From NCBI GenBank assembly GCA_044892525.1, contig CM097885.1, positions 558,001 to 622,000 of the forward strand: a stretch of 64,000 nucleotides of DNA, written 5' to 3'. The notes below the pieces were generated by a model. That model was not told the origin of the DNA, made no database searches, and saw only the letters and a list, made by a program, of their open reading frames with translations. How positions within the stretch are numbered: the stretch's first letter is position 1; every line of letters starts with the position of its first letter. Made by a program: the position numbers and the translations under genes. The DNA comes from Schmidtea polychroa (lineage: Eukaryota). Positions 1-64,000 of this stretch are shown here, one piece after another.

Positions 1-50
1 CAACAGATTCAAGTCTAAATAAAATTCAATCAAAAGCAATAACACTGGTA

Positions 51-298
51 AGTAGGACTCCAACCCACTTTCAAGGTCATGAAATATGTCCAGATCAAAT
101 ATAGGTCAATTGAATCATTTATTTTTAAATTAACATTTTCTTTATTTACTTCTTTTTAATTTTTTCTTTTTAATTATATTAATTAATTATTTTATTTTGT
201 TTTATTTTAATTACTTACTTTAGTTAATTTTTAATTTATTACATTAATTAATTTCTTAGTTTATTAATATTTTATTTTAATTACTTACGCTATTTAAA

Positions 299-362
<64 letters not shown>

Positions 363-560
363 TATTTTATTTATTTCTTTATTTTTTCTTAAATTTTACA
401 TTCATTATATTCTAACAAGAGAGTTAATTATAACAATAATATTTCAATTTGTATAAAATTTTAATTAGTAATTATTCAATTTGAATAAAATATTTATTAG
501 AAATTATTTAATTTATTATAAAATAAAACGCTGTGTTAATTTTAAATAAACTGGATATTA
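51..560 (+). repeat. Diverged inverted copy of the family-B pPolB-element terminal repeat, including an (ATT)n microsatellite at ~301-361
   Basis: AGTAGGACTCC...CACTTTCAAGGTCAT...GTCCAGATCAAATATAGGTCAAT is the diverged reverse complement of 33241-33300 and 58594-58650; 1-930 recurs at ~56730-57617. Confidence 0.7.
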
Positions 561-1034
561 ATTTTTTGGAAAAAATAAATAAATAAAATAGTCTAAAAGG
601 TTAAATTATGGTCTAAAATTTAAAATTTAAAAATTGAAAATTGAAAATTAATATCTAAACTAATCAAACTAAATCAAACGCTATAACCTTAATTCAAGAA
701 TTCACTAAAGTAGATCAGAAGATATTAATTATCAAAATGTAACAAAGACTCTGAAATTCATCAAATTTATCTAATGACCTGGTGATATTCAATACCATTC
801 TCAAGAATGCTAAAGTCGGGAATTCTTTGAATTTAACAAATAAATAAAAAATTAAATAAAAAATTATTGTTGATTATAGTTTATCATTAATTATTTTTTT
901 GTTAGGGGTTGTAAAGAAAATACTTTGTCAACACAAGATTTTTAAACTTATTAACAAAAAGTTGGAATAATAGTCAGTAATTGAGAATTGAAATTTTTTA
1001 ATGAAAATCTTTAATAGAAATGTTTTAAGATAAT

Positions 1035-1332
1035 TTTTAATGATAATAAAAAGAAAGAACCTTATTTAATGCTATATCCTCTATAGCACTTAAAAAACTC
1101 TCGACGCAATCTAAACCTATGAACTGTTGATAAGATTTAGATCCATCAAAGTTATTTACAAGTAAAAGACCAGAAGATATTGGCATGTGTCGTTTGAAAT
1201 GAACATTATCAGAAGGTAAAATAGCCTCAAAATCGGCATCAACTACAAAAGGAGGAGTTACTGTTTTCGACCAGTCAGTAAACTGTAATAATTTATTTTG
1301 AGGGAAGGTGTAAATAGTTGTTCCTAACTGAT
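1035..1332 (-). pseudogene. Fragment of family-C pPolB (second copy at ~5080-5375)
   Basis: Reverse complement of ~38070-38360 (encodes FTDWSKTVTPPFVVDADFEAILP). Confidence 0.85.
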
Positions 1333-2559
1333 TTTTTATGTGTTTAGTTAATGTTTATATGTTTTGTTATGTGTCTAGTTATTTTTATGTGTTTAGTTAA
1401 TTTTTATGTGTTGTATAGTATTTGGTTGAAATAATAATATTATTATTAATCTATAAAAAAAAATTTCATTAAAAAAATTTACTTAAAAAATTAATCCACT
1501 AAAATTTTCGTTGAAAATTATCTTAAAAAATTTTTATTAAAGATTTTCATTAAAAAATTTTTCAATTCTTAATTACTGACTATTATTCCAACTTTTTGTT
1601 AATAAATTTAAAAATCTTACTTTAATTTTCTTATTACTTTAATTAAAAAATTTGAAACTTAATTTACTTATTTCAGCCCATTGATTACCAAATATATCTA
1701 TTAATTTACTTTAATTCAAAAATCTTAGCCCATAATTTACTATATTTCAATTTTTAGACCCTTAATTTACTGTAATTCAATTTTTGAACCATCATTTACT
1801 TTAATTTTAAATTTAAGAACCATAATTTACTTTAGTTTAAAAATTTGAACCTTTATTAACTAATAAAAGTTAAATTATCATTTTCAATTAATATTTTACA
1901 AACATAAAATTACAATATTTGAAATTCTAAATATCTCTATTAACATGTTTGCAATTAATTTTAAAAATACAAAAATTTTACAAAATTTTCAAATTGAATA
2001 TTATATATTTTTTTAATTTGCATTTGATAATGTTTATTCTTAATAAGATTTTCCCATGAGAAAATTCATATTTGTTTAAATGCAAAACTTTAAATTTAAT
2101 TCTATAAAAAAAAATTATTTTTCAAGACGTCTAAAAGCTCTAGGACAAGAAGAAAATACAGTTTAGAAAGGTAGTGAGTGAATTTCCTAATGAATTACAG
2201 AAGGGTATAGGACAAAGTTCCAGTTCTCTATTCTCAATTTATCATCAATCAGCAGCAACATTGACAAAGTTTATCTTAAACAAGCTGCAAATTTATATAT
2301 AAAATTACATAAAAATTGTTGATAAATTGTTAAAGTTTTAATAATATATTTCGAATAATAAAAATTTCCCTTGATAAAATTCTGAATATGAAATAAATAT
2401 TAAAAATTATATTAAAATTTAAAACTGTAAAAATTTTAAATTTTATTTATAAATTTCATTTTTAAATTGTTTTATTAATCAATTTATTAGAAAATAATCT
2501 TAATGAAGCATTTTAAGTATTATTTTAGTTTTAACTAATTTTTCTAAATTTTATTTAAA

Positions 2560-3600
2560 TTTATTTTTGTAGTCGTTTATGATATGGAGGCCTTTAAGCA
2601 GTTAGTCTTAGTTAACGTAGCTCTCTTTGCTGGAAATAATACAAATTACCTTTTACCTTGACTGCATTGATGGAGGTGCTACTCGTCATGAACCTACCTC
2701 ATGCAGTTATCCATTTGTATGCCGAATGTCCTTTACCGTCAAACTTCCTGTGGCTTCGTCATAATCGTTCTTATTGGTCTAACAATGTACCGCACTACGT
2801 CGATCCCTCTTATAAGGTTTCTGAATTTCAACATTTTGCTCTTATCATAGCCCATTTTTGACTGCTTTGGTGACAACATTAGAGTGCCTTCTTTTATTTT
2901 TTACCTTTTTAGGATCTGACCTTCACAGTGGATACATAAAGATTTTCAGCAAAAGCCTCAGCGATATGTCCTTGTAATTTCATTTATTTCCATTTTCAGC
3001 GTAGATTAGACTAGTAATGTCGTGTAATTCTGAACACTTCTCATGCTTTCTTTCTTTATTTTCAATTTCTAGTTTATTATTTACATCCATCATTTTTATT
3101 TTTATTCAGATATTGCATTTATTATTTCTATGTAGATAGTTTAATACCTAAATCGGTATTCCTTACTAAATCGAAAGGTTTAAGCGGTCCTTACACATGC
3201 ATCATACTGATCCCAGTTGGTGTATAAAATAAACTGCATTGATGAAGGTTCGAACCTTCATCGTTTTCTCTCTTGCAGTCAGTCATTTGTGTGGACCTTG
3301 TATTTCTTTGTCTTTTTTGCCAGATCCTCTATCTCAGTGGTAGATAATCCTTAGTATTGTGTATATTTACTTTACCAATTTACTTTTACCAACTGTGCTT
3401 TAACAGCTTCGTACTCGGCCAGTGAGCTTATCCTTTCATCCCTGCACTCTTCAATTCGCCTATCACGCTTCGCAAATAGAACCTCTGCTACTTGTTTGAA
3501 TTCTTTCTGTGCATTCGAACCCCAACGGCAACTACTTACTCTTGCCGCTAGTATCTTTTTAAGTGTCCTAGTTAAAACTGAGCACGCTCTTCCTCTATTT
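2560..3600 (-). mobile_element. Degenerate, internally deleted R2-like non-LTR retrotransposon fragments (second copy ~6760-7800)
   Basis: 3390-3490 resembles 9015-9120 and 3505-3580 resembles 10045-10120; the minus strand near 2790-2830 gives QKPYKRDRRSAV, similar to QRLFQKDRSAA of the 8968 ORF. Confidence 0.65.
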
Positions 3601-4469
3601 TTGAAGGCTTTCTTAAATCGGCATCCAAGCTAGTTCGCTGGTCATGTTTTCGGTTATTGGGAGTCATTTCCCAATATTTTTGATTTCAAGCTTTGGCTGG
3701 GTGCTTTGTTTTGCCTGTGTTTTAATAGAATGGGAATAGGTACCTTTTCTCGGAGAGATGCTTTTTCAGGAATGGTGGTGTTGAAGTGATGGACTCCTTC
3801 TCCTGGTAGTATTCCTCACTATATCTGCTTATGTTTTTGATGTAGCTTCTTTTGCATTCATTCTGTTTTCGTCTAAGTACCTAATGATATAGATAAATAT
3901 TGGAACTGGGGCATAATTTATTCATAATCCGAAGGCTTCAATGGTTATACGTCAGCTGCCTCCTGGCTTCTCTGATAAAGTTCTCTTTTTCTCCTTGGAA
4001 TTGCCGCCTATTTCTGCGCAGTGCTAGGAATCTTATATTGGAGTGATTCTCCGAAGCACTGGTAAACGGCGGGAGTTATATTGTAACGATTGTTTTTGGA
4101 ATATTGCATGTAATATTTTTACGGAAAAGAGGTGCTAGGAAGTGATTCTCCTAAGCGCTGGGAAACGGCGGGAGTAATCTGGTAATAATTTGAGTTTCTG
4201 AATAACATTAAAGAAATATTTTCACGGTAAAAAAGGGGACCTCCATCCGGCATTGGATCATCCTCCTGCAGCAGAATTATCTTTTTCATTTTCCTTAACT
4301 TTTAATTTTTCTATTTCTTTAAGCTTTTTATAGAAAACTTTATTATCCTTTTCTATATTTGAAAATTTTACATTATTAAAAGCGAAAATATCATTAATAC
4401 CGCAATTTTGATTATTAATTACCGTTATTTTAGCTTTCGGATAATTTTGAAATAATAAATATGGCATTT

Positions 4470-4720
4470 TCATGCTTTTCCTTGTCATCGGGCGAGATTT
4501 TTTTCCAATCGGCCAGTGTGATTCCATCAAGTCCTGGAGCAGTGTTTTGGAGTACTGAGAAGATTTATTATTTAGGATCTTCGTTATCTCCCTTACTACA
4601 AGGGACTTGGGATGTAGACCAGTCGTCCACCGTAAACACTACTTTAACCACTGGAACAATCATGTGAGTCATATCAAATGTCTTAAGTGAATAAGGAAGT
4701 TTGGAATTAGAGTCGAACGA
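4470..4720 (-). mobile_element. Non-LTR RT fragment, domain-0 region (second copy ~8670-8920)
   Basis: Minus-strand translation NTAPGLDGITLADWKKISPDDK matches the SPGxDGI motif that precedes non-LTR RTs. Confidence 0.6.
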
Positions 4721-7700
4721 ACGAACTATATAGTCGCGAAGTCCAGCTAAGTGCTCATTTATTTTTAATCCATTGGCGTCTCTTGTAGGAACAACGGTTT
4801 ATTCCATTTTGCCAATTGTGACCTGACCGCTTCGTTCTCGGCCAATAAGCTTATCCTCTCATCCCTTAATTAAATTTAGCAAATAAATAAAAAATTAAAT
4901 AAAAAATTATTGTTGATTATAGTTTATCATTAATTATTTTTTTGTTAGGGGTTGTAAAGAAAATACTTTGTCAACACAAGATTTTTAAACTTATTAACAA
5001 AAAGTTGGAATAATAGTCAGTAATTGAGAAATGAAATTTTTTAATGAAAATCTTTAATAGAAATGTTTTAAGATAATTTTTAATGATAATAAAAAGAAAG
5101 AACCTTATTTAATGCTATATCCTCTATAGCACTTAAAAAACTCTCGACGCAATCTAAACCTATGAACTGTTGATAAGATTTTGATCCATCAAAGTTATTT
5201 ACAAGTAAAAGACCAGAAGATATTGGCATGTGTCGTTTGAAATGAACATTATCAGAAGGTAAAATAGCCTCAAAATCGGCATCAACTACAAAAGGAGGAG
5301 TTACTGTTTTCGACCAGTCAGTAAACTGTAATAATTTATTTTGAGGGAAGGTGTAAATAGTTGTTCCTAACTGATTTTTTATGTGTTTAGTTAATGTTTA
5401 TATGTTTTGTTATGTGTCTAGTTATTTTTATGTGTTTAGTTAATTTTTATGTGTTGTATAGTATTTGGTTGAAATAATAATATTATTATTAATCTATAAA
5501 AAAAAATTTCATTAAAAAAATTTACTTAAAAAATTAATCCACTAAAATTTTCGTTGAAAATTATCTTAAAAAATTTTTATTAAAGATTTTCATTAAAAAA
5601 TTTTTCAATTCTTAATTACTGACTATTATTCCAACTTTTTGTTAATAAATTTAAAAATCTTACTTTAATTTTCTTATTACTTTAATTAAAAAATTTGAAA
5701 CTTAATTTACTTATTTCAGCCCATTGATTACCAAATATATCTATTATTTTCATTAAAAAATTTTTCAATTCTTAATTACTGACTATTATTCCAACTTTTT
5801 GTTAATAAATTTAAAAATCTTACTTTAATTTTCTTATTACTTTAATTAAAAAATTTGAAACTTAATTTACTTATTTCAGCCCATTGATTACCAAATATAT
5901 CTATTAATTTACTTTAATTCAAAAATCTTAGCCCATAATTTACTATATTTCAATTTTTAGACCCTTAATTTACTGTAATTCAATTTTTGAACCATCATTT
6001 ACTTTAATTTTAAATTTAAGAACCATAATTTACTTTAGTTTAAAAATTTGAACCTTTATTAACTAATAAAAGTTAAATTATCATTTTCAATTAATATTTT
6101 ACAAACATAAAATTACAATATTTGAAATTCTAAATATCTCTATTAACATGTTTGCAATTAATTTTAAAAATACAAAAATTTTACAAAATTTTCAAATTGA
6201 ATATTAAATATTTTTTTAATTTGCATTTGATAATGTTTATTCTTAATAAGATTTTCCCATGAGAAAATTCATATTTGTTTAAATGCAAAACTTTAAATTT
6301 AATTCTATAAAAAAAAATTATTTTTCAAGACGTCTAAAAGCTCTAGGACAAGAAGAAAATACAGTTTAGAAAGGTAGTGAGTGAATTTCCTAATGAATTA
6401 CAGAAGGGTATAGGACAAAGTTCCAGTTCTCTATTCTCAATTTATCATCAATCAGCAGCAACATTGACAAAGTTTATCTTAAACAAGCTGCAAATTTATA
6501 TATAAAATTACATAAAAATTGTTGATAAATTGTTAAAGTTTTAATAATATATTTCGAATAATAAAAATTTCCCTTGATAAAATTCTGAATATGAAATAAA
6601 TATTAAAAATTATATTAAAATTTAAAACTGTAAAAATTTTAAATTTTATTTATAAATTTCATTTTTAAATTGTTTTATTAATCAATTTATTAGAAAATAA
6701 TCTTAATGAAGCATTTTAAGTATTATTTTAGTTTTAACTAATTTTTCTAAATTTTATTTAAATTTATTTTTGTAGTCGTTTATGATATGGAGGCCTTTAA
6801 GCAGTTAGTCTTAGTTAACGTAGCTCTCTTTGCTGGAAATAATACAAATTACCTTTTACCTTGACTGCATTGATGGAGGTGCTACTCGTCATGAACCTAC
6901 CTCATGCAGTTATCCATTTGTATGCCGAATGTCCTTTACCGTCAAACTTCCTGTGGCTTCGTCATAATCGTTCTTATTGGTCTAACAATGTACCGCACTA
7001 CGTCGATCCCTCTTATAAGGTTTCTGAATTTCAACATTTTGCTCTTATCATAGCCCATTTTTGACTGCTTTGGTGACAACATTAGAGTGCCTTCTTTTAT
7101 TTTTTACCTTTTTAGGATCTGACCTTCACAGTGGATACATAAAGATTTTCAGCAAAAGCCTCAGCGATATGTCCTTGTAATTTCATTTATTTCCATTTTC
7201 AGCGTAGATTAGACTAGTAATGTCGTGTAATTCTGAACACTTCTCATGCTTTCTTTCTTTATTTTCAATTTCTAGTTTATTATTTACATCCATCATTTTT
7301 ATTTTTATTCTGATATTGCATTTATTATTTCTATGTAGATAGTTTAATACCTAAATCGGTATTCCTTACTAAATCGAAAGGTTTAAGCGGTCCTTACACA
7401 TGCATCATACTGATCCCAGTTGGTGTATAAAATAAACTGCATTGATGAAGGTTCGAACCTTCATCGTTTTCTCTCTTGCAGTCAGTCATTTGTGTGGACC
7501 TTGTATTTCTTTGTCTTTTTTGCCAGATCCTCTATCTCAGTGGTAGATAATCCTTAGTATTGTGTATATTTACTTTACCAATTTACTTTTACCAACTGTG
7601 CTTTAACAGCTTCGTACTCGGCCAGTGAGCTTATCCTTTCATCCCTGCACTCTTCAATTCGCCTATCACGCTTCGCAAATAGAACCTCTGCTACTTGTTT

Positions 7701-8967
7701 GAATTCTTTCTGTGCATTCGAACCCCAACGGCAACTACTTACTCTTGCCGCTAGTATCTTTTTAAGTGTCCTAGTTAAAACTGAGCACGCTCTTCCTCTA
7801 TTTTTGAAGGCTTTCTTAAATCGGCATCCAAGCTAGTTCGCTGGTCATGTTTTCGGTTATTGGGAGTCATTTCCCAATATTTTTGATTTCAAGCTTTGGC
7901 TGGGTGCTTTGTTTTGCCTGTGTTTTAATAGAATGGGAATAGGTACCTTTTCTCGGAGAGATGCTTTTTCAGGAATGGTGATGTTGAAGTGATGGACTCC
8001 TTCTCCTGGTAGTATTCCTCACTATATCTGCTTATGTTTTTGATGTAGCTTCTTTTGCATTCATTCTGTTTTCGTCTAAGTACCTAATGATATAGATAAA
8101 TATTGGAACTGGGGCATAATTTATTCATAATCCGAAGGCTTCAATGGTTATACGTCAGCTGCCTCCTGGCTTCTCTGATAAAGTTCTCTTTTTCTCCTTG
8201 GAATTGCCGCCTATTTCTGCGCAGTGCTAGGAATCTTATATTGGAGTGATTCTCCGAAGCACTGGTAAACGGCGGGAGTTATATTGTAACGATTGTTTTT
8301 GGAATATTGCATGTAATATTTTTACGGAAAAGAGGTGCTAGGAAGTGATTCTCCTAAGCGCTGGGAAACGGCGGGAGTAATCTGGTAATAATTTGAGTTT
8401 CTGAATAACATTAAAGAAATATTTTCACGGTAAAAAAGGGGACCTCCATCCGGCATTGGATCATCCTCCTGCAGCAGAATTATCTTTTTCATTTTCCTTA
8501 ACTTTTAATTTTTCTATTTCTTTAAGCTTTTTATAGAAAACTTTATTATCCTTTTCTATATTTGAAAATTTTACATTATTAAAAGCGAAAATATCATTAA
8601 TACCGCAATTTTGATTATTAATTACCGTTATTTTAGCTTTCGGATAATTTTGAAATAATAAATATGGCATTTTCATGCTTTTCCTTGTCATCGGGCGAGA
8701 TTTTTTTCCAATCGGCCAGTGTGATTCCATCAAGTCCTGGAGCAGTGTTTTGGAGTACTGAGAAGATTTATTATTTAGGATCTTCGTTATCTCCCTTACT
8801 ACAAGGGACTTGGGATGTAGACCAGTCGTCCACCGTAAACACTACTTTAACCACTGGAACAATCATGTGAGTCATATCAAATGTCTTAAGTGAATAAGGA
8901 AGTTTGGAATTAGAGTCGAACGAACGAACTATATAGTCGCGAAGTCCAGCTAAGTGCTCATTTATTT

Positions 8968-10910
8968 TTAATCCATTGGCGTCTCTTGTAGGAACAACGG
9001 TTTATTCCATTTTGCCAATTGTGACCTGACCGCTTCGTTCTCGGCCAATAAGCTTATCCTCTCATCCCTGCACTCATCAATACGTCTAAGCCTATAACGC
9101 TTCGCAAATAGTACCTCTGCCAACAGGGCTGGCACACCCAGCCCCCCATTTTTAATTTTACTATTTATAAATGATGAACAAGTATCGGTTGGCAGGTGTA
9201 ACCATTTGCGAACCGCGCCTCTAGTCATTTTATCCAATACCCCTAGTTCGGTGGTATCGGTTTCCCCCAGCATAGCCTCATGTAAGATACCTGGTATCAA
9301 AAAGTCACTAAGCACCTCTAACTTTTGTTGCGGCTTAATAGGTGCCCTCGTAATATACTCAAGACGTTTAGTATAAAGATTGGATAGCTTTTTAGTAGAG
9401 CGACCAAGGGCTCCAAATTGGATCCCCAAATACTTATAGTAGTAGTCAGCTGACAAGGCAGGGAACTCTTCCCCATCAGCACTTACCTTTTCGTTAGTAA
9501 CCATCCATTTTTTCTGCTTGCCGTCCCATCGCGCTATAATGGAGGCACTCTTACTTGGATTAACACTAAGGCCATTAGAAGCCAATTCATTTAAAACCGT
9601 TGTTAACAGGTGTTCTAACCCCGCTTTGGTTTCACTAACTATTACTAAGTCGTCGGCATACGCCAAAATGGGATAGGTTATTCCCCCCAACTTATAGCCA
9701 ATACCAGTTTCAAATGCTTTCTGGATGGCGAGATCGATTACATTGTTGAACAGCGCGGGTGAAAGCGGGTCGCCCTGTTTCACCCCCCTGTTAAACTTTG
9801 CCCCAATGCCATCGACCGTAGTTGTAGCATTGTTATAGCTCTCTTTAACCAACCTTAAAAGCAATTCGGGATAACCCGCTAGTTTCGCCGCTCTCATGAT
9901 ACTATCATGATTCACAGAATCGAAGGCCTTTTTCATATCGACAAAGGCAATTGCTACATTCCTAAATTTAGTTCGCGCATCAGAAAGGATGCAATCCAGC
10001 AAAGTGGTGTTTTCAAGGCACCCATCCACTGGCTTAAACCCCTTCTGTGCATTCGAACCCCAGCGACAACTACTTACTCTTGCCTCCAAGATCTTATTAA
10101 GTGTCCTAGTTAACACTGAGTTAACGGAAATAGGCCTATAGTCCCCTGGACTTTTGGGGTTTTCAACTTTTGGGATTAATGAGGTTCGTGCTGTCTTTAA
10201 TACTGGGGGTAAATGTCCTAGAGCTAATATAAGATTAAACAACTTGAAGAGCGCAGCATGCGGTATAGTTATCAAGGCCTTCGCGCTAATGCCTTCAGGA
10301 CCACTAGCCGTTTTCAATTTCATCTTTTGCACAGCAGCTGCGATCTCCTCTAATGAGATGTGTGCAGCTACTGACTTATCCTCAGTTGTCCTCTGGACAG
10401 GCCGGGTATCGGGTTCAGACTCTTTTTCGAAAACCTGTTTCCAATAGTCCCCTCTACCCGGCATTGGATCATCCTCCAACAGCAGACTATCCAGCTTACC
10501 TTCAAGGATAGTGCTAGCGGCCGCACTTCGATCCTTCTGGAATAATCTCTGCAAAGCACCATAAATAGCTCTCTTCCTAGCTACCTTTATGTGCTTTTTA
10601 ACCTTTGTACCATCCACGGGGACCTGGTACGTTTGGTTAAACTTGTTTTTCCTCTTTTTGAGTTTTACTTGAAACTGCTTAGTTACTGATAAGCAATATT
10701 CACTGATATACAATAAACTCGTTGAGAATTTTCATCTTCAGTAAGGATGATCCTATCCAGTTGGTCCTCATGCCAAATGCTATGACCCTTGCTTCGAGGG
10801 AATTTCCTTAAAATAGTCATGATGTCTGGAGATGGACTCGGGGCTTGTGGGTTCTCCATCGCCTGCTCCATGCCCATCCCCTTCCTCTTGTCTTCTAACT
10901 CTTTAAACAC
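8968..10910 (-). mobile_element. R2-like non-LTR retrotransposon, RT region (581-aa ORF 8968-10713 plus frameshifted upstream piece), truncated at both ends
   Basis: ASGPEGI, YRPISV, QKGF, GVKQGDPLSPALFN, LAYADDL, YKYLG, APIKPQQK and GGLGVP motifs; no CCHC or endonuclease C-terminus retained. Confidence 0.85.
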
Positions 10911-11084
10911 TGCTTTATATTAAAAAAAAAAAAAAAAAAAAAAATCAAATTTTATTTTAATCAATTGACGGCACTTGGCCAAGAAGGGGAGAACTTCTCA
11001 CCCTTAGAGTTCTGTAGCTTTTAATTCAATGACCGATGGATACCAGAGTTATAAACTCAGGTATCAGAACGTGGGTTTCCAAAT

Positions 11085-11545
11085 GGGTTGGAGTAATTGG
11101 AGTATTTGGAGTAATAGGAGCAGTTGGAGTAATTGGAGCAGTTGGAGTAATTGTAGCAATTGGAGTAATTGTAGCAGTTGGAGCAATTGTAGCAGTTGGA
11201 GTAATTGGAGCAGTTGGAGTTGGAAATCGTCATTTAGTTGGGAGAAAGATGGTGTCAGATTTATGGATTCTGCAATAGTGGTAACATTATCGTGGTAGAG
11301 TTTTGGGAAGTCATCATCGTAGGAGTTTTCAGTAGTTTAAAGATTTGGTGCAAGTGTTCAGAATTTAGAGGTTTGGATTGGTCTTGATAGGTGGAGGTGA
11401 TCGATATTGCAAGATTATTGATGTTGGTGTATATTTCACTGTTTGGATTGATTGTAGTAGTTGGCGTGAATGGAGCAGTTGGAGCAAATAGAGCGGTTGG
11501 AGTAAATGGAGCAGTTGGAGTAAATGGAGCAGTTGGGGAGTTGGT
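11085..11545. repeat. 9/18-bp minisatellites (GCAGTTGGA/GTAATTGGA) in two blocks; minus strand reads as degenerate Pro-Thr-Ala-Pro-Ile/Phe-Thr repeats
   Basis: Periodicity visible at 11085-11225 and 11455-11545. Confidence 0.75.
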
Positions 11546-11787
11546 TGAATTAGAGAGTTTAGATATTTATATAGTTGATTAATAATAGTTAATAATATAG
11601 ATAATAACCATAAAACACAAATAGAATAGGATAATGCTCTGAGTACATATTATATACGAAATATCTGGAATTCAAGATTGGTTTAATAAGAGACAAAGAA
11701 AATTGTAAAAGGGTGATATATAGTAACCATAGAATACATATAAATAAAAGATGCTTTGGCTACAAAAAGATAGATATATAAGTATAA

Positions 11788-13569
11788 TTAATTTTTATAT
11801 ATATGTTGACGATATATTTGGTAGCTGCTATTGATTGCAGCTACACATGCTATTTTGGCTAGCTCCTTTATTTCTTTATTGGATAGGCCAATAATTTTAA
11901 GTATCGAGTCATTATTTTTGTCCCATGAGCCAAGGGTGCCAACTACGAGGGCATGTAGAGTGTATGGGCATTTATGGAGTCTACCAATTTCCTCTCCTAG
12001 TTCCTTATATTTATTATAGTTGTTTCTCCTAGAGTTGTCGTAGTTTTCTCTGTTACGCTTAGACTTTAGAAGAAGATCGGGCTTAAGGGTGGAGTTGGTA
12101 CCTTCAGGTATTTTCTCTATGTCTACTTCATAGTTAACAGATATAAGGAAGTTTGCCACAGTTTCTAGGACATTATCATGCTTATTTCGTCTTGCATTAA
12201 TACGTGCTTGGCAATGATTGAAGATGTGTGCAGGTGTTTCCGGGTGGGCATGGCAGTGCCGGCAGAGTATAGATTTATTAGTCTTTAGGCGGTGTGGTGA
12301 GTAGTTCAGTTTTAGAAGGTTGTTGCGTGCGCGAATAAGAAAAAGGAATTGGGCATCAGGAAGGATGTCACTTTTAAAGAAATAGTCGGCAATGTTGCTT
12401 TCGCTAATTGCCTTTGCCATATAGCCCTGGCATTTCATCGCACACCAACGTTCAGCATGGATAAGGCCAATAATGGAGTGCAGTTCAGCTGACGTTCTAT
12501 CCACATTACCCAGGGAGAAGTAATTGATACGACTCTTATATTTTATTTCAAGCTGTAGAAGATCCTCAAGCATTATGATTTTCGTAGATATACCGTATTT
12601 AAGAAGCAGACGTCGGGCCAATTTTTTAAATTTCGAGAAGATGGAGAATGTTGGGTAGGTTTTAGAGAGTTGGCCATTCAGCCAGGACAGTGCAACATTT
12701 AAATCTCCTTGTCCTCTAGCCTCGATAAGTTCGGCAGTAATGAGAGTCTTAAAGTTAAGATCGCTAGAATTTAATGCCCTAATAAGCTGTACAATGCTTT
12801 GAATAAGGTATTCTTCAATGGAAGATACAAGTCCAAGTCCTCCAAGCTTGCAAGCTGCATATAAGAAGTTGTCATTCAGTTGCATTATCTTATCTCCGAT
12901 GGATCTTTTAATACCCTGTTTAATTTGCAGGTCAAATCCATATTGTTGTATTTCAGAGTTACGAAGGATGTTGCGGGGAGAGTCTAGAATGTTATGGTTT
13001 ATAACACAGTTTCTAAAGGTAAAGCGAGAGTGGATGAAGACTTTAAAGGCGTTAATTTTTTGCGAGGGGTGTAATTTTGTTTGTGTCCTGAATTGCAGAG
13101 TCAAGTCTTTCTTTGATGCAGTGTTTAGATATCTGTACATATTAGAATCATCAATTTTTGGTAGGGTTTCGCCGTAGAGTAGAATGGGTTGGTAGCTGCA
13201 GTCGTGGTCAACGTGGAAGTATCCAGATTTCGAAGGTTTAAAACGCAGATTAACTTTTGTTGCAAGGGAGACAGTAAGAGATAGGGCCGACTTGATGTTG
13301 GGGTAAGAATCAGATATGAGTACTATATCATCAGCATATGCAAGGATGCTAATGTTGTGATTATGAAAAAGAAATGGATGAGTTTGTAATACACTGCGGA
13401 GTATGAAATCAATGGATAGACAGAACAGAGTCATGGACAAGGGGCAGCCTTGTTTCACGCCTTTATAAATTGGTGTATAATCAGATTTTTCACCTTCACA
13501 ATCGAAGTAAGTTTGTACATTGTTGTACATGTCTTGAAGAAGAGCAATAGTAGTGGGGTGGAGACCCAT
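11788..13569 (-). mobile_element. 5'-truncated RLE-clade (NeSL/Utopia-like) non-LTR retrotransposon: RT, CCHC finger and restriction-like endonuclease, defective
   Basis: GVKQGCPLS, LAYADDIV, GGLGL, CRHC-x8-H-x4-C, RNKHDNVL, LKPDLLL and VVGTLGSW motifs; apparent in-frame deletions after YRYL and after PDLLL. Confidence 0.88.
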
Positions 13570-14155
13570 GTACCAGTTTCAATATAAAGAACTACAGAGT
13601 TATAGAGAAAATTCAATTGTCAAATTAATATCGTAGCCGGTGACACAGATTCCTTCTTTCTAGAGTGTAAAAATGTTGATTTACGCTTACAACTATATCC
13701 AAAAATGATTGAAGATGGACTTCAAATTATCCAGTGACTGATTCATTTTTCTCAGATAAAATTTGTTCTGTAATCGGGAAATTCAAGGATGAGAATAAAG
13801 GAAATCAATATAAAGAATGGGTGTTTCTTCGACCCAAGTGCTACTCACTCCAAGGCGATAAAACACTCTAAAAGCCAAAGGAATAAGACTTACAAATTCT
13901 AATATCACCCATGAAGCTTATAAAAAAAGTGTATACTGATGGTGGAACAGTGAGCATCCCAAAAAAAAATAGGAAGTGTCAATCATCAGTTGTATACTTT
14001 CATGACAGAAAAATGAGCTCTCCAATGTTTGGACGATAAAAGGTATTGGTACAATTGTAATGAAAGCTATGCCTACGGTCACTATAAGATTCGTCACATG
14101 CATATTGCAACTTCTATGTCTAGAAATGAATGCAAATCGAAACAAGGACTTTAAC
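13568..14155 (+). pseudogene. polB: 3' fragment of family-B pPolB
   Basis: MYQFQYKE...AGDTDSFF...FLRPKCYS...DDKRYW with frameshifts; near-identical to 32091-32689. Confidence 0.9.
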
Positions 14156-14357
14156 AATTAAATTTATGTGAATAATAAAATATATATTGTGAATTATTTG
14201 ACTTCGTTAATTAAAATATGTTTTATCATTTAATAATTCATTTGTCCAATTAATTTAGATAATTAGTTTTAAGTAAGAATTATTATTTATCATGAAAAAC
14301 TTTGCTTTGTTTTGAAAAATTAATGCCCATTTTATTTTAAATTAACACAGCTTTATT

Positions 14358-15298
14358 AGTAGTGTGGTTATATACCCAACCAAAACAGCCCTCCCAACAA
14401 AACATGCCTCCAAATCACTTAAGCTATTAGAAAAACAACCTAAAACTTTTACTTTTATAGTATTTTAACCCTATATTTTGAAAACAACCACCCTTAATGA
14501 CTCTAACTGTTTTAATTTTTAAAGCCTCAAACTCAAAAGCATCAAACTAAAAAGAGAATAGAAAAGAAAATGGCATTATGAAAAAGTTAGAGGGCTATTT
14601 GATCTTTATCAGATTATTGATTTTAAATTATATAAATTAAAAAATAAATGAAAAATAGTAAAACTGCTCTGAGGGGACAGTGGTATTTTTTTTTTTTTCA
14701 CTGTCCCCTCAACAGTTTTTTTTGATCCGGTTCATTTTTTTTATTTATCAACCTCTTTCGTTTATCGAATCTCTTCCAATATACAAGCTGGCCAGACTCA
14801 TACATCAGAATCAATCCGATAATAGCAGCACACCTTATTATTCGCTTCTCGCTCGAATACGATTTCATCGGCGTTTTAAGTGTGCTGCTCGAAAGTACAA
14901 ATGAATTCGAAAGCGAATTCGAAAGAGGTCCGAAAACAACTGAGAAATAAATGTGCACATTAAAGAATCGATCCGGGGGTGTTCGAAAGACAGGTGGCGA
15001 TAATTACCGGTTCGCCACCATCACCCGTTTCAATATTTTTTTTTTCATATTTATGTTTAAAAAATAATTAATTAATAAAAAAATAAAATAAAATAAAATA
15101 AATAAAATAAAATATACAAGTACTTTATAAATATAAGATACCCACACTATTTTCAATATTATTTTCAAATTTTTAATATTATTTTATGTTGAAAAAAAAA
15201 CTAACCTCAGATGTGATTTGAACCGCTAGCATTTTGAACCACTGTGTCAGTCTAGCCCACTGCGCCATCAAGGTTTGGATTTTTTGTCATTTTTTAAA
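14358..15298 (+). repeat. Left TIR of Polinton A (~940 bp)
   Basis: Reverse complement of ~30472-31416 with scattered substitutions and small indels. Confidence 0.96.
15192..15274 (-). ncRNA. Candidate tRNA-derived Pol III transcription unit within the left TIR
   Basis: A box TGGCGCAGTGG (15267-15257), B box GGTTCAAATC (15224-15215), terminal stem ACCTTG/TGAGGT, T9 terminator; cloverleaf arms not conserved. Confidence 0.55.
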
Positions 15299-15379
15299 TT
15301 TTTATTATAAAAAATGAATAATATAAATCTTAAAAAATAAAATGAAAACAGGGTATCCAATAAAAATTTTTTTCTAAAA

Positions 15380-16012
15380 ATGAATTGTAATATTTGCAAT
15401 AAAGTTTTTAAAAATAAAACTGGATTAATTTCTCACTTAAAATCGAAAGCTCATTTATTAAAAGAAAATAATTTTAATGATACAAATTCAAAACTTTGTC
15501 TTAAATGTAAAGGAAGATTTCTACATTCTGGATATAATAAACATTTTGAAAATTGTATCGGGAAAAATAGAGAAATATTTACATGTCCTCATTGTAACTT
15601 TTCAACAAAACTAAATTTCTATTATTTAGAACATATAAAAGAATGTAAAAATAAAAAACAAAATTCTGACGATGAGGAATGTCATTCAGAAGGAGAGCCT
15701 GATCATGTTGAAAGAGAAAAATATAACTGGGATAATTTTAATCATATAGATGAATTTCAATTAAAAATTAATGGGCCTGCAACTCCTGGAGAATATATAA
15801 ATAAAAATAAAAAAAATATTAAAAATTCTTTCACTGATTCTTTAAAAAATTATAAGCCGACAAGGTATAATGTTATAAAATATAAAATTATAATCAAAGC
15901 AAAATACTGGCGAGGAGCAGAAGAAAAGACAACACCCTTAGATGTTGAAATGGAATACCTTTTAAATATTTATTTTCAATTAAAGGATTTGATAAAACCA
16001 TCAAAGAAATAA
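15380..16012 (+). CDS. Zinc-finger protein (three C2H2/C2HC-like fingers); probable frameshifted N-terminus of pPolB
   Basis: CNIC..H..H, CLKC..H..C, CPHC..H..C; overlaps the open pPolB frame from 15949. Confidence 0.8.
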   Translation: MNCNICNKVFKNKTGLISHLKSKAHLLKENNFNDTNSKLCLKCKGRFLHSGYNKHFENCIGKNREIFTCPHCNFSTKLNFYYLEHIKECKNKKQNSDDEECHSEGEPDHVEREKYNWDNFNHIDEFQLKINGPATPGEYINKNKKNIKNSFTDSLKNYKPTRYNVIKYKIIIKAKYWRGAEEKTTPLDVEMEYLLNIYFQLKDLIKPSKK

Positions 16013-19000
16013 TTAAAGCAGCAGAAGCAAAACAAGAGGAAGTAGAAAATGAATTAGGAGATTCAAACTTAGTATTCAACTCTTTCCAAACTTTAGTGAT
16101 TGATTATTGGAGAGGATTACCACCCAATTCTAAATCTTATATTTCTACACCCTTTAAATCTAAAAATGTTATAAATGTACAGAATAATGATAACAAATGT
16201 TTCATCTGGTCAATACTTGCACATTTACATCCTCAAGCAACAAATCCCCAAAGAGTTTCAAAATACAAACAATATGAAAATGAATTAATATTTCCCAAAG
16301 GATTCAAACACCCAATGAAACTAGAAGACATTCCAGAATTTGAAAAATTAAATAATCTTAAACTTAATATTTATGAACATGTTATAGGGAAAGAAATTAT
16401 TCCAATTTATATTTCAGATAGTGGAACCAAGGATAACGGAGCACAGGACAATGAGATATATCTTTTAATCTTGGAACAAGAAAATAATCAACATTATGTT
16501 TTAATAAAAAACTTTCAAGCTTTTAGATCTCCAGAGAATCCAACTAGTGGAGGAGGAACATGTAAAAGATGTCTTCATTATTCAACAACTAAAAACTCTA
16601 TGATTAAACATACAAGATTTTGTGAAAAAGATGATCCAGCTTTAATTAAAATGCCTAATAATCCCAAGATGTATTTTAAAAACTTTTCAAATTTACTACA
16701 AACAGTTGGAGTTCTTTATGGTGACTTTGAATCTATAAACCATAAACAAGATTTGGTTTATCAATATTTAAAAATAATAGAAAAAAATAAACTCATGGAT
16801 TTATGGAACTCCTCAGGAGAGAAGATGAAACCAGAGAGGATGAAAGCCTTTCTAAGAAAAAGAAATAAACCTAATAGTGTTAAAAAAACTAAACAATTAT
16901 CATCTGCTTATAAATTATTATTTAAAAGTAATTATCCTGAACTCATAGAATCTAGAGAATATTCAATTCTAGGAGGTACCCCTGAAGAAGTCTTGAATCA
17001 TTTTACTAAAAATATAAATGATCTAGAACATGAAATATTTAAAATATTAAAAACAAAGTATCCTCAAAATATTTCTAATCAACAACAACAAGAATATGAA
17101 AATACTTCCAACTGTTGGATGTGTAAACAGAATATTCTTCCTGATGAAAAAGTTATAGATCATGATCATTTAAAAAAGGAAAATAATTATCGAGGAGCAG
17201 CTCATAAAAATTGCAATCTTAATTGCCATACTCCTAAATTTATACCTGTTATATTTCATAATCTTTTTGGATATGACATACATCTATTTATTAAACACCT
17301 CGCAGCAAATGCTAAAAACTCTTTCAAAGTTATCGGCTTAACAAAGGAAAAATATAAATCAATTGAATATGGAAAATTAAAATTTATAGACTCGTTAAAC
17401 TTTCTCCAAATGTCTTTAGATGCAGTAGCAAAAACAATGAAAGCAGAAAATTTTAAAATCACTGGAGAATTCTTGGAAAAAAATAATATTCCTCTAGAAG
17501 AATATCCTACATGTTTAGCAAAAGGAATATATCCTTATGACTATGTTGACTCGTTTGAAAGATATAATGAAACAAGTCTTCCTAGCCAAGAAGATTTCTA
17601 TTCACAACTTCAAAAAAATCATATTACAAATCAAGAATATTCTCGAGCAAATAAAATGTGGGAATTATTCAAGTGTAAAACTTTAGGAGAATATACAAGT
17701 ATGTATTTATCCTTGGATGTTTATATTCTAGCAGATTGCTTTGAAGAATTTACAAAATCTTTTGTTCTTAAACCCTATAATTATATAACTGCACCCTCTT
17801 TAGCTTGGGATACTATGTTATATACCATTTGGACTTCAAATATAGAAGATGCTGATAAAATTATAGATCTTTTAACTAACCTCGATATGTTTAACCAAAT
17901 TAAAACAAACATTAGAGGAGGAGTCTCTTCAGTAATGGGGAATAGAGAAATAAAAGCTAGAAATGCAATAACTACTAGCCGAAGACTATCTAAACACCCT
18001 GATGATCCATATATGAAAATTAACAATGAGGAATTAAAAGAATTATTAGAAACAATGAAAAATCCTATATTTATACTTTATATAGATGCAACAGCTTTAT
18101 ATTCAGGAATTATGACTCAATATTTACCAATGAGTGATTTCACTGAAATAGAGAACCCAACAGATGACCTTATGAAAGAAATACTTTCAACATCGAAAGA
18201 TTCTCCAATAGGTTACTTTATAGAATGTGACCTCGACTATCCAGATGATATAAAATCAGGAACAAGATATTTTCCTTTAGTTCCCATAAGCCGACAAGGT
18301 ATAATGTTATAAAATATAAAATTATAATCAAAGCAAAATACTGGCGAGGAGCAGAAGAAAAGACAACACCCTTAGATGTTGAAATGGAATACCTTTTAAA
18401 TATTTATTTTCAATTAAAGGATTTGATAAAACCATCAAAGAAATAATTAAAGCAGCAGAAGCAAAACAAGAGGAAGTAGAAAATGAATTAGGAGATTCAA
18501 ACTTAGTATTCAACTCTTTCCAAACTTTAGTGATTGATTATTGGAGAGGATTACCACCCAATCCTAAATCTTATATTCCTACACCCTTTAAATCTAAAAA
18601 TGTTATAAATGTACAGAATAATGATAACAAATGTTTCATCTGGTCAATACTTGCACATTTACATCCTCAAGCAACAAATCCCCAAAGAGTTTCAAAATAC
18701 AAACAATATGAAAATGAATTAATATTTCCCAAAGGATTCAAACACCCAATGAAACTAGAAGACATTCCAGAATTTGAAAAATTAAATAATCTTAAACTTA
18801 ATATTTATGAACATGTTATAGGGAAAGAAATTATTCCAATTTATATTTCAGATAGTGGAACCAAGGATAACGGAGCACAGGACAATGAGATATATCTTTT
18901 AATCTTGGAACAAGAAAATAATCAACATTATGTTTTAATAAAAAACTTTCAAGCTTTTAGATCTCCAGAGAATCCAACTAGTGGAGGAGGAACATGTAAA

Positions 19001-20724
19001 AGATGTCTTCATTATTCAACAACTAAAAACTCTATGATTAAACATACAAGATTTTGTGAAAAAGATGATCCAGCTTTAATTAAAATGCCTAATAATCCCA
19101 AGATGTATTTTAAAAACTTTTCAAATTTACTACAAACAGTTGGAGTTCTTTATGGTGACTTTGAATCTATAAACCATAAACAAGATTTGGTTTATCAATA
19201 TTTAAAAATAATAGAAAAAAATAAACTCATGGATTTATGGAACTCCTCAGGAGAGAAGATGAAACCAGAGAGGATGAAAGCCTTTCTAAGAAAAAGAAAT
19301 AAACCTAATAGTGTTAAAAAAACTAAACAATTATCATCTGCTTATAAATTATTATTTAAAAGTAATTATCCTGAACTCATAGAATCTAGAGAATATTCAA
19401 TTCTAGGAGGTACCCCTGAAGAAGTCTTGAATCATTTTACTAAAAATATAAATGATCTAGAACATGAAATATTTAAAATATTAAAAACAAAGTATCCTCA
19501 AAATATTTCTAATCAACAACAACAAGAATATGAAAATACTTCCAACTGTTGGATGTGTAAACAGAATATTCTTCCTGATGAAAAAGTTATAGATCATGAT
19601 CATTTAAAAAAGGAAAATAATTATCGAGGAGCAGCTCATAAAAATTGCAATCTTAATTGCCATACTCCTAAATTTATACCTGTTATATTTCATAATCTTT
19701 TTGGATATGACATACATCTATTTATTAAACACCTCGCAGCAAATGCTAAAAACTCTTTCAAAGTTATCGGCTTAACAAAGGAAAAATATAAATCAATTGA
19801 ATATGGAAAATTAAAATTTATAGACTCGTTAAACTTTCTCCAAATGTCTTTAGATGCAGTAGCAAAAACAATGAAAGCAGAAAATTTTAAAATCACTGGA
19901 GAATTCTTGGAAAAAAATAATATTCCTCTAGAAGAATATCCTACATGTTTAGCAAAAGGAATATATCCTTATGACTATGTTGACTCGTTTGAAAGATATA
20001 ATGAAACAAGTCTTCCTAGCCAAGAAGATTTCTATTCACAACTTCAAAAAAATCATATTACAAATCAAGAATATTCTCGAGCAAATAAAATGTGGGAATT
20101 ATTCAAGTGTAAAACTTTAGGAGAATATACAAGTATGTATTTATCCTTGGATGTTTATATTCTAGCAGATTGCTTTGAAGAATTTACAAAATCTTTTGTT
20201 CTTAAACCCTATAATTATATAACTGCACCCTCTTTAGCTTGGGATACTATGTTATATACCATTTGGACTTCAAATATAGAAGATGCTGATAAAATTATAG
20301 ATCTTTTAACTAACCTCGATATGTTTAACCAAATTAAAACAAACATTAGAGGAGGAGTCTCTTCAGTAATGGGGAATAGAGAAATAAAAGCTAGAAATGC
20401 AATAACTACTAGCCGAAGACTATCTAAACACCCTGATGATCCATATATGAAAATTAACAATGAGGAATTAAAAGAATTATTAGAAACAATGAAAAATCCT
20501 ATATTTATACTTTATATAGATGCAACAGCTTTATATTCAGGAATTATGACTCAATATTTACCAATGAGTGATTTCACTGAAATAGAGAACCCAACAGATG
20601 ACCTTATGAAAGAAATACTTTCAACATCGAAAGATTCTCCAATAGGTTACTTTATAGAATGTGACCTCGACTATCCAGATGATATAAAATCAGGAACAAG
20701 ATATTTTCCTTTAGTTCCCATAAG
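15852..20724 (+). repeat. 2,434-bp internal tandem duplication in the pPolB gene
   Basis: ATAAG microhomology at 15852, 18286 and 20720; near-identical translations. Confidence 0.96.
15949..18312 (+). pseudogene. polB: Truncated first copy of pPolB (ends after motif A at the duplication junction)
   Basis: Same translation as the 18530 ORF (two differences) up to FPLVPI, then out-of-frame junction sequence. Confidence 0.9.
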
Positions 20725-22123
20725 AAGAAAGATTGATATCAACGAACTTCCTGAATGGCAAATCTCACAAGATAAACCTCCAACAATGAAACTTCTTTGT
20801 GATCAAACAGATCGAAGGTTTTATCTTTGTCACTATAGACTCCTCCAATTTTATCTCTCACGAGGAATGATATTAAAAAAAGTTCATAGTGTCATAAGAT
20901 TTAAACAAGCTCCATTCATGAAAGCTTTTATCGAGGAGAACATTAGGTGTCGAAACATTGCAAAAAGAGAAGGTAACCTTTTTAAAGATAATAATTATAA
21001 ACTTTTAAACAATTCAGTCTTTGGGAAAACAATGGAGAATGTTGATAAATATACTCATATTGAACTCCTAACAAATACTACCAAAGATATTAAGCGTTAT
21101 AATCGCATGCTAGGAAAGCCTACATTTAAAAACGCACAAGTATTTTCTGAAAATCATACTGCAGTAGAATTAAAAAATTATGAGAAAACATATAACAAAC
21201 CAATATTTATAGGGTTTACAATTTTAGAACTTTCAAAATTACAAATGTATGAAACATATTATAACATCTTACAACCTATATACGGAGCAAATATATCAAT
21301 GCATGCAATGGATACAGATTCAATGTTTTTAACAATAAGAACTCATGATTTACAAAAAGATATGAAAGAAAATCCTATACTTTCAAATTTAATAAATTCA
21401 TCTGGAGAACTATTTTCGTTTAAAGATGAAAAACCTTTTACTCCTATAGAAAATGGAATATTTATTCGTGCTAAACAATATTCATACGAAACATTTAGAA
21501 ACCCTGAATTTATAACTAGATCATTTATATTTAAAACTCCAGAAACAGAAGAAACCATTACACATAGATATCCTATATTTCCTAAAGGACCAGAGGGACA
21601 AGAAGAAAAACCTGTAAAGGATAACAGATGTAAAGGAATACAGAGAGTGGTGGCAAAGAATCTTTCTCATCAAGATTATATAGATACATTGAATCCAAAT
21701 CATAAAGATAAAATTGATGAAATACATCAACTTAAAAGTGAAAACCATGATATTCACTTGATAGAATCTCAAAAAGTATCATTATCAAATTATGATGATA
21801 AGAGATTCATACTAAGTGATTTAAAGACAACTCTACCTATTGGAAATAATTTAATTCCTATAATAAAAAATCTAGAAAAGTTGAATAAGTTATATGATAC
21901 AAAGATTACTGATCTTGATATTTATAATGTTGAAATTATTTATCCCGAGAGAGAAATCGAGAAACCTTTATATTCTCAAGTTTTTAATCCTATATGTTTA
22001 GAACTTAAATATTTTAATACTGATCCTGAATATATAAAAGGTCTAAGTGATAAAGAATTTAAAGATCATAAATTAATGATTCATAGGTTGGCTTTAACCA
22101 TAACTGAAACCAACGATATTTAA
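18383..22123 (+). CDS. polB: Protein-primed family B DNA polymerase with EndoVII-like insert (open frame begins ~18383; ORF track start 18530)
   Basis: Exo YGDFES and FHNLFGYD; DHDH...YRGAAH..CN; YIDATALY, KLLNNSVFGK, MDTDS, AKQY, DDKR. Confidence 0.96.
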   Translation, partial: NGIPFKYLFSIKGFDKTIKEIIKAAEAKQEEVENELGDSNLVFNSFQTLVIDYWRGLPPNPKSYIPTPFKSKNVINVQNNDNKCFIWSILAHLHPQATNPQRVSKYKQYENELIFPKGFKHPMKLEDIPEFEKLNNLKLNIYEHVIGKEIIPIYISDSGTKDNGAQDNEIYLLILEQENNQHYVLIKNFQAFRSPENPTSGGGTCKRCLHYSTTKNSMIKHTRFCEKDDPALIKMPNNPKMYFKNFSNLLQTVGVLYGDFESINHKQDLVYQYLKIIEKNKLMDLWNSSGEKMKPERMKAFLRKRNKPNSVKKTKQLSSAYKLLFKSNYPELIESREYSILGGTPEEVLNHFTKNINDLEHEIFKILKTKYPQNISNQQQQEYENTSNCWMCKQNILPDEKVIDHDHLKKENNYRGAAHKNCNLNCHTPKFIPVIFHNLFGYDIHLFIKHLAANAKNSFKVIGLTKEKYKSIEYGKLKFIDSLNFLQMSLDAVAKTMKAENFKITGEFLEKNNIPLEEYPTCLAKGIYPYDYVDSFERYNETSLPSQEDFYSQLQKNHITNQEYSRANKMWELFKCKTLGEYTSMYLSLDVYILADCFEEFTKSFVLKPYNYITAPSLAWDTMLYTIWTSNIEDADKIIDLLTNLDMFNQIKTNIRGGVSSVMGNREIKARNAITTSRRLSKHPDDPYMKINNEELKELLETMKNPIFILYIDATALYSGIMTQYLPMSDFTEIENPTDDLMKEILSTSKDSPIGYFIECDLDYPDDIKSGTRYFPLVPIRRKIDINELPEWQISQDKPPTMKLLCDQTDRRFYLCHYRLLQFYLSRGMILKKVHSVIRFKQAPFMKAFIEENIRCRNIAKREGNLFKDNNYKLLNNSVFGKTMENVDKYTHIELLTNTTKDIKRYNRMLGKPTFKNAQVFSENHTAVELKNYEKTYNKPIFIGFTILELSKLQMYETYYNILQPIYGANISMHAMDTDSMFLTIRTHDLQKDMKENPILSNLINSSGELFSFKDEKPFTPIENGIFIRAKQYSYETFRNPEFITRSFIFKTPETEETITHRYPIFPKGPEGQEEKPVKDNRCKGIQRVVAKNLSHQDYIDTLNPNHKDKIDEIHQLKSENHDIHLIESQKVSLSNYDDKRFILSDLKTTLPIGNNLIPIIKNLEKLNKLYDTKITDLDIYNVEIIYPEREIEKPLYSQVFNPICLELKYFNTDPEYIKGLSDKEFKDHKLMIHRLALTITETNDI

Positions 22124-22201
22124 TTTTTTAATAATAAAATGTCGACAATTAATTTAAGCAACTATAGCAACCTGATCTACTTTTTTAAAAATACACCCAT
22201 T

Positions 22202-22762
22202 TTATAAGTAAGAATTCTTTAACCATTTTTCTCGAGATGTTTTTTTATTACTTATAACATTAGCCACCATGCCCTCCCTTTTTAATCTTATAACCTCATT
22301 CTTTATATCTTGTATTATTTGATTTGATTTCATTATTTCTTCGTCTGTCAGGATTCCATCTTCCAAAGCTTTTAATTGAAATAAAAATAATTTAGAGATT
22401 CCTAATTCTATTGATAAACAAACTTCTCTATATAAACTTTTCTTTTTAGAAGTATAAGATAATGAAACTATTTCAGTTAAGAAACCATCAGCCACAGAAA
22501 TACTTCCAAGTATTACAGGTGCAAGAGTAACAACTGGTAAAGTTATGGGTAAAATAACTGTTAATATTGCAGATGCAAATCCTAAAGAATAATCTATAAC
22601 TTTTAAAACTGTATTCCCTTTATTCCATCTATTTTTAATTTTTTTATAATGCTTTAATAAATCTTGTAAATGTAAGGTTTCTGATTTAAATTCTTTTACT
22701 CTCATAATTTCAAGTTCTGTGGGAGCCGAGGCCTTGGAAGAATAATATCCTGATGATCTCAA
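22202..22762 (-). CDS. Predicted two-TM membrane protein, resembling the 'GasderminX'-type ORF of adintoviruses (tentative); start uncertain
   Basis: Central hydrophobic pair, upstream in-frame IYPEL...SAP, C-terminal KALEDGILTDEE. Confidence 0.55.
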   Translation of the reverse strand: MRSSGYYSSKASAPTELEIMRVKEFKSETLHLQDLLKHYKKIKNRWNKGNTVLKVIDYSLGFASAILTVILPITLPVVTLAPVILGSISVADGFLTEIVSLSYTSKKKSLYREVCLSIELGISKLFLFQLKALEDGILTDEEIMKSNQIIQDIKNEVIRLKREGMVANVISNKKTSREKWLKNSYL

Positions 22763-22806
22763 TTCTGGGTAAATTTTTTCTTCTCTTACTTCTTCCTTTT
22801 TAATAT

Positions 22807-23817
22807 TTAAAAAAATAAGACTTTATTCTTCTGAGCACCATCTGGCACCAATACTCGGATGTCAAAAGAAACTCTTGTTGAGAGGATATCTTTATACAAT
22901 TCTCTCAATGCTTTACGAACTTCATCAACATCAACCTTTTTTTCATAAAATATTAAATCTATATATTGTACAAGTGAACTAGAAAAATGAATATTCTTAC
23001 TTTTAACTTTATGTAGTCCATGTGAATGAGTATTAACATACCAATCTCCGTGTGGTAAATCATAACTAGTCATTATAACATCACCCTTTTCAAGCTTACT
23101 ATTATAATCACATTTCACAAACCATTTCATTCTTTCATTATCATCATCAAACAAAAAGAAATAAGGATCAATAATTTTTACAACCATAAAAACACCCCAT
23201 TCTTTACTGTTTGTTGTTATTAAACTTGGTTCTATAAAATGTTTATATGTATGGGGTAATAATGTTTTATTCTGTTCTAATTCAGCAGCTCTTTTTCTAA
23301 TACTATGTGTGGTGTTAATGTGTGTTCCATGAGACTCTAAATTTGAAATTCTTTTATTAAATGATGTAATCATCTCATTTATTATTTTATATATTGTATT
23401 AAATTTAGTATTCATAATTTGTTTATCTTTAGAATTTAATATAGCAGTATTTAATTTTACAACTTGTTCAGTTAACAGACTTTGTAACTTGTCAAATTTA
23501 TCATTAAATCGTTGTTCGATATTATTAAGCTTTGATTCCATTGAATCAATGTTTGTTGTTAATGAACTTTCAATTCTTGTTGTTGTTAAATCAGTAAAAT
23601 TTTTAACACCATCAACATATTTTTTATTAACTGCATCAGCTTCATCAGTTGGTAAAGATAAATCTTTTATCTTGTGTCCATTTAAATTTAAATCTCCTTT
23701 CATTGAATCACCTCTTTCATTAATATATTTATTTTCTGTTAAAGTTAATATTTCTTCTGTATTAAACCCTGTTTTTATTGTTCTACCACCTCTATTACAT
23801 GGAATATAAGAACTCAT
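22807..23817 (-). CDS. Fiber/spike-like virion protein
   Basis: GDSMKGDLNLNGHKIKDLSLPTDEADAVNKKYVD motif, then a coiled coil, an RKR/AA site and a globular C-terminus; adjacent to the penton gene. Confidence 0.65.
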   Translation of the reverse strand: MSSYIPCNRGGRTIKTGFNTEEILTLTENKYINERGDSMKGDLNLNGHKIKDLSLPTDEADAVNKKYVDGVKNFTDLTTTRIESSLTTNIDSMESKLNNIEQRFNDKFDKLQSLLTEQVVKLNTAILNSKDKQIMNTKFNTIYKIINEMITSFNKRISNLESHGTHINTTHSIRKRAAELEQNKTLLPHTYKHFIEPSLITTNSKEWGVFMVVKIIDPYFFLFDDDNERMKWFVKCDYNSKLEKGDVIMTSYDLPHGDWYVNTHSHGLHKVKSKNIHFSSSLVQYIDLIFYEKKVDVDEVRKALRELYKDILSTRVSFDIRVLVPDGAQKNKVLFF

Positions 23818-23841
23818 TTATTAATAATTTAAAATGAATCT

Positions 23842-24605
23842 TCAAACCTGTTTCAAATGTAAATACATTGAAATCTCTTCTCCATTAAAATCAATCAATT
23901 CTCCTTCTTGATTAAGAATTTTAAAATTAATATCCATTATATATTTTCTACATAAAGGTAAATAATTTGGAGGATTCATTCTTTCAACTATTTTATATCC
24001 CATAGGAACTGTGTTTGAGGGAAAGGAATATAAAACATTTGTTTGTTTACCATTATTATAAAAACCTGTTATACAATCGCAATGAATATTTATTGTGTTT
24101 GTATTTATTATTTTTATAATATTTTCTGATGTTATTATTTTATCTTCTTTTATTGTTATATCCATAGGTTTAAATCCTAAAACTGTGTAAAGAAACAATT
24201 ATCTAAAAAACTAATTTTTAAATTCTTCAAAGTCATTACACATTTTGAAGTTGGTATATCCATTTTAATTTTAATACCTTCATTTGTTTTTTTAGAAAGT
24301 ATATCATTTAAATCTTTTATCTCATATGCCCCAGGTTCTATTGTTATAATTTCTGGTTTATGCCCATCACGAGTTTGAATAGTAAATTTATTATTATCTT
24401 TAGTTATATTAAAAATAGTATTATAAGCACAAAACCATAATAGCCCCAATTCATAATTTAAATTTTGATCTAATTTAATTGAATCTTGAAAGTTTATAGT
24501 AAAGTCTGATTCTTTTGAATTTATAGATAAAGTTCTTGAATATTTATCTGACATTATGTTTACCATTTTTTTTAAATTATCTTCCGGAGGCTTGTGAAGC
24601 TCCAT
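23842..24605 (-). CDS. Minor capsid protein (penton, single jelly-roll), split by one frameshift near 24195
   Basis: FTINF..IKLD..YELGL, IEPGAYEIKDLN, VLGF, INIHCDCITG.Y.NG, NQEGELIDFNGE motifs. Confidence 0.85.
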
Positions 24606-24653
24606 TTCTTTAGTAGTAAATTCATATAGTAAAAATCCTTATAGTAAAAATCC

Positions 24654-25118
24654 TTATAGTAGAGATTCTAGATCATTATAAATTTCTTGAATTATAGATT
24701 CAAAATCCTGCGTATGCCCCTTTCCCTCTTCCTTATTCAATCTATACAAAACATATAAACTTAAAATACCACATATTTTAGTATTCAAAGGTTGAACTTG
24801 TAAAGAGTTAAAAGTATAACCATTTGGGGAATCAATCGGAGAACCCCTCAAGAGATAATCTTCAACTTCTTTAGTAGGTTTAATCCCAAAAGAATCAAAG
24901 TAGATAGATTTCTTATATATACAAACCCAATGAGATCCTTTTTCATTTGAATTTTGATAATTGATTATTATATTCAGGGGACTCTCCAGACTTGATAATT
25001 CATCATTCATTAATATTTTAATTTTTAAATTTAAATAATTTGCATAATCTTTTAAATCAAAATTTGTTTTTGCATTTATTCCAAATGTTTTTAAAAAATC
25101 TAATATTGAAGGAGTCAT
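24654..25118 (-). CDS. Adenain-like cysteine protease (maturation protease)
   Basis: GSHWVC, YFDSFG and QVQ...CG catalytic motifs. Confidence 0.93.
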   Translation of the reverse strand: MTPSILDFLKTFGINAKTNFDLKDYANYLNLKIKILMNDELSSLESPLNIIINYQNSNEKGSHWVCIYKKSIYFDSFGIKPTKEVEDYLLRGSPIDSPNGYTFNSLQVQPLNTKICGILSLYVLYRLNKEEGKGHTQDFESIIQEIYNDLESLL

Positions 25119-25140
25119 TTTGTATTTTAAAACTTCGTAT

Positions 25141-26022
25141 TTATAACTTCGTATACTTATTAAATTTATCTTTTGAAATTATTCCTTGTTTTAACAAATC
25201 TTTAGAAATCTTTAAAATATCAGAATCTAAATTATTATGTCCTGCTTTCCTTGCAGCTAATAGTTTTCTTAATTCAATAAAAAGATTGATGGGATTTGGT
25301 TTACCACCTTCACTAATTAATCCCTCTCCCTCTGTAACAACATAACCCTTTTCATTTTTATTTAAATAATTCTTTAAATCTTGAATATATTTTGCTTTAG
25401 AACTAGCTCTTATTAATCTTATTAAATTTAAATATTTTTTAATTTCTTCAACATCATCTGAAGAATATCCACAAAGTAATCTATAAAAATCATCTGTAAA
25501 TTCAAAGTCTAAATATTCATTATTATAAACATTTTGTGAATGAATACGTGATTTATTTTCTGAATTTGAATATAAAGTAAAGTTTTGTTTATTAATTGTT
25601 ATTATTTGATATCCTTCAGTATTAGTATTAAATGTGGGTCTAATTGAAGGAGGTAAATCATCTCTAATTTTAGGATCAACTTTAAGAGGTTTTGTTTTTA
25701 AAAACATTTCTTCTTCTTCCACATTAGAAATTCTTCTGCGTTTTCTTTGATTTCTTTCAGGATGGTTTTCACTGGATTCTTTTTCTTTATCCTGCCACTC
25801 TAGTTCTTTTATTTTTTGTTTTTTATCTTCTAACTCTTTAAATTTTGCTTGCTCATTGAAATCTTCCAACTCTTTTATAGCTTTAATTGTTGGCCCCTTT
25901 TGTTGTGTTATTACCTCATTTAATATTATAGATTCAGCATGTTGAGTTGTATCTTTTTTATTATATTTATCTTGTTCTGATTGTAATTTTTTTAAAAGTG
26001 CTAATCTTTCTTCATATACCAT
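25141..26022 (-). CDS. Polinton protein of unknown function
   Basis: 293-aa ORF; GEGL followed by P..L..EL..LLAARKAGHNN, a C-terminal pattern I recall from Polinton ORFs. Confidence 0.65.
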   Translation of the reverse strand: MVYEERLALLKKLQSEQDKYNKKDTTQHAESIILNEVITQQKGPTIKAIKELEDFNEQAKFKELEDKKQKIKELEWQDKEKESSENHPERNQRKRRRISNVEEEEMFLKTKPLKVDPKIRDDLPPSIRPTFNTNTEGYQIITINKQNFTLYSNSENKSRIHSQNVYNNEYLDFEFTDDFYRLLCGYSSDDVEEIKKYLNLIRLIRASSKAKYIQDLKNYLNKNEKGYVVTEGEGLISEGGKPNPINLFIELRKLLAARKAGHNNLDSDILKISKDLLKQGIISKDKFNKYTKL

Positions 26023-26044
26023 TTTAATGGTATCAAAAATGGTA

Positions 26045-26623
26045 TCATAGTTCGAAGGGCTTCAAGTATAATCCTTTACCATTTTTAGTTTTACAAAGGC
26101 ATCCATTCTTTAAAGATTTACATATTTTTTTTAAATCTTCTTTATCTTTTGAAGATAAAGATTCAGATGTAGAAATTTGATTTTTTAAAAAATCATTTAA
26201 ACCTCTACCTTTATAAGGATCAAGATAGAGACCTTTGCCCTGAGACTTTTGCCGACTCCCCTCATATGGATTAAGATAGAGACCCTTTCCAACGGACACT
26301 CCCCCTTTAGCTTGCCCTACCTTCTTCATTGAATCGATTTCAGTTTGTAGTTTTTCTTTTTCTAGGTCTGTCTTTTGAGATTCTTTAGCTTTTTGAACTG
26401 TAGTTGCAATTCCTCCAGCTAATCCAGCAGCACCTGATAAACCAGCAATGATTGCAGGTATTAAAGCAGCTAATGGAAGAATGCCACCTTCTTTAGCTTC
26501 GTGGAGCTTCGCTCTAACTTGTTCTTTTACATGTTTTCCAATAAAATATTTTTTACCATCAATTACTACTGATTTATTTTTATTTGAATTTATTAATTCT
26601 TGCAAAGATTCTTCAGTTGTCAT
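26045..26623 (-). CDS. Adenovirus pX-like core/membrane-active precursor
   Basis: GGILPLAALIPAIIAGLSGAAGLAGGIAT; repeated GKGLYLxP(Y/F). Confidence 0.7.
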   Translation of the reverse strand: MTTEESLQELINSNKNKSVVIDGKKYFIGKHVKEQVRAKLHEAKEGGILPLAALIPAIIAGLSGAAGLAGGIATTVQKAKESQKTDLEKEKLQTEIDSMKKVGQAKGGVSVGKGLYLNPYEGSRQKSQGKGLYLDPYKGRGLNDFLKNQISTSESLSSKDKEDLKKICKSLKNGCLCKTKNGKGLYLKPFEL

Positions 26624-26638
26624 TTTATAATAAACAAA

Positions 26639-27442
26639 ATGGATGTACGAAGTCCAATAATTTGGAAACCAATTTTAAATAGACATAAGAGTAAATTTAA
26701 TAATAAAGTATTTCCTGATAATTTTAGATTATTAATTGTTGGTTCTTCTGGATGTGGAAAGAATGTACTTGTTTTGAGAATGTTACATGAAGATGATTTT
26801 TTAGATTATAATAATTTAATCTTTTATTCTACAACCATAAATCAACCAGAATTACAACTTTTGAAATGTGGATTTGAAAATAAATTAACTAAAAAAGCAA
26901 TAATTGATATTTTTAAAAATCAACATAGGTGTCCTGAAGAAGTTTTTCAACCTTGTGATATGGTTGATTGGTATAAGGAAAAGATTTTAGAATCAGATAT
27001 TAGTAATAAAAATGATTATATTTGTGAAGAAGGGCAGGAGGCAATTCAAGTTTTATTCTCTAATAAACCTGAAGATGTTTTACATTGTGATTTACTTCCT
27101 AAAGATAAAAAGAATCTAGTTATATTTGATGATGTTGTTAATATGAAAAATCAAGAGATTCAAAAGAGTTACTTTACACGAGGTCGACATAATAATTGTA
27201 ATGTTATTTATATATCTCAAACATATTATGCTTTAGATAAAAATTCAATAAATAATTCCAATTGTTTTATATTTTTTAAATTAGATCGCCGTGATAAGAA
27301 TATGATTTATAATGATTTATTTTCAAATGTTGAACCTGATAAGAATATGTTTGATATGTTTGTTGATAATCATTGGAAAGAAAAATATAATTATATTTAT
27401 TTGGATAGAGAAGAAGCTGAAATATGGAAAAGTTTGTTTTAG
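26639..27442 (+). CDS. A32/FtsK-like genome packaging ATPase
   Basis: Walker A GSSGCGKN, Walker B LVIFDD, TRGRH, YISQTY. Confidence 0.95.
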   Translation: MDVRSPIIWKPILNRHKSKFNNKVFPDNFRLLIVGSSGCGKNVLVLRMLHEDDFLDYNNLIFYSTTINQPELQLLKCGFENKLTKKAIIDIFKNQHRCPEEVFQPCDMVDWYKEKILESDISNKNDYICEEGQEAIQVLFSNKPEDVLHCDLLPKDKKNLVIFDDVVNMKNQEIQKSYFTRGRHNNCNVIYISQTYYALDKNSINNSNCFIFFKLDRRDKNMIYNDLFSNVEPDKNMFDMFVDNHWKEKYNYIYLDREEAEIWKSLF

Positions 27443-27453
27443 GGCTTGTCGAC

Positions 27454-28262
27454 TTAAAAATCTGTTTTCTGTAGTTCATTATTATAAAATCTACCTAATA
27501 TTTTTTCATTATTTAAATCAAAGATGCTATATGTTATTGGAGTTATATAATGTATTTTATTTATAATAAAAATTTCATTTGTCCATTTTGCTGTGAATCC
27601 TTTTTCAAATTTATTTTATATTTAAATATTCTTACTCGGTCACCAATTTTAAACTTTGGTTTTTCAATAACATCATTTTCAATATTTACCACTTTAATGG
27701 TTTCAGGCTTCATAGAAGCATTTAAAGGTGTTAATTTTATAGAACTATGTACATCATTATTATATTCATTTACAATCTTTTGTAACAATTCATTGTTCCA
27801 TTTTTGTTTTCCAATAGCAGTAAAATATTTCCACATTTTATTTTTTAATGTTCTATTTAATCTTTCAACTACGACTGCTTTTCCTTCGTTTTCTGTTGAA
27901 TATAATTTAATATCATTTTCATTTAAAAACTTTGTAAAAACTTTGTTATAAAATTCTGTTCCTTTATCACACCATAAATATTTTGGGATTCTTTGATTTT
28001 CTTCAAATATATTTTCAAATGCTTCTGTAATAGAATATCCTGTTTTATTTTCTAAACATCTTGCAAAAGCAAATCTTGTATATAAATCTATTACAGTTAA
28101 AATTATTTTATATTTTTCAGGGTCTGATGATTTGGGCATAAAGACTAAATCTGCAGACCATGTTTGATCTTTTTCATGTACTTGAACTTTTAAATATTTT
28201 TTATTTTTTCTAAATTCATGGTGTAATTCCTTTGCATATTTTATTTCTGATTCTGTTGGGGT
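27454..28262 (-). CDS. Retroviral-like (rve) integrase; frameshift near 27617; no Met before the first catalytic Asp
   Basis: AKELH...WSADL, WCDKGTEF, VERLNRTLK; the shifted frame gives KFEKGFTAKWTNEIF...FYNNELQKTDF. Confidence 0.92.
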
Positions 28263-28858
28263 TTATAAACTAGTCTTGGCTGTACTCTCGAGGGATCTTT
28301 CAATCTCTGCTTGTTCGATAATCTTTTTATAAGCAACATCTTTTGCTTTCCTAGGAAGTCTTGCACCCATGGTGATCGGACTGTGTCCTAAGCCTATGAA
28401 AATCTTACCTTTCATTGCTAATTTAACTAGAGCTCTTTGAATCTTTTCTTGGGTTGATGGATTTTGGTTACTATTTAAATCATGTATTAAATTCACATCT
28501 GCAACATGTCTATCTCTAAGATTTGTTGAATTGTATGCAATGTCATGTTTTAAAGCTGCTTGATCAATTCTATTTATTGGTTCTTCTCCTTGTTTGGGAT
28601 TATTATTTTCATCTAATCTAATATCTAGACGTGTTCCTGGTCCAGTATAGTTGTGTTTAAATAAATGTCTTTCACCTGGATATTTTTCTGTAGTAAAAGG
28701 TTTTAATATTGAAGATGTTGTTTTTGAAGATTGCAAATCGCCTCCAGCTCGTGGAATTAGGTCACCTACTGTATGTTTTTTAGTTTTAAGATGATTTGCT
28801 TTATGATTACTTGACAATTACAAGTTTTACATCTCCAATAGGGTTTATTTAAAGACAT
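28263..28858 (-). CDS. Parvovirus VP1-type phospholipase A2 domain (PLA2X) with a frameshifted N-terminal C2H2 finger
   Basis: HNYTGPGTRL...PINRIDQAALKHDIAY; ATG at 28858 gives MSLNKPYWRCKTCNCQV, joining HKANHLKTKKH after a 1-nt shift. Confidence 0.88.
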
Positions 28859-28875
28859 TTTAAAATGTTAAAATA

Positions 28876-30168
28876 TTAAGAATCTCCCCTAACATTTTCA
28901 ATAATTGAAATCTTTCCACCATATAATTTCATTTCTATTTTCTTTTCTTCTAATATTAATGTATATACTTTAGCTTTAAAATTAGAATCCTTTGTTACAT
29001 GAAGTGTAACATCAACATTATTTATGGCTAGGCGATCATCTTGGTCTGATACATTTTTACAAAATATAGAATATAAATTTTTGAAATCTTCTAAACTTAA
29101 TTGCGGTTCAACTTTGAAATCATAACATGTTTCAATATAATTTAGATATGGGAATATGTTTTCATTATTTTCAATATTAAATTCCATTCTATTTATTGGA
29201 TAATAAGAACTATTTAATTGAATTTGGATTGTTTTTAAATTATCATCTCCAATCTTTTGAATAAATAGATTGTTATTTTTTTGGAAAGATGAATCTGTTT
29301 CTTTGAATCCAATCAAGATATATCTTGGTCGGTATGCTAAATTTGCTACCTTTATAGAATATGTTGAACCCTCTGTCATACTAAATTCACTACAGATTCT
29401 ATTTAAATAATTTACATTTATAGACTTGTTGGAATTTAATCTTTCAAGGAGTTTAATCTCAGAATGTGGGTTTAATGTCCATTCAGGTATATGTAATTCA
29501 AGTGTTGATAATTTTAATTTAGCTTTTGTATCTACAGCTCCATAGAACAATCTTTTATCACCTTCTACTCTATTACAGATGAATTCTATAAAAACATTAT
29601 GAAGTATACGATTATAGTTTTGAAGGAATCCAAACAAGTGTTTTAATTCAAAATAACCTTCAAATGTTTTAGATTTATAAAGTTCAGCTCTTTTATGGTA
29701 ACCATGGTTTACATCTAAACCATCTTTATCTAAATCCCCTTTATTAACATCAGGAATCCAACCTGTTAATTCACCATATTCGTTTTTATAATCACAACCA
29801 GTCAAAATAAAATTTAACATTGTAGAATATACTCCCGGATGCAAAACAGTTTCAATTTCTGATGATCCTAGTTTTAATCTCATGTTGGAGAATAAATTTG
29901 GAAAGAAATTATTTTCTAGGGTTATATCTTTGTTTGCTTCAATTTCTAATTCTACTTTGTAATATAATTTGGCATTACAAATATCTATTGGGTTTGATGT
30001 TTGAAGAGATTGAAAAACTATATCACCCCTACGATTTAAGTTTGCAATAGATCCTGAAGTTGGCGAGATTTTTAAAATATCATTTTTTTTAATTTCATGA
30101 GTAAATTCTTTATTATAATCAAGATTTAATTTATTTTTTTCTTGAATTTTAAGATTTATATTATTCAT
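28876..30168 (-). CDS. Major capsid protein (double jelly-roll, hexon-like), ~430 aa
   Basis: Size, beta-rich pattern, NNFFPNLFS.MRL.LG..EIE, LKHLFGF..Y, RPRYILIGF and QLNSSYYP motifs; position in the element. Confidence 0.88.
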   Translation of the reverse strand: MNNINLKIQEKNKLNLDYNKEFTHEIKKNDILKISPTSGSIANLNRRGDIVFQSLQTSNPIDICNAKLYYKVELEIEANKDITLENNFFPNLFSNMRLKLGSSEIETVLHPGVYSTMLNFILTGCDYKNEYGELTGWIPDVNKGDLDKDGLDVNHGYHKRAELYKSKTFEGYFELKHLFGFLQNYNRILHNVFIEFICNRVEGDKRLFYGAVDTKAKLKLSTLELHIPEWTLNPHSEIKLLERLNSNKSINVNYLNRICSEFSMTEGSTYSIKVANLAYRPRYILIGFKETDSSFQKNNNLFIQKIGDDNLKTIQIQLNSSYYPINRMEFNIENNENIFPYLNYIETCYDFKVEPQLSLEDFKNLYSIFCKNVSDQDDRLAINNVDVTLHVTKDSNFKAKVYTLILEEKKIEMKLYGGKISIIENVRGDS

Positions 30169-30254
30169 TTTTATATATAAAAGTTGATAAAAATAAAATT
30201 TGAAAAATAAAAATAAAAATAAAAGGGAATTCATTAAAAAAATAATTTATAAAA

Positions 30255-30476
30255 ATGATTGACTTTATTGAAAGAATGACAAATGAATTGAATGAAGTTA
30301 AACTTAAGAGAATAAAAAGAAGAGAAGAAGAACCATTAGAATACATTAAAGAGTTGGTGGTAGAGAATGAAAAGTATCGACATTTTTACATGAATGCAGT
30401 AGAAGTAGCTGAGAAAAGATTAGATAAAATAAAACAATTACAGGAAAGAATAAAAGAACTTGAATCGATTATTTAA
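30255..30476 (+). CDS. Small coiled-coil protein abutting the right TIR
   Basis: 73-aa E/K/R-rich heptad pattern. Confidence 0.55.
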   Translation: MIDFIERMTNELNEVKLKRIKRREEEPLEYIKELVVENEKYRHFYMNAVEVAEKRLDKIKQLQERIKELESII

Positions 30477-31416
30477 AAAAATGACAAAAAATCCAAACCT
30501 TGATAGTAGTGGGCTAGACTGACACAGTGGTTCAAAATGCTAGCGGTTCAAATCACATCTGAGGTTAGTTTTTTTTTCAACATAAAATAATATTAAAAAT
30601 TTGAAAATAATATTGAAAATAGTGTGGGTATCTTATATTTATAAAGTACTTGTATATTTTATTTTATTTATTTTATTTTATTTTATTTTTTTATTAATTA
30701 ATTATTTTTTAAACATAAATATGAAAAAAAAATATTGAAACGGGTGATGGTGGCGAACCGGTAATTATCGCCACCTGTCTTTCGAACACCCCCGGATCGA
30801 TTCCGGTAATGTGCACATTTATTTCTCAGTTGTTTTCGGACCTCTTTCGGATTCGCTTTCGAATTCATTTGTACTTTCGAGCAGCACACTTAAAACGCCG
30901 ATGAAATCGTATTCGAGCGAGAAGCGAATAATAAGGTGTGCTGCTATTATCGGATTGATTCTGATGTATGAGTCTGGCCAGCTTGTATATTGGAAGAGAT
31001 TCGATAAACGAAAGAGGTTGATAAATAAAAAAAATGATCCGGATCAAAAAAAACTGTTGAGGTGACAGTGAAAAAAAAAAAAAAAAAATACCACTGTCCC
31101 CTCAGAGCAGTTTTACTATTTTTCATTTATTTCTTAATTTATATAATTTAAAATCAATAATCTGATAAAGATCAAATAGCCCTCTAACTTTTTCATAATG
31201 CCATTTTTTTTTCTATTCTCTTTTTAGTTTGAAGCTTTTGAGTTTGAGGCTTTAAAGATTAAAACAGTTAGAGTCATTAAGGGTGGTTGTTTTCAAAATA
31301 TAGGGTTAAAATACTATAAAAGTATAAGTTTTAGGTTGTTTTTCTAATAGCTTAAGTGATTTGGAGGCATGTTTTGTTAGGAGGGCTGTTTTGGTTGGGT
31401 ATATAACCACACTACT
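30472..31416 (-). repeat. Right TIR of Polinton A
   Basis: Reverse complement of the left TIR, ending ACCACACTACT. Confidence 0.96.
30497..30577 (+). ncRNA. Right-TIR copy of the Pol III-like unit with an altered A box
   Basis: TAGTAGTGG replaces TGGCGCAGTGG; B box and T9 run intact. Confidence 0.4.
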
Positions 31417-31422
31417 TTTATT

Positions 31423-31868
31423 TTATGATAATTACTAATTAAAATTTTATTCAAATTGAAATATTATTGTTACAATTTACACTCTTGTTAGAATATATTA
31501 AATGTAAATGTAAAATAATAACAATAAAAAAAAATAATAATAATAAATAAAAAAATTAAATAAAAAAATTTAAATTAAAAAAAATAATAATAATTAGTTA
31601 AATAATTAATTAAAAATTAATTAAAAATTAAATAAAAAAAATCATTTAAATAACGTAAGTAATTAAAATAAAATATTAATAATTAATTAATTAATTAAAT
31701 GTAATAAATTGAAAATTAACTAAAGTAATTAAATAAAACAAAAAACATAATAAAATAATTACTTAATAAATTTAAAAAAAAAATTAAATAAAATGATTCG
31801 ATTGACCTATATTTGATCTGGACATTGGGATGACTTGAAAGTGTTCTGGAGTCCTCACTATATACTAC
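31423..31868 (+). repeat. Remainder of the family-B terminal repeat interrupted by Polinton A
   Basis: Continues the empty-site sequence; ends GTCCTCACTATATACTAC. Confidence 0.85.
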
Positions 31869-33310
31869 AACAGTTTATACGGTAAAACTGTGGAAAACTT
31901 GAAGAAACGTATAAATTTGAGATTATGCAACAAAAGCAAAAGATTTATAACTTATTGTAGTCATCCTATGTTTCGTCGTAGCATCAAGATTGCGGATGAT
32001 CTCATTGCTGTTATACTCAATAAGGAATATGTGTGCTTAGATAGACCAATGTATATTGGACAAACCATACTTGATTTATCCAAACTTCGCATGTACCAAT
32101 TTCAATATAAAGAGCTACTGAGTTATAGAGAAGAATTCAATTGTCAAATTAATATCGTAGCCGGTGACACAGATTCCTTCTTTTTAGAGTGTAAAAATGT
32201 AGATTTACGCCTACAACTGTATCCAAAAACGATTGAAGATGGGCTCTTAGATACTTCAAATTATCCAGTGACCGATCCGTTGTTCTCTGATGAAATTTGT
32301 TCTGTAATCGGGAAAGTTAAGGATGAGAATAAAGGAAATCAATATAAAGAATGGGTGTTTCTTCGACCCAAGTGCTACTCACTCCAAGGCGATAAAAACA
32401 CTCTAAAAGCCAAAGGAATAAGACTTACAAACTCTAATCTTACACATGAAGCCTATAAAAAGTGTATACTGATGGTGGAACAGTGAGTATCCCACAAAAA
32501 AGAATAGGAAGTGTCAATCATCAGTTGTATACTTTCATGACAGAAAAACGAGCTCTCCAATGTTTGGACGATAAAAGGTATTGGTACAATTGTAATGAAA
32601 GCTATGCCTACGGTCACTATAAGATTCGTCAAATGCATATTGCAACTGCTATGTCTAGAAATGAATGCAAATCGAAACAAGGACTTTAACAATTAAATTT
32701 ATGTGAATAATAAAATATATATTGTGAATTATTTGACTTCGTTAATTAAAATATGTTTTATCATTTAATAATTCATTTGTCCAATTAATTTAGATAATTA
32801 GTTTTAAGTAAGAATTATTATTTATCATGAAAAACTTTGCTTTGTTTTGAAAAATTAATGCCCATTTTATTTTAAATTAACACAGCTTTATTTTATGATT
32901 ATTACTAATTAAAATTTTATTCAAATTGAAATATTATTGTTACAATTTACACTCTTGTTAGAATATATTAAATGTAAATGTAAAATAATAACAATAAAAA
33001 AAAATAATAATAATTATAAATAAATAAAAATTAAATTAAAAAAAAATTAATTAAATAACGTAAGTAATTAAAATAAAATATTAATAAATAATTAATTAAT
33101 TAAATGTAATAAATTGAAAATTAACTAAAGTAATTAATTAAAACAAAAAACATAATAAAATAATTAATTAATAAATTTAAAAAAAAAATTAAATAGAAAA
33201 AATTAAATAAATTTAAAAAAAAATAAATAGAAATGATTCTATTGACCTATATTTGATCTGGACATTGGGATGACCTTGAAAGTGTCCTGGAGTCCTCACT
33301 ATATACTACT
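31869..33310 (+). mobile_element. polB: Family-B element right end: pPolB 3' part (31869-32689, one frameshift) plus terminal repeat ending ACTACT
   Basis: NSLYGKTVENL, GDTDS, RPKCY, DDKR motifs; terminus CTCACTATATACTACT at 33310. Confidence 0.88.
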
Positions 33311-34560
33311 AATTATAATCATAATTTTCTTTAATTTAACCCTTTATTTAATTAATTTAGCCCTTGTTTACCGAATATAGAAGTTTAAAATATAGACCAT
33401 TGATTACTTTAATTTAAAAATGTATCCCTTAATATACATAATTTCCATCTAAAATTATTTCAAAAAAATTTTTTTTCTAAAATTGTCATTGAAAAATATT
33501 TCATAAAAGTTTTCATTTAAAATTTTCATTGAAAAATATTTCATAAAAATTTTTTTTAAAAATTATCTTAAAAATTATTCCATAAAAATTTCCATCTAAA
33601 ATTACTTAAAAAATTATTTCATAAAAATTTTCATTAAAAAATTTCAATTCTCAAACACCTTCTATTATTTTGTTAATAATTTTAAAATACCGCAATGTAA
33701 TATATTAATTTTTTCCTAACCTTCCTTGATTTTGATTGGTTAGAATTTGTTCCTATAAACAATAATAATCTATAAACAATAATCAATCATTAGTCACATT
33801 TAACAAATAATTAACCTTTAAAAATGAATTCTTTAATAGAAAACGTTATGAATGTTCGAGAAAAAATTCAGGAATTTGGTAAATTTTAATTTATTTATTA
33901 ATTAATTTATTAATTAATTTAGATAATATTAATGAAGACAATTTAAAATCGAAGATTAAAGGAAATTTGAAAAGAAAAAGTAAACATAATTTTTAATTTA
34001 TTTATTTAATTAATTAATAATTTAGGTAATACGAATAAAGAGAAAAAATATGTCAATGTGTCAATAAATCGAAATGAAAATTTACAATGTAAGTATTGAT
34101 TACTTTTTATAATTTAAAGGAAATTTAATATAATTTTTTATTTAAGTAAATGTTAATATTTTTAATTTAGTAAATTTTTATTTTTTAGTAAATAAAATTT
34201 GTAAAATAATAATAATTTGCAAATTTTTGCGTAAACATTTATTAAAATCTTTCATTTAAATTATATATTTTTATTAAATTTTTATTTTATAGGTATACTT
34301 TATCCAAATTATTGTTCATCGAAAAAACATAATAATAATTGCCATTCTATAATGGAGAATTATTACACGAAAAAATATTATAATAAAACTTATTTTATAT
34401 GTCCCGTTTGTAAGACTAGTGACCCTGTAACATGTAGCGTTTTTTATAATAAACATAAAAATCATTTAGATAGGTTTAATTTTAAAAAAGATAGTGTTTT
34501 TAAAAGACCCTCAACTATAGAAAAAAATAATACAAAAAAATTAAATTAGATACTTCTTTT

Positions 34561-34805
34561 GAATCCCAGGTCGGATTAGAGGTTGAATCCCAGGCTGGAT
34601 TGTCTTTTGTTGAATTCCAGGTCGGATTGTCTTTTGTTGAATCCAATGATGGATTGGTTGTTGAATCCCAGGTCGGATTGCCTTTTGTTGAATCCAATGA
34701 TGGATTGGTTGTTGAATCCCAGGTCGGATTGCCTTTTGTTGAATCCAATGATGGATTGGTTGTTGAATCCCAGGTCGGATTGGTTGTTGAATCCAATGAT
34801 GGATT
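34561..34805 (+). repeat. 51-bp coding tandem repeat (VESQVGLPFVESNDGLV)
   Basis: CAGGTCGGATT recurs every 51 bp; fewer units in the copy at ~62325-62495. Confidence 0.9.
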
Positions 34806-35555
34806 ATTCACTTCCTTTGATTCTTGGGATGGATTAAATATAATACAAATAGGTGGAAATGTATCGACAGTACAAAGAGATTTAAGAGGTACCCATCAAA
34901 TATTAAGTTTAAATACTAGCGACTTAAATATAAAAGAAATAATATTTCCTGAACAACCAATAATAAAATTACGAGATATTATTAACGAATTAGGATCCGT
35001 CAAAATTCAATTCGGAATAACAATCGAATTTGAAAAAGACGGGTAAATAAAGGTTAATAATATCTCCAATTACGCAAAACCTTTAACTGCATCATTTTTT
35101 GATCAAGGCATTAAGGAACTAAATGAGAAAATAACTAATATTACAAAGTTAGGAAGCAATTGGATTATAAAAAATATAACAGAAATCCACTTCACTATAA
35201 CAAAAATAAGTTGGTTAAGTAGATTAAGTGGTATGAGTTTCATTGAAACACCTACTTATCTAAAAAATAAATATTGTTTAATTAATATAAGAAACACTGA
35301 TGATTCATGTTTTTATATAGCATTTTAGCTATTTTAAAATATGATGAAGTTAGTAGTTATGCTAGAAATAGGACATCGAGTTATAATTTATCCGACTTAG
35401 TATATAACCCGTTAGAATTACCTATGAAATTAAAAGACATTAGGAAATTTGAATCTAAAAATTCGGGTTTAATAATTAATGTTTTTTCATATGATACTAG
35501 CAAACAATTAACTGATAATTATGTATTAAAACATCCACATTTAGATATTATACAT

Positions 35556-37845
35556 CAGGGGTGCCCAGTAATTTTTCTAGGAGTGCTACATTCACATCCA
35601 AAATGTGTATGCGATCTACTTTTTTAATACTTACATAATATTTACCTACAATGCAATAAATTCATCACAATAGAACAAATATATGTCAAAATATGGAAAA
35701 TTAAACTAGGTAACTATTTATTATAAAAAAATGTAACTTAGGAAATCAAATTTAATGAAAATTATTGTTATATAGAACTTTTGGATGTTGATGCTCTACA
35801 TTGGGTTGAATCCACTAGATTTTTGTAGTTTGGGATATAAGTGCTAAGACAACTTCTTAGGCTGGATTCCAAATGGTCATCTGTTAATGTTGCTCGGTAC
35901 TTTGACTTAATAATTTTCATATGTGAAAATGCAGACTCACATAAATAAGTTGAACCAAAAGATGATACTAAATTTTCGAAGCATTTTTTCAAGTTTGAAT
36001 ATTTATCCTCTGATAGATATTTCCATACATTTGGTTCGGAAGATCTTGATTTAATGAAGATATCATTTTGAAGTGTGATTATTTCCATTTCAAGTATAGG
36101 GATATCCATTTTAAACAAAGTTGAAATTGAATCTGCAACAATTTCTGGCTTTATTTTTGGATTAAACGGAAAGGACATAAATGCAGCCACAATTTCAAGT
36201 TTCTTGAAGTCTTGAAAACGTCTCTCGAACTCTAAAACCAAAATTTTGATCTGTTCCGCATATCTCGTAATATTAAAGTTGACATTTTCAGATTCTTTTA
36301 ATTGTGACAACATATTTGGAAAATAACTTAAATTTTTGTCTTTTATTTTGATAATAAGTAAATGAAGCTTTTGTATAAATGCAATGATTGAACTTATCAT
36401 ATCGAATATCAATTTATCCTTACGATGTAAGTCGAGATTTAATTCATTCAGAATTGCAGTAATATCTACTAAAAATGCCAAATCCAAGAGCCAAACATCA
36501 TCTTCCAATTGCTTGAACTCATCACCTCTTGCGGCAAGGAACAACTTAATCTCAGAAAGCAAATCTCTAAATCTTTGTAAGAATTTTCCTCTACTTAGCC
36601 ACTTTACATCTGAATGCATCAGTAATTCAGCAGGACCTTCGCTATTACTTTCTTCAATTTGTAATTTGAAAAGTCGTCTCTGAAGACTTCTTGCACGAAT
36701 CGAGTTAGCAATTTTGAATGTTATTTCCATAATATCTCTCATATTCAGAATTTTAGCACACTAGGCTTGTTGATGAATAATACAGTTGTAGGAAAGAAAA
36801 TCTGGGAATTCACAATCATTCCTACAATATGCTATAAATCCGTTGTGACGCCCTGTCATAGCTGGTGCGCCATCTGTTGTTATTGATACAAGCTTACAAA
36901 TTTGGAGCTGAATGCTGTTGGCATAAGCTTTAAAATTCTGAAATATATCCTCACCTCGAGTTTTACTTTTGAGTGGTATAATTGTTAATAATTCTTCCTT
37001 CGTAGAAAAATCTTTAAAGACCATTCGAATAAAAATTATAAGCTGCGAAATATCAGCCGCATCAGTTGATTCGTCTGCTTGCAATGAAAATGCAGTACAA
37101 TTTCCTATGTCTAACATTAACTGATATTTTAAATTGGTACTTATTTCTTGGACTCTTCGTGTAACTGTATTACGGGACAATTGCATATCAGTAATAGCAG
37201 AAATTATATCTGATTTATTTTTAAAATCACAAAATAGTGATTCTGCCGCTTCTAAAAATGCTTCTTTTACAATTACTCCATCACTAAAAGATTTCTTATT
37301 TTTTGCCAGAATGTAGCTTACTCGGAAAGATGCAGCTGTAGCTGACTTTGATTTCGATGCTAGCTTCGTAAAAAATGACTGTTGAAAAAAAATGCATGTT
37401 TTCAGTTCCATGATTTTAGACTTGCGTAGTTCACTGTCAAGTGGATAATCAACTGCAAAATTCTTATGAATTGTCTTGAAATGCCTTTCCAAATTCCCTC
37501 TTTTTGGTAATGAAATAGTAGCTTTACAAATTAAGCAACAACATTTACCTTTAATCATTACAAAAAAGTACTCCTTCTCCATTTCTTCGCTATAATGATA
37601 AGTCTTGGCTTTTCTATTTAGCATTTTTTATTTAGCATTTTTTTATTTAGCATTTTTAAACAAAATTAATTTAACAAAAAAAGCTTAAGAAAATTTTTCA
37701 CTTTGTTACACAAAAATTTAAGTATAAAACAGAAATTTTATATAAAATCTAAATTTATATATAAAATATTTTTTTTATGAAGATCTACTAAAAAATCCTT
37801 CGCGATCTACCGGATAGATCGCGATCGAACTTATGGGCACACCTG
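35556..37845 (-). mobile_element. hAT (Buster/SPIN-like) DNA transposon, 2,290 bp
   Basis: TIRs CAGGGGTGCCCA / TGGGCACACCTG; 8-bp TSD TTATACAT (35548-35555, 37846-37853) fits nnnTAnnn. Confidence 0.96.
35768..37624 (-). pseudogene. hAT transposase (GTF2IRD2/SPIN-like), ~618 codons, one premature TAG at 36761-36763
   Basis: CLIC...LERHF..H, ADESTD, TTDGAPAM, CIIHQ, WLSRG and FGSTYLCESAFS motifs; both ORFs are in the same frame. Confidence 0.93.
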
Positions 37846-39456
37846 TTATACATCGTTCCTAAGTTTTAAATGGAACTGTAATTAATTTACTACTATTAAA
37901 TAAAGGAAACAATTTCCATTACGTTGCTATAAGTAATTTAAATAGGTTACTGAATTGTGGTATCAACACTAGTTGTCCTACACGCATACGTTCATTATGG
38001 TGCCATCGGTGTTTGAATGGGTTTAGGTATAAACAAGCACTGGAAAAACATGAAATATTATGTAAACGTAATCAATTAGGAACAACTCTTTACACTTTCC
38101 CTCAAAATAAATTATTGCAGTTTACTGACTGGTCGAAAACAGTAACTCCTCCTTTTGTAGTTGATGCCGATTTTGAGGCTATTTTACCTTCTGATAATGT
38201 TCATTTCCAACGACACATGACAATATCTGCTGGTCTTTTACTTGTAAATAACTTTGACGGATCTAAATCTTATCAACAGTTCATAGGTTTAGATTGCGTC
38301 GAGAGTTTTTTAAGTGTTATAGAGGATATAGCATTAAATAAGTTTCTTCCTTTTTATTATAAAATGGGTAGCAAACCTATGATTAAATTAACGAAAATTG
38401 AACAACGTCAATTTGTTAGTGCATCTGTTTTTTATCTTTGTATGAAATCTATCGTTGATCCTGTTAGAGATCACGATCATTTTACGGGGAAATACTTGGG
38501 TGCAGCTTGTAGCACATGTAACAAAAATAAGAAAATAAATAAAATTTTGCCTATCGTATTTCACAACTTGAAGGGATACGATATGCATCATATACTTAAA
38601 TACGGATTAAATAAATTTAGAAATTGGACTTTAGGTTGCATCCCAATAACGACTGAAAAAATTATTTCTTTGATTGCGCATTTAGGCAAAAGAATTGATT
38701 CTTATCAATTCATTGATTCTTATCAATTTGTTAATGATTCTTTAGCTAAAGCAGTCAAAACTTTGAATTCTTAGCCTTTTACTAATTCTGTTTTTTCTGG
38801 CACTATAGTTTCTGAAAAAGGAATCTTCCCTTATAATTTCGCTACATCTTTAGATATTCTCCAAACTACTTATGAATTACCACCAATCTGGGAGGGTGTT
38901 ACTGAGCTTTAGTATGAAAAAGCTCAGGAGATTTGGGTAGAAACTAATTGCCTAATTTTATTAGATTATATGATGATCTACTTAAAACTTGATTGTTTTC
39001 TTTTGGCTGATTTCTTTCATCAGTTTCGGTTGAAATCTATTGCTCACAATAGATTGGAACCATTGAATTATTTCGGAATTCCAGGTATGTCTTGGTCTTC
39101 TGCATTAATGTCTTTAAATGAACCAATTGAGCTCATAACTGAAAACGAAATGTTTAGCTTTTATGAGGGTGGAATAAGAGGCGGTATTACTTTTGTGAAT
39201 TAGCATTACGTAAAAACCGATGAGAACACCGAGTTACTTTATATAGATATTAATAATCTTTATGGTTGGGCTTTAAGTCAATCATTACCTTGTGGTGAAT
39301 TTAGTTGGGTTCTTGATGGATTTGATTTAATAATGGATGAAAGTAGGAATTTAAATCTTGATTCTTTGTCTTATGGATACACTCTTGAAGTTGATCTTGT
39401 AATTTCTTCTGAGCTAAATGAGAAGTTGGATGATTTCCCTGAAGCAGCTGAAAAAT

Positions 39457-39965
39457 TGGGCATGTAAGATTAAGTGAATTAAATATTGGAGAAAATGTTG
39501 GAGAAATTGTTGGAGAAAATGTTTGGGAAATTGTTGGAGATGAATTTGATGAAAATGTTGGAGAAGATTTTGGAGAAGATGATATCGATATCGATGACGT
39601 TATTTTGTCTGATGAGGACTAATTTTATTAAATAAAAGTTTATATATATACATTTGTTATTTTTTTGGTAAATATTTATGTTTTTTATGTGTCTAGTTAT
39701 TTTTATGTGTTTAGTTAATTTTTTATGTGTTGTATAGTATTTGGTTGATATATTATTATTATTATTTCTATTATTATTTCATAAACATTTCCAATAAAAG
39801 TTACCATTGAAAAATATTTCATTTCAATTGTTAATAAATTTAAAAATCTTACTTTAATTTACTTATTTAACATTAATTTTTTACCATTGATTACTTAATT
39901 TTAAAATTTGGACCTTAATTAACTTTAATTTAATTTTTTAGAACCGTAATTTAGTTATTTGTGCT
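39457..39965 (+). repeat. Extra copy of the family-C pPolB C-terminus and 3' region, followed by a restart of 39219-type sequence at ~39966
   Basis: 39457-39660 resembles 41197-41410; 39966-40203 resembles 39219-39456. Confidence 0.85.
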
Positions 39966-41370
39966 GATGAGAACACCGAGTTACTTTATATAGATATTAA
40001 TAATCTTTATGGTTGGGCTTTAAGTCAATCATTACCTTGTGGTGAATTTAGTTGGGTTCTTGATGGATTTGATTTAATAATGGATGAATGTAGGAATTTA
40101 AATCTTGATTCTTTGTCTTATGGATACACTCTTGAAGTTGATCTTGTAATTCCTTCTGAGCTTCATGATAAGTTGGATGATTTCCCTGTAGCAGCTGAAA
40201 AAATGAAACCTGCTGGGTCTAAGGTTAAAAAATTATTATTAACTCATCTTCCAAAATCTAATTATGTGATTCATTGGAGATTATTAAAATTATATTTGGA
40301 ACTTGGTGTTAAAGTAACACGTGTAAATAGGGGTGTAAGATTTAAGCAATCTCCAATTTTTAAAAAATATATAGATACAAATACAGAATTAAGGTCAAAA
40401 AGCATAAATAATTTAGATAAAAATTATTATAAATTGTTAAATAACAGTTTATACGGCAAAACAGTTGAAAATTTAAAGAGAAGAATGAATCTTCGTCTTT
40501 GTACAACTGCCGGTAAATAAGTAACATATTCTTCAAAGCCGACTTTTAAAAAACTATTAAAATAGACGATAATTTAATTGCGGCATTAGTGAATTCAGAT
40601 TCTATATGTTTAGATAGACCAAGTTACATTGGTCAATCTTTACTTGATCTATCTAAACTTAGAATGTATGAATTACAATATATTATATTGAATATAAGGA
40701 TCTAGAATCATTTCGCAATGAGTTTAATAATAAAATTAATATCGTTGCAGGTGATACAGATTCTTTTTTCCTCGAAGTTAATAACTGTAAACTTGAGGTT
40801 CTTTTACCTGCAATGATTCGAGATAATTTATTACATACTTCCAATTACAATAGTTGTCATTCCTTATATAGTAAGAACTTTGATTCAGTCATTGGAAAGT
40901 TCAAAGACGAGAATAAAGGTCTTAAATATAAGGAATGGGTTTTTCTTAGACCTAAATGTTATAGCTTGTTGGGTGATGAGGAAACAAAAAAGGCTAAAGG
41001 TGTAACATTGAAAGGTAGTGACATAAAACATCAGTCATACCTGGATTGTTATAACACTAACCAGATTTTTTCGGTTCCTCAGACTAAAATAACAAGGAAA
41101 AATCATCAAATATTTACAATTAAAAATACTAAAATAGCACTAACTAACAAAGACGACAAAAGGGTTTGGGTGGGAAAAAATACTAGTCTTGCATATAGGC
41201 ATGTAAGATTAAGTGAATTAAATATTAGAGAAAATGTTGGAGAAATTGTTGGAGATGAATTTGATGAAAATGTTGGAGAAGATGAGGAAGAATTTATTGA
41301 AGATGTTGGAGAAGATTTTGGAGAAGATGATATCGATATCGATGACGTTATTTTGTCTGATGAGGACTAA

Positions 41371-42482
41371 TTTTATTAAATAAAAGTTTATATCTATACA
41401 TTTGTTATTTCTATGGTAAACTTTTATGTTTGTTATGTGTCTAGTTAATGTTTATATGTTTTGTTATGTGTTTAGTTAATTTTTTATGTGATGCATAGTA
41501 TTTGGTTGATATATTATTATTATTTTTATTATTATTTCATAAATATTTCCATTAAAAATTACCATTGTAAAATATTTCATTAAAATTTCTATTAAAAATT
41601 ATTCATAAAAAATTATTTCATAAAAATTTTCATTAAAAAATTTCAATTCTCAAACACCTTCTATTATTTTGTTAATAAATTTAAAAATCTTACTTTAATT
41701 TACTTATTTAACTTTAATTTTTTACCATTGATTACTTAATTTTAAAATTTGGACCTTAATTAACTTTAATTTAATTTTTTAGAACCTTAATTTAGTTATT
41801 TGTGCCCATTCATTACTTTAATTTAAAATTTTGGACCTTGATTCACTTTATTTTAATTTTTTAGAACCATTATTTACTTTAATTTAAAAATTTGAACCTT
41901 ACTTTACTTAGTTGAGCCCTTAATTAACTTTACTTTTAAATTTTGAACCAATATTTACTTTAATTTAAAAATTTGAACCTTAATTTAGTTATTTGAGCCC
42001 ATTCATTACTTTAATTCAAAAATCTTAGCCCATAATTTACTTTAATTCAAAAAAATCTGAACCTTGATTTACTTAAATTTAATTTTTTAGACCCATCATT
42101 TACTTTATTTTTAAATTTTAGACCCATAATTTGCTTTATTTTAAAAATATACTATGCGTTTTTAATGTAAACCACCTTTTCTATTGAAATTCTCATGACC
42201 AAGGAGACCCCCTCACTGTAGTCTGAAAAATCCATGCTTTTTTATTGAAGACTACCTTTTTCTATTGAAATTCTCAGGACCAAGGAGACCCAACCAAATA
42301 ATATTTATCCTTGGCTTGTTTATTGAAAAAAATTTTTTTGTATTTAAAATCCCAGAAAAAATACATTGGAGCGTACGGCAACAATTATGTATTCAAAAAA
42401 TGTCTACGGCAAAAATTATGCAATCAAAAGTTTGCAACATTTTTACCCCCCCTTATTTCTCCCGCGGGCCCCTAACTACCTA
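41371..42482 (+). repeat. Family-C composite right terminal region (TG-rich repeats, AT arrays, GACCAAGGAGACC repeats, GC-rich cap ending CCTAACTACCTA)
   Basis: Mirror-image similarity to 47318-48905 and 59311-60480. Confidence 0.7.
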
Positions 42483-43290
42483 TTCGCGCATCAGAAAAGA
42501 TGCAATCCAGCAGAGTATTGTTTTCAAGACAACCATCTACTGGTTTCAATCCCTTCTGTGCATTCGAATCCCAACGGCAACTACTTACTTTTGCCACTAA
42601 GATCTTATTAAGTGTCCTAGTTAACACTGAGTTAACGGAAAAAAAATAAAAATCACCTGAATTTTTAGGGGTTTCTACTTTTAGGATTAATGAGGTTCGT
42701 GCTGTCTTTTAAGGTCATGAAATATGTCTGGAAATGGGCGTGGGGCTTGTGGGTTCTCCATCGCCTGCTCCAGGCCCATCTCCTTCATCCTGTCTTCTAA
42801 CTCTTTAAAAACTGCTTTATATTTTTTTATTATCTAGGTGCTTGCGAATAGATTCCTTTGAAAGTTCCAACATCCAAGGTGAAGTATTTCTAGAAGGTGA
42901 GAGGAAGACTGTAACGATTTTTAAGGTGAAGTGGAGCCATGAAGAGCTCTTCTTCATTACTTTAGTAATAAGCAAGATTTTTTGTATAGTTTCCTCAAGA
43001 TAGTCTCAATACGTAAGGTGCGATGGGCTTTAGATATATGGACTCCACGTCCCCTCAGCGTTAAGAAAGGTAAAAAGCAATATTCACAGACAAACTACTG
43101 TTCCACATCCCTCTCCAGTTTTGTAGTGTTGTTATTTCCTGTCATTTCATATTTATTTTGTTCGTGGAAGTTCATTCGTGTTGGATATCCTCCAACATGA
43201 TACCCAACTGGCCAACAAGTAAAAATAGTAAAAGGGGACCTCACGAATGAAGTGGTGTGGGGAATAAAGAACAAAATGCGACGAGGGTTA
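42483..43290 (-). mobile_element. Deleted R2-like fragments
   Basis: 42483-42710 resembles 9972-10198; 42725-42822 resembles 10820-10920. Confidence 0.8.
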
Positions 43291-43559
43291 ATATATCAAT
43301 AGTAAACTTTAGTAGTCAAATAAAAAAAATTTAAATTTAATCTTTTAGTTCATAAAACTTCATATCTTAAAAAAAAACAAAAACAAAAAATATTTTTTAA
43401 AACTTTAAAAATTAAAACTGTACTGTCATTCTTGTCATCGCGGGATTGATGACATTTTATAAGCATATAAAAATAATAGTAATGATAATAATAATAATAA
43501 TTATAATAATATTAGTAATAATAATAATAATATTAGTAATAATAGTATTAATAATATTT

Positions 43560-45400
43560 CAACTAAATACTAGGCAACACATAAAAATTAACTAGAACAA
43601 AAGTAAAGATAAAAAATTTATTCAATAACATTCTTCATGATCTGTTAATATGACCTCTTCTATAATCATCGGTTTCTGCATCAATTTCTATTTGTTCATT
43701 TTCTCCATCGGTTTCTCCATAATTAACCTTATATAATCTTACATGTCCATATGCAAAACTAGTATTTTTCCCCACCAAAACCGTTTTATCATCTGCATTT
43801 GTAAGAGCTATTTTTTATTTTTTATTGTATATATTTGATGATTTTTTGATGTTATCCTTAATTGTGGTATTGAAAAAATTTGTTTTGTATTGTAAAAATG
43901 TAGATATCACTGATGTTTTAAGTCATTACCTTTCAACGTTACTCCTTTTGCTTTTTAATTTCATCTTCACCTAACAAACTATAATATTTTGGCATAAGAA
44001 AACCACATTCTTTATATTTAAGACCTTTATTCATATCTTTGAATTTTCAAATGACAGAATCAAGGTTCTTATTGTATAAGGGATGATTTGGGTTATAATT
44101 TCAAGTGTCTAGAAGGTTATCCCTAATCATCATACATTATTTAATAGTAAATTGTTCCTATATTAATCAAAACTATTCATAAAATTGTTGTTGCTAAATC
44201 TTATTCAAATTTTACTTATAGGTTTCCTACCCATTTTTTAATAATAAATGTAAGGTTAAATCCTCTACAGCACCTAACAGTATTACAAAATTACAAACTA
44301 AAATTTAATAAAACCTTTTAATAAATTTAATAAATTAAAACTTTGATTAGCATGCATCCAATCAAAATTTAATAAATGAAAGTATTTAATTATCTAAATT
44401 TAAAAAATGTCTAATAAAAATAGCACTAATATAAATAGAAAATAGTACATCTGTTATTGGAATGACATGTAAACCTCCTGTTCATTACCTTCAATATAAT
44501 ATGTAATATTCGAAATATCCTATTGCTTATTCTTTTAAGGTATTTATTTTTAATTATCTCTATTGATTTTTGGTTGGAACAAGTTAATTTAAAAGCCTAA
44601 TCAAAGTCTATCAATATTGCAATGTTCAACAATGTCCTTGAATAAATTTACTGTATAAGGAATGATTTGGGTCATAATTTGAAGTGTCTAGTAGGTTATC
44701 TCTAATCATCACAGGTGAAAGAATATCAAGAGAAAAAATTTTAATTTCCAAGATTAATTGATATCAATGTCCCCCAGCAACGATATTAATTATATTACAA
44801 TATATTTTTGTAACTCTTCATGATGCAGCTGATATATTCTAAGTATCGATAGATCAAGTGCAGATTGTCCAATGTAACTTGGTCTATTTAAACATATAGA
44901 ATCAGGATTTAACAATGCTGCTATTAAATTATCATCGATTTTTATTGATTTTTTAAATGTAGGTTTTGATGTACACGAGACTATAAAACTTCTTCCGCTT
45001 AACCTACTTATTTAATTATTTCAGTGATAGTGAAATGAATTTCTGTTATTTTATTAATTAACAAGCTACTTCCTTGTGATTTTTTAATACTTGTGATTTA
45101 TACTTGTTATTTGTGAAATTCTTTTTTAGATTTTTTCATTTTTTCATTTTATTCCCTAATTTCTTCATCGAAAAATGTATCAGTTAAAGGTTTTGCATTA
45201 TTATACGTAACCTTATTCGTTAATGATATATTAATTTATCTATTAGTGATTCAGGAAATATTATTTCTTTAATATTTAAGTCACTAGTGTTAATACTTAA
45301 TATTTGGTGGTAACTCTTAAATCACTTAGAACAATTGGTAAATTTTCTCCTATTTGTATATTATTTAATAGTAAATTGTTCCTATAATAATCAAAGTTAT
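43560..45400 (-). pseudogene. Highly degenerate inverted family-C-like pPolB pieces
   Basis: 43740-44130 resembles rc of 40815-41215; 44650-44975 resembles rc of 40545-40870; 45250-45365 resembles rc of 34835-34955. Confidence 0.75.
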
Positions 45401-47317
45401 TCATCAAATTGTTGTTGCTCAATATTAGTCAAATTTTTAAAATTTTATATTATTAACCTTAAATTACAATCTAAAATTTAATAAAAACTTTTAATAAATT
45501 TATTAAATTAAAACTTTAATTAGCATGCATCCAATCAAAATGAAAATATTTAATTATCTAAATTTAAAAAATGTCTAATATAAATAGAAAATAGTATATC
45601 TGTTATTGGTATGACATGTTAACCTCCTGTTCATTACCTTCAATATAATATGTAATATTTGAAATATCCTATTACTTATTCTTTTAAGGTATTTATATTT
45701 CATTATCTATATTATTGATTTTTGGTAGGAACAAGTTAATTTAAAAGTCTATCAATTCAGTATTCAAATTGATATTATTTGGGATGAAAATAGAAAATAT
45801 CTTGGAGAAATTCTTCGATTAATTAATAAAGACAAGTATTTTTACCAAAAACTTTCATTTATCAACTGCGAAAAAGATTGTAAAATTAAGATAGTTGAAG
45901 GTAAAAAATCTAAAATTCAGATACTTATTCAAGACTCAAGATAAATGGATTATAATTAAACCAATTTGGAAAATTAAAAATGTCTATGAATAAATTTATG
46001 AATAAAATTTGAGTTTTTTATTGTTATTTAAAATATATTTTAAAGAAATCTATAATTTGGTTTATAAAATTATTAGTTGTCTGTAAAGTTAATATTTGAC
46101 TATAAAATTAAGATTTTTAATTTGTCTATCAAAGTTTAATGTGGACAATATATAATTAAAATACTCTAAAATTATCATAATAATTAATAAAATGGAATAA
46201 AAAAAATTTTGCATAGGATATGCTCTTATAAAAAATTTTATCAATTCAAAAATATATGTAGCATAAGATAAATCATTTAAAAAAATTTAAATAAATTATA
46301 ATATATAAAAAAATCCAATTAAAATATTTATAATTCAAAAATATATAGCATAAAATAAATCATTTAAAAAAAATGAATTAAAATTCAAAAAAATATATAC
46401 ATTTGTTTTCATCTTTTTCTTTCTTGTTTTTCTTGTGTTCATTTTTTTCATGAACATTTTCTGTCAAAGTTTCATGAATATTTTAAGCTATATTTATCTA
46501 AAAAAAATTTTAAATTTAATTCTTTAACCAAAAGATTATATACTTACCATCGTTATGAAAGAGCTTTATTTCGCCAAAAATCCAGAACATATGAAAAATT
46601 AATGAATAAACAACAATAAAATACAAGGTACATGATATAAATCTTTATTTATAGTAAACGACAACGTCTAACTAAATGATCATAAGCAGATAAGCACGGA
46701 ATACAGTTAAAGTAGTCGAATTCGTGGATTCGATAATGGTTCGACTTCCCAGAAACTACTACTATTCGCATCGGCAAAGAGAGTATCCAGAAACCCTTTT
46801 CTCCCAGCGTGTTCCTGCCACTGGGATTACCCGATATTTGCTAGACTTTTCATAGAGTTGCATAGGTTTCACGAAAGTATAGCATGAAGTGTACCACAGA
46901 GATGAATAGGGTTGTATAGTTTTTATTTAAAAAATAGATGAAATGAATGAAATTGAAAGGAAATGAAAAGTTTAATTAAAAAGGAAATTAAACAAAAACT
47001 AAGGTTGGTGGATTTTAAAGATGAAGCAAATCAAGTATGGAGAAAAGTATTATGTAGTGTCCACATAATAATAATCAAGTTTATTTTACATTTATTAAAT
47101 GGAAGAGTCGTTTGGAATTTCAGTAAAATATAATAACGTTGACCCAAACATATTGATAAAAACAGCCGAACTTAAAAACCTAAATGAATTTCAACAAGTA
47201 AAAACTGCATCTCCTAATAGGAATATGTACAAGCACCCTTAAAAGACTTAAATTAGATCCTAATTGTTCTAGTTTTTATAGATATGACATTCCATTAGAA
47301 TAGTATATAGTGAGGAC

Positions 47318-48905
47318 AGTAGGTAGATAGTAGCCCACTGCAACAATTACCCCCCATTTGTTGCAACTTTTTTTTTGTTGCAACTTTTGATTACGCAATT
47401 TTTCAGACTATAGTGAGGGGGTCTCGATGGTCCTAGGATTTTCAATACAAAAAATTTTTTTCTATACAAAAACGATGGTCCTGGGATTTTCAATACAAAA
47501 AAAATTTTTCTATACAAAAATCCGACTACCACTAAAAAAGCATGGAATTTTCACACTATAGTGAGGGGGTCTCGATGGTCCTGGGATTTTCAATACAAAA
47601 AATTTTTTTCTATACAAAAATCCTACTATCAATAAAAAAGCCAAGGATTTATCACACTATAGTGAGGGGGTCTCGATGGTCCTGGGATTTTCAATACAAA
47701 AACTTTTTTTCTATACAAAAATCCTACTATCAATAAAAAAGCATGTAATTTTCACACTATAGTGAGGGGGTCTCGATGGTCCTGGAATTTTCAATACAAA
47801 TAAAATTTTTTCTATACAAAAATCCTACTATCAATAAAAAAGTATGGTAATTTAAGGTCTCAGGATATTTTCAATACAAAAAGCCGGTCTACACTAAAAA
47901 AGCCAAGGATTTTTCAGACTATAGTGAGGCGAGTCTCCTTGGTCCTGAGAAATAGGCGGTCTTCAATAAAAAGCATGGTAATTTAAGGTCTCAGGATATT
48001 TTCAATACAAAAATCCGACTACCACTAAAAAAGCCAAGGATTTTTCAGACTATAGTGAGGTGAGTCTCCTTGGTCCTGAGAAATAGGTGGTCTACACTAA
48101 AAAACGTGGTAATTTAAGGTCTCGGGATATTTTCAATACAAAAAGCCGGTCTACACTAAAAAAGCATGGTAATTTAAGGTCTCAGGATATTTTCAATACA
48201 AATAGGTGGTCTACACTAAAAAAGCCAAGGATTTTTCGAATTAAATTAAGGTGGGTCTCGATGGACCTGAGAATTTCAATAGACAAAGGTGGTCTACACT
48301 AAAAAACGTGGTAAATTTTTCAATTACAGTAAATAATGGTCCTAAAAAATTAAATTACAGTAAATTATGGTTCTAAAAATTAAATTACAGTAAATTATGG
48401 TCTAAATAAGTTAATTATGGTCCAAATTTTAAAATTAAAGTAAATAATGGTTCTAAAAATTAAATTAAAGTAAATTATGGTTCTAAATTTTAAATTAAAG
48501 TAAATTAAGGTTCTAAAAAATTAAAATAAAGTAAATTAAGGTCCAAATTTTTAAATTAAGTAATCAATGGTAAAAAAATTTTAAGTAAGTAAATTAAAGT
48601 AATAATTTTTAAATTAAGTAATCAATGGTAAAAAATTTTAAATAAGTAAATTAAAGTAAGATTTTAAAATTTAATTACAAAAAGTTGAAGGTGTTTGAGA
48701 ATTGAAATTTTTTAATGAAAATTTTCAATGGTAATTTTTAATGAAAATTTTTATGGAATATTTTTTTAAGTAATTTTTAATAGAAAATTTTATGAAATAT
48801 TTTTCAATGGTAATTTTTAATGGAAATTTTTATGAAATATTTTTCAATGATAATTTTTAATGGAAATTTTTAAGAAATATTTTTCAAAGACAAATTTTAA
48901 TAATA
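47318..48905 (+). repeat. Family-C-type left terminal region: AGTAGG cap, ~100-bp and ~60-bp tandem repeats, ~30-bp AT arrays
   Basis: CTATAGTGAGGGGGTCTCGATGGTCC at ~47408, 47557, 47657 and 47757; rc similarity to 42170-42300. Confidence 0.75.
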
Positions 48906-50200
48906 ATTCAACAACAAATCAACAACTTAGTACCAACAACCAGTAACTTACGAACATGTATTACCAACCAGATACCTACAACCAGTTACCTGATACCAAG
49001 TACCAACAACCAAAAACATGCAACCAACTAGGTACCAAGTACTAACAACTAACTACCAAGTACATACAACCAACAACAACCAGTTACTAATCATTATTAA
49101 CCACCTACTAAGTACCAACAACCAGTAACTTACGAACATGTATTACCAACCAGATACCTACAACTAGTTACTAACAACCAGTTACCTGATACCAAGTACT
49201 AACAACCCACAACAATTAGCTAACAACTAACTACCACCTACCAAGTACCTACAACCAACTACTAAGTACTAACAACCAAAAACAACCAACTAGGTACTAG
49301 ATACCAAGTACTTACAACAAACATCAACCAAGTACCTACTACCACCTACCAAGTACTTACAACTAGTTACTAACAACCAATTACTTGCTACCAAGTACTT
49401 ACAACTAGATACCACGTACTAACAACCGTCAACAACCAGGTACTAAGCCTTATCAACCTACAACTAGTTACTAACAACCAGTTACCTGATACCAAGTACT
49501 AACAATCAAAAACAACCAACCAACTAGGTACTAGATACCAAGTACATACAACCAACATCAACCAGGTACTAAGCATTAATTACCAACTACTAAGCACCTA
49601 CAACCTACAACTAGATACTAACAACCAGTTACCTGATACCAAATACTTACAACTAGATACCAAGTACTATCAACCAAAAATCACCAACCAACTAGGTACC
49701 AGATACCAAGTACCTACAACCAACTAGCTACCACCTACCAAGCACTCAACCGTCAACAACCAGTTACTAAGCATTATCAACCAACTAAATACTAAGTACT
49801 AATAACCAACCAGTTACCTGATACCAAGTACTTACAACTAGTTACTAACAACCAGATACCTACAACTAGTTACTAACAACTAGTTACCTGATAGCAACCA
49901 ACTAGGTACCAGATACCAAGTACTAACAACCGCCAACAACCAGATACCTACAACTAGTTACTAACAACCAGTTACCTGCTACTAAGTACCTACAACCAAC
50001 TAGCTACCACCTACCAAGTAACAACAACCACCTACCCATTAACTAGCTACTAAGTACTAACAACTAACTACCACCTACCAAGTACATACAACCAACATCA
50101 ACCAGGTACTAAGTATTATCAACCAGCTAACAACCAAGTAACTTACCTAGTACTAAGCACTGTCAACTAGATACCAAACACTTACAACCAGATGACCACA
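48905..50200 (+). repeat. Strand-asymmetric C/A-rich mosaic satellite
   Basis: Shuffled modules ACCAAGTAC, TAACAACC, ACAACTAGTTAC, AGTTACCTGAT; no ORF in the track. Confidence 0.85.
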
Positions 50201-50997
50201 TGAAATTATTGGTTAAATATGAAAATAAGGGTTATAATTAGTTGTTTAGTAAATTATGGTGTAAAATTAAGTAATAAAGGATAAATAGGCAAAATAAGGA
50301 TAAGTAAATTAAAGTTAAAAATTTTAAATAAGTAAATTAAGGTTCAAAATTTTAAATTAAAGGAAATAATGGTTTAAATTTTAAATTAAAGCTAAATGAG
50401 TAAATTAAAGTAATAATTTTTAAATAAGTAATGTAATAAGTAAATTAAACTAAGATTTTTAAATTTATTAACAAAAAATAGAAAGTGTTTGAGAATTGAA
50501 ATTTTTTAATGAAAATTTTTATGAAATATTTTTTAAGTTAATTTTTAATGGAAATTTTAATGGAATAATAATAATAATACTAATAATTCAACAGTTACCA
50601 ACAATCGGTTACTGATTATTTTTTAACTAGTTGCTAACAAATACTTACACCATGATACCACGTACTAACTAACTCTCAAACAACCAGATACTTACAACTA
50701 ACTACTAAATATTCTTTATTGTATTTTATGAAATGCTTTTTAAATTAATTTTTTATCTATCTTCAAAAATATATTTAATTACAATCATTAGAAAAACCTT
50801 TTCAAATTTCACAAAAATGTTGATTTTCATCAAAAAACCACAACTCATCACCACGTGGAATTCAAAATAATTTTAATTACAATGAAAGACTAATGAATTC
50901 TAATTTACAAAACATTCTTCTTTTAAATGATAACTTATTATTGCAATGTAAAAATCGCATTCAATAAATACTTATTGTTGATCAGTTTTATTATATA

Positions 50998-53900
50998 TAC
51001 TCTGAGTTTATCCGACAGGATGTTTTGACCCCCTAAGGGTACTGGTCGTAAGGGTACTGGTCGTAAGGGTATTAGTCGTAGGGGTATTGATCACTCTCAA
51101 TCCACACCTACTCATTAATTAGCTACCATGTACTAACCACTAGGTTTCAAACAACTAAATACTAAACACTTACAACCATGTACTAACAACCACCATCAAA
51201 ACCCATCGAGAAATTAACAAATATCAACCTACAACTAGATACTTACAACCAGATACCTGCTACCAAGTACTTACAACAAGATACCAAGTACCAACAATCA
51301 ACTAACCACACATAAAAATAATAGCAATTAAATACAAAATATTCTTCATCACATACAATATCTTCTTATCAAAATCTAAAAAAGTCAACCAATTACTTAC
51401 AACCAACAACTATGTACTAACAAATTGATCTTTAAAAGCAAATACTCATCACTTGAAAAAATTAGATGAAAAATTAATTGAACTCAAGGCACTTTTAAGA
51501 TATTTGAACTCAAGGCATCAATAACTTGGTAAAAATTGATTAAATTATTGTAAAAATTTAAATTATTCAAAATATACTAAATTAAAAAAATATAATTAAT
51601 GGACAAGAAAGAACTTTAAATTCTAGTCATTGATCATTCAAGTTAATATGAATCAACTAAGATAATAAATTAATAAGAATTTTGAAATAAGATCTAGTAG
51701 ATAATTGATTTAGATTGAATAAATTAATTTAAATAAAATTAAATTTAATTATTTTTTTAAAAGTAATACATGTACTCAAATTGATTGACTGATTTCTCAA
51801 TATATTCAAAAAATCAGTATAAATTCATTACAATTATCAAAGTCAGCAATCTACAATAAAAATAATTATCATTAAATTCCAAAAGAGACTAGATAACTAA
51901 TGATAACATCTAACAAACCAGTAAATTCATTTAAATGACAATAATTGGTATATCCAAGTGAATTCTCCAATAAAATCATCTAAAAAGAATCATTTTCCCC
52001 TAAATATATCAATATTTAAAGATTGGTATTTTAATGATAAGTACTTGTTAAAGATCATATATTCACCTCAAACTAACAAGATTCCTTAAAATCCCCTTAA
52101 ATGACTACATTTCTATCCTTAATTCATATTATTACAAATATCATCTAAAAAGCATCAAATTTCATTGAAATAACACTATCTTTAAAGATTGATATTTTAA
52201 AGATAAGTACTCATAAAAGACTATATATTCACCTCAAACTAACAAGATTCCTTAAAATCTCTTAAATGACTATATTTCTACCCTTAATCCATATTATTAC
52301 AAATATTTCACTAAAATCATCTAAAAAGCATCAAATTTCCCTGAAATAACTATCTTTAAAGATTAGTATTTTATCGATAAATATCCTTAAAAGGTTATAT
52401 ATTTACCTCAGACTAATAAGATTGCTTAAAATCCCCTTTAAATGACTTTAATTCCTATTATCACGAATATTATAAAACATGTAAAATAATTTGGTCATTA
52501 ACCCTAAATAATTGATAAAATCTAATGATAAAACCGGTTATAATTAACTTTTTGTTAATCACTGTACTCGAAATTTAAAATAAATATAACTGACTAGGTC
52601 CCATTAAAAGATTAAATTTATCCATTCAATAAAATATATTTCTTCAAATGGTCAACTTTTGTCGTTGTCCACCTAAATAAAGATAAAAATAATTTAAAGT
52701 TGATATCAATCCCATTTATCTGTAAAGTTTTCATCGTCAAAACCAAGTAAATCGACATTGTTCTAAAACATAAATCTAAATTAATATACAATGAATTAAT
52801 CACAATCTAATAAAACGATATAATTATTATTGATACATAACTGACTAATGTATTGACATTTCCCTTAAAACAATGATATTTTACCAACATCACCATTAAA
52901 AAAATCATATATTCCCATCTTAACCCATGTCTCATTAAATTTAACCGACTATATTCCCATCTTAACCCATTCCTCATTAAAGTCAATCGACTATATTTCC
53001 CTTACAATGATATATTCCCATCTTAACCCATGTCTCATTACATTTAACCGACTATATTCCCATCTTAACCCATTCCTCATTAAAGTCAATCGACTATATC
53101 TCCCTTACAATGATATATTCCCATCTTAACCCATCTCACATTAAATCTAACCGACTATATCCCCTTAAAAGATCATATTTTCCCCATCTTAACCGATCAC
53201 TCATTAAATCTCACCGACAATATCCCATCTTATCCGATCTCTCAGCAAATATTTCTACCCTTTTAAACATCTATCCGAATATATCCCTTATTTTCCCTAA
53301 AGATTTCACCCACTTGAGCCCTTTAATATATATCAATCCTCTTAAAATCCTCAGAGAACTTCAAAAATATGACTTTTAATTAATTGTTATAGAACCAGAC
53401 AAATAATAAGAGCCCACTAAAAGATCAAAATTCACTAAATTTCTACAAATATATACCATCAAATACTGGAGATGATATATATTGATTGATCATAATTCTT
53501 CATCGATTCAGCCAATCATTTTCAAGCGCTATCAGCAAACTAAATTTCAGTATATTCTACAATCATTTTCAAGTAAATTAAAATTCCTTGTTAAAGTTAA
53601 CTAGTTTCTTAGCTCATGTTTTTTAAAGTTCATCAATGAGTAAATATTCTTAGAAAATTATTGAAAAAATTATTTAGTGAAATATATTACAAACTTATCA
53701 TTAAAAATTTATTCTATCACTTGAAATTAATTTTTATTTAAAAACTATTCAATAAAATACCACAAATTATCAAGAAATTAATTAAATTTATCAATTAAAT
53801 TTATCACCATTAAAACTTTTAATCAGTCAACATGAAATTCTTAGAAAATTATTCAATATCCTCATAAAAATTTATCCTACCACTTGATTATTGTACAAAC

Positions 53901-54469
53901 TCTAATTATTAACCTCATTAAAAATTAAAAATACATCCAATTATCAAGAAATTAATTAAATTTATCTTAGAACTAACTTTGAATTATTAAATATTCATTC
54001 AATAATCATGAAATCCACAAAAATAATAGAAATTTACAAAAATCAAAGAAATTCACAAAAATGATAAAAATTCATGAAAATGATAGAAATTCACAAAAAC
54101 GATAAAAATTCATAAAAATTATAGCAATTCACAAAAATGATAGATATCCACAAAAATTACAGATAATCAAAAAAATTACGGAAAATAATAGAAATCCGCA
54201 AAAATAATAGAAATTCACAAAAAAACGATAAAAATTCACAATAAAAAAACGATAAAAATTCACAAAAAAGATAGAAATTTACTTGAATAAAACCATCAAC
54301 TCTAAAAATTATGAATACCTTAAACAACAAATTTGACTAAATAATCATTCAAATAAAAACATTAAATACCTTTACGACTAATACCCTTGCGACATGTTGA
54401 ATGTGAGTAGTACCCTTGTGAGCAATACCCATAGGGGGACAGAATATTGTGTCGGATAAACTCAGAGTA
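50998..54469. mobile_element. Non-coding TIR element (~3.5 kb), superfamily unassigned
   Basis: TACTCTGAGTTTATCCGACA and TGTCGGATAAACTCAGAGTA in TA-rich flanks; subterminal AAGGGTACTGGTCGT repeats; internal tandem arrays. Confidence 0.8.
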
Positions 54470-55558
54470 TATATTAATTAACTCATTCTTCATTGAATTA
54501 GTCAAATTATCATAAATTTCGATAAAAATTCTAAAGTGGTAAGCAATGTAAAGAGAAATATTCTTTAAACTTTGATAAAATTAACAATGAAGGAGGTAAG
54601 AATCTTCATTAAAGTGAGGAAATTACTCGATGATAAATTCAAATGGGTGAAAATAATTGGTAGAATAATTCATTAATGGAGGTAGATAATGAGAAGTAGT
54701 ATAGATAAGATGAAGGTTGATAAGAATGGATGTATTGCAACTATTTTCTAAAAATTAACACTTTAATAAAAAAAAACTTTTAAAACAAATATTTGTGGTG
54801 ATGTTTTAAGTGAATAAGTAATCAAAATCGGCGGAATATAAGTAGAAAATCGGGGTAGGGGTTATAGGCGAATAATTAATGGAAAATCGGGGGTAATATA
54901 GGGATTAAATAGTGGAGAATAATAGTGAATATAAGTGAGAAGGATATATAATTTAAACTATTTTATTACGTAAATATATTTAAACAATTTAGTTATTTAG
55001 GCATATTTAAACATTAATATTATTATATAGTATAATTTTATATAATTTTATATAATATTATAATTTTATATATTCTAAATTTAATAAATAAAATTAATTA
55101 ATTATAATTAATTAATAATTTAATAATAAAAAATTTATAATGAAGATTCTTTGAATTAAAAAATATTCTGTTAGTATTTCCAGGCAGAAAACAACGAATT
55201 CAATAATTAAAATCTTAATTTTCAAGTTATATATTTAGGGTTGTGGCCAGAAGTTAATCGCCATCTAATCATTTGTTTTCAATTTCGCTTATTTTTGTTC
55301 AAAACATTCAGGTGAGTTGTTATCTGAAAAGTTTCTTTGAGCTCAGTTTTGTTAAAACACTCACGGTATTTTTGAGGGACGTGACACTGGAAATAAATTA
55401 ACAATGAGTGGTCATCCATACATGTTGTTGGTCTGAGCTATCGATTTATTTTAGAAATAGGTATATTAAAAACATTTAAGGTATCATTCAGTAAAATAAT
55501 ATAGTATTTTTTAGTTAATTTATAAATAACAGTATTTTGATATATTAATAAAGACCAT

Positions 55559-55650
55559 ATACTCCGAGTTTATCCGACAAAATATTCTGTCCCCCTATGG
55601 GTATTGCTAGCAAGGGTACTGGTCACATTCAACATGTCGCAAGAGTATAT
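55559..55650 (+). mobile_element. Third terminus of the same TIR family
   Basis: Reverse complement of ~54385-54470. Confidence 0.8.
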
Positions 55651-55734
55651 TAATCAGTTAGAAATTCTTAGGTAATTTAGTGAGATGATCACAAATTCGT
55701 GAATATTTTAAATGTAACTTTACACTTATGTCAA

Positions 55735-56290
55735 GCGACTAATTTATTGGTTAACTTTGTAGTCATTTAAAGCAAAACTTAATTTATTCATCTAATGTTC
55801 GTTACAATAGTTAATAATATGAAAAAAATATGGTCATTATTCATTGATAATTTTAAATTCTTTATCATTTGGAGTAAATTTGTTTGAGGCAAAAATAATT
55901 AAAGGAGTCATAATAGAAATATGGTTAGAAATAGAAATAATTTTAGACCTTAATTTACTTAATTGAAATTTTAGACCTTAATTTACTTAAGTTTAAAAAT
56001 TTGGACCATAATTTACTGTAATTGAAAAATTTGGACCATAATTTACTGTAATTTAATTTTTTAGAACCATAATTTACTGTAATTGAAAAATTCGAGCGAC
56101 TAATTTATTGGTTAACTTTGCAGTCATTTAAAGCAAAACTTAATTTATTCATCTAATGTTCGTTACAATAGTTAATAATATGAGAAAAATATGGTCATTA
56201 TTCATTGATAATTTTAAATTCTTTATCATTTGGAGTAAATTTGTTTGAGGCAAAAATAATTAAAGGAGTCATAATAGAAATATGGTTATC
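55735..56290. repeat. ~195-bp direct repeat with ~360-bp period
   Basis: AGCGACTAATTTATTGG...GAAATATGGTTA occurs twice. Confidence 0.85.
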
Positions 56291-56779
56291 ATTTAACCAA
56301 TTAAGGGGCTTATTAGTTAGAAATATATATATTATAAAGTAACAATTATTTTCTAATTTAATTAGATGATCATTAGACGTAATATATCTTTGCGAGAAAT
56401 TTAAAATGTTTGAGTAACCAAAACATGGATATTTTGTGCGATAAATTTATGAATATTGGTTAATTTTGTTATTTTTAGTCATTTAAAATAATATTTAGCA
56501 AAGGTAATTTAGCAAAATATCGTTGTAAGATTTATCCACCCGATAACAATATTCCTTCAATAGATTAACTGATATTCAACCTATTTAATTTCTGGAAATA
56601 TAATTAAAATCATAAATTTCCTTCAATAAAGTTAAATCAAAAATGCAAGAGACGCTCAAGCAAATCAAGAATTAAAAAATAAACACATTGCAGAAACAGA
56701 ATTTATATAAAGTCAAACCCTGACTCCTACAACAGGTTCAAGTCTAAATAAAATTCAATAAAAAGCAATAACACTAGTT

Positions 56780-56955
56780 AGTAGGACTCCAACCCACTTT
56801 CAAGGTCATGAAGTATGTCCAGATCAAATATAGGTCAATTGAATCATTTATTTTTAAATTAACATTTTATTTATTTACTTCTTTTTAATTTTTTCTTTTG
56901 ATTTATATTAATTATTTATTTTATTTTGTTTTATTTTAATTACTTACGCTATTTA

Positions 56956-57000
<45 letters not shown>

Positions 57001-58662
57001 TATTTTATTTATTTCTTTATTTTTTCTTAAATTTTACATTTACATTATATTCTAACAAGAGAGTTAATTATAACAATAATATTTCAATTTGTATAAAATT
57101 TTAATTAGTAATTATTCAATTTGAATAAAATATTTATTAGAAATTATTTAATTTATTATAAAATAAAACGCTGTGTTAATTTTAAATAAACTGGATATTA
57201 ATTTTTTGGAAAAAATAAATAAATAAAATAGTCTAAAAGGTTAAATTATGGTCTAAAATTTCAAATTTAAAAATTGAAAATTGAAAATTGAAAATTAAAA
57301 ACTAAACTAATCAAACTAAATCAAACGCTATAGCCTTAATTCAAGAATTCACTAAAGTAGATCAGAAGATATTAATTATCAAAATGTAACAAAGACTCTG
57401 AAATTCATCAATTTCATCTAATGACCTGGTGATATTCAATACCATTCTCAAGAATGCTAAAGTCGGGAATTCTTTGAATTTAACAATTTCATCTAACTAT
57501 CCGGGGATATTCGATCCGATTCTATAAAGTATTTATCTTTGTAGTTGAATAAAAGTTTATTGTTGATTATAGTTTATCATTAAATATTTTTTTGTTAGGG
57601 GTGTTAAAGAAAATACTTGACTGATTCATTTTTCTCAGATAAAATTTGTTCTGTAATCGGGAAATTCAAGGATGAGAATAAAGGAAATCAATATAACGAA
57701 TGGGTGTTTCTTCGACCCAAGTGCTACTCACTCCAAGGCGATAAAAACACTCTAAAAGCCAAAGGAATAAGACTTACAAACTCTAATCTTACACATGAAG
57801 CCTATAAAAAAGTGTATACTGATGGTGGAACAGTGAGCATCCCACAAAAAAGAATAGGAAGTGTCAATCATCAGTTGTATACTTTCATGTCAGAAAAACG
57901 AGCTCTCCAATGTTTGGACGATAAAAGGTATTGGTACAATTGTAATGAAAGCTATGCCTACGGTCACTATAAGATTCGTCAAATGCATATTGCAACTGCT
58001 ATGTCTAGAAATGAATGCAAATCGAAACAAGGACTTTAACAATTAAATTTATGTGAATAATAAAATATATATTGTGAATTATTTGACTTCGTTAATTAAA
58101 ATATGTTTTATCATTTAATAATTCATTTGTCCAATTAATTTAGATAATTAGTTTTAAGTAAGAATTATTATTTATCATGAAAAACTTTGCTTTGTTTTGA
58201 AAAATTAATGCCCATTTTATTTTAAATTAACACAGCTTTATTTTATGATTATTACTAATTAAAATTTTATTCAAATTGAAATATTATTGTTACAATATAC
58301 ACTCTTGTTAGAATATATTAAATGTAAATGTAAAATAATAACAATAAAAAAAAAATAATAATAATAATAAATAAATAAAAATTAAATAAAAAAAAAATTA
58401 ATTAAATAACGTAAGTAATTAAAATAAAATATTAATAAATAATTAATTAATTAAATGTAATAAATTGAAAATTCACTAAAGTAATTAATTAAAACAAAAA
58501 ACATAATAAAATAATTAATTAATAAATTTAAAAAAAAAATTAAATAGAAGTAATTAAATAAATTTTAAAAAAAAATAAATAGAAATGATTCTATTGACCT
58601 ATATTTGATCTGGACATTGGGATGACCTTGAAAGTGTCCTGGAGTCCTCACTATATACTACT
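56780..58662 (+). mobile_element. Family-B remnant: diverged inverted terminal copy (~56780-57215), pPolB 3' end (57617-58039) and terminal repeat ending ACTACT
   Basis: RPKCY and DDKR motifs; terminus at 58662; contains an empty site for Polinton A. Confidence 0.8.
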
Positions 58663-59310
58663 AATTATAATCATAATTTTCTTTAATTTAAACCTTTATT
58701 TACTTAATTTAGCCCTTGTTTACCGAATATAGAAGTTTAAAATATAGACCATTGATTACTTTAATTTAAAAATGTATCCCTTAATTTACATAATTTCCAT
58801 CTAAAATTATTTCAAAAAAATTTTTTTTCTAAAATTGTCATTGAAAAATATTTCATAAAATTTTTCATTTAAAATTTTCATTGAAAAATATTTCATAAAA
58901 ATTTTTTTTAAAAATTATCTTAAAAATTATTCCATAAAAATTTCCATCTAAAATTACTTAAAAAATTATTTCATAAAAATTTTCATTAAAAAATTTCAAT
59001 TCTCAAACACCTTCTATTATTTTGTTAATAAATTTAAAATCTTACTTTAATTTGCTTATTACATTACTTATTTAAAAATTATTACTTTAATTTACTTATT
59101 TAAAATATTTGGACATTAATTAACTTTAATTTAATTTTTTAGAACCTTAATTTACTTTAATTTTAAATTTTGACCCTTAATTAACTTTAATTCAAAATTT
59201 GGACCTTAATTTACTTTAATTGAAAATTTTAGACCTTAATTGAAAATTTGAGACCATAATTTTCATGTAAAATTGTCATTGAAAAAATTTTCATTTCTCA
59301 GGCGCCGTTT

Positions 59311-60480
59311 AGTAGGTGGTTAGGAGCCCGCTTCAAATGCAAGCCTTTTTTTTTGCTGCAACATTTGATTGCGCAATTGTTGCAACTTGTTTTTTTTTCT
59401 ATTGAAAATTCTAGAAAAAAAAATAATCGTAGCTTACTGTACAGCAAAAAAAATGAGTTGCAACAATTGCGTAATCAAAATTTGCAGCAAAAAAAAAGTT
59501 GCCGCAGACCCCCTCTCCCCCCCCCTAAAATTTTCAATTAAGGTCTAAAATTTTCAATTAAGTAATTAAGGTCCAAATTTTTTTAATTACAGTAAATTAT
59601 GGTTCTAAAAAATTAAATTACAGTAAACTATGGTCCAAATTTTACAATTACAGTAAATTATGGTATATATTTTTAAACTTCAGTAAATGAAGGTCTAAAA
59701 TTTCAATTAAGTAAATTAAGGTCTAAAATTTTCAATTAAGTAAATTAAGGTCTAAAATTTTAAATTAAATTAAATTAGGTCTAAAATTTTCAGATAAGTA
59801 AATTATGGTCTAAAATTTAAAAGTAAAGTAAATTATGGTATATATTTTTAAACTTAAGTAAATTAAAGTCTAAATATCAATTAAGTAAAGTAAGGTAAAA
59901 AATTTTCAATTAAGGTCTTAAATTTTCAGTTAAAGTAAATTAAGGTCCAAATTTTGAATTAAAGTTAATTAAGGGTCAAAATTTAAAATTAAAGTAAATT
60001 AAGGTTCTAAAAAATTAAATTAAAGTTAATTAAGGTCCAAATTTTTAAATTAAGTAATCAATGGTCAAATATTTTAAATAAGTAAATTAAAGTAATAATT
60101 TTTAAATAAGTAATGTAATAAGCAAATTAAAGTAAGATTTTAAATTTATTAACAAAATAATAGAAGGTGTTTGAGAATTGAAATTTTTTAATGAAAATTT
60201 TTATGAAATAATTTTTTAAGTAATTTTAGATGGAAATTTTTATGGAATAATTTTTAAGATAATTTTTAATGAAAATTTTTATGAAATATTTTTCAATGAC
60301 AATTTTAGAAAAAAAATTTTTTTGAAATAATTTTAGATGGAAATTATTTAAATTAAGGGATACATTTTTAAATAAAAGTAATCAATGATCTATATTTTAA
60401 ACTTCTATATTCGGTAAACAAAGACTAAATCAAGTAAATAAAGGGTTAAATTAAAGAAAATTATGATTATAATTATAATT
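59311..60480 (+). repeat. Family-C-type left terminal region forming a large inverted repeat with 58663-59270
   Basis: AGTAGGTGGTTAGGAGCCCGC resembles rc of 42464-42482; 60320-60475 is rc of 58663-58820. Confidence 0.75.
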
Positions 60481-60639
60481 AGATTTAAAGAATAATAACC
60501 TTTTCATTTAACACTACAGTGTTAATTCTTACCATTTTAGAATAATATTTTTTATCAAAGTTCTTATCTTGATTTATTTTATTTTAATTGAAAGTAATGA
60601 CGAAATAGAGCGTGTTGTCTTCAATTTTAATGAATTAAT

Positions 60640-61400
60640 TTGAAAGATTATTTAGATAAATTTTTGTGTTTAAGGTATTCCTTAGTAATTTTTTTTCTAG
60701 AGTTGATGGTTTTTGTGAATTTTTATCATTTTCATGAATTTCATGTGGATAGAATGAATATTTAAAAATTTTAAGTTAGTTCTAAGATAAATTTAATTAA
60801 TTTCTTGATAATTGGATGCATTTTTATTGATTGGTTTTTTAATTTTAAATAAAAATTATTTTTAATGACAGTTAGGTTAATAATCACGTGATAGGATATG
60901 ACTTTGTAATAATATTTTTTTTCATATATTTTCTAAGAATTTCATGTAGATTTATTTAAAAATTTAAAGTTTTAATGACGATTTTAATTGAATTTCTTGA
61001 TCATTTGTTAAATTTTAAATAAAAATTAATTTTTTTTAATGACTGTTAGGTTAATAATTAAGTAATTGGTTTAATTTTAGATGACTTTGTAATGCATTTG
61101 ACTAAATAATTTTTTTCAATAATTTTCTAAGAATATTAACACATTGATGAACTTTTTTAAAAAAACATAAGCTAAGAAACCAGTTAACCTTATCAAGAAC
61201 TTTAAATTTACTTGATAATTTACAGAAATAATATACAAAATTTAATTTACAGAAATAATTTACAAAATAATAATACAGAAATTTATGATTAAGTTTGCTT
61301 TTATGAACAATCAATATATATCATCTCTAGTTAGGTATTTGATAGGTGAAATATTTGTAGTAAATAATAAGTTTATTATGTCTTTGTTACATAACTTGAC
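60640..61400 (-). mobile_element. Diverged internal fragment of the 50998-54469 TIR family
   Basis: rc similarity to ~53400-54355. Confidence 0.65.
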
Positions 61401-61580
61401 TTTAGCGTCAAAATGTGTTTTTAAAATAAATTTTAATTTTAAAATACCGCAATGTAATATATTAATTTTTTTCTAACCTTCCTTGATTTTGATTGGTTAG
61501 AATTTGTTCCTATAAACAATAATAATCTATAAACAATAATCAATCATTAGTCACATTTAACAAATAATTAACCTTTAAAA

Positions 61581-63245
61581 ATGAATTTTTTAATAGAAAA
61601 CGTTATGAATGTTCGAGAAAAAATTCAGGAATTTGGTAAAATTTAATTTATTTATTAATTTATTTATTAATTAATTTAGATAATATTAATGAAGACAATT
61701 TAAAATCGAAGATTAAAGGAAATTTGAAAAGAAAAAGTAAACATAATTTTTAATTTATTTATTTAATTAATTAATAATTTAGGTAATACGAATAAAGAGA
61801 AAAAATATGTCAATGTGTCAATAAATCGAAATGAAAATTTACAATGTAAGTATTGATTACTTTTTATAATTTAAAGGAAATTTAATATAATTTTTTATTT
61901 AAGTAAATGTTAATATTTTTAATTTAGTAAATTTTTAATTTTTAGTAAATAAAATTTGTAAAATAATAATAATTTGCAAATTTTTGCGTAAACATTTATT
62001 AAAATCTTTCATTTAAATAATATATTTTTATTAAATTTTTATTTTATAGGTATACTTTATCCAAATTATTGTTCATCGAAAAAACATGATAATAATTGTC
62101 ATTCTATAATGGAGAATTATTACACGAAAAAATATTATAATAAAACTTATTTTATATGTCCCGTATGTAAGACTAGTAACCCTGTAACATGTAGCGTTTT
62201 TTATAATAAACATAAAAATCATTTAGATAGGTTTAATTTTAAAAAAGATAGTGTTTTTAAAAGACCCTCAACTATAGAAAAAAATAATACAAATAAAAAA
62301 ATTAAATTAGATACTTCTTCTTTTGAATCCCAGGTCAGATTAGAGGTTGAATCCCAGGCTGGATTGTCTTTTGTTGAATTCCAGGTCGGATTGTCTTTTG
62401 TTGAATCCAATGATGGATTGGTTGTTGAATCCCAGGTCGGATTGCCTTTTGTTGAATCCCAGGTCGGATTGGTTGTTGAATCCAATGATGGATTATTCAC
62501 TTCCTTTGATTCTTGGAATGGATTAAATATAATACAAATAGGTGGAAATGTATCGACAATACAAAGAGATTTAAGAGGTACCCATCAAATATTAAGTTTA
62601 AATACTAGCGACTTAAATATAAAAGAAATAATATTTCCTGAACAACTAATAATAAAATTACGAGATATTATTAACGAATTAGGATCCGTCAAAATTCAAT
62701 TCGGAATAACAATCGAATTTGAAAAAGACGGGTAAATAAAGGTTAATAATATATCCAATTACGCAAAACCTTTAACTGCATCATTTTTTGATCAAGGCAT
62801 TAAGGAACTAAATGAGAAAATAACTAATATTACAAAGTTAGGAAGCAATTGGATTTTAAAAAATATAACAGAAATCCACTTCACTATAACAAAAATAAGT
62901 AGGTTAAGTAGATTAAGTGGTAGGAGTTTCATTGAAACACCTACTTATCTAAAAAATAAATATTGTTTAATTAATATAAAAAACACTGATGATTCATGTT
63001 TTTTATATAGCATTTTAGCTATTTTAAAATATGATGAAGTTAGTATTTATGCTAGAAATAGGACATCGAGTTATAATTTATCCGACTTAGTATATAACCC
63101 GTTAGAATTACCTATGAAATTAAAAGACATTAGGAAATTTGAATCTAAAAATTCGGGTTTAATAATTAATGTTTTTTCATATGATAATAGCAAACAATTA
63201 ACTGATAATTATGTATTAAAACATTCACATTTAGATATTATAAAT
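61581..63245 (+). pseudogene. Second copy of the family-C pPolB 5' region (predicted exons 61581-61635, 61680-61736, 61783-61845, 62050 onward)
   Basis: Same splice sites as the first copy; frame open to TAA at 62735. Confidence 0.8.
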
Positions 63246-64000
63246 CAGGGGTGCCCACTAATTTTTCTAGGAGTGCTACATTCACATCCAAAATGTGTAT
63301 GCGATCTACTTTTTTAATACTTACATAATATTTACCTACAATGCAATAAATTCATCACAATAGAACAAATATATGTCAAAATATGGAAAATTAAACTATG
63401 TAACTATTTATTATAAAAAAATGTAACTTAGGAAATCAAATTTAATGAAAATTATTGTTATATAGAACTTTTGGATGTTGATGCTCTACATTGGGTTGAA
63501 TCCACTAGATTTTTGTAGTTTGTGATATAAGTGCTAAGACAACTTCTTAGGCTGGATTCCAAATGGTCATCTGTTAATGTTGCTCGGTACTTTGACTTTA
63601 TAATTTTCATATGTGAAAATGCAGACTCACATAAATAAGTTGAACCAAAAAATGATACTAAATTTCGAAGCATTTTTTCAAGTTTGAATATTTATCCTCT
63701 GATAGATATTTCCATACATTTGGTTCGGAAGATCTTGATTTAATGAAGATATCATTTTGAAGTGTGATTATTTCCATTTCAAGTATAGGGATATCCATTT
63801 TAAACAAAGTTGAGATTGAATCTGCAACAATTTCTGGCTTTATTTTTGGATTAAACAGAAAGGACATAAATGCAGCCACAATTTCAAGTTTCTTGAAGTC
63901 TTGAAAACGTCTCTCGAACTCTAAAACCAAAATTTTGATCTGTTCCGCATATCTCGTAATATTAAAGTTGACATTTTCAGATTCTTTTAATTGTGACAAC
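63246..64000 (-). mobile_element. Duplicate copy of the hAT element, cut by the window edge; extra frameshift
   Basis: CAGGGGTGCCCA at 63246; transposase C-terminus. Confidence 0.93.

Follow-up and report, generated by a model that had tools for sequence, protein, structure and literature searches.

One nested junction, amplified in place, probably accounts for a Polinton-derived array in Schmidtea polychroa

Introduction

Do Polinton-type elements home on each other's ends? The question is raised by a 64,000-nucleotide stretch of Schmidtea polychroa DNA (contig CM097885.1, positions 558,001–622,000; the window), in which elements of three families, A, B, and C, lie inside or directly beside one another's termini. 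A preliminary description read these contacts as repeated events, produced by an integrase preference for Polinton termini or by end-to-end accretion. We find that the window most probably belongs to a ~1-Mb Polinton-derived array, built by amplification of a single nested junction (at least 20 copies) and then hit again, and that it is not a record of repeated targeted insertion. Coordinates are window positions on the plus strand unless marked otherwise; C1 is the chromosome-scale contig of 271.6 Mb that carries the array.

Results

Family A is a Polinton inserted late into a B terminal repeat

Element A (14358..31416) lies within the inverted repeat of a B element, as the preliminary description had it, and is flanked on both sides by the 6-bp duplication TTTATT (14352–14357 and 31417–31422). 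Its ends read AGTAGT/ACTACT, and its inverted repeats of 941–947 bp are 97.6% identical. The frames of A encode Pol, A32 ATPase, integrase, and double-jelly-roll capsid. Consistent with a Polinton/Maverick element, A matches PF03175 (E 4.8e-13, 18749–22123), and further matches are to a retroviral-like integrase (PF00665, E 1.3e-9), a packaging ATPase (PF04665, E 5e-9), and the double-jelly-roll capsid (PF21738, E 2.1e-25). The integrase frame is short (192 aa) and likely broken in the window copy. No Pfam match to an adenovirus-like protease or a minor capsid protein is found in A; a 154-aa frame (24654–25118) has the look of a cysteine protease by eye. Part of A is duplicated in tandem (2.4 kb; 15852–18290 and 18286–20724). 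Exact A-end motifs number 930 in the whole genome.

Protein-primed PolB, integrase, ATPase, and capsid in A, the (AGT)2//(ACT)2 motif at the ends of A and B, inverted repeats at the termini, and target duplications of 6 bp are all as in the Polinton/Maverick elements described in the available text of PMC8097293 and PMC6431247, whereas the AGTAGG ends of C differ from (AGT)2. Neither nesting nor target preference of Polintons is mentioned in that text.

The insertion site of A is 453 bp from the end of the host B copy (31869), equivalent to 424–426 bp in intact B copies. Inverted repeats measure 604 and 930 bp in B copies flanked by target duplications, so the site is inside the B repeat. The host is a B right-end fragment split by A (13567–14357 and 31417–31869; span 13567..31869). 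Its end reads ACTACA and is joined, through 2 bp of microhomology, to B polymerase sequence 1443 bp before the next B end, so the fragment is either a tandem copy or the product of a B-in-B event.

The B ends beside C-type arrays are copies of one junction

The two B ends reported to adjoin C-type arrays, at 33310 and 58662, are indeed there. The first is the right end of a B fragment comprising the 3' part of pol and the terminal repeat (31870..33310), and the second (57618..58662) carries the same junction with the palindrome arm discussed below. The segments 32269–33688 and 57618–59040 are 98.2% identical copies sharing a single junction, and the claim that such contacts arose repeatedly, as separate events, therefore fails for this pair. 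The adjoining arrays do not mark an element end, being ~650 bp from the center of the palindrome and ~7 kb from its outer end. Upstream of copy 2 lies a diverged B-type left end (56774..57618). Two AGTAGG motifs, one at 56780 and the other at 51, within the copy spanning 1–925, were considered as C ends and rejected as chance motifs in diverged B-type ends.

The AGTAGG at 47318 directly follows a B-type end, as described: the preceding 19 bp (47299..47317) correspond to the start of a B-type left end, with 18 of 19 letters matching. An uninterrupted copy of this end with the same outer flank is present at about C1:831,900, providing the empty site. The inserted element is one arm of a gene-less palindromic C element (47318..54973) with a precise AGTAGG start. 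An exact-pattern search for its second end with a GAGGAC duplication gave no match, and a genome-wide pattern search for AGTAGT or AGTAGG starts at most 25 bp behind a B-end motif returned this junction only. Among contigs of four runs compared with 47000–47460, none bridges the junction; one X1 contig stops at 47317, and 28 join the C start to unlike flanks. Two true terminal insertions are left in the window, A in the B repeat and C 19 bp inside a B-type end.

Next to the first B junction is the remnant of a pol-bearing palindromic C-type element (33311..42484), with an arm stub, a deleted center, and a broken pol (38217–41370). Its outer end, at ~42484, is joined to a non-LTR retrotransposon (42483–42709 matches the RT frame at 9972–10198). 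This end falls within the range covered by the preliminary description, where it goes unmentioned, and is a counter-example to it. The arm is interrupted by a DNA transposon (35556..37845, minus strand) with the 8-bp duplication TTATACAT, which we take to be hAT/Spin-like from weak Pfam matches; a second copy starts at about 63247.

Next to the second junction are a left-arm stub (58663..59310, minus strand; an inverted copy, 86% identical, of 59887–60475), a fold-back center consisting of a double-ended "mini-C" unit without a second end (59311..59530), and the start of the right arm (59536..63246), with 30-bp and 13-bp arrays and the 5' region of pol. A doubled ATAATT at ~60475, which mirrors the B site, was considered as a B excision footprint and rejected: 61 of 62 genome-wide matches are doubled, 28 of them far from the array.

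The junction is multiplied in a local array

The array spans C1:0.38–1.34 Mb, within the first 0.5% of the contig, an extent that rests on motif positions, with 234 kb read as long stretches. Exact copies of the B junction number 20, all in one orientation, at C1:0.38–1.22 Mb. Of 137 exact B ends genome-wide, 20 thus fall on a single strand within 0.84 Mb, a density of about 24 per Mb, compared with 0.15 per Mb in the remainder. All 20 have a common flank, in which no more than one of 40 bp differs. Also within the array interval are 24 of 30 loci with the end seen at 59311 and 33 of 62 arm-motif matches, 9 of these 33 inverted. The A-in-B junction is found in three places only (C1:540231, the window, and C1:1335921).

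The array unit, represented in the window by 57016..61707, consists of a B-type repeat, the B right end, the arm stub, the fold-back center, and the start of the other arm. Seven units stand head-to-tail with periods of 4,391–4,625 bp (B ends at C1:981672, 986064, 990689, 995080, 999702, 1004309, and 1008917); head-to-tail units with one common junction make this a TE-derived tandem array. Six of the seven differ by 0–4 substitutions over ~1,350 columns, compared with 3–91 for other copies and more for one rearranged copy. Neighboring units are most alike, a pattern of array turnover, although part of the near-identity could be assembly error.

No general preference for termini is detected

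The preliminary description proposed an AT-matched test of integrase preference for termini, and the outcome goes against it. Among 132 dispersed insertions, 3 lie at most 1.5 kb from an A, B, or C end, compared with 2.9 expected from raw and 2.8 from AT-matched background (p ~0.54; the upper 95% bound of 5.8%, against a background of 0.75–3.9%, limits the power). Including center-side arrays gives 5 of 132 against 4.4–4.9 expected. Insertions internal to elements number 16 (11.4–11.6 expected), and 111 have no A, B, or C sequence at the junction, these three families being the whole repeat library. Before counting, 63 duplicate records of ends were removed, as were the second member of each of 35 pairs, a junction at a fold-back center, a junction of an inner mini-B, and four events located within the array. 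The A sample is from C1 only, and the sampled ends lean young because all were chosen by near-exact terminal match. Exact 6-bp duplications flank 33 of 35 end pairs (A 13/14, B 6/7, and C 14/14), and across the junctions compared (53 A, 63 B, and 47 C) no target letter is fixed from −10 to −1. Insertion by these integrases duplicates 6 bp, and a general preference for termini is not detectable.

A narrower alternative is that amplification was accompanied by a mild integrase preference for B-type terminal repeats. We consider it unlikely, though the best of the alternatives. Of 136 events, five are terminal, and four of these fall in B-type repeats (A at 421–424 bp, C at 19 bp, B at 588 bp, and C at 676 bp). 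They include two of the three dispersed terminal insertions and, among the three insertions that reached the array late, two (p ~0.05–0.06 at 13–15% terminal DNA, post hoc), of which one is only 19 bp from an end. The two dispersed hits compare with 0.18 expected from a rough count of copies (p 0.014) but with 0.69 expected from the sampled background (0.52%, a figure based on 2 of 40 stretches); moreover, the B family was chosen after the data were seen, and the C-in-B-end junction type is unique genome-wide. The B-type repeats are very AT-rich and share the 10-mer TATAGTGAGG with the C terminal repeat, where it is present six times, so that it could tether a C integration complex, and the C at 47318 starts 2 bp past it. 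Tethering was rejected, the 10-mer being at most 100 bp from 1 of 47 C junctions (that at 47318) and 2 of 53 A junctions, and from none of the 63 B or 10 palindrome junctions, with 17 of 3,960 tiles as background.

The 59311 end is the center of a palindromic derivative

The remaining "C end", at 59311, does show AGTAGG after C-type arrays. It is not an insertion but a broken palindrome center, with mirrored flanks and no target duplication. The same type of center junction has 232 matches genome-wide, with mirrored flanks and without target duplication, and dispersed intact centers read AGTAGG...CCTACT between mirrored flanks. In all 33 flank pairs, both sides share one variant; the arms differ at 2–15 sites within a copy and at 126–221 between copies. 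Where both outer ends were located, 8 of 9 palindromes have a 6-bp target duplication. Two copies bear the double-ended unit as a plain outer end.

The C-type copies examined are palindromes of 10–20 kb whose arms each carry a pol gene or which lack any long frame, and the B copies examined are 7–9 kb with pol as the sole notable frame. A full core gene set is absent from 2 B, 2 C, and 16 center-bearing copies, which have pol frames or none; an autonomous member may still exist among the longer B copies (12–14 kb).

A tentative reading, which we hold short of probable, is that the 160–430-bp double-ended unit is a self-priming fold-back end and that the center of one such palindrome seeded the megabase array. 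On a displaced single strand, the unit would fold, and the 3' end would copy the whole element into a palindromic dimer, which the integrase would insert by its two outer ends. This would be parvovirus-like hairpin priming within a protein-primed replicon, and a satellite would have grown from a by-product of Polinton replication. The reading fits the mirrored flanks without duplication, the likeness of arms within a copy, and the two copies with a plain outer end. The palindrome family is the more surprising part of the analysis and bears on Polinton replication.

Palindromic fold-back dimers are known from the self-priming hairpin ends of AAV and from yeast hairpin plasmids. ODIRA, as presented in PMC4689423, likewise yields an inverted dimer whose arms are nearly identical and whose center is a short, interrupted inverted repeat. 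The palindromes here differ in having Polinton outer ends and in entering the genome with a 6-bp duplication instead of through homologous recombination.

Discussion

Amplification of one nested junction would proceed in four steps. A pol-bearing palindrome would have inserted into a non-LTR retrotransposon; the junction is present, and its place as the first step is our ordering. B would then have inserted once, ~650 bp from the palindrome center, leaving the one common junction that is observed. The unit of B end, arm, and center exists in tandem and in blocks, and was likely multiplied by unequal recombination, perhaps with the inverted repeat as seed. Finally, A (twice) and C (once) inserted into DNA already rich in termini; terminal-type DNA makes up 13% of the contiguous 528–672 kb, compared with 2.2% in 40 evenly placed 10-kb controls. 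That these insertions are late is seen from the small number of copies with them and, for C, from the empty site.

This removes an attractive claim: that Polinton integrases home on each other's ends to a degree that explains the window is unsupported. In its place is a complex satellite made from virus-like elements whose steps can be read, from founding junction through tandem copies and late insertions to an empty site.

HeT-A/TART arrays grow via successive insertions at the chromosome tip. Accretion of this kind, with elements added serially at each other's ends in subtelomeric DNA, would resemble those mobile elements in tandem near a chromosome end (PMC5932611, in part). The array does lie near the start of C1, all 20 junction copies face one way, and the C2 end and the C3 start have B junctions in common. 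Under accretion, however, junctions should be many and varied, and what is found is a single B junction, copied. In addition, 9 of the 33 arm-motif copies are inverted, and the array stops ~0.38 Mb short of the contig start, where the first 20 kb do not resemble the window. Three consecutive TTAGGG or TTAGG units occur neither in C1:1–20,000 nor in the last 10 kb, although the contig may end before the telomere or the motif may differ. Of the accretion claim, a Polinton-built array toward a chromosome end stands, but it grew by copying a composite unit and not by successive additions, and we regard accretion as very improbable.

Equally improbable is that misassembly at a palindrome that is hard to read produced most of the tandem copies, as some neighboring units 0–4 substitutions apart and 99.9%-identical tandem duplications in the window might suggest, because copy groups differ by up to ~90 substitutions and have group-specific deletions, different late insertions, and an empty-site copy, and because dispersed palindromes have different flanks and exact 6-bp duplications, which fold-back reads do not create.

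In titles and abstract openings of the literature, with subscription journals and repeat databases outside the scope, we found no Polinton-derived tandem array, palindromic Polinton, or Polinton target preference. For the amplified junction, the nearest counterparts are the TE-derived tandem arrays of Drosophila, the hobo array (line I03) and the R1 array, as described in the available text of PMC5932611. There, too, all units have one junction with an identical target motif, which points to descent from one event; later deletions and TE insertions, some re-amplified, are also present, and unequal exchange has been put forward as the mechanism. The Drosophila seed was a head-to-tail dimer formed by double insertion at a preferred site, whereas the unit on C1 is chimeric, with two Polinton-type families around an inverted-repeat center and no detected site preference. 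The C1 array further differs in being broken by other repeats and in holding inverted blocks.

Insertions of A and C into B ends

The preliminary description held that Polinton-type elements repeatedly sit inside each other's termini. This observation is partly confirmed: A in B and C after 19 bp of B are true insertions, whereas B against C-type arrays is one insertion that was then amplified, and the C-type end at 59311 is an inherited structure.

Element A (14358–31416), with inverted repeats of ~945 bp and frames for pol, ATPase, integrase, and capsid, is inserted within the inverted repeat of B, as described. TTTATT is present on both sides of A, and a single TTTATT occupies the corresponding place in intact B copies. 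Intact copies place the site 424–426 bp from the B end, and the host copy places it at 453 bp; the inverted repeats of B copies with matching target duplications are 604 and 930 bp. The identical junction is also present at C1:540,231 and C1:1,335,921 (the window is positions 558,001–622,000 of C1, CM097885.1, which is 271.6 Mb of the 781-Mb, AT-rich genome). Therefore, the three occurrences are a single event.

The inverted repeats of B differ in length, with 604 bp as the shortest and at least 1,477 bp as the longest, and may take in the 3' end of pol, which suggests that one end was copied over the other to differing depth. Two A ends at C1:9,385,422–9,385,695 face each other 274 bp apart, lack the 6-bp duplication, and possibly form a mini-A unit.

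The C-type end at 47318 directly follows 19 bp of a B-type end. At ~C1:831,900, the same outer flank enters a B-type end that runs on without C. Therefore, C arrived after the duplication of its host segment. When the genome was searched for any AGTAGT or AGTAGG start that follows the B-end motif by no more than 25 bp, the window's junction was the sole match, and an exact-pattern search for a partner end with a GAGGAC duplication gave none. The C sequence here matches one arm of gene-less palindromes found elsewhere; at 48900–50200 it carries degenerate 7/14/21-bp repeats that are C/A-rich and strand-biased.

A palindrome centre at 59311

The end at 59311 had been read as a C-type end that follows C-type arrays. 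Its flank is common to all 30 retrieved loci, 24 in the array (a ~1-Mb complex repeat region on C1) and six elsewhere on C1, C3, and C4. In intact copies, AGTAGG starts a short unit and CCTACT closes it, and the sequence on one side of the unit mirrors that on the other instead of repeating it directly. Exact genome matches to the junction pattern number 232; among the first 100 listed, 66 form 33 inward-facing pairs spaced at 164–433 bp, the two sides of every pair sharing one variant, and 34 are single. In a sample of 16 centres, each with 10 kb on either side, both outer ends are visible in nine, eight with exact 6-bp duplications; in two of the 16 the short unit is a plain outer end beside unrelated DNA. 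Most palindromes with both outer ends are 16–17 kb and have either one pol frame per arm or no long frame at all. In five pol palindromes (5,607 columns), the arms differ by 2–15 within a copy and by 126–221 between copies. Hence, the structure at 59311 was inherited, and the arrays that adjoin B are near a palindrome centre, not at an element end.

An intact centre folds as one long DNA hairpin; the window's copy lacks one end. AAV hairpin priming and yeast hairpin plasmids are comparison systems. The DNA transposon in the palindrome arm is one we take to be hAT/Spin. For palindromic dimers, ODIRA provides a comparison (PMC4689423).

A gene-less C palindrome at C3:36.57–36.59 Mb is followed by a mirror-image copy of ~200 bp from its left flank, after that by other sequence and another C end bearing the matching 6-bp duplication.

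One B junction multiplied in a tandem array

The B ends at 33310 and 58662 do abut C-type arrays, but they share one flank and are not separate events. Of 137 exact genome matches to a 22-base B-end pattern, 20 are minus-strand matches within C1:381,585–1,220,774, and all 20 run on into one shared flank; another copy, the 21st, has a variant end and is at C1:1,337,817. At C1 981–1,009 kb, window segment 57016–61707 is repeated seven times head to tail, six of the seven units differing by 0–4 substitutions in ~1,350 columns. Other copies of the junction differ by 3–91, and one rearranged copy by more. The window itself is heavily duplicated: pairs include 32269–33688/57618–59040 (98.2% identity), 33677–36311/61434–64000 (95.5%), and 13567–14357/32090–32892 (94.8%), and further pairs are present.

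The array combines one founding B junction in tandem and block copies, late insertions in few copies, and an empty site; insertions leave 6-bp duplications and have no fixed target sequence. A Polinton-derived tandem array is supported. The founding junction was probably multiplied by unequal exchange, with the inverted repeat of the palindrome as a putative unstable seed of copying. In the copy at 382 kb, the centre is inverted with respect to the B junction, and nine of 33 arm motifs are inverted, as would be expected from recombination between arms. McGurk and Barbash argue in the same way for the hobo array, from one junction motif present in all units, and describe an R1 array in which later insertions were amplified (PMC5932611). 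PMC8097293 and PMC6431247 serve for comparison with Polinton/Maverick elements.

Copies of the array motif span C1:0.38–1.34 Mb, near the start of C1. In the first 20 kb of C1, nothing resembles the window and telomeric repeats are absent, so the label 'subtelomeric' reflects position only.

Elsewhere, a 5.8-kb element (C1:223,493,355–223,499,132; L334) has a 174-bp double-ended mini-B unit at either end; the inner flanks of the units are inverted, and AATATT is duplicated on the outside. Family B, too, makes doubled ends. B junctions common to sites near the C2 end and the C3 start (L357–L359, at C2:189.41 Mb and C3:151 and 158 kb; L035/L036/L360, at C3:679 kb and C2:188.77 Mb) reflect either duplication between chromosome ends or assembly overlap.

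Insertion preference

A total of 236 end records (62 A, 104 B, 60 C, and 10 palindrome outer ends) were reduced to 173 distinct junctions; 35 end pairs were merged (33 with exact 6-bp duplications), two structural junctions were dropped, and four in-array events were set aside, leaving 132 events. Flanks were classed by comparison with segments cut from natural copies of A, B, and C, as were forty evenly placed 10-kb background stretches, which are 2.2% terminal (bootstrap 0.75–3.9%), 1.5% centre-side, and 8.8% internal.

Terminal events number 3 of 132, against 2.9 expected (2.8 AT-matched), so the proposed integrase preference for Polinton termini is not supported. Terminal or centre-side events number five against 4.9 (4.4 AT-matched), internal events 16 against 11.6 (11.4 AT-matched), and 111 events have no A, B, or C sequence at the junction. 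The upper 95% bound on terminal hits is 5.8%, and strong targeting of termini is excluded. With the four local events added, terminal events are 5 of 136 (p = 0.18) and events in any A, B, or C sequence 25 of 136 (p = 0.02–0.03, ignoring background error).

A few-fold preference within the 5.8% bound is possible. B-type repeats are involved in four of the five terminal events, and two dispersed hits fall in them, against 0.69 expected from the sampled background or 0.18 by rough copy count (p = 0.014). The C site 19 bp from a B end, a single case, is unlikely by chance even in the array. Among the three late insertions there, two are in termini (p ~0.05–0.06 at 13–15% terminal DNA; 15% is too high because several stretches were picked for their B ends, and contiguous 528–672 kb gives 13%). 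The third, an A event, is 1.7 kb from a centre.

Other features

Two tandem duplications in the window are 99.9% identical (1543–4866/5746–9069 and 15852–18290/18286–20724). At C1:540,231, the copy of A lacks the second duplication, which therefore either arose very recently or is an artefact of assembly. The window segments 8968–13569 and 42483–43214 contain non-LTR retrotransposon frames (RVT_1, zf-RVT); the palindrome's outer end abuts one such retrotransposon, and related sequence contains the A end at C1:1,487,712.

Follow-up and report, generated by a model that had tools for sequence, protein, structure and literature searches.

Positions 14358 to 31416 of the window, the whole 64,000-nucleotide stretch of Schmidtea polychroa DNA analyzed here (GenBank GCA_044892525.1, contig CM097885.1, positions 558,001 to 622,000, forward strand), very probably hold a non-autonomous copy, now decayed, of a Polinton/Maverick family (Polintoviricetes, adintovirus-like) that is young and very abundant, and this copy entered the terminal repeat of a different Polinton family in a single integration. 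The identity of the element as a Polinton and its insertion site are secure to the point of near certainty. On its own, the window copy is a nested insertion in decay, of an ordinary kind. It is the family that deserves attention, for its PLA2-integrase precursor and its many capsid genes under selection.

The element is 17,059 bp long, with tips that read AGTAGT (at 14358) and ACTACT (at 31416). Its left terminal inverted repeat (TIR; 14358 to 15298, plus strand, 941 bp, starting with AGTAGT) and its right TIR (30473 to 31416, minus strand, ending with ACTACT) were 97.6% identical over 947 columns in a BLAST alignment, with 11 substitutions and 3 gaps in the first 879 aligned bases, and the 6-bp target site duplication (TSD) TTTATT lies immediately outside them at 14352 to 14357 and 31417 to 31422 (unstranded). 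A 19-mer representing the empty site was present exactly twice in the window and in none of 100 shuffled sequences. One occurrence (32881 to 32899, plus strand) falls within the target-repeat copy that comes next, which has an AGTAGT-type end at 33310, and the second (58231 to 58249, plus strand) is followed by an end of the same type at 58662. In the genome as a whole, a 21-mer that bridges the empty site was counted 336 times (control, 0) and the filled left junction twice, with an identical flank in both cases. With 336 empty sites against 2 filled left junctions, the insertion is a single event, and after one integration the junction and its flank would have been duplicated together. A target-site hotspot was ruled out by the same counts, as the two filled left junctions share one flank. 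The initial annotation had described exact ends with a 6-bp TSD, highly similar TIRs, two paralogous empty sites, a provable insertion site, and a length of about 14.6 kb once an internal duplication was removed; each of these was borne out, the last by computation (17,059 - 2,434 = 14,625 bp).

The left part of the target (13567 to 14357, plus strand) is terminal-repeat sequence from a second Polinton family, and in it lie the remains of a PolB gene's 3' end. The target repeat occurs as inverted pairs, mostly 7 to 13 kb apart, and the PolB relic beside one empty site (31968 to 32486) is 30% identical to the PolB of the element. Judged from these inverted pairs, the AGTAGT-type end and the PolB 3' relic, the element sits inside a terminal repeat that belongs to a different Polinton family. 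This second Polinton-type family is present in the window at 13567 to 14357, 31417 to 33310 and 57618 to 58662, and its long terminal repeats include its own PolB 3' end. The PolB of one sampled copy was broken, with a transposase-like ORF inserted, and no capsid or integrase gene was found within the 9.9 kb of that copy examined. Between approximately 0.82 and 1.34 Mb of G000:C1, a run of target-repeat copies lies on one strand, several of them at a spacing of approximately 4.4 to 4.6 kb, which suggests that they form a tandem array close to the end of the contig.

Several other features of the surrounding DNA were recorded. A 5'-truncated non-LTR retrotransposon ORF (11788 to 13569, minus strand; RVT_1, zf-RVT) adjoins the target repeat at 13567 and has what we take to be a restriction-like endonuclease motif. 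At G000:C1:1335921, the right flank of the window element adjoins the element's polymerase side, a flipped or recombined arrangement that probably arose by recombination between TIRs, and at G000:C1:1307669-1322296 a 14.6-kb sibling has flanks that are inverted copies of one another and no ordinary TSD. Local duplicates in the window that are 99.4 to 99.9% identical (1543 to 4866 and 5746 to 9069; 827 to 1707 and 4870 to 5750), and which are also joined to the truncated twin described below, represent either recent duplication or assembly redundancy. A degenerate short-period array of ACCAAGT/ACTA-like units with a strong strand bias occupies 48900 to 50200. An index of sequencing runs gave 24 runs from 8 studies, of which 20 contain some of the stretch and none of these is an RNA run, a listing that bears on neither expression nor range. 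In the mitochondrial COX1 of the assembly, TGA was read as Trp (opposite Trp at 7 of 8 positions), ATA was opposite Ile at 5 of 11 positions and Met at 1, and AGA/AGG was opposite Ser at 2 of 2, codon usage that is in line with the flatworm/echinoderm mitochondrial code. The contig G000:C433 carries a COX1 that is open under the bacterial code and has no TGA codons, and is probably a bacterial contaminant or symbiont.

The polymerase gene of the window copy is interrupted. Its 5' part (15380 to 16012, plus strand), which belongs to a protein-primed PolB and encodes a C2H2 zinc finger, is out of frame with the remainder, and the main pPolB frame (18383 to 22123, plus strand) encodes 1,246 aa with a vOTU-like Cys motif, Exo I to III, Pol A to C and, by its motifs, an EndoVII-type insert at approximately 19547 to 19651; these assignments use motif patterns that we presume to be diagnostic. 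Pfam DNA_pol_B_2 (pfam03175) matched PolB above its cut-off (E = 7.5e-13). The EndoVII-type pPolB of the initial annotation stands as far as the EndoVII motifs go, but the Pfam Endonuclease_7 match is weak (E = 0.005, below the cut-off), and the OTU part has the Cys motif but gave no match in the Pfam search. A PDB sequence search with PolB gave no match, the closest polymerase in the protein collection was 49% identical, and the best named matches were insect, arachnid and fungal proteins at 28 to 36% identity. In the siblings, 23 of 41 scored PolB matches were free of stops at 1442 to 1454 aa, 8 had one stop and 10 were shorter. Within the polymerase gene of the window copy lies a tandem duplication with a period of 2,434 bp, whose first copy (15852 to 18290, plus strand) yields a shortened PolB frame that stops at 18312 and differs from the second (18286 to 20724) by 2 substitutions.

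Five coding breaks were located in the window copy: in the PolB 5' part at approximately 15.95 to 16.0 kb, in the PLA2 5' part at approximately 28.82 kb, at a stop codon at 28263 to 28265 that falls at the PLA2/integrase join, in the integrase 3' part at approximately 27.6 kb, and in the penton gene at approximately 24.19 kb. The element had been called complete, which holds for its gene set and ends but not for its coding capacity, and the five breaks together with the 2,434-bp duplication speak against an intact element. Because it lacks an intact integrase and penton, the window copy is mobile only with proteins from its siblings. A twin at G000:C1:540231, 32 kb upstream, is 99.9% identical and has the same left junction. 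It has the PolB break in common with the window copy, has neither the duplication nor the penton break, and stops at the equivalent of position 25874. The duplication and the penton break are either very recent mutations or assembly errors. We consider it rather unlikely that the true copy is 14.6 kb long and less damaged, with the duplication and part of the frame breaks introduced by mistakes of assembly or base calling where the contig end is dense in repeats. The twin that lacks both features, the further 99.9% identical local duplicates in the window and the position of four frame changes near homopolymer runs of 4 to 5 bases would fit this reading, but such runs are ubiquitous in DNA this AT rich, the two halves of the duplication differ at 2 sites, and the polymerase break is common to the twin and an independent insertion. 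The shortened 1,246-aa PolB frame is likewise common to an independent insertion.

The exact terminal 20-mer of the element was found 942 times in the genome (481 forward, 461 reverse; control, 0), which corresponds to about 470 elements, and with every copy at full length the family would account for as much as about 0.9% of the 781-Mb assembly, most of which is in four contigs of 93 to 272 Mb. Sampled siblings were 96 to 99% identical to the window copy, their end pairs were 13.4 to 14.9 kb apart (n = 6), in line with 14,625 bp, and 14 of the 16 pairs of sibling ends had a 6-bp TSD (one set contributed 5 of 6, one of them within a TTA repeat, and the other 9 of 10, two of which were duplicates of one insertion). 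Divergence between the two TIRs of an element ranged from 0.11 to 3.64%, with a median of about 1.0%, and was 1.25% for the window copy, so the family is young, as had been claimed, and the window copy is of ordinary age within it. For comparison, the median number of Mavericks per vertebrate genome is 8 and the maximum 287 (PMC8097293, in part), and in invertebrate genomes total viral regions can be far more numerous (bioRxiv 2025.04.19.649669, in part). The full gene set, the exact ends and TIRs only about 1% apart could also be expected of an exogenous, intact adintovirus that was recently endogenised a single time, which is how the element had been interpreted. The window copy is instead one of about 470 dispersed copies, its TIR divergence of 1.25% is ordinary for them and it carries five coding breaks; a single endogenisation would further require that the siblings were separate infections by one circulating virus, and we regard it as very improbable.

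Pfam matches above the cut-off were obtained for 5 of the 14 element ORFs scanned (pPolB, A32 ATPase, rve, PLA2 and DJR), and a sixth had a zinc finger. The replication, integration and virion modules named in the initial annotation are accordingly recognized by DNA_pol_B_2, rve, Pox_A32, Phospholip_A2_4 and DJR-like_dom. The labels protease, penton, fibre and core were given from motifs, position and comparison by eye, not from profile matches. Leftmost on the minus strand is a 167-aa hydrophobic ORF (22202 to 22705) with weak look-alikes in viral and invertebrate clusters (high feature score, recognition below threshold), followed on the same strand by a 336-aa ORF (22807 to 23817) with a coiled coil and weak leads in an Atlas search, which is probably fibre-like, a label that we assume. 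The putative penton, or minor capsid protein (23842 to 24605, minus strand), is split near 24190 in the window copy, and its 265-aa frame was present in 134 of the best-scoring 150 copies; its likeness to the Polinton PX rows in the consulted part of the PMC4028283 supplement was judged by eye, without a profile match. The putative adenain-like cysteine protease (24654 to 25118, minus strand) is named solely for its His, Asp and Gln-x6-Cys motifs, and this ORF gave no convincing Pfam or PDB match. A 293-aa ORF (25141 to 26022, minus strand) separates it from the putative core protein (26045 to 26623, minus strand), which has a pX-like GGIL motif, four GxG motifs and a weak Pfam Adeno_PX match (E = 0.23). 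On the plus strand are the A32-type packaging ATPase (26639 to 27442; Pfam Pox_A32, E = 5e-9; Walker motifs) and a 73-aa ORF that extends into the right TIR (30255 to 30476). The Walker A motif of the ATPase reads GKN; the usual form is GKT or GKS.

Between the ATPase and the capsid gene lies a PLA2-integrase fusion gene (27453 to 28858, ends approximate, minus strand), which is broken in the window copy near 28820, at the stop at 28263 to 28265 and near 27600, and which is a single 469-aa ORF in siblings. Both Pfam rve (E = 2.8e-12) and Phospholip_A2_4 were above their cut-offs in the window element. Each of two siblings examined has a single 469-aa ORF with both Pfam domains, and PLA2 and integrase were in one frame of 469 to 479 aa in 127 of the best-scoring 150 copies, a list that favours intact copies, as all best-scoring lists used here do. 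In a set of 8 copies selected on their termini, the fusion frame was at least 469 aa in 4 and both matches were in frame together in all 8. In the protein collection, both domains were found in 104 of the best 120 homologues, one of them from a coral, for a two-domain query that favours two-domain homologues. Among representatives at the 50% level, most of the best stretches cover the integrase part alone, from which we take stand-alone integrases to be commoner overall than fusions.

An alignment of 105 fusion proteins was filtered to 53 rows of less than 70% identity. The PLA2 His, Asp, Tyr and second Asp were present in 53 of 53 of these non-redundant fusions, and the integrase D, D and E in 53, 53 and 52 of them. 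Behind the PLA2 domain, a Lys and a Gly were each found in 53 of 53, and a GxG or GG motif 30 to 55 residues past the HD motif was found in 47 of 53 fusions versus 3 of 496 control windows. The fusion is almost certainly natural. The linker motif, K-x3-G-x-G, resembles sites that follow the cleavage consensus of the adenovirus protease and is for this reason read as a maturation site; by this analogy it is somewhat more probably than otherwise the cleavage site of the virion protease, and the GxG motif could instead be structural. The initial annotation had identified a PLA2X protein. This call is wrong, as the PLA2 forms the N-terminal portion of a protein that continues into the integrase, and the pX-like motif is in the separate ORF at 26045 to 26623. 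PLA2 in Polintons is already known and is thought to be packaged for entry (PMC4642659, in part). No description of a PLA2-integrase fusion was found in PMC3671162, PMC4028283, PMC4642659, PMC4061559, PMC5803895, PMC8502044, PMC11131425 or bioRxiv 10.64898/2026.10.13.758929. The fusion predicts that the integrase is a virion component that is freed by the protease.

The major capsid gene (28876 to 30234, minus strand) is uninterrupted and encodes 430 aa from an ATG at 30168. Pfam DJR-like_dom (PF21738) matched this ORF with an E value of 2e-25. A structural model from a 34-sequence alignment had a pLDDT of 89.5 and a pTM of 0.88 and was used in place of a single-sequence model (pLDDT 28.8). 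Its fold matches were the Sputnik, iridovirus, PBCV-1 and mavirus capsids (E values of 4e-14 to 3e-13) as well as adintovirus and MELD entries, all at 6 to 13% identity. According to the model and the fold search, the ORF at 28876 folds as a double jelly-roll, the point on which the initial annotation had said that its reading could fail. The closest capsid in the protein collection was 97% identical, and all 98 scored capsid matches in the genome were 99 to 100% identical and free of stops. For a capsid homologue at 72% identity, no closer match was present in the genome (73 to 75%), and a scan of viral contigs with the capsid alignment gave 0 relatives among 69 pattern matches.

Selection was assessed among the copies of the family. 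For the capsid gene in the 8 terminus-chosen copies, 26 synonymous and 20 non-synonymous variants gave a pN/pS of 0.20 to 0.30, and for the pooled virion genes of the same copies the counts were 45 and 52, with a pN/pS of 0.30 to 0.44 (p = 1e-8 to 6e-5). The other genes of these copies had a pN/pS of 0.38 to 0.56. There was no selection signal for the penton (2 synonymous and 13 non-synonymous) and little for the integrase part (5 and 11), each from few variants. In 20 copies chosen by protein likeness, the pairwise pN/pS of the capsid gene was 0.09 to 0.14 (21 of 21 rows kept; biased low). By these ratios, the family's copies show purifying selection on their capsid gene, which supports, without proving, a mode of spread that needs the capsid. 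We put the chances at about even that the family, which is known here from its genes alone, spreads through particles.

In such a cycle, the protein-primed PolB would replicate the element from its TIRs in linear form. This linear DNA would be packaged by the ATPase in a capsid of double jelly-roll and penton proteins together with the core protein and the PLA2-integrase precursor. The cysteine protease would cleave the precursor at K-x3-G-x-G. As happens in parvoviruses, the PLA2 would then open the membrane of the endosome, and the integrase delivered along with it would insert the DNA with a 6-bp duplication. The window copy would move solely with proteins supplied by siblings. A less probable, but still substantial, alternative is that spread is now intracellular, by a self-synthesising transposon with complementation in trans, and that the capsid selection goes back to viral ancestors of an earlier time or to related sublineages that invaded repeatedly. 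Broken-frame copies are common, an independent insertion has the same shortened 1,246-aa polymerase frame, the penton gave no selection signal, and capsid sublineages reach down to 91% nucleotide identity, so that some of the divergence may be older than the family's arrival in this genome. Against this, copy pairs with a pS below 0.02 still had a pN/pS of 0.09 (8 pairs, chosen by protein likeness and biased low), the terminus-chosen copies gave a capsid pN/pS of 0.2 to 0.3, and such selection has been taken to signal that particles form and reinfect (PMC8097293, in part).

A broader proposal is one that we make tentatively and consider doubtful as a whole: that a widespread clade of animal polintoviruses packs its integrase as a PLA2-integrase precursor split by the maturation protease, thereby gaining entry and integration from one gene product, and in this flatworm is still spreading from cell to cell via particles, with several hundred near-identical copies and a capsid under selection. 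Particle formation by animal Polintons is an open question (PMC8097293, in part), and an apparently laboratory-tractable flatworm with approximately 470 young copies, many of them with open capsid frames and signs of selection, is a good place to seek such particles. Polintons have been reported as piRNA targets in planarians (PMC8532177, in part).

The family shares with Polinton/Maverick elements (Polintoviricetes) the pPolB, rve integrase, A32 ATPase, a protease (putative here) and genes for jelly-roll capsid proteins, both the major and a putative minor one (PMC4028283 and PMC8097293, in part), and also the long TIRs, (AGT)2 ends and 6-bp TSD, the definition being (AG)3 or (AGT)2 ends in the consulted part of PMC8097293. 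It differs in its size, as about 470 copies exceed the vertebrate totals given there, and in the fusion of PLA2 to integrase. In common with Alpha adintoviruses (Eupolintoviridae, formerly Adintoviridae), it has an OTU-like N-terminal motif with a pfam03175 polymerase, a parvovirus-type PLA2, an FtsK/A32 ATPase, an adenain-like protease (putative here) and a pX-like motif (PMC8502044 and PMC12451622, in part). In that group, PLA2X is a PLA2 with a C-terminal pX-like domain, and the Alpha class has been equated with Polinton group 2 (PMC8502044, in part). Here, in contrast, integrase follows PLA2 and the pX-like motif has its own gene. The polymerase of the window element fits the Alpha/group-2 class by its motifs, in agreement with the likeness to group-2 Polintons and alpha-adintoviruses suggested in the initial annotation.

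In Schmidtea mediterranea, the Repbase entries Polinton-1_SM (14,867 bp) and Polinton-2_SM (15,944 bp) have a full virion gene set (PMC4028283 Table S1, in part) and are similar in size and gene set to the present family. The candidate undescribed lineage of the initial annotation has no close named relative in the protein collection, but the family or a close relative may already be described in Repbase. The Spodoptera Sf Mavericks 1 and 2 also have a PolB with a recombination endonuclease VII match, an integrase and a PLA2 domain, and their integrase bears a chromodomain; unlike the PLA2 of the family described here, theirs sits on a separate 'CAP' ORF and not on the integrase (PMC5803895, in part).

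What the first reader, a model, noticed from the sequence alone, without database searches (positions are those of the whole stretch)
15192..15274. tRNA-sized Pol III unit in the TIR: a VA-RNA-like gene?
Seen on the minus strand: ACCTTGA-TGGCGCAGTGG (A box at tRNA position 8), GGTTCAAATC (B box), a 3' TGAGGT pairing with the 5' end over 71 nt, then T9. The cloverleaf is replaced by GCTAG/CTAGC and ACTG/CAGT stems. It points outward, divergent from pol; the right-TIR copy has an altered A box. Known: adenoviruses make VA RNAs from internal A/B-box promoters, and TFIIIC sites can insulate chromatin. Inference: a viral Pol III RNA or insulator; I know of no such description for Polintons. A captured SINE head is the alternative.
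Basis: partly seen in the sequence, partly recalled or inferred. Interest (0 to 1): 0.75.

Follow-up and report, generated by a model that had tools for sequence, protein, structure and literature searches.

The report
Polinton ends carry Pol III cluster
The ends of a very abundant virus-like transposon in an animal genome carry several small tRNA-type promoter units, and next to the one first noticed lies a larger, strongly folded RNA gene candidate that looks more like the small RNAs adenoviruses use against host defences, although neither has yet been shown to be made by RNA polymerase III.

Summary
Observation confirmed: an 83-nt A-box/B-box/T9 unit ("A") sits at the inner edge of both terminal inverted repeats (TIRs) of a Polinton (14358-31416). 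It is not a dispersed SINE: 30 of 30 fetched copies lie in Polinton TIRs. Among sister copies the box positions carry no inherited change (0 of 18) while 21 of 54 other positions vary. Its fold is not significant and the proposed stems are not conserved, so A is a maintained promoter cassette, not a VA-like RNA.

It belongs to a cluster. Some sister ends add units B (from host tRNA-Cys) and C. 160 bp outward, each intact TIR examined holds "D", about 370 nt with A/B-like boxes at tRNA spacing, fold z about -7 to -9, pair-preserving changes at 9 of 9 variable pairs, a pre-miRNA-like hairpin and terminal T runs. Contigs of runs guessed to be RNA pile up on D (weak hint). D is the better VA/TMER analogue.

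Pol III transcription and function are untested. An earlier scan note saw the B module nearby and read it as rDNA spacer (unverified here). My literature searches found no Polinton precedent.

The parts
14358..31416 (.). Polinton/Maverick element with AG...CT ends and a 6-bp target-site duplication (14352-14357, 31417-31422)
   Evidence: Pfam pPolB, rve integrase, A32 ATPase, double jelly roll
14358..15299 (.). left terminal inverted repeat, about 940 bp
30471..31416 (.). right terminal inverted repeat
15192..15274 (-). unit A, left: tRNA-sized A-box/B-box/T9 cassette (the finding)
15257..15267 (-). A box of unit A
   Evidence: invariant at constrained positions
15233..15240 (-). upstream repeat of the B-box motif (16-nt period, lacks the C61 equivalent); a third repeat in 2 of 32 haplotypes
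15215..15224 (-). B box of unit A, 33 nt after the A box
15192..15200 (-). T9 terminator-like run
30497..30577 (+). unit A, right copy, with a private 2-nt-shorter A box
14651..15031 (-). unit D, left: about 370-nt structured RNA gene candidate, same direction as A
15007..15017 (-). A-box-like motif of D (one departure from the usual box), inside an 8-bp hairpin
   Evidence: 25 of 30 copies identical
14965..14974 (-). B-box-like motif of D (GATCGA type, palindromic), 33 nt after the A box, in a T-arm-like hairpin
   Evidence: core kept in 30 of 30
14764..14820 (-). 25-bp pre-miRNA-like hairpin in D
   Evidence: z -5.5; helix 5
14651..14716 (-). terminal hairpin with A-rich loop followed by T4/T5 runs (likely 3' end of D)
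30737..31123 (+). unit D, right copy
30255..30476 (+). 73-aa ORF pointing into the right TIR; in 9 of 20 sister right ends units C and B lie just upstream of it (absent from this copy)

Best explanation
Unit A is a maintained tRNA-type internal promoter cassette, one of a tandem cluster of two to five such cassettes at the ends of this Polinton family: [C]-[B]-ORF73-[A]x1-3-[D], all pointing outward. Shown: the anatomy, restriction to TIRs, conservation of boxes and T run while everything else in A drifts, tRNA-Cys origin of B, and a conserved strand-specific fold of D. Inferred: host TFIIIC binds the boxes and Pol III makes a 75-85-nt U-ended RNA from A and a roughly 370-nt RNA from D. Inferred, less firm: what is selected in A, B and C is the act of binding, transcribing and terminating, not the RNA's shape. 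That would give a Pol III-occupied barrier at both ends of the gene body, keeping the ends and D open against heterochromatin and giving D a clean 5' end. D would be the functional RNA, most likely a double-stranded-RNA mimic or small-RNA precursor acting on the host's RNA-silencing machinery.
For: 30 of 30 fetched copies lie in Polinton TIRs; 702 genome matches, control 0. In 20 right ends chosen by capsid gene, not by the unit, A is seen in 18, D in 17 and B plus C in 9; the three ends without D are truncated or interrupted. Inherited variation falls at 0 of 18 box columns against 21 of 54 others (Fisher p 7e-4) and against 27 of 122 fourfold capsid sites (p 0.016). B matches the 5' half of host tRNA-Cys(GCA) at 28 of 32 positions and scores 26.7 bits on the tRNA model with acceptor and anticodon stems broken. 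An 82%-identical relative of B in a nearby satellite keeps both boxes and the T run. D folds at z -7.3 and -8.7. All 9 pairs with a variant shared by at least 3 of 30 copies stay paired, each through a G-U form that would mismatch on the other strand; 2 of the 9 show two-sided changes. Weak hint: contigs of three runs guessed to be RNA cover D far more deeply than the outer TIR, while genome copy numbers differ only 2.5-fold (2915 against 1161). Precedent for box-only conservation in terminal repeats: PMC10886601.
Against: No run is on record as RNA, all are contigs, and the tool says such depth cannot rank parts of a gene or show strand, ends or polymerase. Alignment columns are not independent (few lineages, mosaics), so the p values are optimistic. 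The upstream B-like repeat is as invariant as the true B box, so conservation is not confined to canonical boxes. D's boxes are non-canonical, its B-like box is a palindrome, and a T4 run lies at 14936, inside D. Depth falling away from D's A tract in run X1 also fits oligo-dT capture of a Pol II 3' end. No barrier activity was tested. Conservation was seen within one family only; none of 28 distant capsid relatives showed such units, though few if any reach a TIR.
Confidence: 0.5

Rival explanations
1. Unit A's own 75-85-nt RNA is the functional product: an abundant tRNA-sized decoy (La protein, tRNA-processing enzymes, Argonaute loading), the first reader's VA-like reading.
For: Boxes, length and terminator are kept. 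The commonest form has a -11 kcal/mol terminal helix, and mean terminal pairing beats base shuffles (0 of 500). Contigs of guessed-RNA runs X1 and X2 cover A (weak). A tRNA-like head alone carries function in MHV68 TMERs (PMC8223928, passage).
Against: Fold no better than shuffles for 3 window stretches and 3 sister A units. No 5'/3' covariation (p 0.35). Non-box positions vary more than fourfold coding sites (39% against 22%, p 0.03). A, B and C share almost nothing in the middle.
Confidence: 0.2
2. Passenger: decayed tRNA or SINE heads picked up by the element (for B possibly from a host spacer or satellite) and spread by TIR copying, with no role.
For: B derives from host tRNA-Cys. B and C are missing from 11 of 20 right ends. 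The family is young (capsid 94-99% identical).
Against: Boxes are spared while the rest varies above the neutral rate. Four diverged cassette types all keep box spacing and orientation. A has no target duplication, A tail or dispersed copies. The Polinton B is closer to tRNA-Cys than the satellite form is (28 against 21 of 33).
Confidence: 0.15
3. D is not a Pol III RNA. It is the structured 3' end of a Pol II or read-through transcript (for example a piRNA or siRNA source), or a single-stranded DNA fold used in protein-primed replication; A is then a lone promoter or terminator.
For: An AATAAA and A tracts lie at D's 3' part, loose T-run ends sit at that tract, and X1 depth falls with distance from it. 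The 73-aa ORF points toward the TIR. G-T wobbles also form in single-stranded DNA (knowledge). Planarian Polintons are piRNA targets (PMC8532177, passages).
Against: D's two boxes lie 33 nt apart, exactly as in A, at D's 5' end; two such box pairs in one TIR never arose in 5000 shuffles. D ends in a hairpin followed by T runs. The box core is kept in 30 of 30 copies. The outer TIR shows no excess fold (z -1.0).
Confidence: 0.12
4. Chance likeness: a GC-rich TIR motif bound by an element protein.
For: TIRs are expected to hold binding sites for replication and integration (knowledge). No Rfam or ARAGORN hit for A.
Against: The pattern is absent from shuffles, and sister unit B is demonstrably tRNA-derived.
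Confidence: 0.03

Closest known systems
Adenovirus VA RNAI/II (and EBV EBER1/2)
   Same: Tandem small genes with internal type 2 Pol III promoters in a linear dsDNA virus-type genome. D is highly structured with long helices, as VA RNAs are (PMC4378190, passages).
   Different: VA RNAs are about 160 nt; A is about 75-85 nt and unstructured, D about 370 nt. No Rfam VA match. Here the genes lie in the terminal repeats. The PKR target of VA RNAI is, from recall, vertebrate-specific.
MHV68 TMERs (tRNA-miRNA-encoded RNAs)
   Same: A cluster of diverged tRNA-like Pol III units; D joins an A/B-box head to a pre-miRNA-like hairpin and ends in T runs (PMC8223928, PMC4378190, passages).
   Different: A, B and C terminate straight after the tRNA-sized part. 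D's head has no acceptor stem, so RNase Z release is unsupported, and its hairpin lies about 140 nt downstream. No miRNA shown.
Helenus, Ajax and Cassandra (TRIMp3 retrotransposons)
   Same: A tRNA- or 5S-derived sequence in the terminal repeat, conserved around boxes A and B while the RNA fold is lost (PMC10886601, abstract and passages). This matches A, B and C.
   Different: Those are non-autonomous LTR retroelements whose promoter is thought to drive the transposition RNA. Here the element is a DNA virus-like Polinton, and the units point outward and terminate at once, so they cannot transcribe the element.
tRNA genes in polinton-like viruses and virophages
   Same: Small tRNA-type genes carried by a relative of Polintons (PMC12220804, passages).
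   Different: Those pass ARAGORN or Rfam as intact tRNAs and are read as codon supply. These units fail ARAGORN and cannot form a cloverleaf.
tDNA / TFIIIC chromatin barriers (recalled, no paper read)
   Same: Clustered A/B-box units flanking a domain, with function resting on factor binding, not on the RNA.
   Different: Known from host chromosomes; not tested here; not recalled from a mobile DNA virus.

Membership tests
Polinton/Maverick | long TIRs with AG...CT ends and a 6-bp target duplication | tested here: met
Polinton/Maverick | pPolB, retroviral-type integrase, packaging ATPase, double-jelly-roll capsid | tested here: met
type 2 Pol III gene (unit A) | A box and B box at tRNA spacing followed by an oligo-T run | tested here: met
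type 2 Pol III gene (unit D) | A box and B box at tRNA spacing followed by an oligo-T run | tested here: inconclusive
   33-nt spacing and terminal T runs present, but boxes non-canonical and one internal T4
type 2 Pol III gene (A and D) | transcribed by Pol III through TFIIIC | not testable with these tools
   contigs only, run type not on record
tRNA | cloverleaf with acceptor, D, anticodon and T arms | tested here: not met
   no ARAGORN or Rfam hit for A; B below the gathering score with broken stems
adenovirus VA RNA | sequence and structure match to the VA family, about 160 nt | tested here: not met
   no Rfam match; lengths about 80 and 370 nt
adenovirus VA RNA | highly structured dsRNA mimic | tested here: inconclusive
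   not met for A; met in silico for D
adenovirus VA RNA | blocks dsRNA sensing or Dicer | not testable with these tools
   needs experiment
TMER | tRNA-like head cut by RNase Z, followed by pre-miRNA hairpins in one transcript | tested here: inconclusive
   A terminates at once; D has a head without acceptor stem and a 25-bp hairpin
tRNA-derived SINE | independent dispersed copies with target duplications and a 3' tail | tested here: not met
   30 of 30 copies in TIRs with shared flanks; diverged dispersed copies cannot be excluded because searches list only the best or first rows
TRIMp3 (Helenus/Cassandra) | small-RNA-derived boxes conserved in the terminal repeat, fold lost | tested here: met
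TRIMp3 (Helenus/Cassandra) | non-autonomous LTR retrotransposon with PBS and PPT | tested here: not met
   host element is a Polinton

The most novel reading that the evidence does not exclude
An animal Polinton family encodes, in its terminal repeats, a cluster of tRNA-derived Pol III genes headed by an abundant 370-nt structured RNA (D) that works as a VA/TMER-like decoy or precursor in the host's RNAi/piRNA machinery, shielded by promoter-only cassettes (A, B, C). It would be the first viral-type non-coding RNA system in Polintons, present in roughly 2900 copies, and a parallel to, or model for, the tRNA origin of adenovirus VA RNAs.
Probability: 0.3. Interest if true: 0.88.

Novelty: new variant of a known kind. 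Interest (0 to 1): 0.7.

Why it matters
Polintons are relatives of adenoviruses and are described almost only by their proteins. How they persist at over a thousand young copies under piRNA silencing is open. A Pol III cluster in the TIRs gives two direct tests: whether the ends are TFIIIC-bound barriers, and whether D is an abundant RNA that engages Dicer, Argonaute or PIWI proteins. It also shows a route from a host tRNA gene (B, from tRNA-Cys) to promoter-only cassettes and to a structured RNA. Standard tools (ARAGORN, Rfam at gathering score) miss all four units, so the same thing may be overlooked in other Polintons.

Tried and rejected
ARAGORN and Rfam gave nothing for A and ARAGORN nothing for B or C. 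A suppressor or selenocysteine tRNA reading of the inner TTCAAA motif was dropped: no arms form. A host tRNA parent for A was not found: a D-stem pattern gave 0 matches, and A aligns no better to tRNA-Cys than to tRNA-Lys or tRNA-Arg; only these three host tRNAs were compared. Covariation of A's terminal helix was not found.

Sequencing runs: no RNA holder listed. Units B and C had little or no contig cover, which proves nothing. Repeats were skipped at both ends of D, so its ends cannot be read from that call.

Distant relatives: 0 capsid relatives in viral contigs. 28 in metagenome contigs (72 kb) had no A/B/T unit and no tRNA, but in most of those with upstream sequence the capsid gene lies next to another gene, not a TIR, so this is not a test. 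One 18-nt viral match to D is chance.

The rDNA-spacer origin of the B module could not be tested: one search listed 40 of 117 candidates, 21 satellite-type copies and 19 at 82-84%, without DNA. TIRs of other Polinton families in this genome were not examined.

Literature: searches found no report of Pol III or tRNA-like units in Polinton TIRs; 'polinton' with 'VA RNA' gave 0 papers. Subscription papers, Repbase reports and supplements were not seen.

Full report
1. The observation. The full pattern occurs once in the window and never in 5000 shuffles of the TIR or 200 of the window. ARAGORN and Rfam see nothing, and the fold is no better than shuffles (z +0.5 to +0.7). The middle of the unit is a 16-nt-period repeat of the B-box motif.

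2. The element. It runs from 14358 to 31416, with TIRs of about 940 bp, AG...CT ends and a 6-bp target duplication. It encodes pPolB, integrase, packaging ATPase and a double-jelly-roll capsid. The genome is 781 Mb; an earlier scan note (e1-7879924) calls the host a probable flatworm, which I did not test. The family is young and abundant: 93 scored capsid matches at 97-100%, and 2915 matches to a motif from the TIR.

3. Not a dispersed SINE. The core of the unit has 702 matches, control 0. All 30 copies fetched, of 41 matches listed, lie in Polinton TIR context, 8 of them at right ends with an intact A box. The short right-hand A box in this window is therefore a private lesion. A generic A-box/B-box/T5 pattern returned 42 distinct places in its first 100 rows (first 3.4 Mb of contig 1): 24 of type A, 10 of a type B and 8 of a type C (counted by eye). 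These searches list only the best or first rows, so old dispersed copies are not excluded.

4. What is conserved in A. I took 20 right ends chosen by capsid gene and extracted units by their downstream flank: 76 anchor hits, 69 true units, 32 haplotypes. Four haplotypes with large indels were left out of the column count. Variation shared by two or more haplotypes falls at 0 of 18 constrained box columns and 21 of 54 other columns (p 7e-4). The same counts hold for the 17 haplotypes from capsid-chosen loci plus the window form, against 27 of 122 fourfold capsid sites (boxes lower, p 0.016; non-box higher, p 0.03). Three of 32 haplotypes have a damaged constrained box position, each seen once. 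Caveats: the columns are not independent, and the upstream B-like repeat is equally invariant. Structure is not conserved. The longer internal stem has both arms in 3 of 32 haplotypes, and 5' and 3' ends re-paired at random bind as well as native pairs (p 0.35), although the window form has a good terminal helix (-11.0 kcal/mol). A occurs in one to three tandem copies per end.

5. A is one of a cluster. Nine of 20 sister right ends carry two more tRNA-sized box/T-run units, C and B, between the capsid gene and a 73-aa ORF. B matches the 5' half of the host tRNA-Cys(GCA) gene at 28 of 32 positions through the anticodon and scores 26.7 bits on the tRNA model (cut-off 29) with acceptor and anticodon stems broken. 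A's own tRNA parent is not identifiable (17 of 33 against tRNA-Cys); its kinship to B and C rests on the shared layout and 3' arm and is inference. The 290-bp B module also occurs in a tandem array near this locus at 82% identity, with both boxes and the T run kept. The Polinton form is the closer one to tRNA-Cys (28 against 21 of 33). Another note (e1-7879908, not tested) reports a 7SL head in a Polinton derivative of this genome.

6. Unit D. About 160 bp outward of A, in both TIRs (14651-15031 minus; 30737-31123 plus), lies a second box pair with the same 33-nt spacing. Its A-like box departs from the usual box at one position, and its B-like box is of the GATCGA type, recalled from initiator tRNA. 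The segment folds at z -7.3 and -8.7 on the outward strand, against -6.1 inward and -1.0 for the outer TIR. It has a 25-bp pre-miRNA-like hairpin (z -5.5) and a terminal hairpin followed by T4/T5 runs. In 30 of 44 distinct copies aligned, 99.1% of cells of 82 pairs are paired. All 9 pairs with a variant in three or more copies stay paired, each includes a G-U form that would mismatch on the other strand, and 2 change on both sides. The sequences are close kin and the structure came from them, so this supports but does not prove selection on the fold; a single-stranded DNA fold would look similar. D varies less than fourfold sites (9 of 122 paired and 13 of 156 unpaired columns). One T4 run lies inside D at 14936.

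7. Reads. No listed holder is on record as RNA. I laid four runs with small shares (X1-X3 guessed RNA, organism A, two studies; X4, organism B) on L030, which holds A identical to the window's plus B, C and D. Summed contig depth over D reached 20036, 9873 and 65 in X1-X3, against at most 126, 104 and 0 over the outer TIR; over A it reached 1081, 408 and 9. Genomic copy number differs 2.5-fold between D and the outer TIR. The tool warns that such depth cannot rank parts of a gene or show strand or ends, so I count this as a weak hint that D is transcribed. X1's profile also fits oligo-dT capture at D's A tract. In X3 the piece over A is part of a longer contig joined to capsid-side sequence, so it shows no discrete RNA. 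X4 shows that D-like sequence exists in a second organism.

8. Mechanism. Most likely (0.5): TFIIIC and Pol III act on an outward-pointing cluster at both ends. A, B and C are kept as promoter-terminator cassettes whose occupancy shields the ends and D from silencing, and D is the functional RNA, a dsRNA mimic or small-RNA precursor. Anatomy, conservation and the origin of B are shown; binding, transcription, barrier activity and D's function are inferred. If the host is a planarian, Polintons there are under piRNA-guided chromatin silencing (PMC8532177, passages read), which would supply the pressure. Rivals: A's RNA is itself the decoy (0.2); passengers (0.15); D is a Pol II 3' end or a DNA fold (0.12); chance (0.03).

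9. Comparison and novelty. Viral Pol III RNAs are known: VA RNAs of about 160 nt, EBERs and TMERs (PMC4378190 and PMC8223928, passages read). Box-only conservation in terminal repeats is known from Helenus, Ajax and Cassandra (PMC10886601, abstract and passages read; no mention of Polintons). Intact tRNA genes are known from polinton-like viruses (PMC12220804, passages read), and the adintovirus paper mentions tRNA once, in a figure legend on other viruses (PMC8502044, passage read). Searches (listings only, apart from the papers named) found no report for Polinton TIRs; subscription papers, Repbase entries and supplements were not seen. A is not a VA RNA, tRNA or SINE by the features tested; it works like a TRIMp3-type or tDNA-barrier cassette. 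D works, in silico, like a VA/TMER-type RNA but is not a member of either family. Verdict: new variant of a known kind; interest 0.7.

Noticed in passing
window 15852-18290 and 18286-20724: A 2.43-kb tandem duplication (99.9% identical) of the front of the pPolB region makes this copy about 17 kb, whereas many paired TIR matches in the genome lie about 13-14 kb apart. True duplication or assembly artefact not decided.
   Followed up: partly
L030 about 2180-2215 and 1945-1985 (minus strand): Units C and B are each followed, beyond the T run, by a related short hairpin with a 4-nt loop, which suggests the two modules are an old tandem duplication (read by eye).
   Followed up: no
L111 194-483 (G000:C1:145793-146082): A tandem array of about 1.24-kb period (19 copies listed at C1:145.8-168.5 kb, ending about 3 kb from a Polinton end) carries an 82% relative of the B module with both boxes and the T run intact.
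   Followed up: partly
run X4 (organism B): Contigs of a second organism cover D with up to 14 differences per piece. One loose end gives the B-box-like loop a different but still pairing stem, as does copy L069. Single contig, read by eye.
   Followed up: partly
L100 5775-5830: A distant Polinton (35% capsid identity) has, between two convergent genes, a B-box-like hairpin sharing 15 letters with unit A variants, followed by an A run; no good A box. Possibly chance or a SINE remnant.
   Followed up: partly
L031, L054, L081: Host tRNA genes (Lys, Arg, Cys) occur as long tandem arrays; the tRNA-Cys pattern has 994 matches.
   Followed up: no
window 26045-26623 and 24654-25118: ORFs without a Pfam hit that look like the adintovirus hydrophobic core protein and the cysteine protease (labels recalled, not tested).
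   Followed up: no
window 31968-32486, 38217-38774, 8968-13569, 35768-37624: Fragments of other pPolB genes, two reverse-transcriptase ORFs and a hAT transposase flank the element.
   Followed up: no

Follow-up and report, generated by a model that had tools for sequence, protein, structure and literature searches.

Polinton/Maverick elements are recognized by terminal inverted repeats (TIRs) together with a target duplication of 5-8 bp, as stated in the available part of 10.1101/2023.08.22.554363. Polinton lipases, including PLA2X, have been proposed in the accessible text of PMC4642659 and PMC8502044 to be packed into virions and to serve membrane penetration, and virions of animal Polintons have not been observed according to the available part of 10.64898/2026.06.19.733378. 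Within the accessible sections of PMC8502044, PMC5803895 and PMC11071296, PLA2X and the integrase have a gene each, and the integrase carries a chromodomain. The same sections, together with those of PMC3671162, PMC11296320, PMC11131425, PMC4642659, PMC11161782, 10.64898/2026.06.19.733378 and 10.1101/2023.08.22.554363, either assign PLA2X/CAP and integrase to different genes or make no mention of PLA2. We found no statement of a PLA2-integrase fusion in the available text of the literature searched. The architecture itself (PF08398 plus PF00665) is already present in databases without a name, for example in an Oculina protein.

We analyzed a window of 64,000 nucleotides from Schmidtea polychroa (contig CM097885.1, positions 558,001 to 622,000), that is, the whole stretch of DNA to which all coordinates below refer. 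Our data indicate that positions 14358-31416 of the window (17,059 bp) are a whole Polinton/Maverick copy of the adintovirus-like type, with AGTAGT...ACTACT ends and a 6-bp target-site duplication, TTTATT, on its left (14352-14357) and right (31417-31422). The left (14358-15299, plus strand) and right (30471-31416, minus strand) TIRs form arms of approximately 945 bp that are 97.6% identical, with 13 mismatches and 5 gap openings over 949 columns. A protein-primed family B polymerase, an rve integrase with a D-D-E triad, TIRs with a target duplication and a capsid module are all found in this copy. The capsid and ATPase genes were assigned by Pfam, namely a major capsid protein (28876-30234, minus strand; PF21738, E 2e-25) and a packaging ATPase (26639-27442, plus strand; PF04665, E 5e-09). 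The penton and the protease were assigned solely by similarity to IMG/VR loci. The adenain-like cysteine protease (24654-25118, minus strand) has an open frame and a weak Pfam match, and 13 of the 31 loci contain counterparts of it at 29-40%; the penton (minor capsid) gene occupies 23842-24605 (minus strand).

Several of these genes are damaged, and our data indicate that the copy is decaying. The penton gene is frame-broken near 24200 and split over two frames, onto which the single ORFs of four loci can be mapped (253-278 aa in L003, L004 and L008; 240 aa in L016). The last conserved position of the ATPase Walker A motif departs from all three relatives checked. The polymerase region (15380-22123, plus strand; PF03175, E 5e-13) contains a 2,439-bp tandem duplication (15852-18290 and 18286-20724) with 2 mismatches and 0 gaps, which is either a recent event or an assembly artefact, and we infer a further frame change near 15950-16010. 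Outside the element, the window holds fragments of other Polinton-type polymerases, 30-34% identical, at 31968-32486, 38217-38774 and 40080-41370. Minus-strand ORFs at 8968-10464, 11788-13569 and 35768-37624 are presumably, as judged by eye, non-LTR reverse transcriptases and a hAT-type transposase.

Within this element, three-frame translation and tblastn delineate a broken zinc-finger-PLA2-integrase fusion gene at 27454-28858 on the minus strand, the strand of all its features given here. The start codon (ATG at 28858) shares a frame of its own (28808-28858) with the CxxC half of a C2H2-like zinc finger. The first break is located near 28808-28826 by translation and by the tblastn frames of three relatives (P0002, P0124 and P0125), and loose contig ends fall at 28805-28807. 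A second frame (28817-27564) holds the His half of the zinc finger, the PLA2, the stop codon and the integrase core. The PLA2 domain is of the parvovirus type (28422-28667; PF08398, E 5.4e-10), with its Ca-loop and His-Asp catalytic pair intact, and a Gly-x-Gly motif, a candidate protease site, stands at the end of the PLA2 module (28386-28394). The second break is an in-frame TAA in the linker (28263-28265). It is followed by 41 Met-free codons (28262-28140) that, as the preliminary description had noticed, contain the first catalytic Asp of the integrase (28151-28149); they also supply its N-terminal helix. The rve core spans 27900-28178 (PF00665, E 2.8e-12), and the D-D-E triad, whose third residue is at 27866-27864, is intact in the window copy. 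The first Met after the TAA, at 28139, is downstream of the first integrase Asp. The third break lies near 27613-27615, behind which the C-terminal tail of the integrase continues in a third frame (27454-27615) and shares 96% identity with the 53 C-terminal residues of P0002 and P0125. A domain search gave no chromodomain match in this tail or in P0002 and P0125; further fused relatives, P0095 among them, do have one.

The preliminary description had presented the gene as one reading frame interrupted by a single TAA. The TAA does close the PLA2 frame at the position given, but the gene is spread over three frames with three breaks, so the notion of a single break was wrong; the span of 1405 nt is not divisible by three, and tblastn with the two nearest relatives returned three frames. 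A stop would result from 226 of the 3600 single changes that are possible in this frame. We estimated that a gene of 1405 bp at the divergence of the TIRs should carry approximately 0.6 nonsense changes and 3.7 indels, an estimate that presumes identical TIRs at insertion and one rate. Compared with P0125, the gene has one stop, two frame changes and three in-frame length differences. The stop in the window gene is thus not in excess of chance.

We used the long frame, with the stop read as X, as query in a homolog search that returned 571 proteins. Both PLA2 and integrase were found in one open chain in 116 of the best 120 of these matches, which bears out the architecture that the preliminary description had proposed looking for, and an internal stop or X was absent from all of the best 120. 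The zinc finger was detected in 12 of the best 120, many of which may be cut at the N terminus. The predicted fusion of approximately 467 aa has close counterparts in P0002 (86% identical, 463 aa), an open zinc-finger-PLA2-integrase chain with the tail, and in P0125 from the cluster of P0002 (92% identical, 470 aa; 97% over integrase columns), which likewise has the zinc finger and tail. Both are collinear and open across all three window breaks, and the TAA aligns without a gap to a residue of P0125, with flanks that agree at 29 of 30 residues. Like the window copy, these close relatives lack a separate integrase start.

Both the query and the length window bias this first search towards fusions. 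A search in which the query was restricted to the PLA2 piece retrieved 47 short and 20 long proteins; all 20 long proteins carry rve, and the best overall match was the fusion P0002. Among the short relatives with the catalytic motif (n = 44), some of which may themselves be cut or broken, only one ends within 3 residues of the window stop position, a distant protein whose tail is unrelated. Fifteen of the 44, including the two closest, end approximately 10 residues or less from the glycine motif. When homologs were reduced to representatives at 50% identity, the best 150 comprised 24 fused proteins, 125 without PLA2 and 1 without the integrase. Taken together, the sequences indicate that the PLA2-integrase fusion is real and common, a minority form overall yet the rule within the window lineage.

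Phylogeny of the integrase places the window with fused proteins only (36 of 36), with a support of 1.0 in a fast tree and 100/99 in a second tree. The fast tree (155 rows) has 13 changes between fused and stand-alone labels compared to a mean of 48 after shuffling, which hints at repeated independent origins of the fusion. We make no such claim, since a single fused clade was not rejected (p-AU 0.49) on a 42-row subsample consisting of 17 fused rows from multi-member groups and 25 of the 94 stand-alone rows taken at random.

Genomic loci present a more varied picture. A single-protein metagenome scan gave 1 fragmentary locus, a first viral scan gave 0 and an alignment-based viral scan gave 30. 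Both domains are present in 11 of the 31 loci, fused in one (L002) and in genes far apart in eight. In L004, which is 43% identical, PLA2 and integrase are adjacent and the integrase has its own ATG. L003 (9668-11328) belongs to an otherwise intact-looking Polinton in which the two adjacent genes are separated by a frame change in the linker, with no integrase Met before the first Asp. No usable slippery site was found in the L003 linker, and this break, the second one in the linker region, is probably due to chance. We considered -1 frameshifting from PLA2 to integrase and rejected it, given the integrase ATG of L004 and the location of the slippery-like heptamers of L003 behind the stop of the PLA2 frame.

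Sister copies were compared over 27300-29000 in 4 of 24 listed sequencing runs (X1, X5, X7 and X15, from four studies), all represented by contigs, with X15 counted as RNA by guess only. At the stop codon, a letter other than that of the window accounts for 73% (X1), 94% (X5), 100% (X7) and 79% (X15) of contig depth, so that the codon is mostly different in other copies in all four runs. At the third break, contigs of all four runs differ in length from the window sequence, and at the first break many contigs end loose. Since the other letter dominates contig depth at the stop codon, open copies appear to prevail, with the limitation that summed contig depth is not a copy number and that contigs cannot phase the stop.

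Together, these data suggest that the TAA is very probably a nonsense mutation in a decaying Polinton copy, since the nearest relatives are open, most contig depth carries another letter and the copy has other lesions (the penton frame break, the polymerase duplication and the Walker A change). The number of breaks in the gene also agrees with the divergence of the terminal repeats. The window copy would have gained the linker nonsense mutation and two frame changes after or around insertion. Of the two origins that the preliminary description had left side by side, nonsense and readthrough, the former is thus supported, while the latter is opposed by open relatives and the lack of a signal.

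We next considered whether the stop is older than this one copy and marks a non-autonomous or PLA2-only sub-lineage amplified in trans. The depth without the other letter at the stop is 27% in X1, 6% in X5 and 21% in X15, compared to less than 1% of X1 depth at three private-looking sites, where more than 99% of X1 depth differs from the window; the stop is therefore possibly common to a sub-lineage. However, the residual depth could represent a third letter, or this locus with its duplicates, and summed depth does not count copies. We regard a sub-lineage as unlikely, and it is compatible with decay since it alters only when the stop arose.

It is improbable that the element is intact and that its three breaks arose through errors of sequencing or assembly. 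In favor of such errors, the frame changes lie in A/T-rich sequence and other copies are open. The stop, however, is a substitution, and a share of independent contigs is without the other letter. In addition, the gap-free 2,439-bp duplication with its 2 mismatches makes a high rate of random indels unlikely, an argument that is weak if the duplication is itself an artefact.

Programmed readthrough, as in retroviral gag-pol, would make the TAA set a ratio of abundant PLA2 to rare PLA2-integrase, and we consider it very improbable. The TAA does sit in a linker between complete domains, the integrase is without its own start, a minority of contig depth in three of the four runs may carry the stop, and both split and fused forms occur naturally. 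Against this, the stop is absent from the nearest relatives, and the one short PLA2 relative of 44 that ends within 3 residues of its position is the distant protein with the unrelated tail. The stop in the window has the context UAA-A, which is not known to be leaky. For the 141 nt that surround and follow the stop, predicted folding is not stronger than in shuffled sequences (z -0.20), and Rfam gave no match. Since the gene has two further breaks, the window copy would be unable to make the integrase even with readthrough.

Hardly credible is an intron or spliced leader that removes or bypasses the stop, or an independent start of the integrase, since a close relative is collinear across the stop, no acceptor-like site lies within 165 nt downstream, no GT..AG joint was found among the 15 of 28 contig joints listed, and an integrase begun at the first Met (28139) would miss its first catalytic Asp, although the distant L004 has adjacent genes with an integrase ATG and eight other loci have the two genes far apart. 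The separate integrase ATG that would have counted against the fusion is thus absent in close relatives and present in the distant L004.

We also examined the properties of the encoded protein. The PLA2 His and Asp are conserved in 114 of 120 relatives, and the D-D-E residues of the integrase in 120, 120 and 119 of 120. In a structure model of the fusion (mean pLDDT 80, pTM 0.57), the PLA2 is helical and predicted with confidence; confidence falls at residues 145-156 (pLDDT below 50), after which come a helix and the integrase core. In fold searches, the integrase core resembles the integrases of foamy virus (E 2e-10) and MELD virus (E 3e-15), and the PLA2 resembles densovirus VP1 (E 3e-05).

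We found G-G or G-x-G after the PLA2 in 103 of 116 fused relatives and GG before it in 70 of the 90 rows that extend that far, both as counts from alignment columns. The 12 residues after the glycine motif have a pLDDT below 50, a low score that may also stem from a poorly aligned variable linker. The adenovirus adenain site has Met, Leu or Ile at P4 and Gly-Gly or Gly-x-Gly at the cut. Only 9 of the 116 fused relatives follow this rule; P4 is Lys in 74 of 116, and it is Phe in the window copy. Cleavage by adenain at GLG, as suggested in the preliminary description, is therefore plausible: the conserved glycines and a possibly flexible loop speak for it, but the P4 residues, including that of the window, do not. 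Furthermore, PLA2X proteins that stand alone also end in the glycine motif, and its conservation is therefore not necessarily a sign of cleavage.

Glycine motifs of this kind occur elsewhere in the element. A 192-aa basic protein at 26045-26623 (minus strand) contains four GKGLY-type Gly-x-Gly repeats and three Gly-Gly sites and is likely to be a core protein and a further substrate of this protease. The major capsid protein (28876-30234, minus strand) has a Leu-x-Gly-Gly 13 residues from its end that fits the adenain rule. Joined frames of other composition were also observed among the loci, each open and possibly accidental: L012 (2740-4248, plus strand) encodes a cysteine protease, an rve integrase and a chromodomain in one 503-aa frame, while L005 (340-1371, minus strand) and L013 (471-1535, minus strand) encode PLA2 and a cysteine protease in one open frame.

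We propose that this Polinton lineage encodes a zinc finger, a parvovirus-type PLA2 and an rve integrase in one gene, which open copies, as their sequences indicate, would translate as one chain. Since PLA2X has been proposed as a particle protein, the fusion would bring the integrase into the particle. The PLA2, predicted to belong to the capsid core and to disrupt the endosomal membrane, would carry the integrase with it, and the cysteine protease of the element would cut at the glycine motifs flanking the PLA2 during maturation, such that an incoming particle would deliver free lipase and free integrase. We offer this towing and release only tentatively, at slightly less than even confidence. 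Alternatively, the product may be an uncut bifunctional PLA2-integrase protein, or neighboring genes may have been fused by loss of a stop and the fusion may have no function of its own. A shade more doubtful is the broader hypothesis of a widespread and apparently undescribed lineage of animal Polintons with a packaged integrase-PLA2 polyprotein freed by a protease with a Lys-P4 rule unlike that of adenovirus, of which the protease-integrase and PLA2-protease fusions might be variants.

The stop itself is unimportant, as a product of probable decay, while the fusion may matter as a route by which the integrase of Polintons reaches a new cell. As a fixed link between the integrase and a predicted entry protein, the fusion provides a testable handle, since the integrase would be expected as a particle protein and as a protease substrate. 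If true, this would be sequence evidence for delivery of the integrase in virions and hence for a true extracellular infection cycle of Polintons. A caution for annotators is that gene callers place the start of the integrase in broken copies at a Met that lies past the first catalytic Asp, as seen in P0122 and five members of the P0096 cluster. These five, out of 14 other members listed for that cluster, are calls of 236 aa from contigs of 40-87 kb, and several copies may share one upstream break.

The closest known system is the virion module of the Alpha/Mayetiola-class adintoviruses, as described in the accessible part of Starrett et al. 2021 (PMC8502044). Within that same text, the features shared with the window element are a pPolB, an rve integrase, an ATPase, a cysteine protease, a double-jelly-roll capsid, a penton, TIRs, a 6-bp target duplication and a parvovirus-type PLA2. 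Of the features that define Alpha adintoviruses (Starrett 2021; Buck 2024), PLA2X is present (PF08398) but fused to the integrase, and the C-terminal chromodomain is absent. The window copy thus differs from the adintoviruses described in the available text by its single gene, its N-terminal zinc finger and its lack of a chromodomain. With the PLA2 of the parvovirus VP1 unique region (PF08398), the window PLA2 shares the Pfam family, the Ca-loop and the His-Asp pair; the parvovirus enzyme is tethered to a capsid protein, while that of the window is tethered to an integrase. In retroviral Gag-Pol, a structural module brings an enzyme into the particle, and the viral protease sets the enzyme free. 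The model that we infer is similar in that an enzyme, here an integrase with a core of retroviral fold, would ride on a structural module and be released by a protease. Recoding is not supported in the window lineage, where the relatives are plain in-frame fusions, and compared to Gag-Pol the window element is DNA virus-like and has a protease of the adenain type.

Follow-up and report, generated by a model that had tools for sequence, protein, structure and literature searches.

The core genes of Maverick elements are reported to be intronless in vertebrates and nematodes in the available parts of two sources (PMC8097293; 10.1101/2022.07.12.499685), and the first of these, in the portion available, describes searches in which Mavericks and adintoviruses are scored as intact only with long, intronless core ORFs (PMC8097293). 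In excerpts from other sources, the terminal inverted repeats (TIRs) of Mavericks are given as 100-1500 bp in length (10.1101/2023.08.22.554363), and the architecture of the polymerase pPolB as TP-vOTU-Exo-Palm (10.1101/2024.03.18.585575). Introns and splicing have been described, again in the available portions of the cited papers, for adenovirus, in which the long terminal exon of the E2B mRNAs for Ad-pol and pTP is joined by splicing to three short exons at the 5′ end (PMC11304566), for Maverick-like elements of dinoflagellates, which contain introners (10.1101/2025.03.18.643946; PMC12166617), and for cryptophyte PLVs, which carry group I introns (PMC12220804). In planarians, knockdown of PIWI leads to de-repression of Polintons (PMC8532177). 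In our literature search, which had Kapitonov and Jurka 2006, Repbase and supplements outside its scope, we found neither a report of spliceosomal introns in the pPolB or integrase of animal Mavericks nor a report of a polymerase-only palindromic Maverick.

The window analysed in this study is a stretch of 64,000 nucleotides of Schmidtea polychroa (G000:C1:558001-622000; AT-rich 781 Mb genome, four large contigs) and is crowded with Maverick/Polinton pieces. The preliminary description of this window had proposed an ATG at 33824 followed by three GT-AG introns of phase 1, with ATTGG and TATAAA upstream. After re-reading of the sequence, all these positions were found to be correct (ATTGG at 33735-39; TATAAA at 33754-59 and 33771-76), and the translation of the joined exons was, as claimed, stop-free and in frame with ORF 34352. 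The features of the locus and of its duplicate are as follows.

31839..33309, + strand: fragment of a family-B element, namely its 3′ part with the right terminus, upstream of the leader; the terminus matches L053 by eye
33735..33776, + strand: promoter-like boxes, ATTGG at 33735-39, TATAAAC at 33754-60 and 33771-77 (putative promoter role)
33824..33878, + strand: leader exon 1, beginning with ATG, 55 nt
33879..33922, + strand: intron 1, 44 nt, phase 1; donor rank 1 of 31, acceptor rank 3 of 30
33923..33979, + strand: leader exon 2, 57 nt, basic and lysine-rich
33980..34025, + strand: intron 2, 46 nt, phase 1; acceptor strongest, donor weak
34026..34088, + strand: leader exon 3, 63 nt; its final base is the first base of a conserved Cys codon
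34089..34292, + strand: intron 3, 204 nt, phase 1; position, phase and both sites kept in families C and D
34293..41370, + strand: main pPolB exon with Cys/His motifs, repeats, a putative TP, and vOTU, exonuclease and palm domains; broken here
35556..37845, - strand: hAT DNA transposon inside the pPolB copy, 2.3 kb, with the 8-bp target duplication TTATACAT at 35548-55 and 37846-53
61434..64000, + strand: second, duplicate broken copy; ATG at 61581, TAA at 62733-35, the same hAT from 63246

The flagged copy is dead, with a frameshift near 34530, a stop at 35044-46, the hAT insertion and further breaks downstream. In the 62109 copy the frame reaches one TAA (62733-35) and pPolB then resumes in the same frame, in agreement with the preliminary description. 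The retention of the leader at +27,757 adds no support: the six splice sites and the ATG do recur there, but without evidential weight, because the identical hAT insertion in both copies marks one as the duplicate of the other. The leader splice sites are likewise retained in 30 of 30 fetched loci, and this conservation was discarded as evidence since the loci are 97-100% identical and too alike for site retention to have any power; the modelled leader is damaged in four of the 30 (two frameshifts, two lost ATGs).

The window also contains, at 14358-31416, a canonical Maverick of another clade with pPolB, ATPase, integrase, a PLA2-like gene and a double jelly-roll MCP; a tandem duplication of 2.4 kb lies within its pPolB (15852-18290 / 18286-20724). 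Another copy of this Maverick, in which a palindrome of family A (the family of the flagged locus) is inserted, has an uninterrupted 1437-codon pPolB frame; thus intron-free and apparently intron-bearing Maverick clades coexist in this genome. Two RVT_1 reverse-transcriptase ORFs in the window (8968-10731 and 11788-13578, - strand) belong to ordinary retroelements.

Sister families of the flagged locus were found by a genome search using distant homologs as queries. The amino acid identity to the open family-A frame P0001 is 85% for family C and 57% for family D. The length of intron 3 differs among families A, C and D (204, 1238 and 965 nt, respectively), and the introns of C and D are unrelated in sequence. 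In all three families, the donor is AAT/GTAAG, the acceptor is AG/GTATAC, the sequence ILYPNYC follows downstream of the acceptor, and the codon split by the intron is TGT (Cys). The three families share 20-29 of the first 30 exon bases, versus 17-19 of the last 38 AT-rich intron bases. Conservation of splice sites in more distant copies, which had been put forward as a check of the leader, was thereby observed for the donor, acceptor and phase of intron 3 in families C and D. The unspliced frame has Gly at the junction position where the spliced form gives Cys, and this junction Cys is the first residue of a C-x5/6-C-x4-H-x3/5-C motif, which is uninterrupted in family B and in P0007, a homolog from the databases; the N-terminal Cys/His motif is probably zinc-binding. 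The candidate 42-nt exon at 34189-34230 was not upheld, because its AG/GT borders are present but its inclusion would change the conserved junction Cys to Arg. From this comparison we are nearly certain that intron 3 is a spliceosomal intron of the pPolB gene. Judged from the alignments, it is an old intron, common to families A, C and D, and the introns are a property of a Maverick clade, not of one copy.

Three further observations were made around these genes. The 1238-nt pPolB intron of family C holds an antisense, apparently multi-exon ORF (L046:~3414-3850, - strand), of which an 86-aa piece gave no Pfam match. The leader exons and pPolB N-terminus of family D (L047:1826-2039, 3236-3900) repeat the motifs D-D-V-V-F-I and E-V-I-V-I, which we take to resemble SUMO-interacting motifs. 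A tandem array at G000:C1:258474524-258571874 (- strand) consists of ~1.1 kb units, each with the intron 3 acceptor and the start of exon 4, giving at least 57 listed matches.

Introns 1 and 2 are without homology anchor, and leader exons 1-3 gave no match to the leaders of families C and D (55-140 of 500 shuffles equally good). The GC content is 4.5-9.8% in the three introns versus 17.5-25.5% in the leader exons. A splice matrix was trained only on 13 introns from other families, all modelled in the same analysis and some of them by eye (family B introns 1-2 and the upstream intron of family C). When the region 33700-34540 was ranked with this matrix, the three leader acceptors took ranks 1-3 of 30 AGs and donors 1 and 3 took ranks 1-2 of 31 GTs, while donor 2 was weak (score 3.0, outside the top 10). 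A stop-free chain with one intron appeared in 221 of 1000 dinucleotide shuffles and one with at least two introns in none of the 1000, with significance overstated by a lenient null in which the AT-block structure is also destroyed. Introns 1 and 2 resemble each other with a score reached in 0 of 500 shuffles; the idea that exons 2 and 3 are duplicates was rejected, 45 of 500 shuffles being equally good.

The best-surviving alternative, that only intron 3 is real and that exons 1 and 2 are chance AT-poor patches or 5′ UTR with translation starting elsewhere upstream, would agree with the low score of donor 2, with the lack of leader conservation between families, and with the leader of family C, which is a single coding exon plus a probable UTR intron. 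We consider it improbable, since every other AG ranks below the three acceptors, the two-intron chain was absent from the shuffles, and the chain begins at an ATG 50-90 nt downstream of the TATA/CCAAT-like boxes, of which the ATTGG-containing box is common to the flagged locus and family B. Leader exon 3, in addition, has no in-frame ATG, and family D has a similar multi-exon coding leader, stop-free with five introns (exon GC 29-40% vs intron GC 4-18%) and partly duplicated, exons 3/4 and introns 2/3 being alike (0 of 500 shuffles). Introns 1 and 2 are thus, in our estimate, probably real. Four sequencing runs (three guessed to be RNA, one probably DNA) were mapped to L036:1700-6400: the leader was nearly uncovered in the guessed-RNA runs, and with this near-nil leader coverage none of the 15 joints listed, out of 109 from the four runs, matches the three leader introns. 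One X6 contig extends 27 nt into intron 3, where the bridging rule needed 31 letters.

The family B pPolB, with 54% amino acid identity to family A, is unreadable as one frame. After excision of GT-AG introns of 52, 47 and 43 nt, it gave a nearly gap-free alignment to P0007 over TP/vOTU, and these three internal introns sit where families A, C and D have none. Two further upstream introns of family B were modelled by eye only, and its first coding exon was not found, a candidate being a 4-nt ATG micro-exon upstream of acceptor 3195 (L043:3079-3195). In the family C integrase, a 42-nt GT-AG intron containing an in-frame stop splits TDLG/KEF. An 11-nt direct repeat spans both ends of this intron (L048:7526-7581), as would be expected if the intron was gained by tandem duplication or break repair. 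Modelled introns are thus present in the pPolB of families A, B, C and D and in the integrase of family C, in contrast to the intronless core genes of Mavericks as described. The introns have the GT-AG ends and T-rich acceptors of the U2 type. Frame restoration, for which intron 3, the three family B introns and the integrase intron were compared with homologs, was obtained for all five. The pPolB and integrase genes of this Maverick group very probably carry ordinary host-type introns. The phase is 1 at 13 of 13 modelled coding intron positions, five of which are anchored by homology. Since 51% of the G bases of the ORF lie at codon position 1 and 0.51^5 is ~0.03, the phase-1 excess is only modest. 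A special mechanism for the phase-1 bias was considered and set aside, as codon-position G content accounts for much of it.

An active introner transposon striking integrated elements could be proposed as the source of these introns, given that introners populate Maverick-like elements of dinoflagellates in the available part of that report (10.1101/2025.03.18.643946) and that the integrase intron is flanked by the 11-nt direct repeat. This origin appears unlikely, because the similarity between introns of different families does not exceed what their composition predicts (20-31 of 500 shuffles as good for the three cross-family pairs compared) and no inverted termini were seen in the introns by eye. 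Slightly less credible still is the capture of leader exons and introns from a host gene fused to pPolB, as raised in the preliminary description. Intron-containing host cargo is carried by nematode Mavericks according to the accessible text (10.1101/2022.07.12.499685), and the leader does differ between families. Captured host exons are, however, superfluous, because intron 3 interrupts a motif codon of pPolB itself and predates the families, and because the leaders of A, C and D, not detectably alike, appear to have grown by local duplication (introns 1/2 in A; exons 3/4 and introns 2/3 in D); capture would also leave the introns within pPolB and integrase unexplained. Least probable is the absence of any splicing, with pPolB starting at Met 34352 and the upstream pattern a coincidence: this in-frame Met is a possible start of a leader-free protein, is followed by a 1270-codon open frame in open copies and has an equivalent from which the homolog P0002 is annotated, but the homology of A, C and D ends exactly at the acceptor AG, 20 codons before it, these codons are conserved, and neither the family B pPolB nor the family C integrase can be read without intron removal. 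The original proposal of a spliced pPolB gene, unusual for Polintons because core Maverick genes have been described as intronless, is thus supported by comparison, strongly for intron 3 and moderately for introns 1 and 2, and we infer splicing itself from these sequences.

Adenoviral E2B leaders contain a three-residue coding exon. The E2B unit resembles the present gene in encoding a related protein-primed polymerase behind a multi-exon 5′ leader. Its leader exons serve several genes in common and are for the most part non-coding, whereas those described here appear coding; the introns here, moreover, are host-like in their shortness and are found within the conserved core as well. Compared with Maverick/Polinton elements of the animal adintovirus type, likeness was found in the vOTU Cys/His residues, the polymerase motifs, the AG-rich termini and the 6-bp target duplication. 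In contrast to the intronless core genes and 100-1500 bp TIRs of the accessible descriptions, pPolB and integrase carry predicted GT-AG introns here, and arms of ~6-7 kb fill nearly the whole element including the gene. Introners of dinoflagellates are alike in being spliceosomal-type introns within integrated Polinton-like elements; in the sections available, they are copies of mobile families, mostly inserted post-integration, whereas the introns here have no relation to one another, one of them is kept across families, and they are passed on together with the element.

Palindromy was inspected in three elements of family A, one of family B and one of family E. The family A element is ~13-14 kb long. 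In the three loci read whole, a centre of ~1 kb separates arms of 5.4-6.7 kb that are inverted copies of each other, and both arms carry promoter, leader and an outward-pointing pPolB. Intact AGTAG ends and 6-bp target duplications (GTCAAA, AGAAAT) were seen in two of these elements; the third, on C2, has an interrupted right arm. The arms are 99.4, 99.6 and 98.9% identical within the three elements, and those of the C4 element are 93.6-95.5% identical to those of the other two; being more alike within than between elements, the arms are kept alike inside each element. A fully open 1305-codon pPolB frame is present in two of the three, the C4 element having stops, and no other ORF of at least 120 codons was found inside them. 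Genes for capsid, packaging ATPase and protease are absent, and so is the integrase, which family C has; without integrase, family A is a non-autonomous derivative, not an autonomous Maverick/Polinton. Among the best 36 full-length matches, 20 form divergent pairs within 20 kb, none is convergent and 12 are stop-free; among 40 leader matches, 16 are in divergent pairs and again none is convergent. The genome contains at least 1575 leader candidates, a bound of uncertain meaning. Near a family-A element, an inverted pair of repeat-rich DNA (G000:C3 ~30379900-30392000) has 5.4 kb arms of 99.2% identity.

The family A pPolB retains all the catalytic motifs of vOTU, exonuclease and polymerase. Matches to PF03175 on window pieces and family B, together with the motifs in P0001, point to a protein-primed family B polymerase; the identity to the canonical Maverick pPolB of the window is 28% over 1148 aa. 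The dN/dS ratio is 0.10 between A and C (1110 codons) and 0.11-0.12 between subfamilies of A. The family-A pPolB is under purifying selection, and therefore both polymerase genes would be in use. When IMG/VR was scanned with alignment A1, a single distant element with an intron-free pPolB ORF came up (28% identity), and no close relative among free viruses.

The family B element (14.6 kb; target duplication TAGTGT) has the same palindromic build, with 473 of 473 compared arm bases identical. Centre and promoter of A and B are 80-94% identical in DNA, versus 54% amino acid identity in pPolB. The centre of the A palindrome begins and ends with AGTAGTATGATTGG, the flanks being inverted, not direct, and matches, as does the centre of the B palindrome, the terminus of family E, a gene-less 14.3 kb palindrome (G000:C3:119555124-119569473; L050+L051) with arms 93% identical, AGTAGT ends and the duplication ATATTT; pieces of family E lie in the window at 53225-56637. 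Family C represents a complete Maverick: it is 17 kb long, is flanked by the target duplication TATAAT and has pPolB at its right end, pointing outward. Its ATPase, PX and adenain match Pfam and it carries the integrase, while the putative MCP and two putative minor capsid ORFs, without Pfam match, were named by position and resemblance. Family C also carries a TBP-like gene (L048:5295-5807, - strand; PF00352, E 5e-16) head-to-head with the ATPase.

Protein-primed replicons of linear form give rise to copy-back or snap-back defective genomes, and fold-back at short inverted repeats gives rise to large palindromes. In the elements of families A and B, likewise, one end and the genes next to it are present twice, inverted about a short centre that is bounded by short inverted repeats and lacks target duplications there; the difference is that these elements are integrated between target duplications and have reached high copy number as a transposon family. 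Fold-back is the most likely origin of the palindromes.

Taken together, a model of a spliced pPolB leader and selected fold-back palindromes has a good chance of being correct as a whole. The leader would be the true 5′ end of pPolB in a Maverick clade transcribed in the host nucleus, where the host spliceosome would join the exons. Splicing would add ~58 basic, low-complexity residues, perhaps a nuclear localisation signal, and complete the first Cys of the putative zinc motif that precedes the terminal-protein, vOTU, exonuclease and palm domains. The other introns may have been gained separately in each family, those of the leader partly by local exon-intron duplication and the internal ones at G/GT-type sites. 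Families A and B would be non-autonomous fold-back derivatives, with right terminus, pPolB and promoter inverted-duplicated around the ~1 kb centre, which is itself the end sequence of another Maverick-like element: had a small element of type E, bounded by short inverted sequences, been located upstream of pPolB, the displaced single strand could have folded back and copied the right end. Since A and B keep termini and polymerase, they probably use protein priming to replicate their DNA once it is excised, and borrow integrase in trans from complete elements such as family C. The arms may be re-copied from each other during replication; chromosomal gene conversion is another process by which they might be homogenised. 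We give even chances to the broader proposal that one Maverick lineage both turned to host-style splicing with repeated gain of phase-1 introns and spawned a separate class of self-replicating, integrase-less palindromes, which have the selected polymerase in duplicate as their sole gene, swap polymerases on a shared chassis and parasitise complete Mavericks in the manner of defective-interfering genomes.

New in this study are the predicted internal introns of pPolB, the integrase intron and the double-polymerase palindrome. As the rule for intactness demands intronless ORFs, it would class spliced lineages such as family B, or the integrase of family C, as decayed, and the N-termini would be annotated wrongly. 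The presence of introns in both pPolB and integrase would tie the life cycle of these elements to nuclear transcription, and the families may offer dated, independent intron gains with an intron-free outgroup, a rare test of the origin of spliceosomal introns. The polymerase-only palindromes, in hundreds or thousands of copies, may likewise serve as a natural test of the panhandle model of protein-primed Polinton replication, which predicts homogenisation of the arms.
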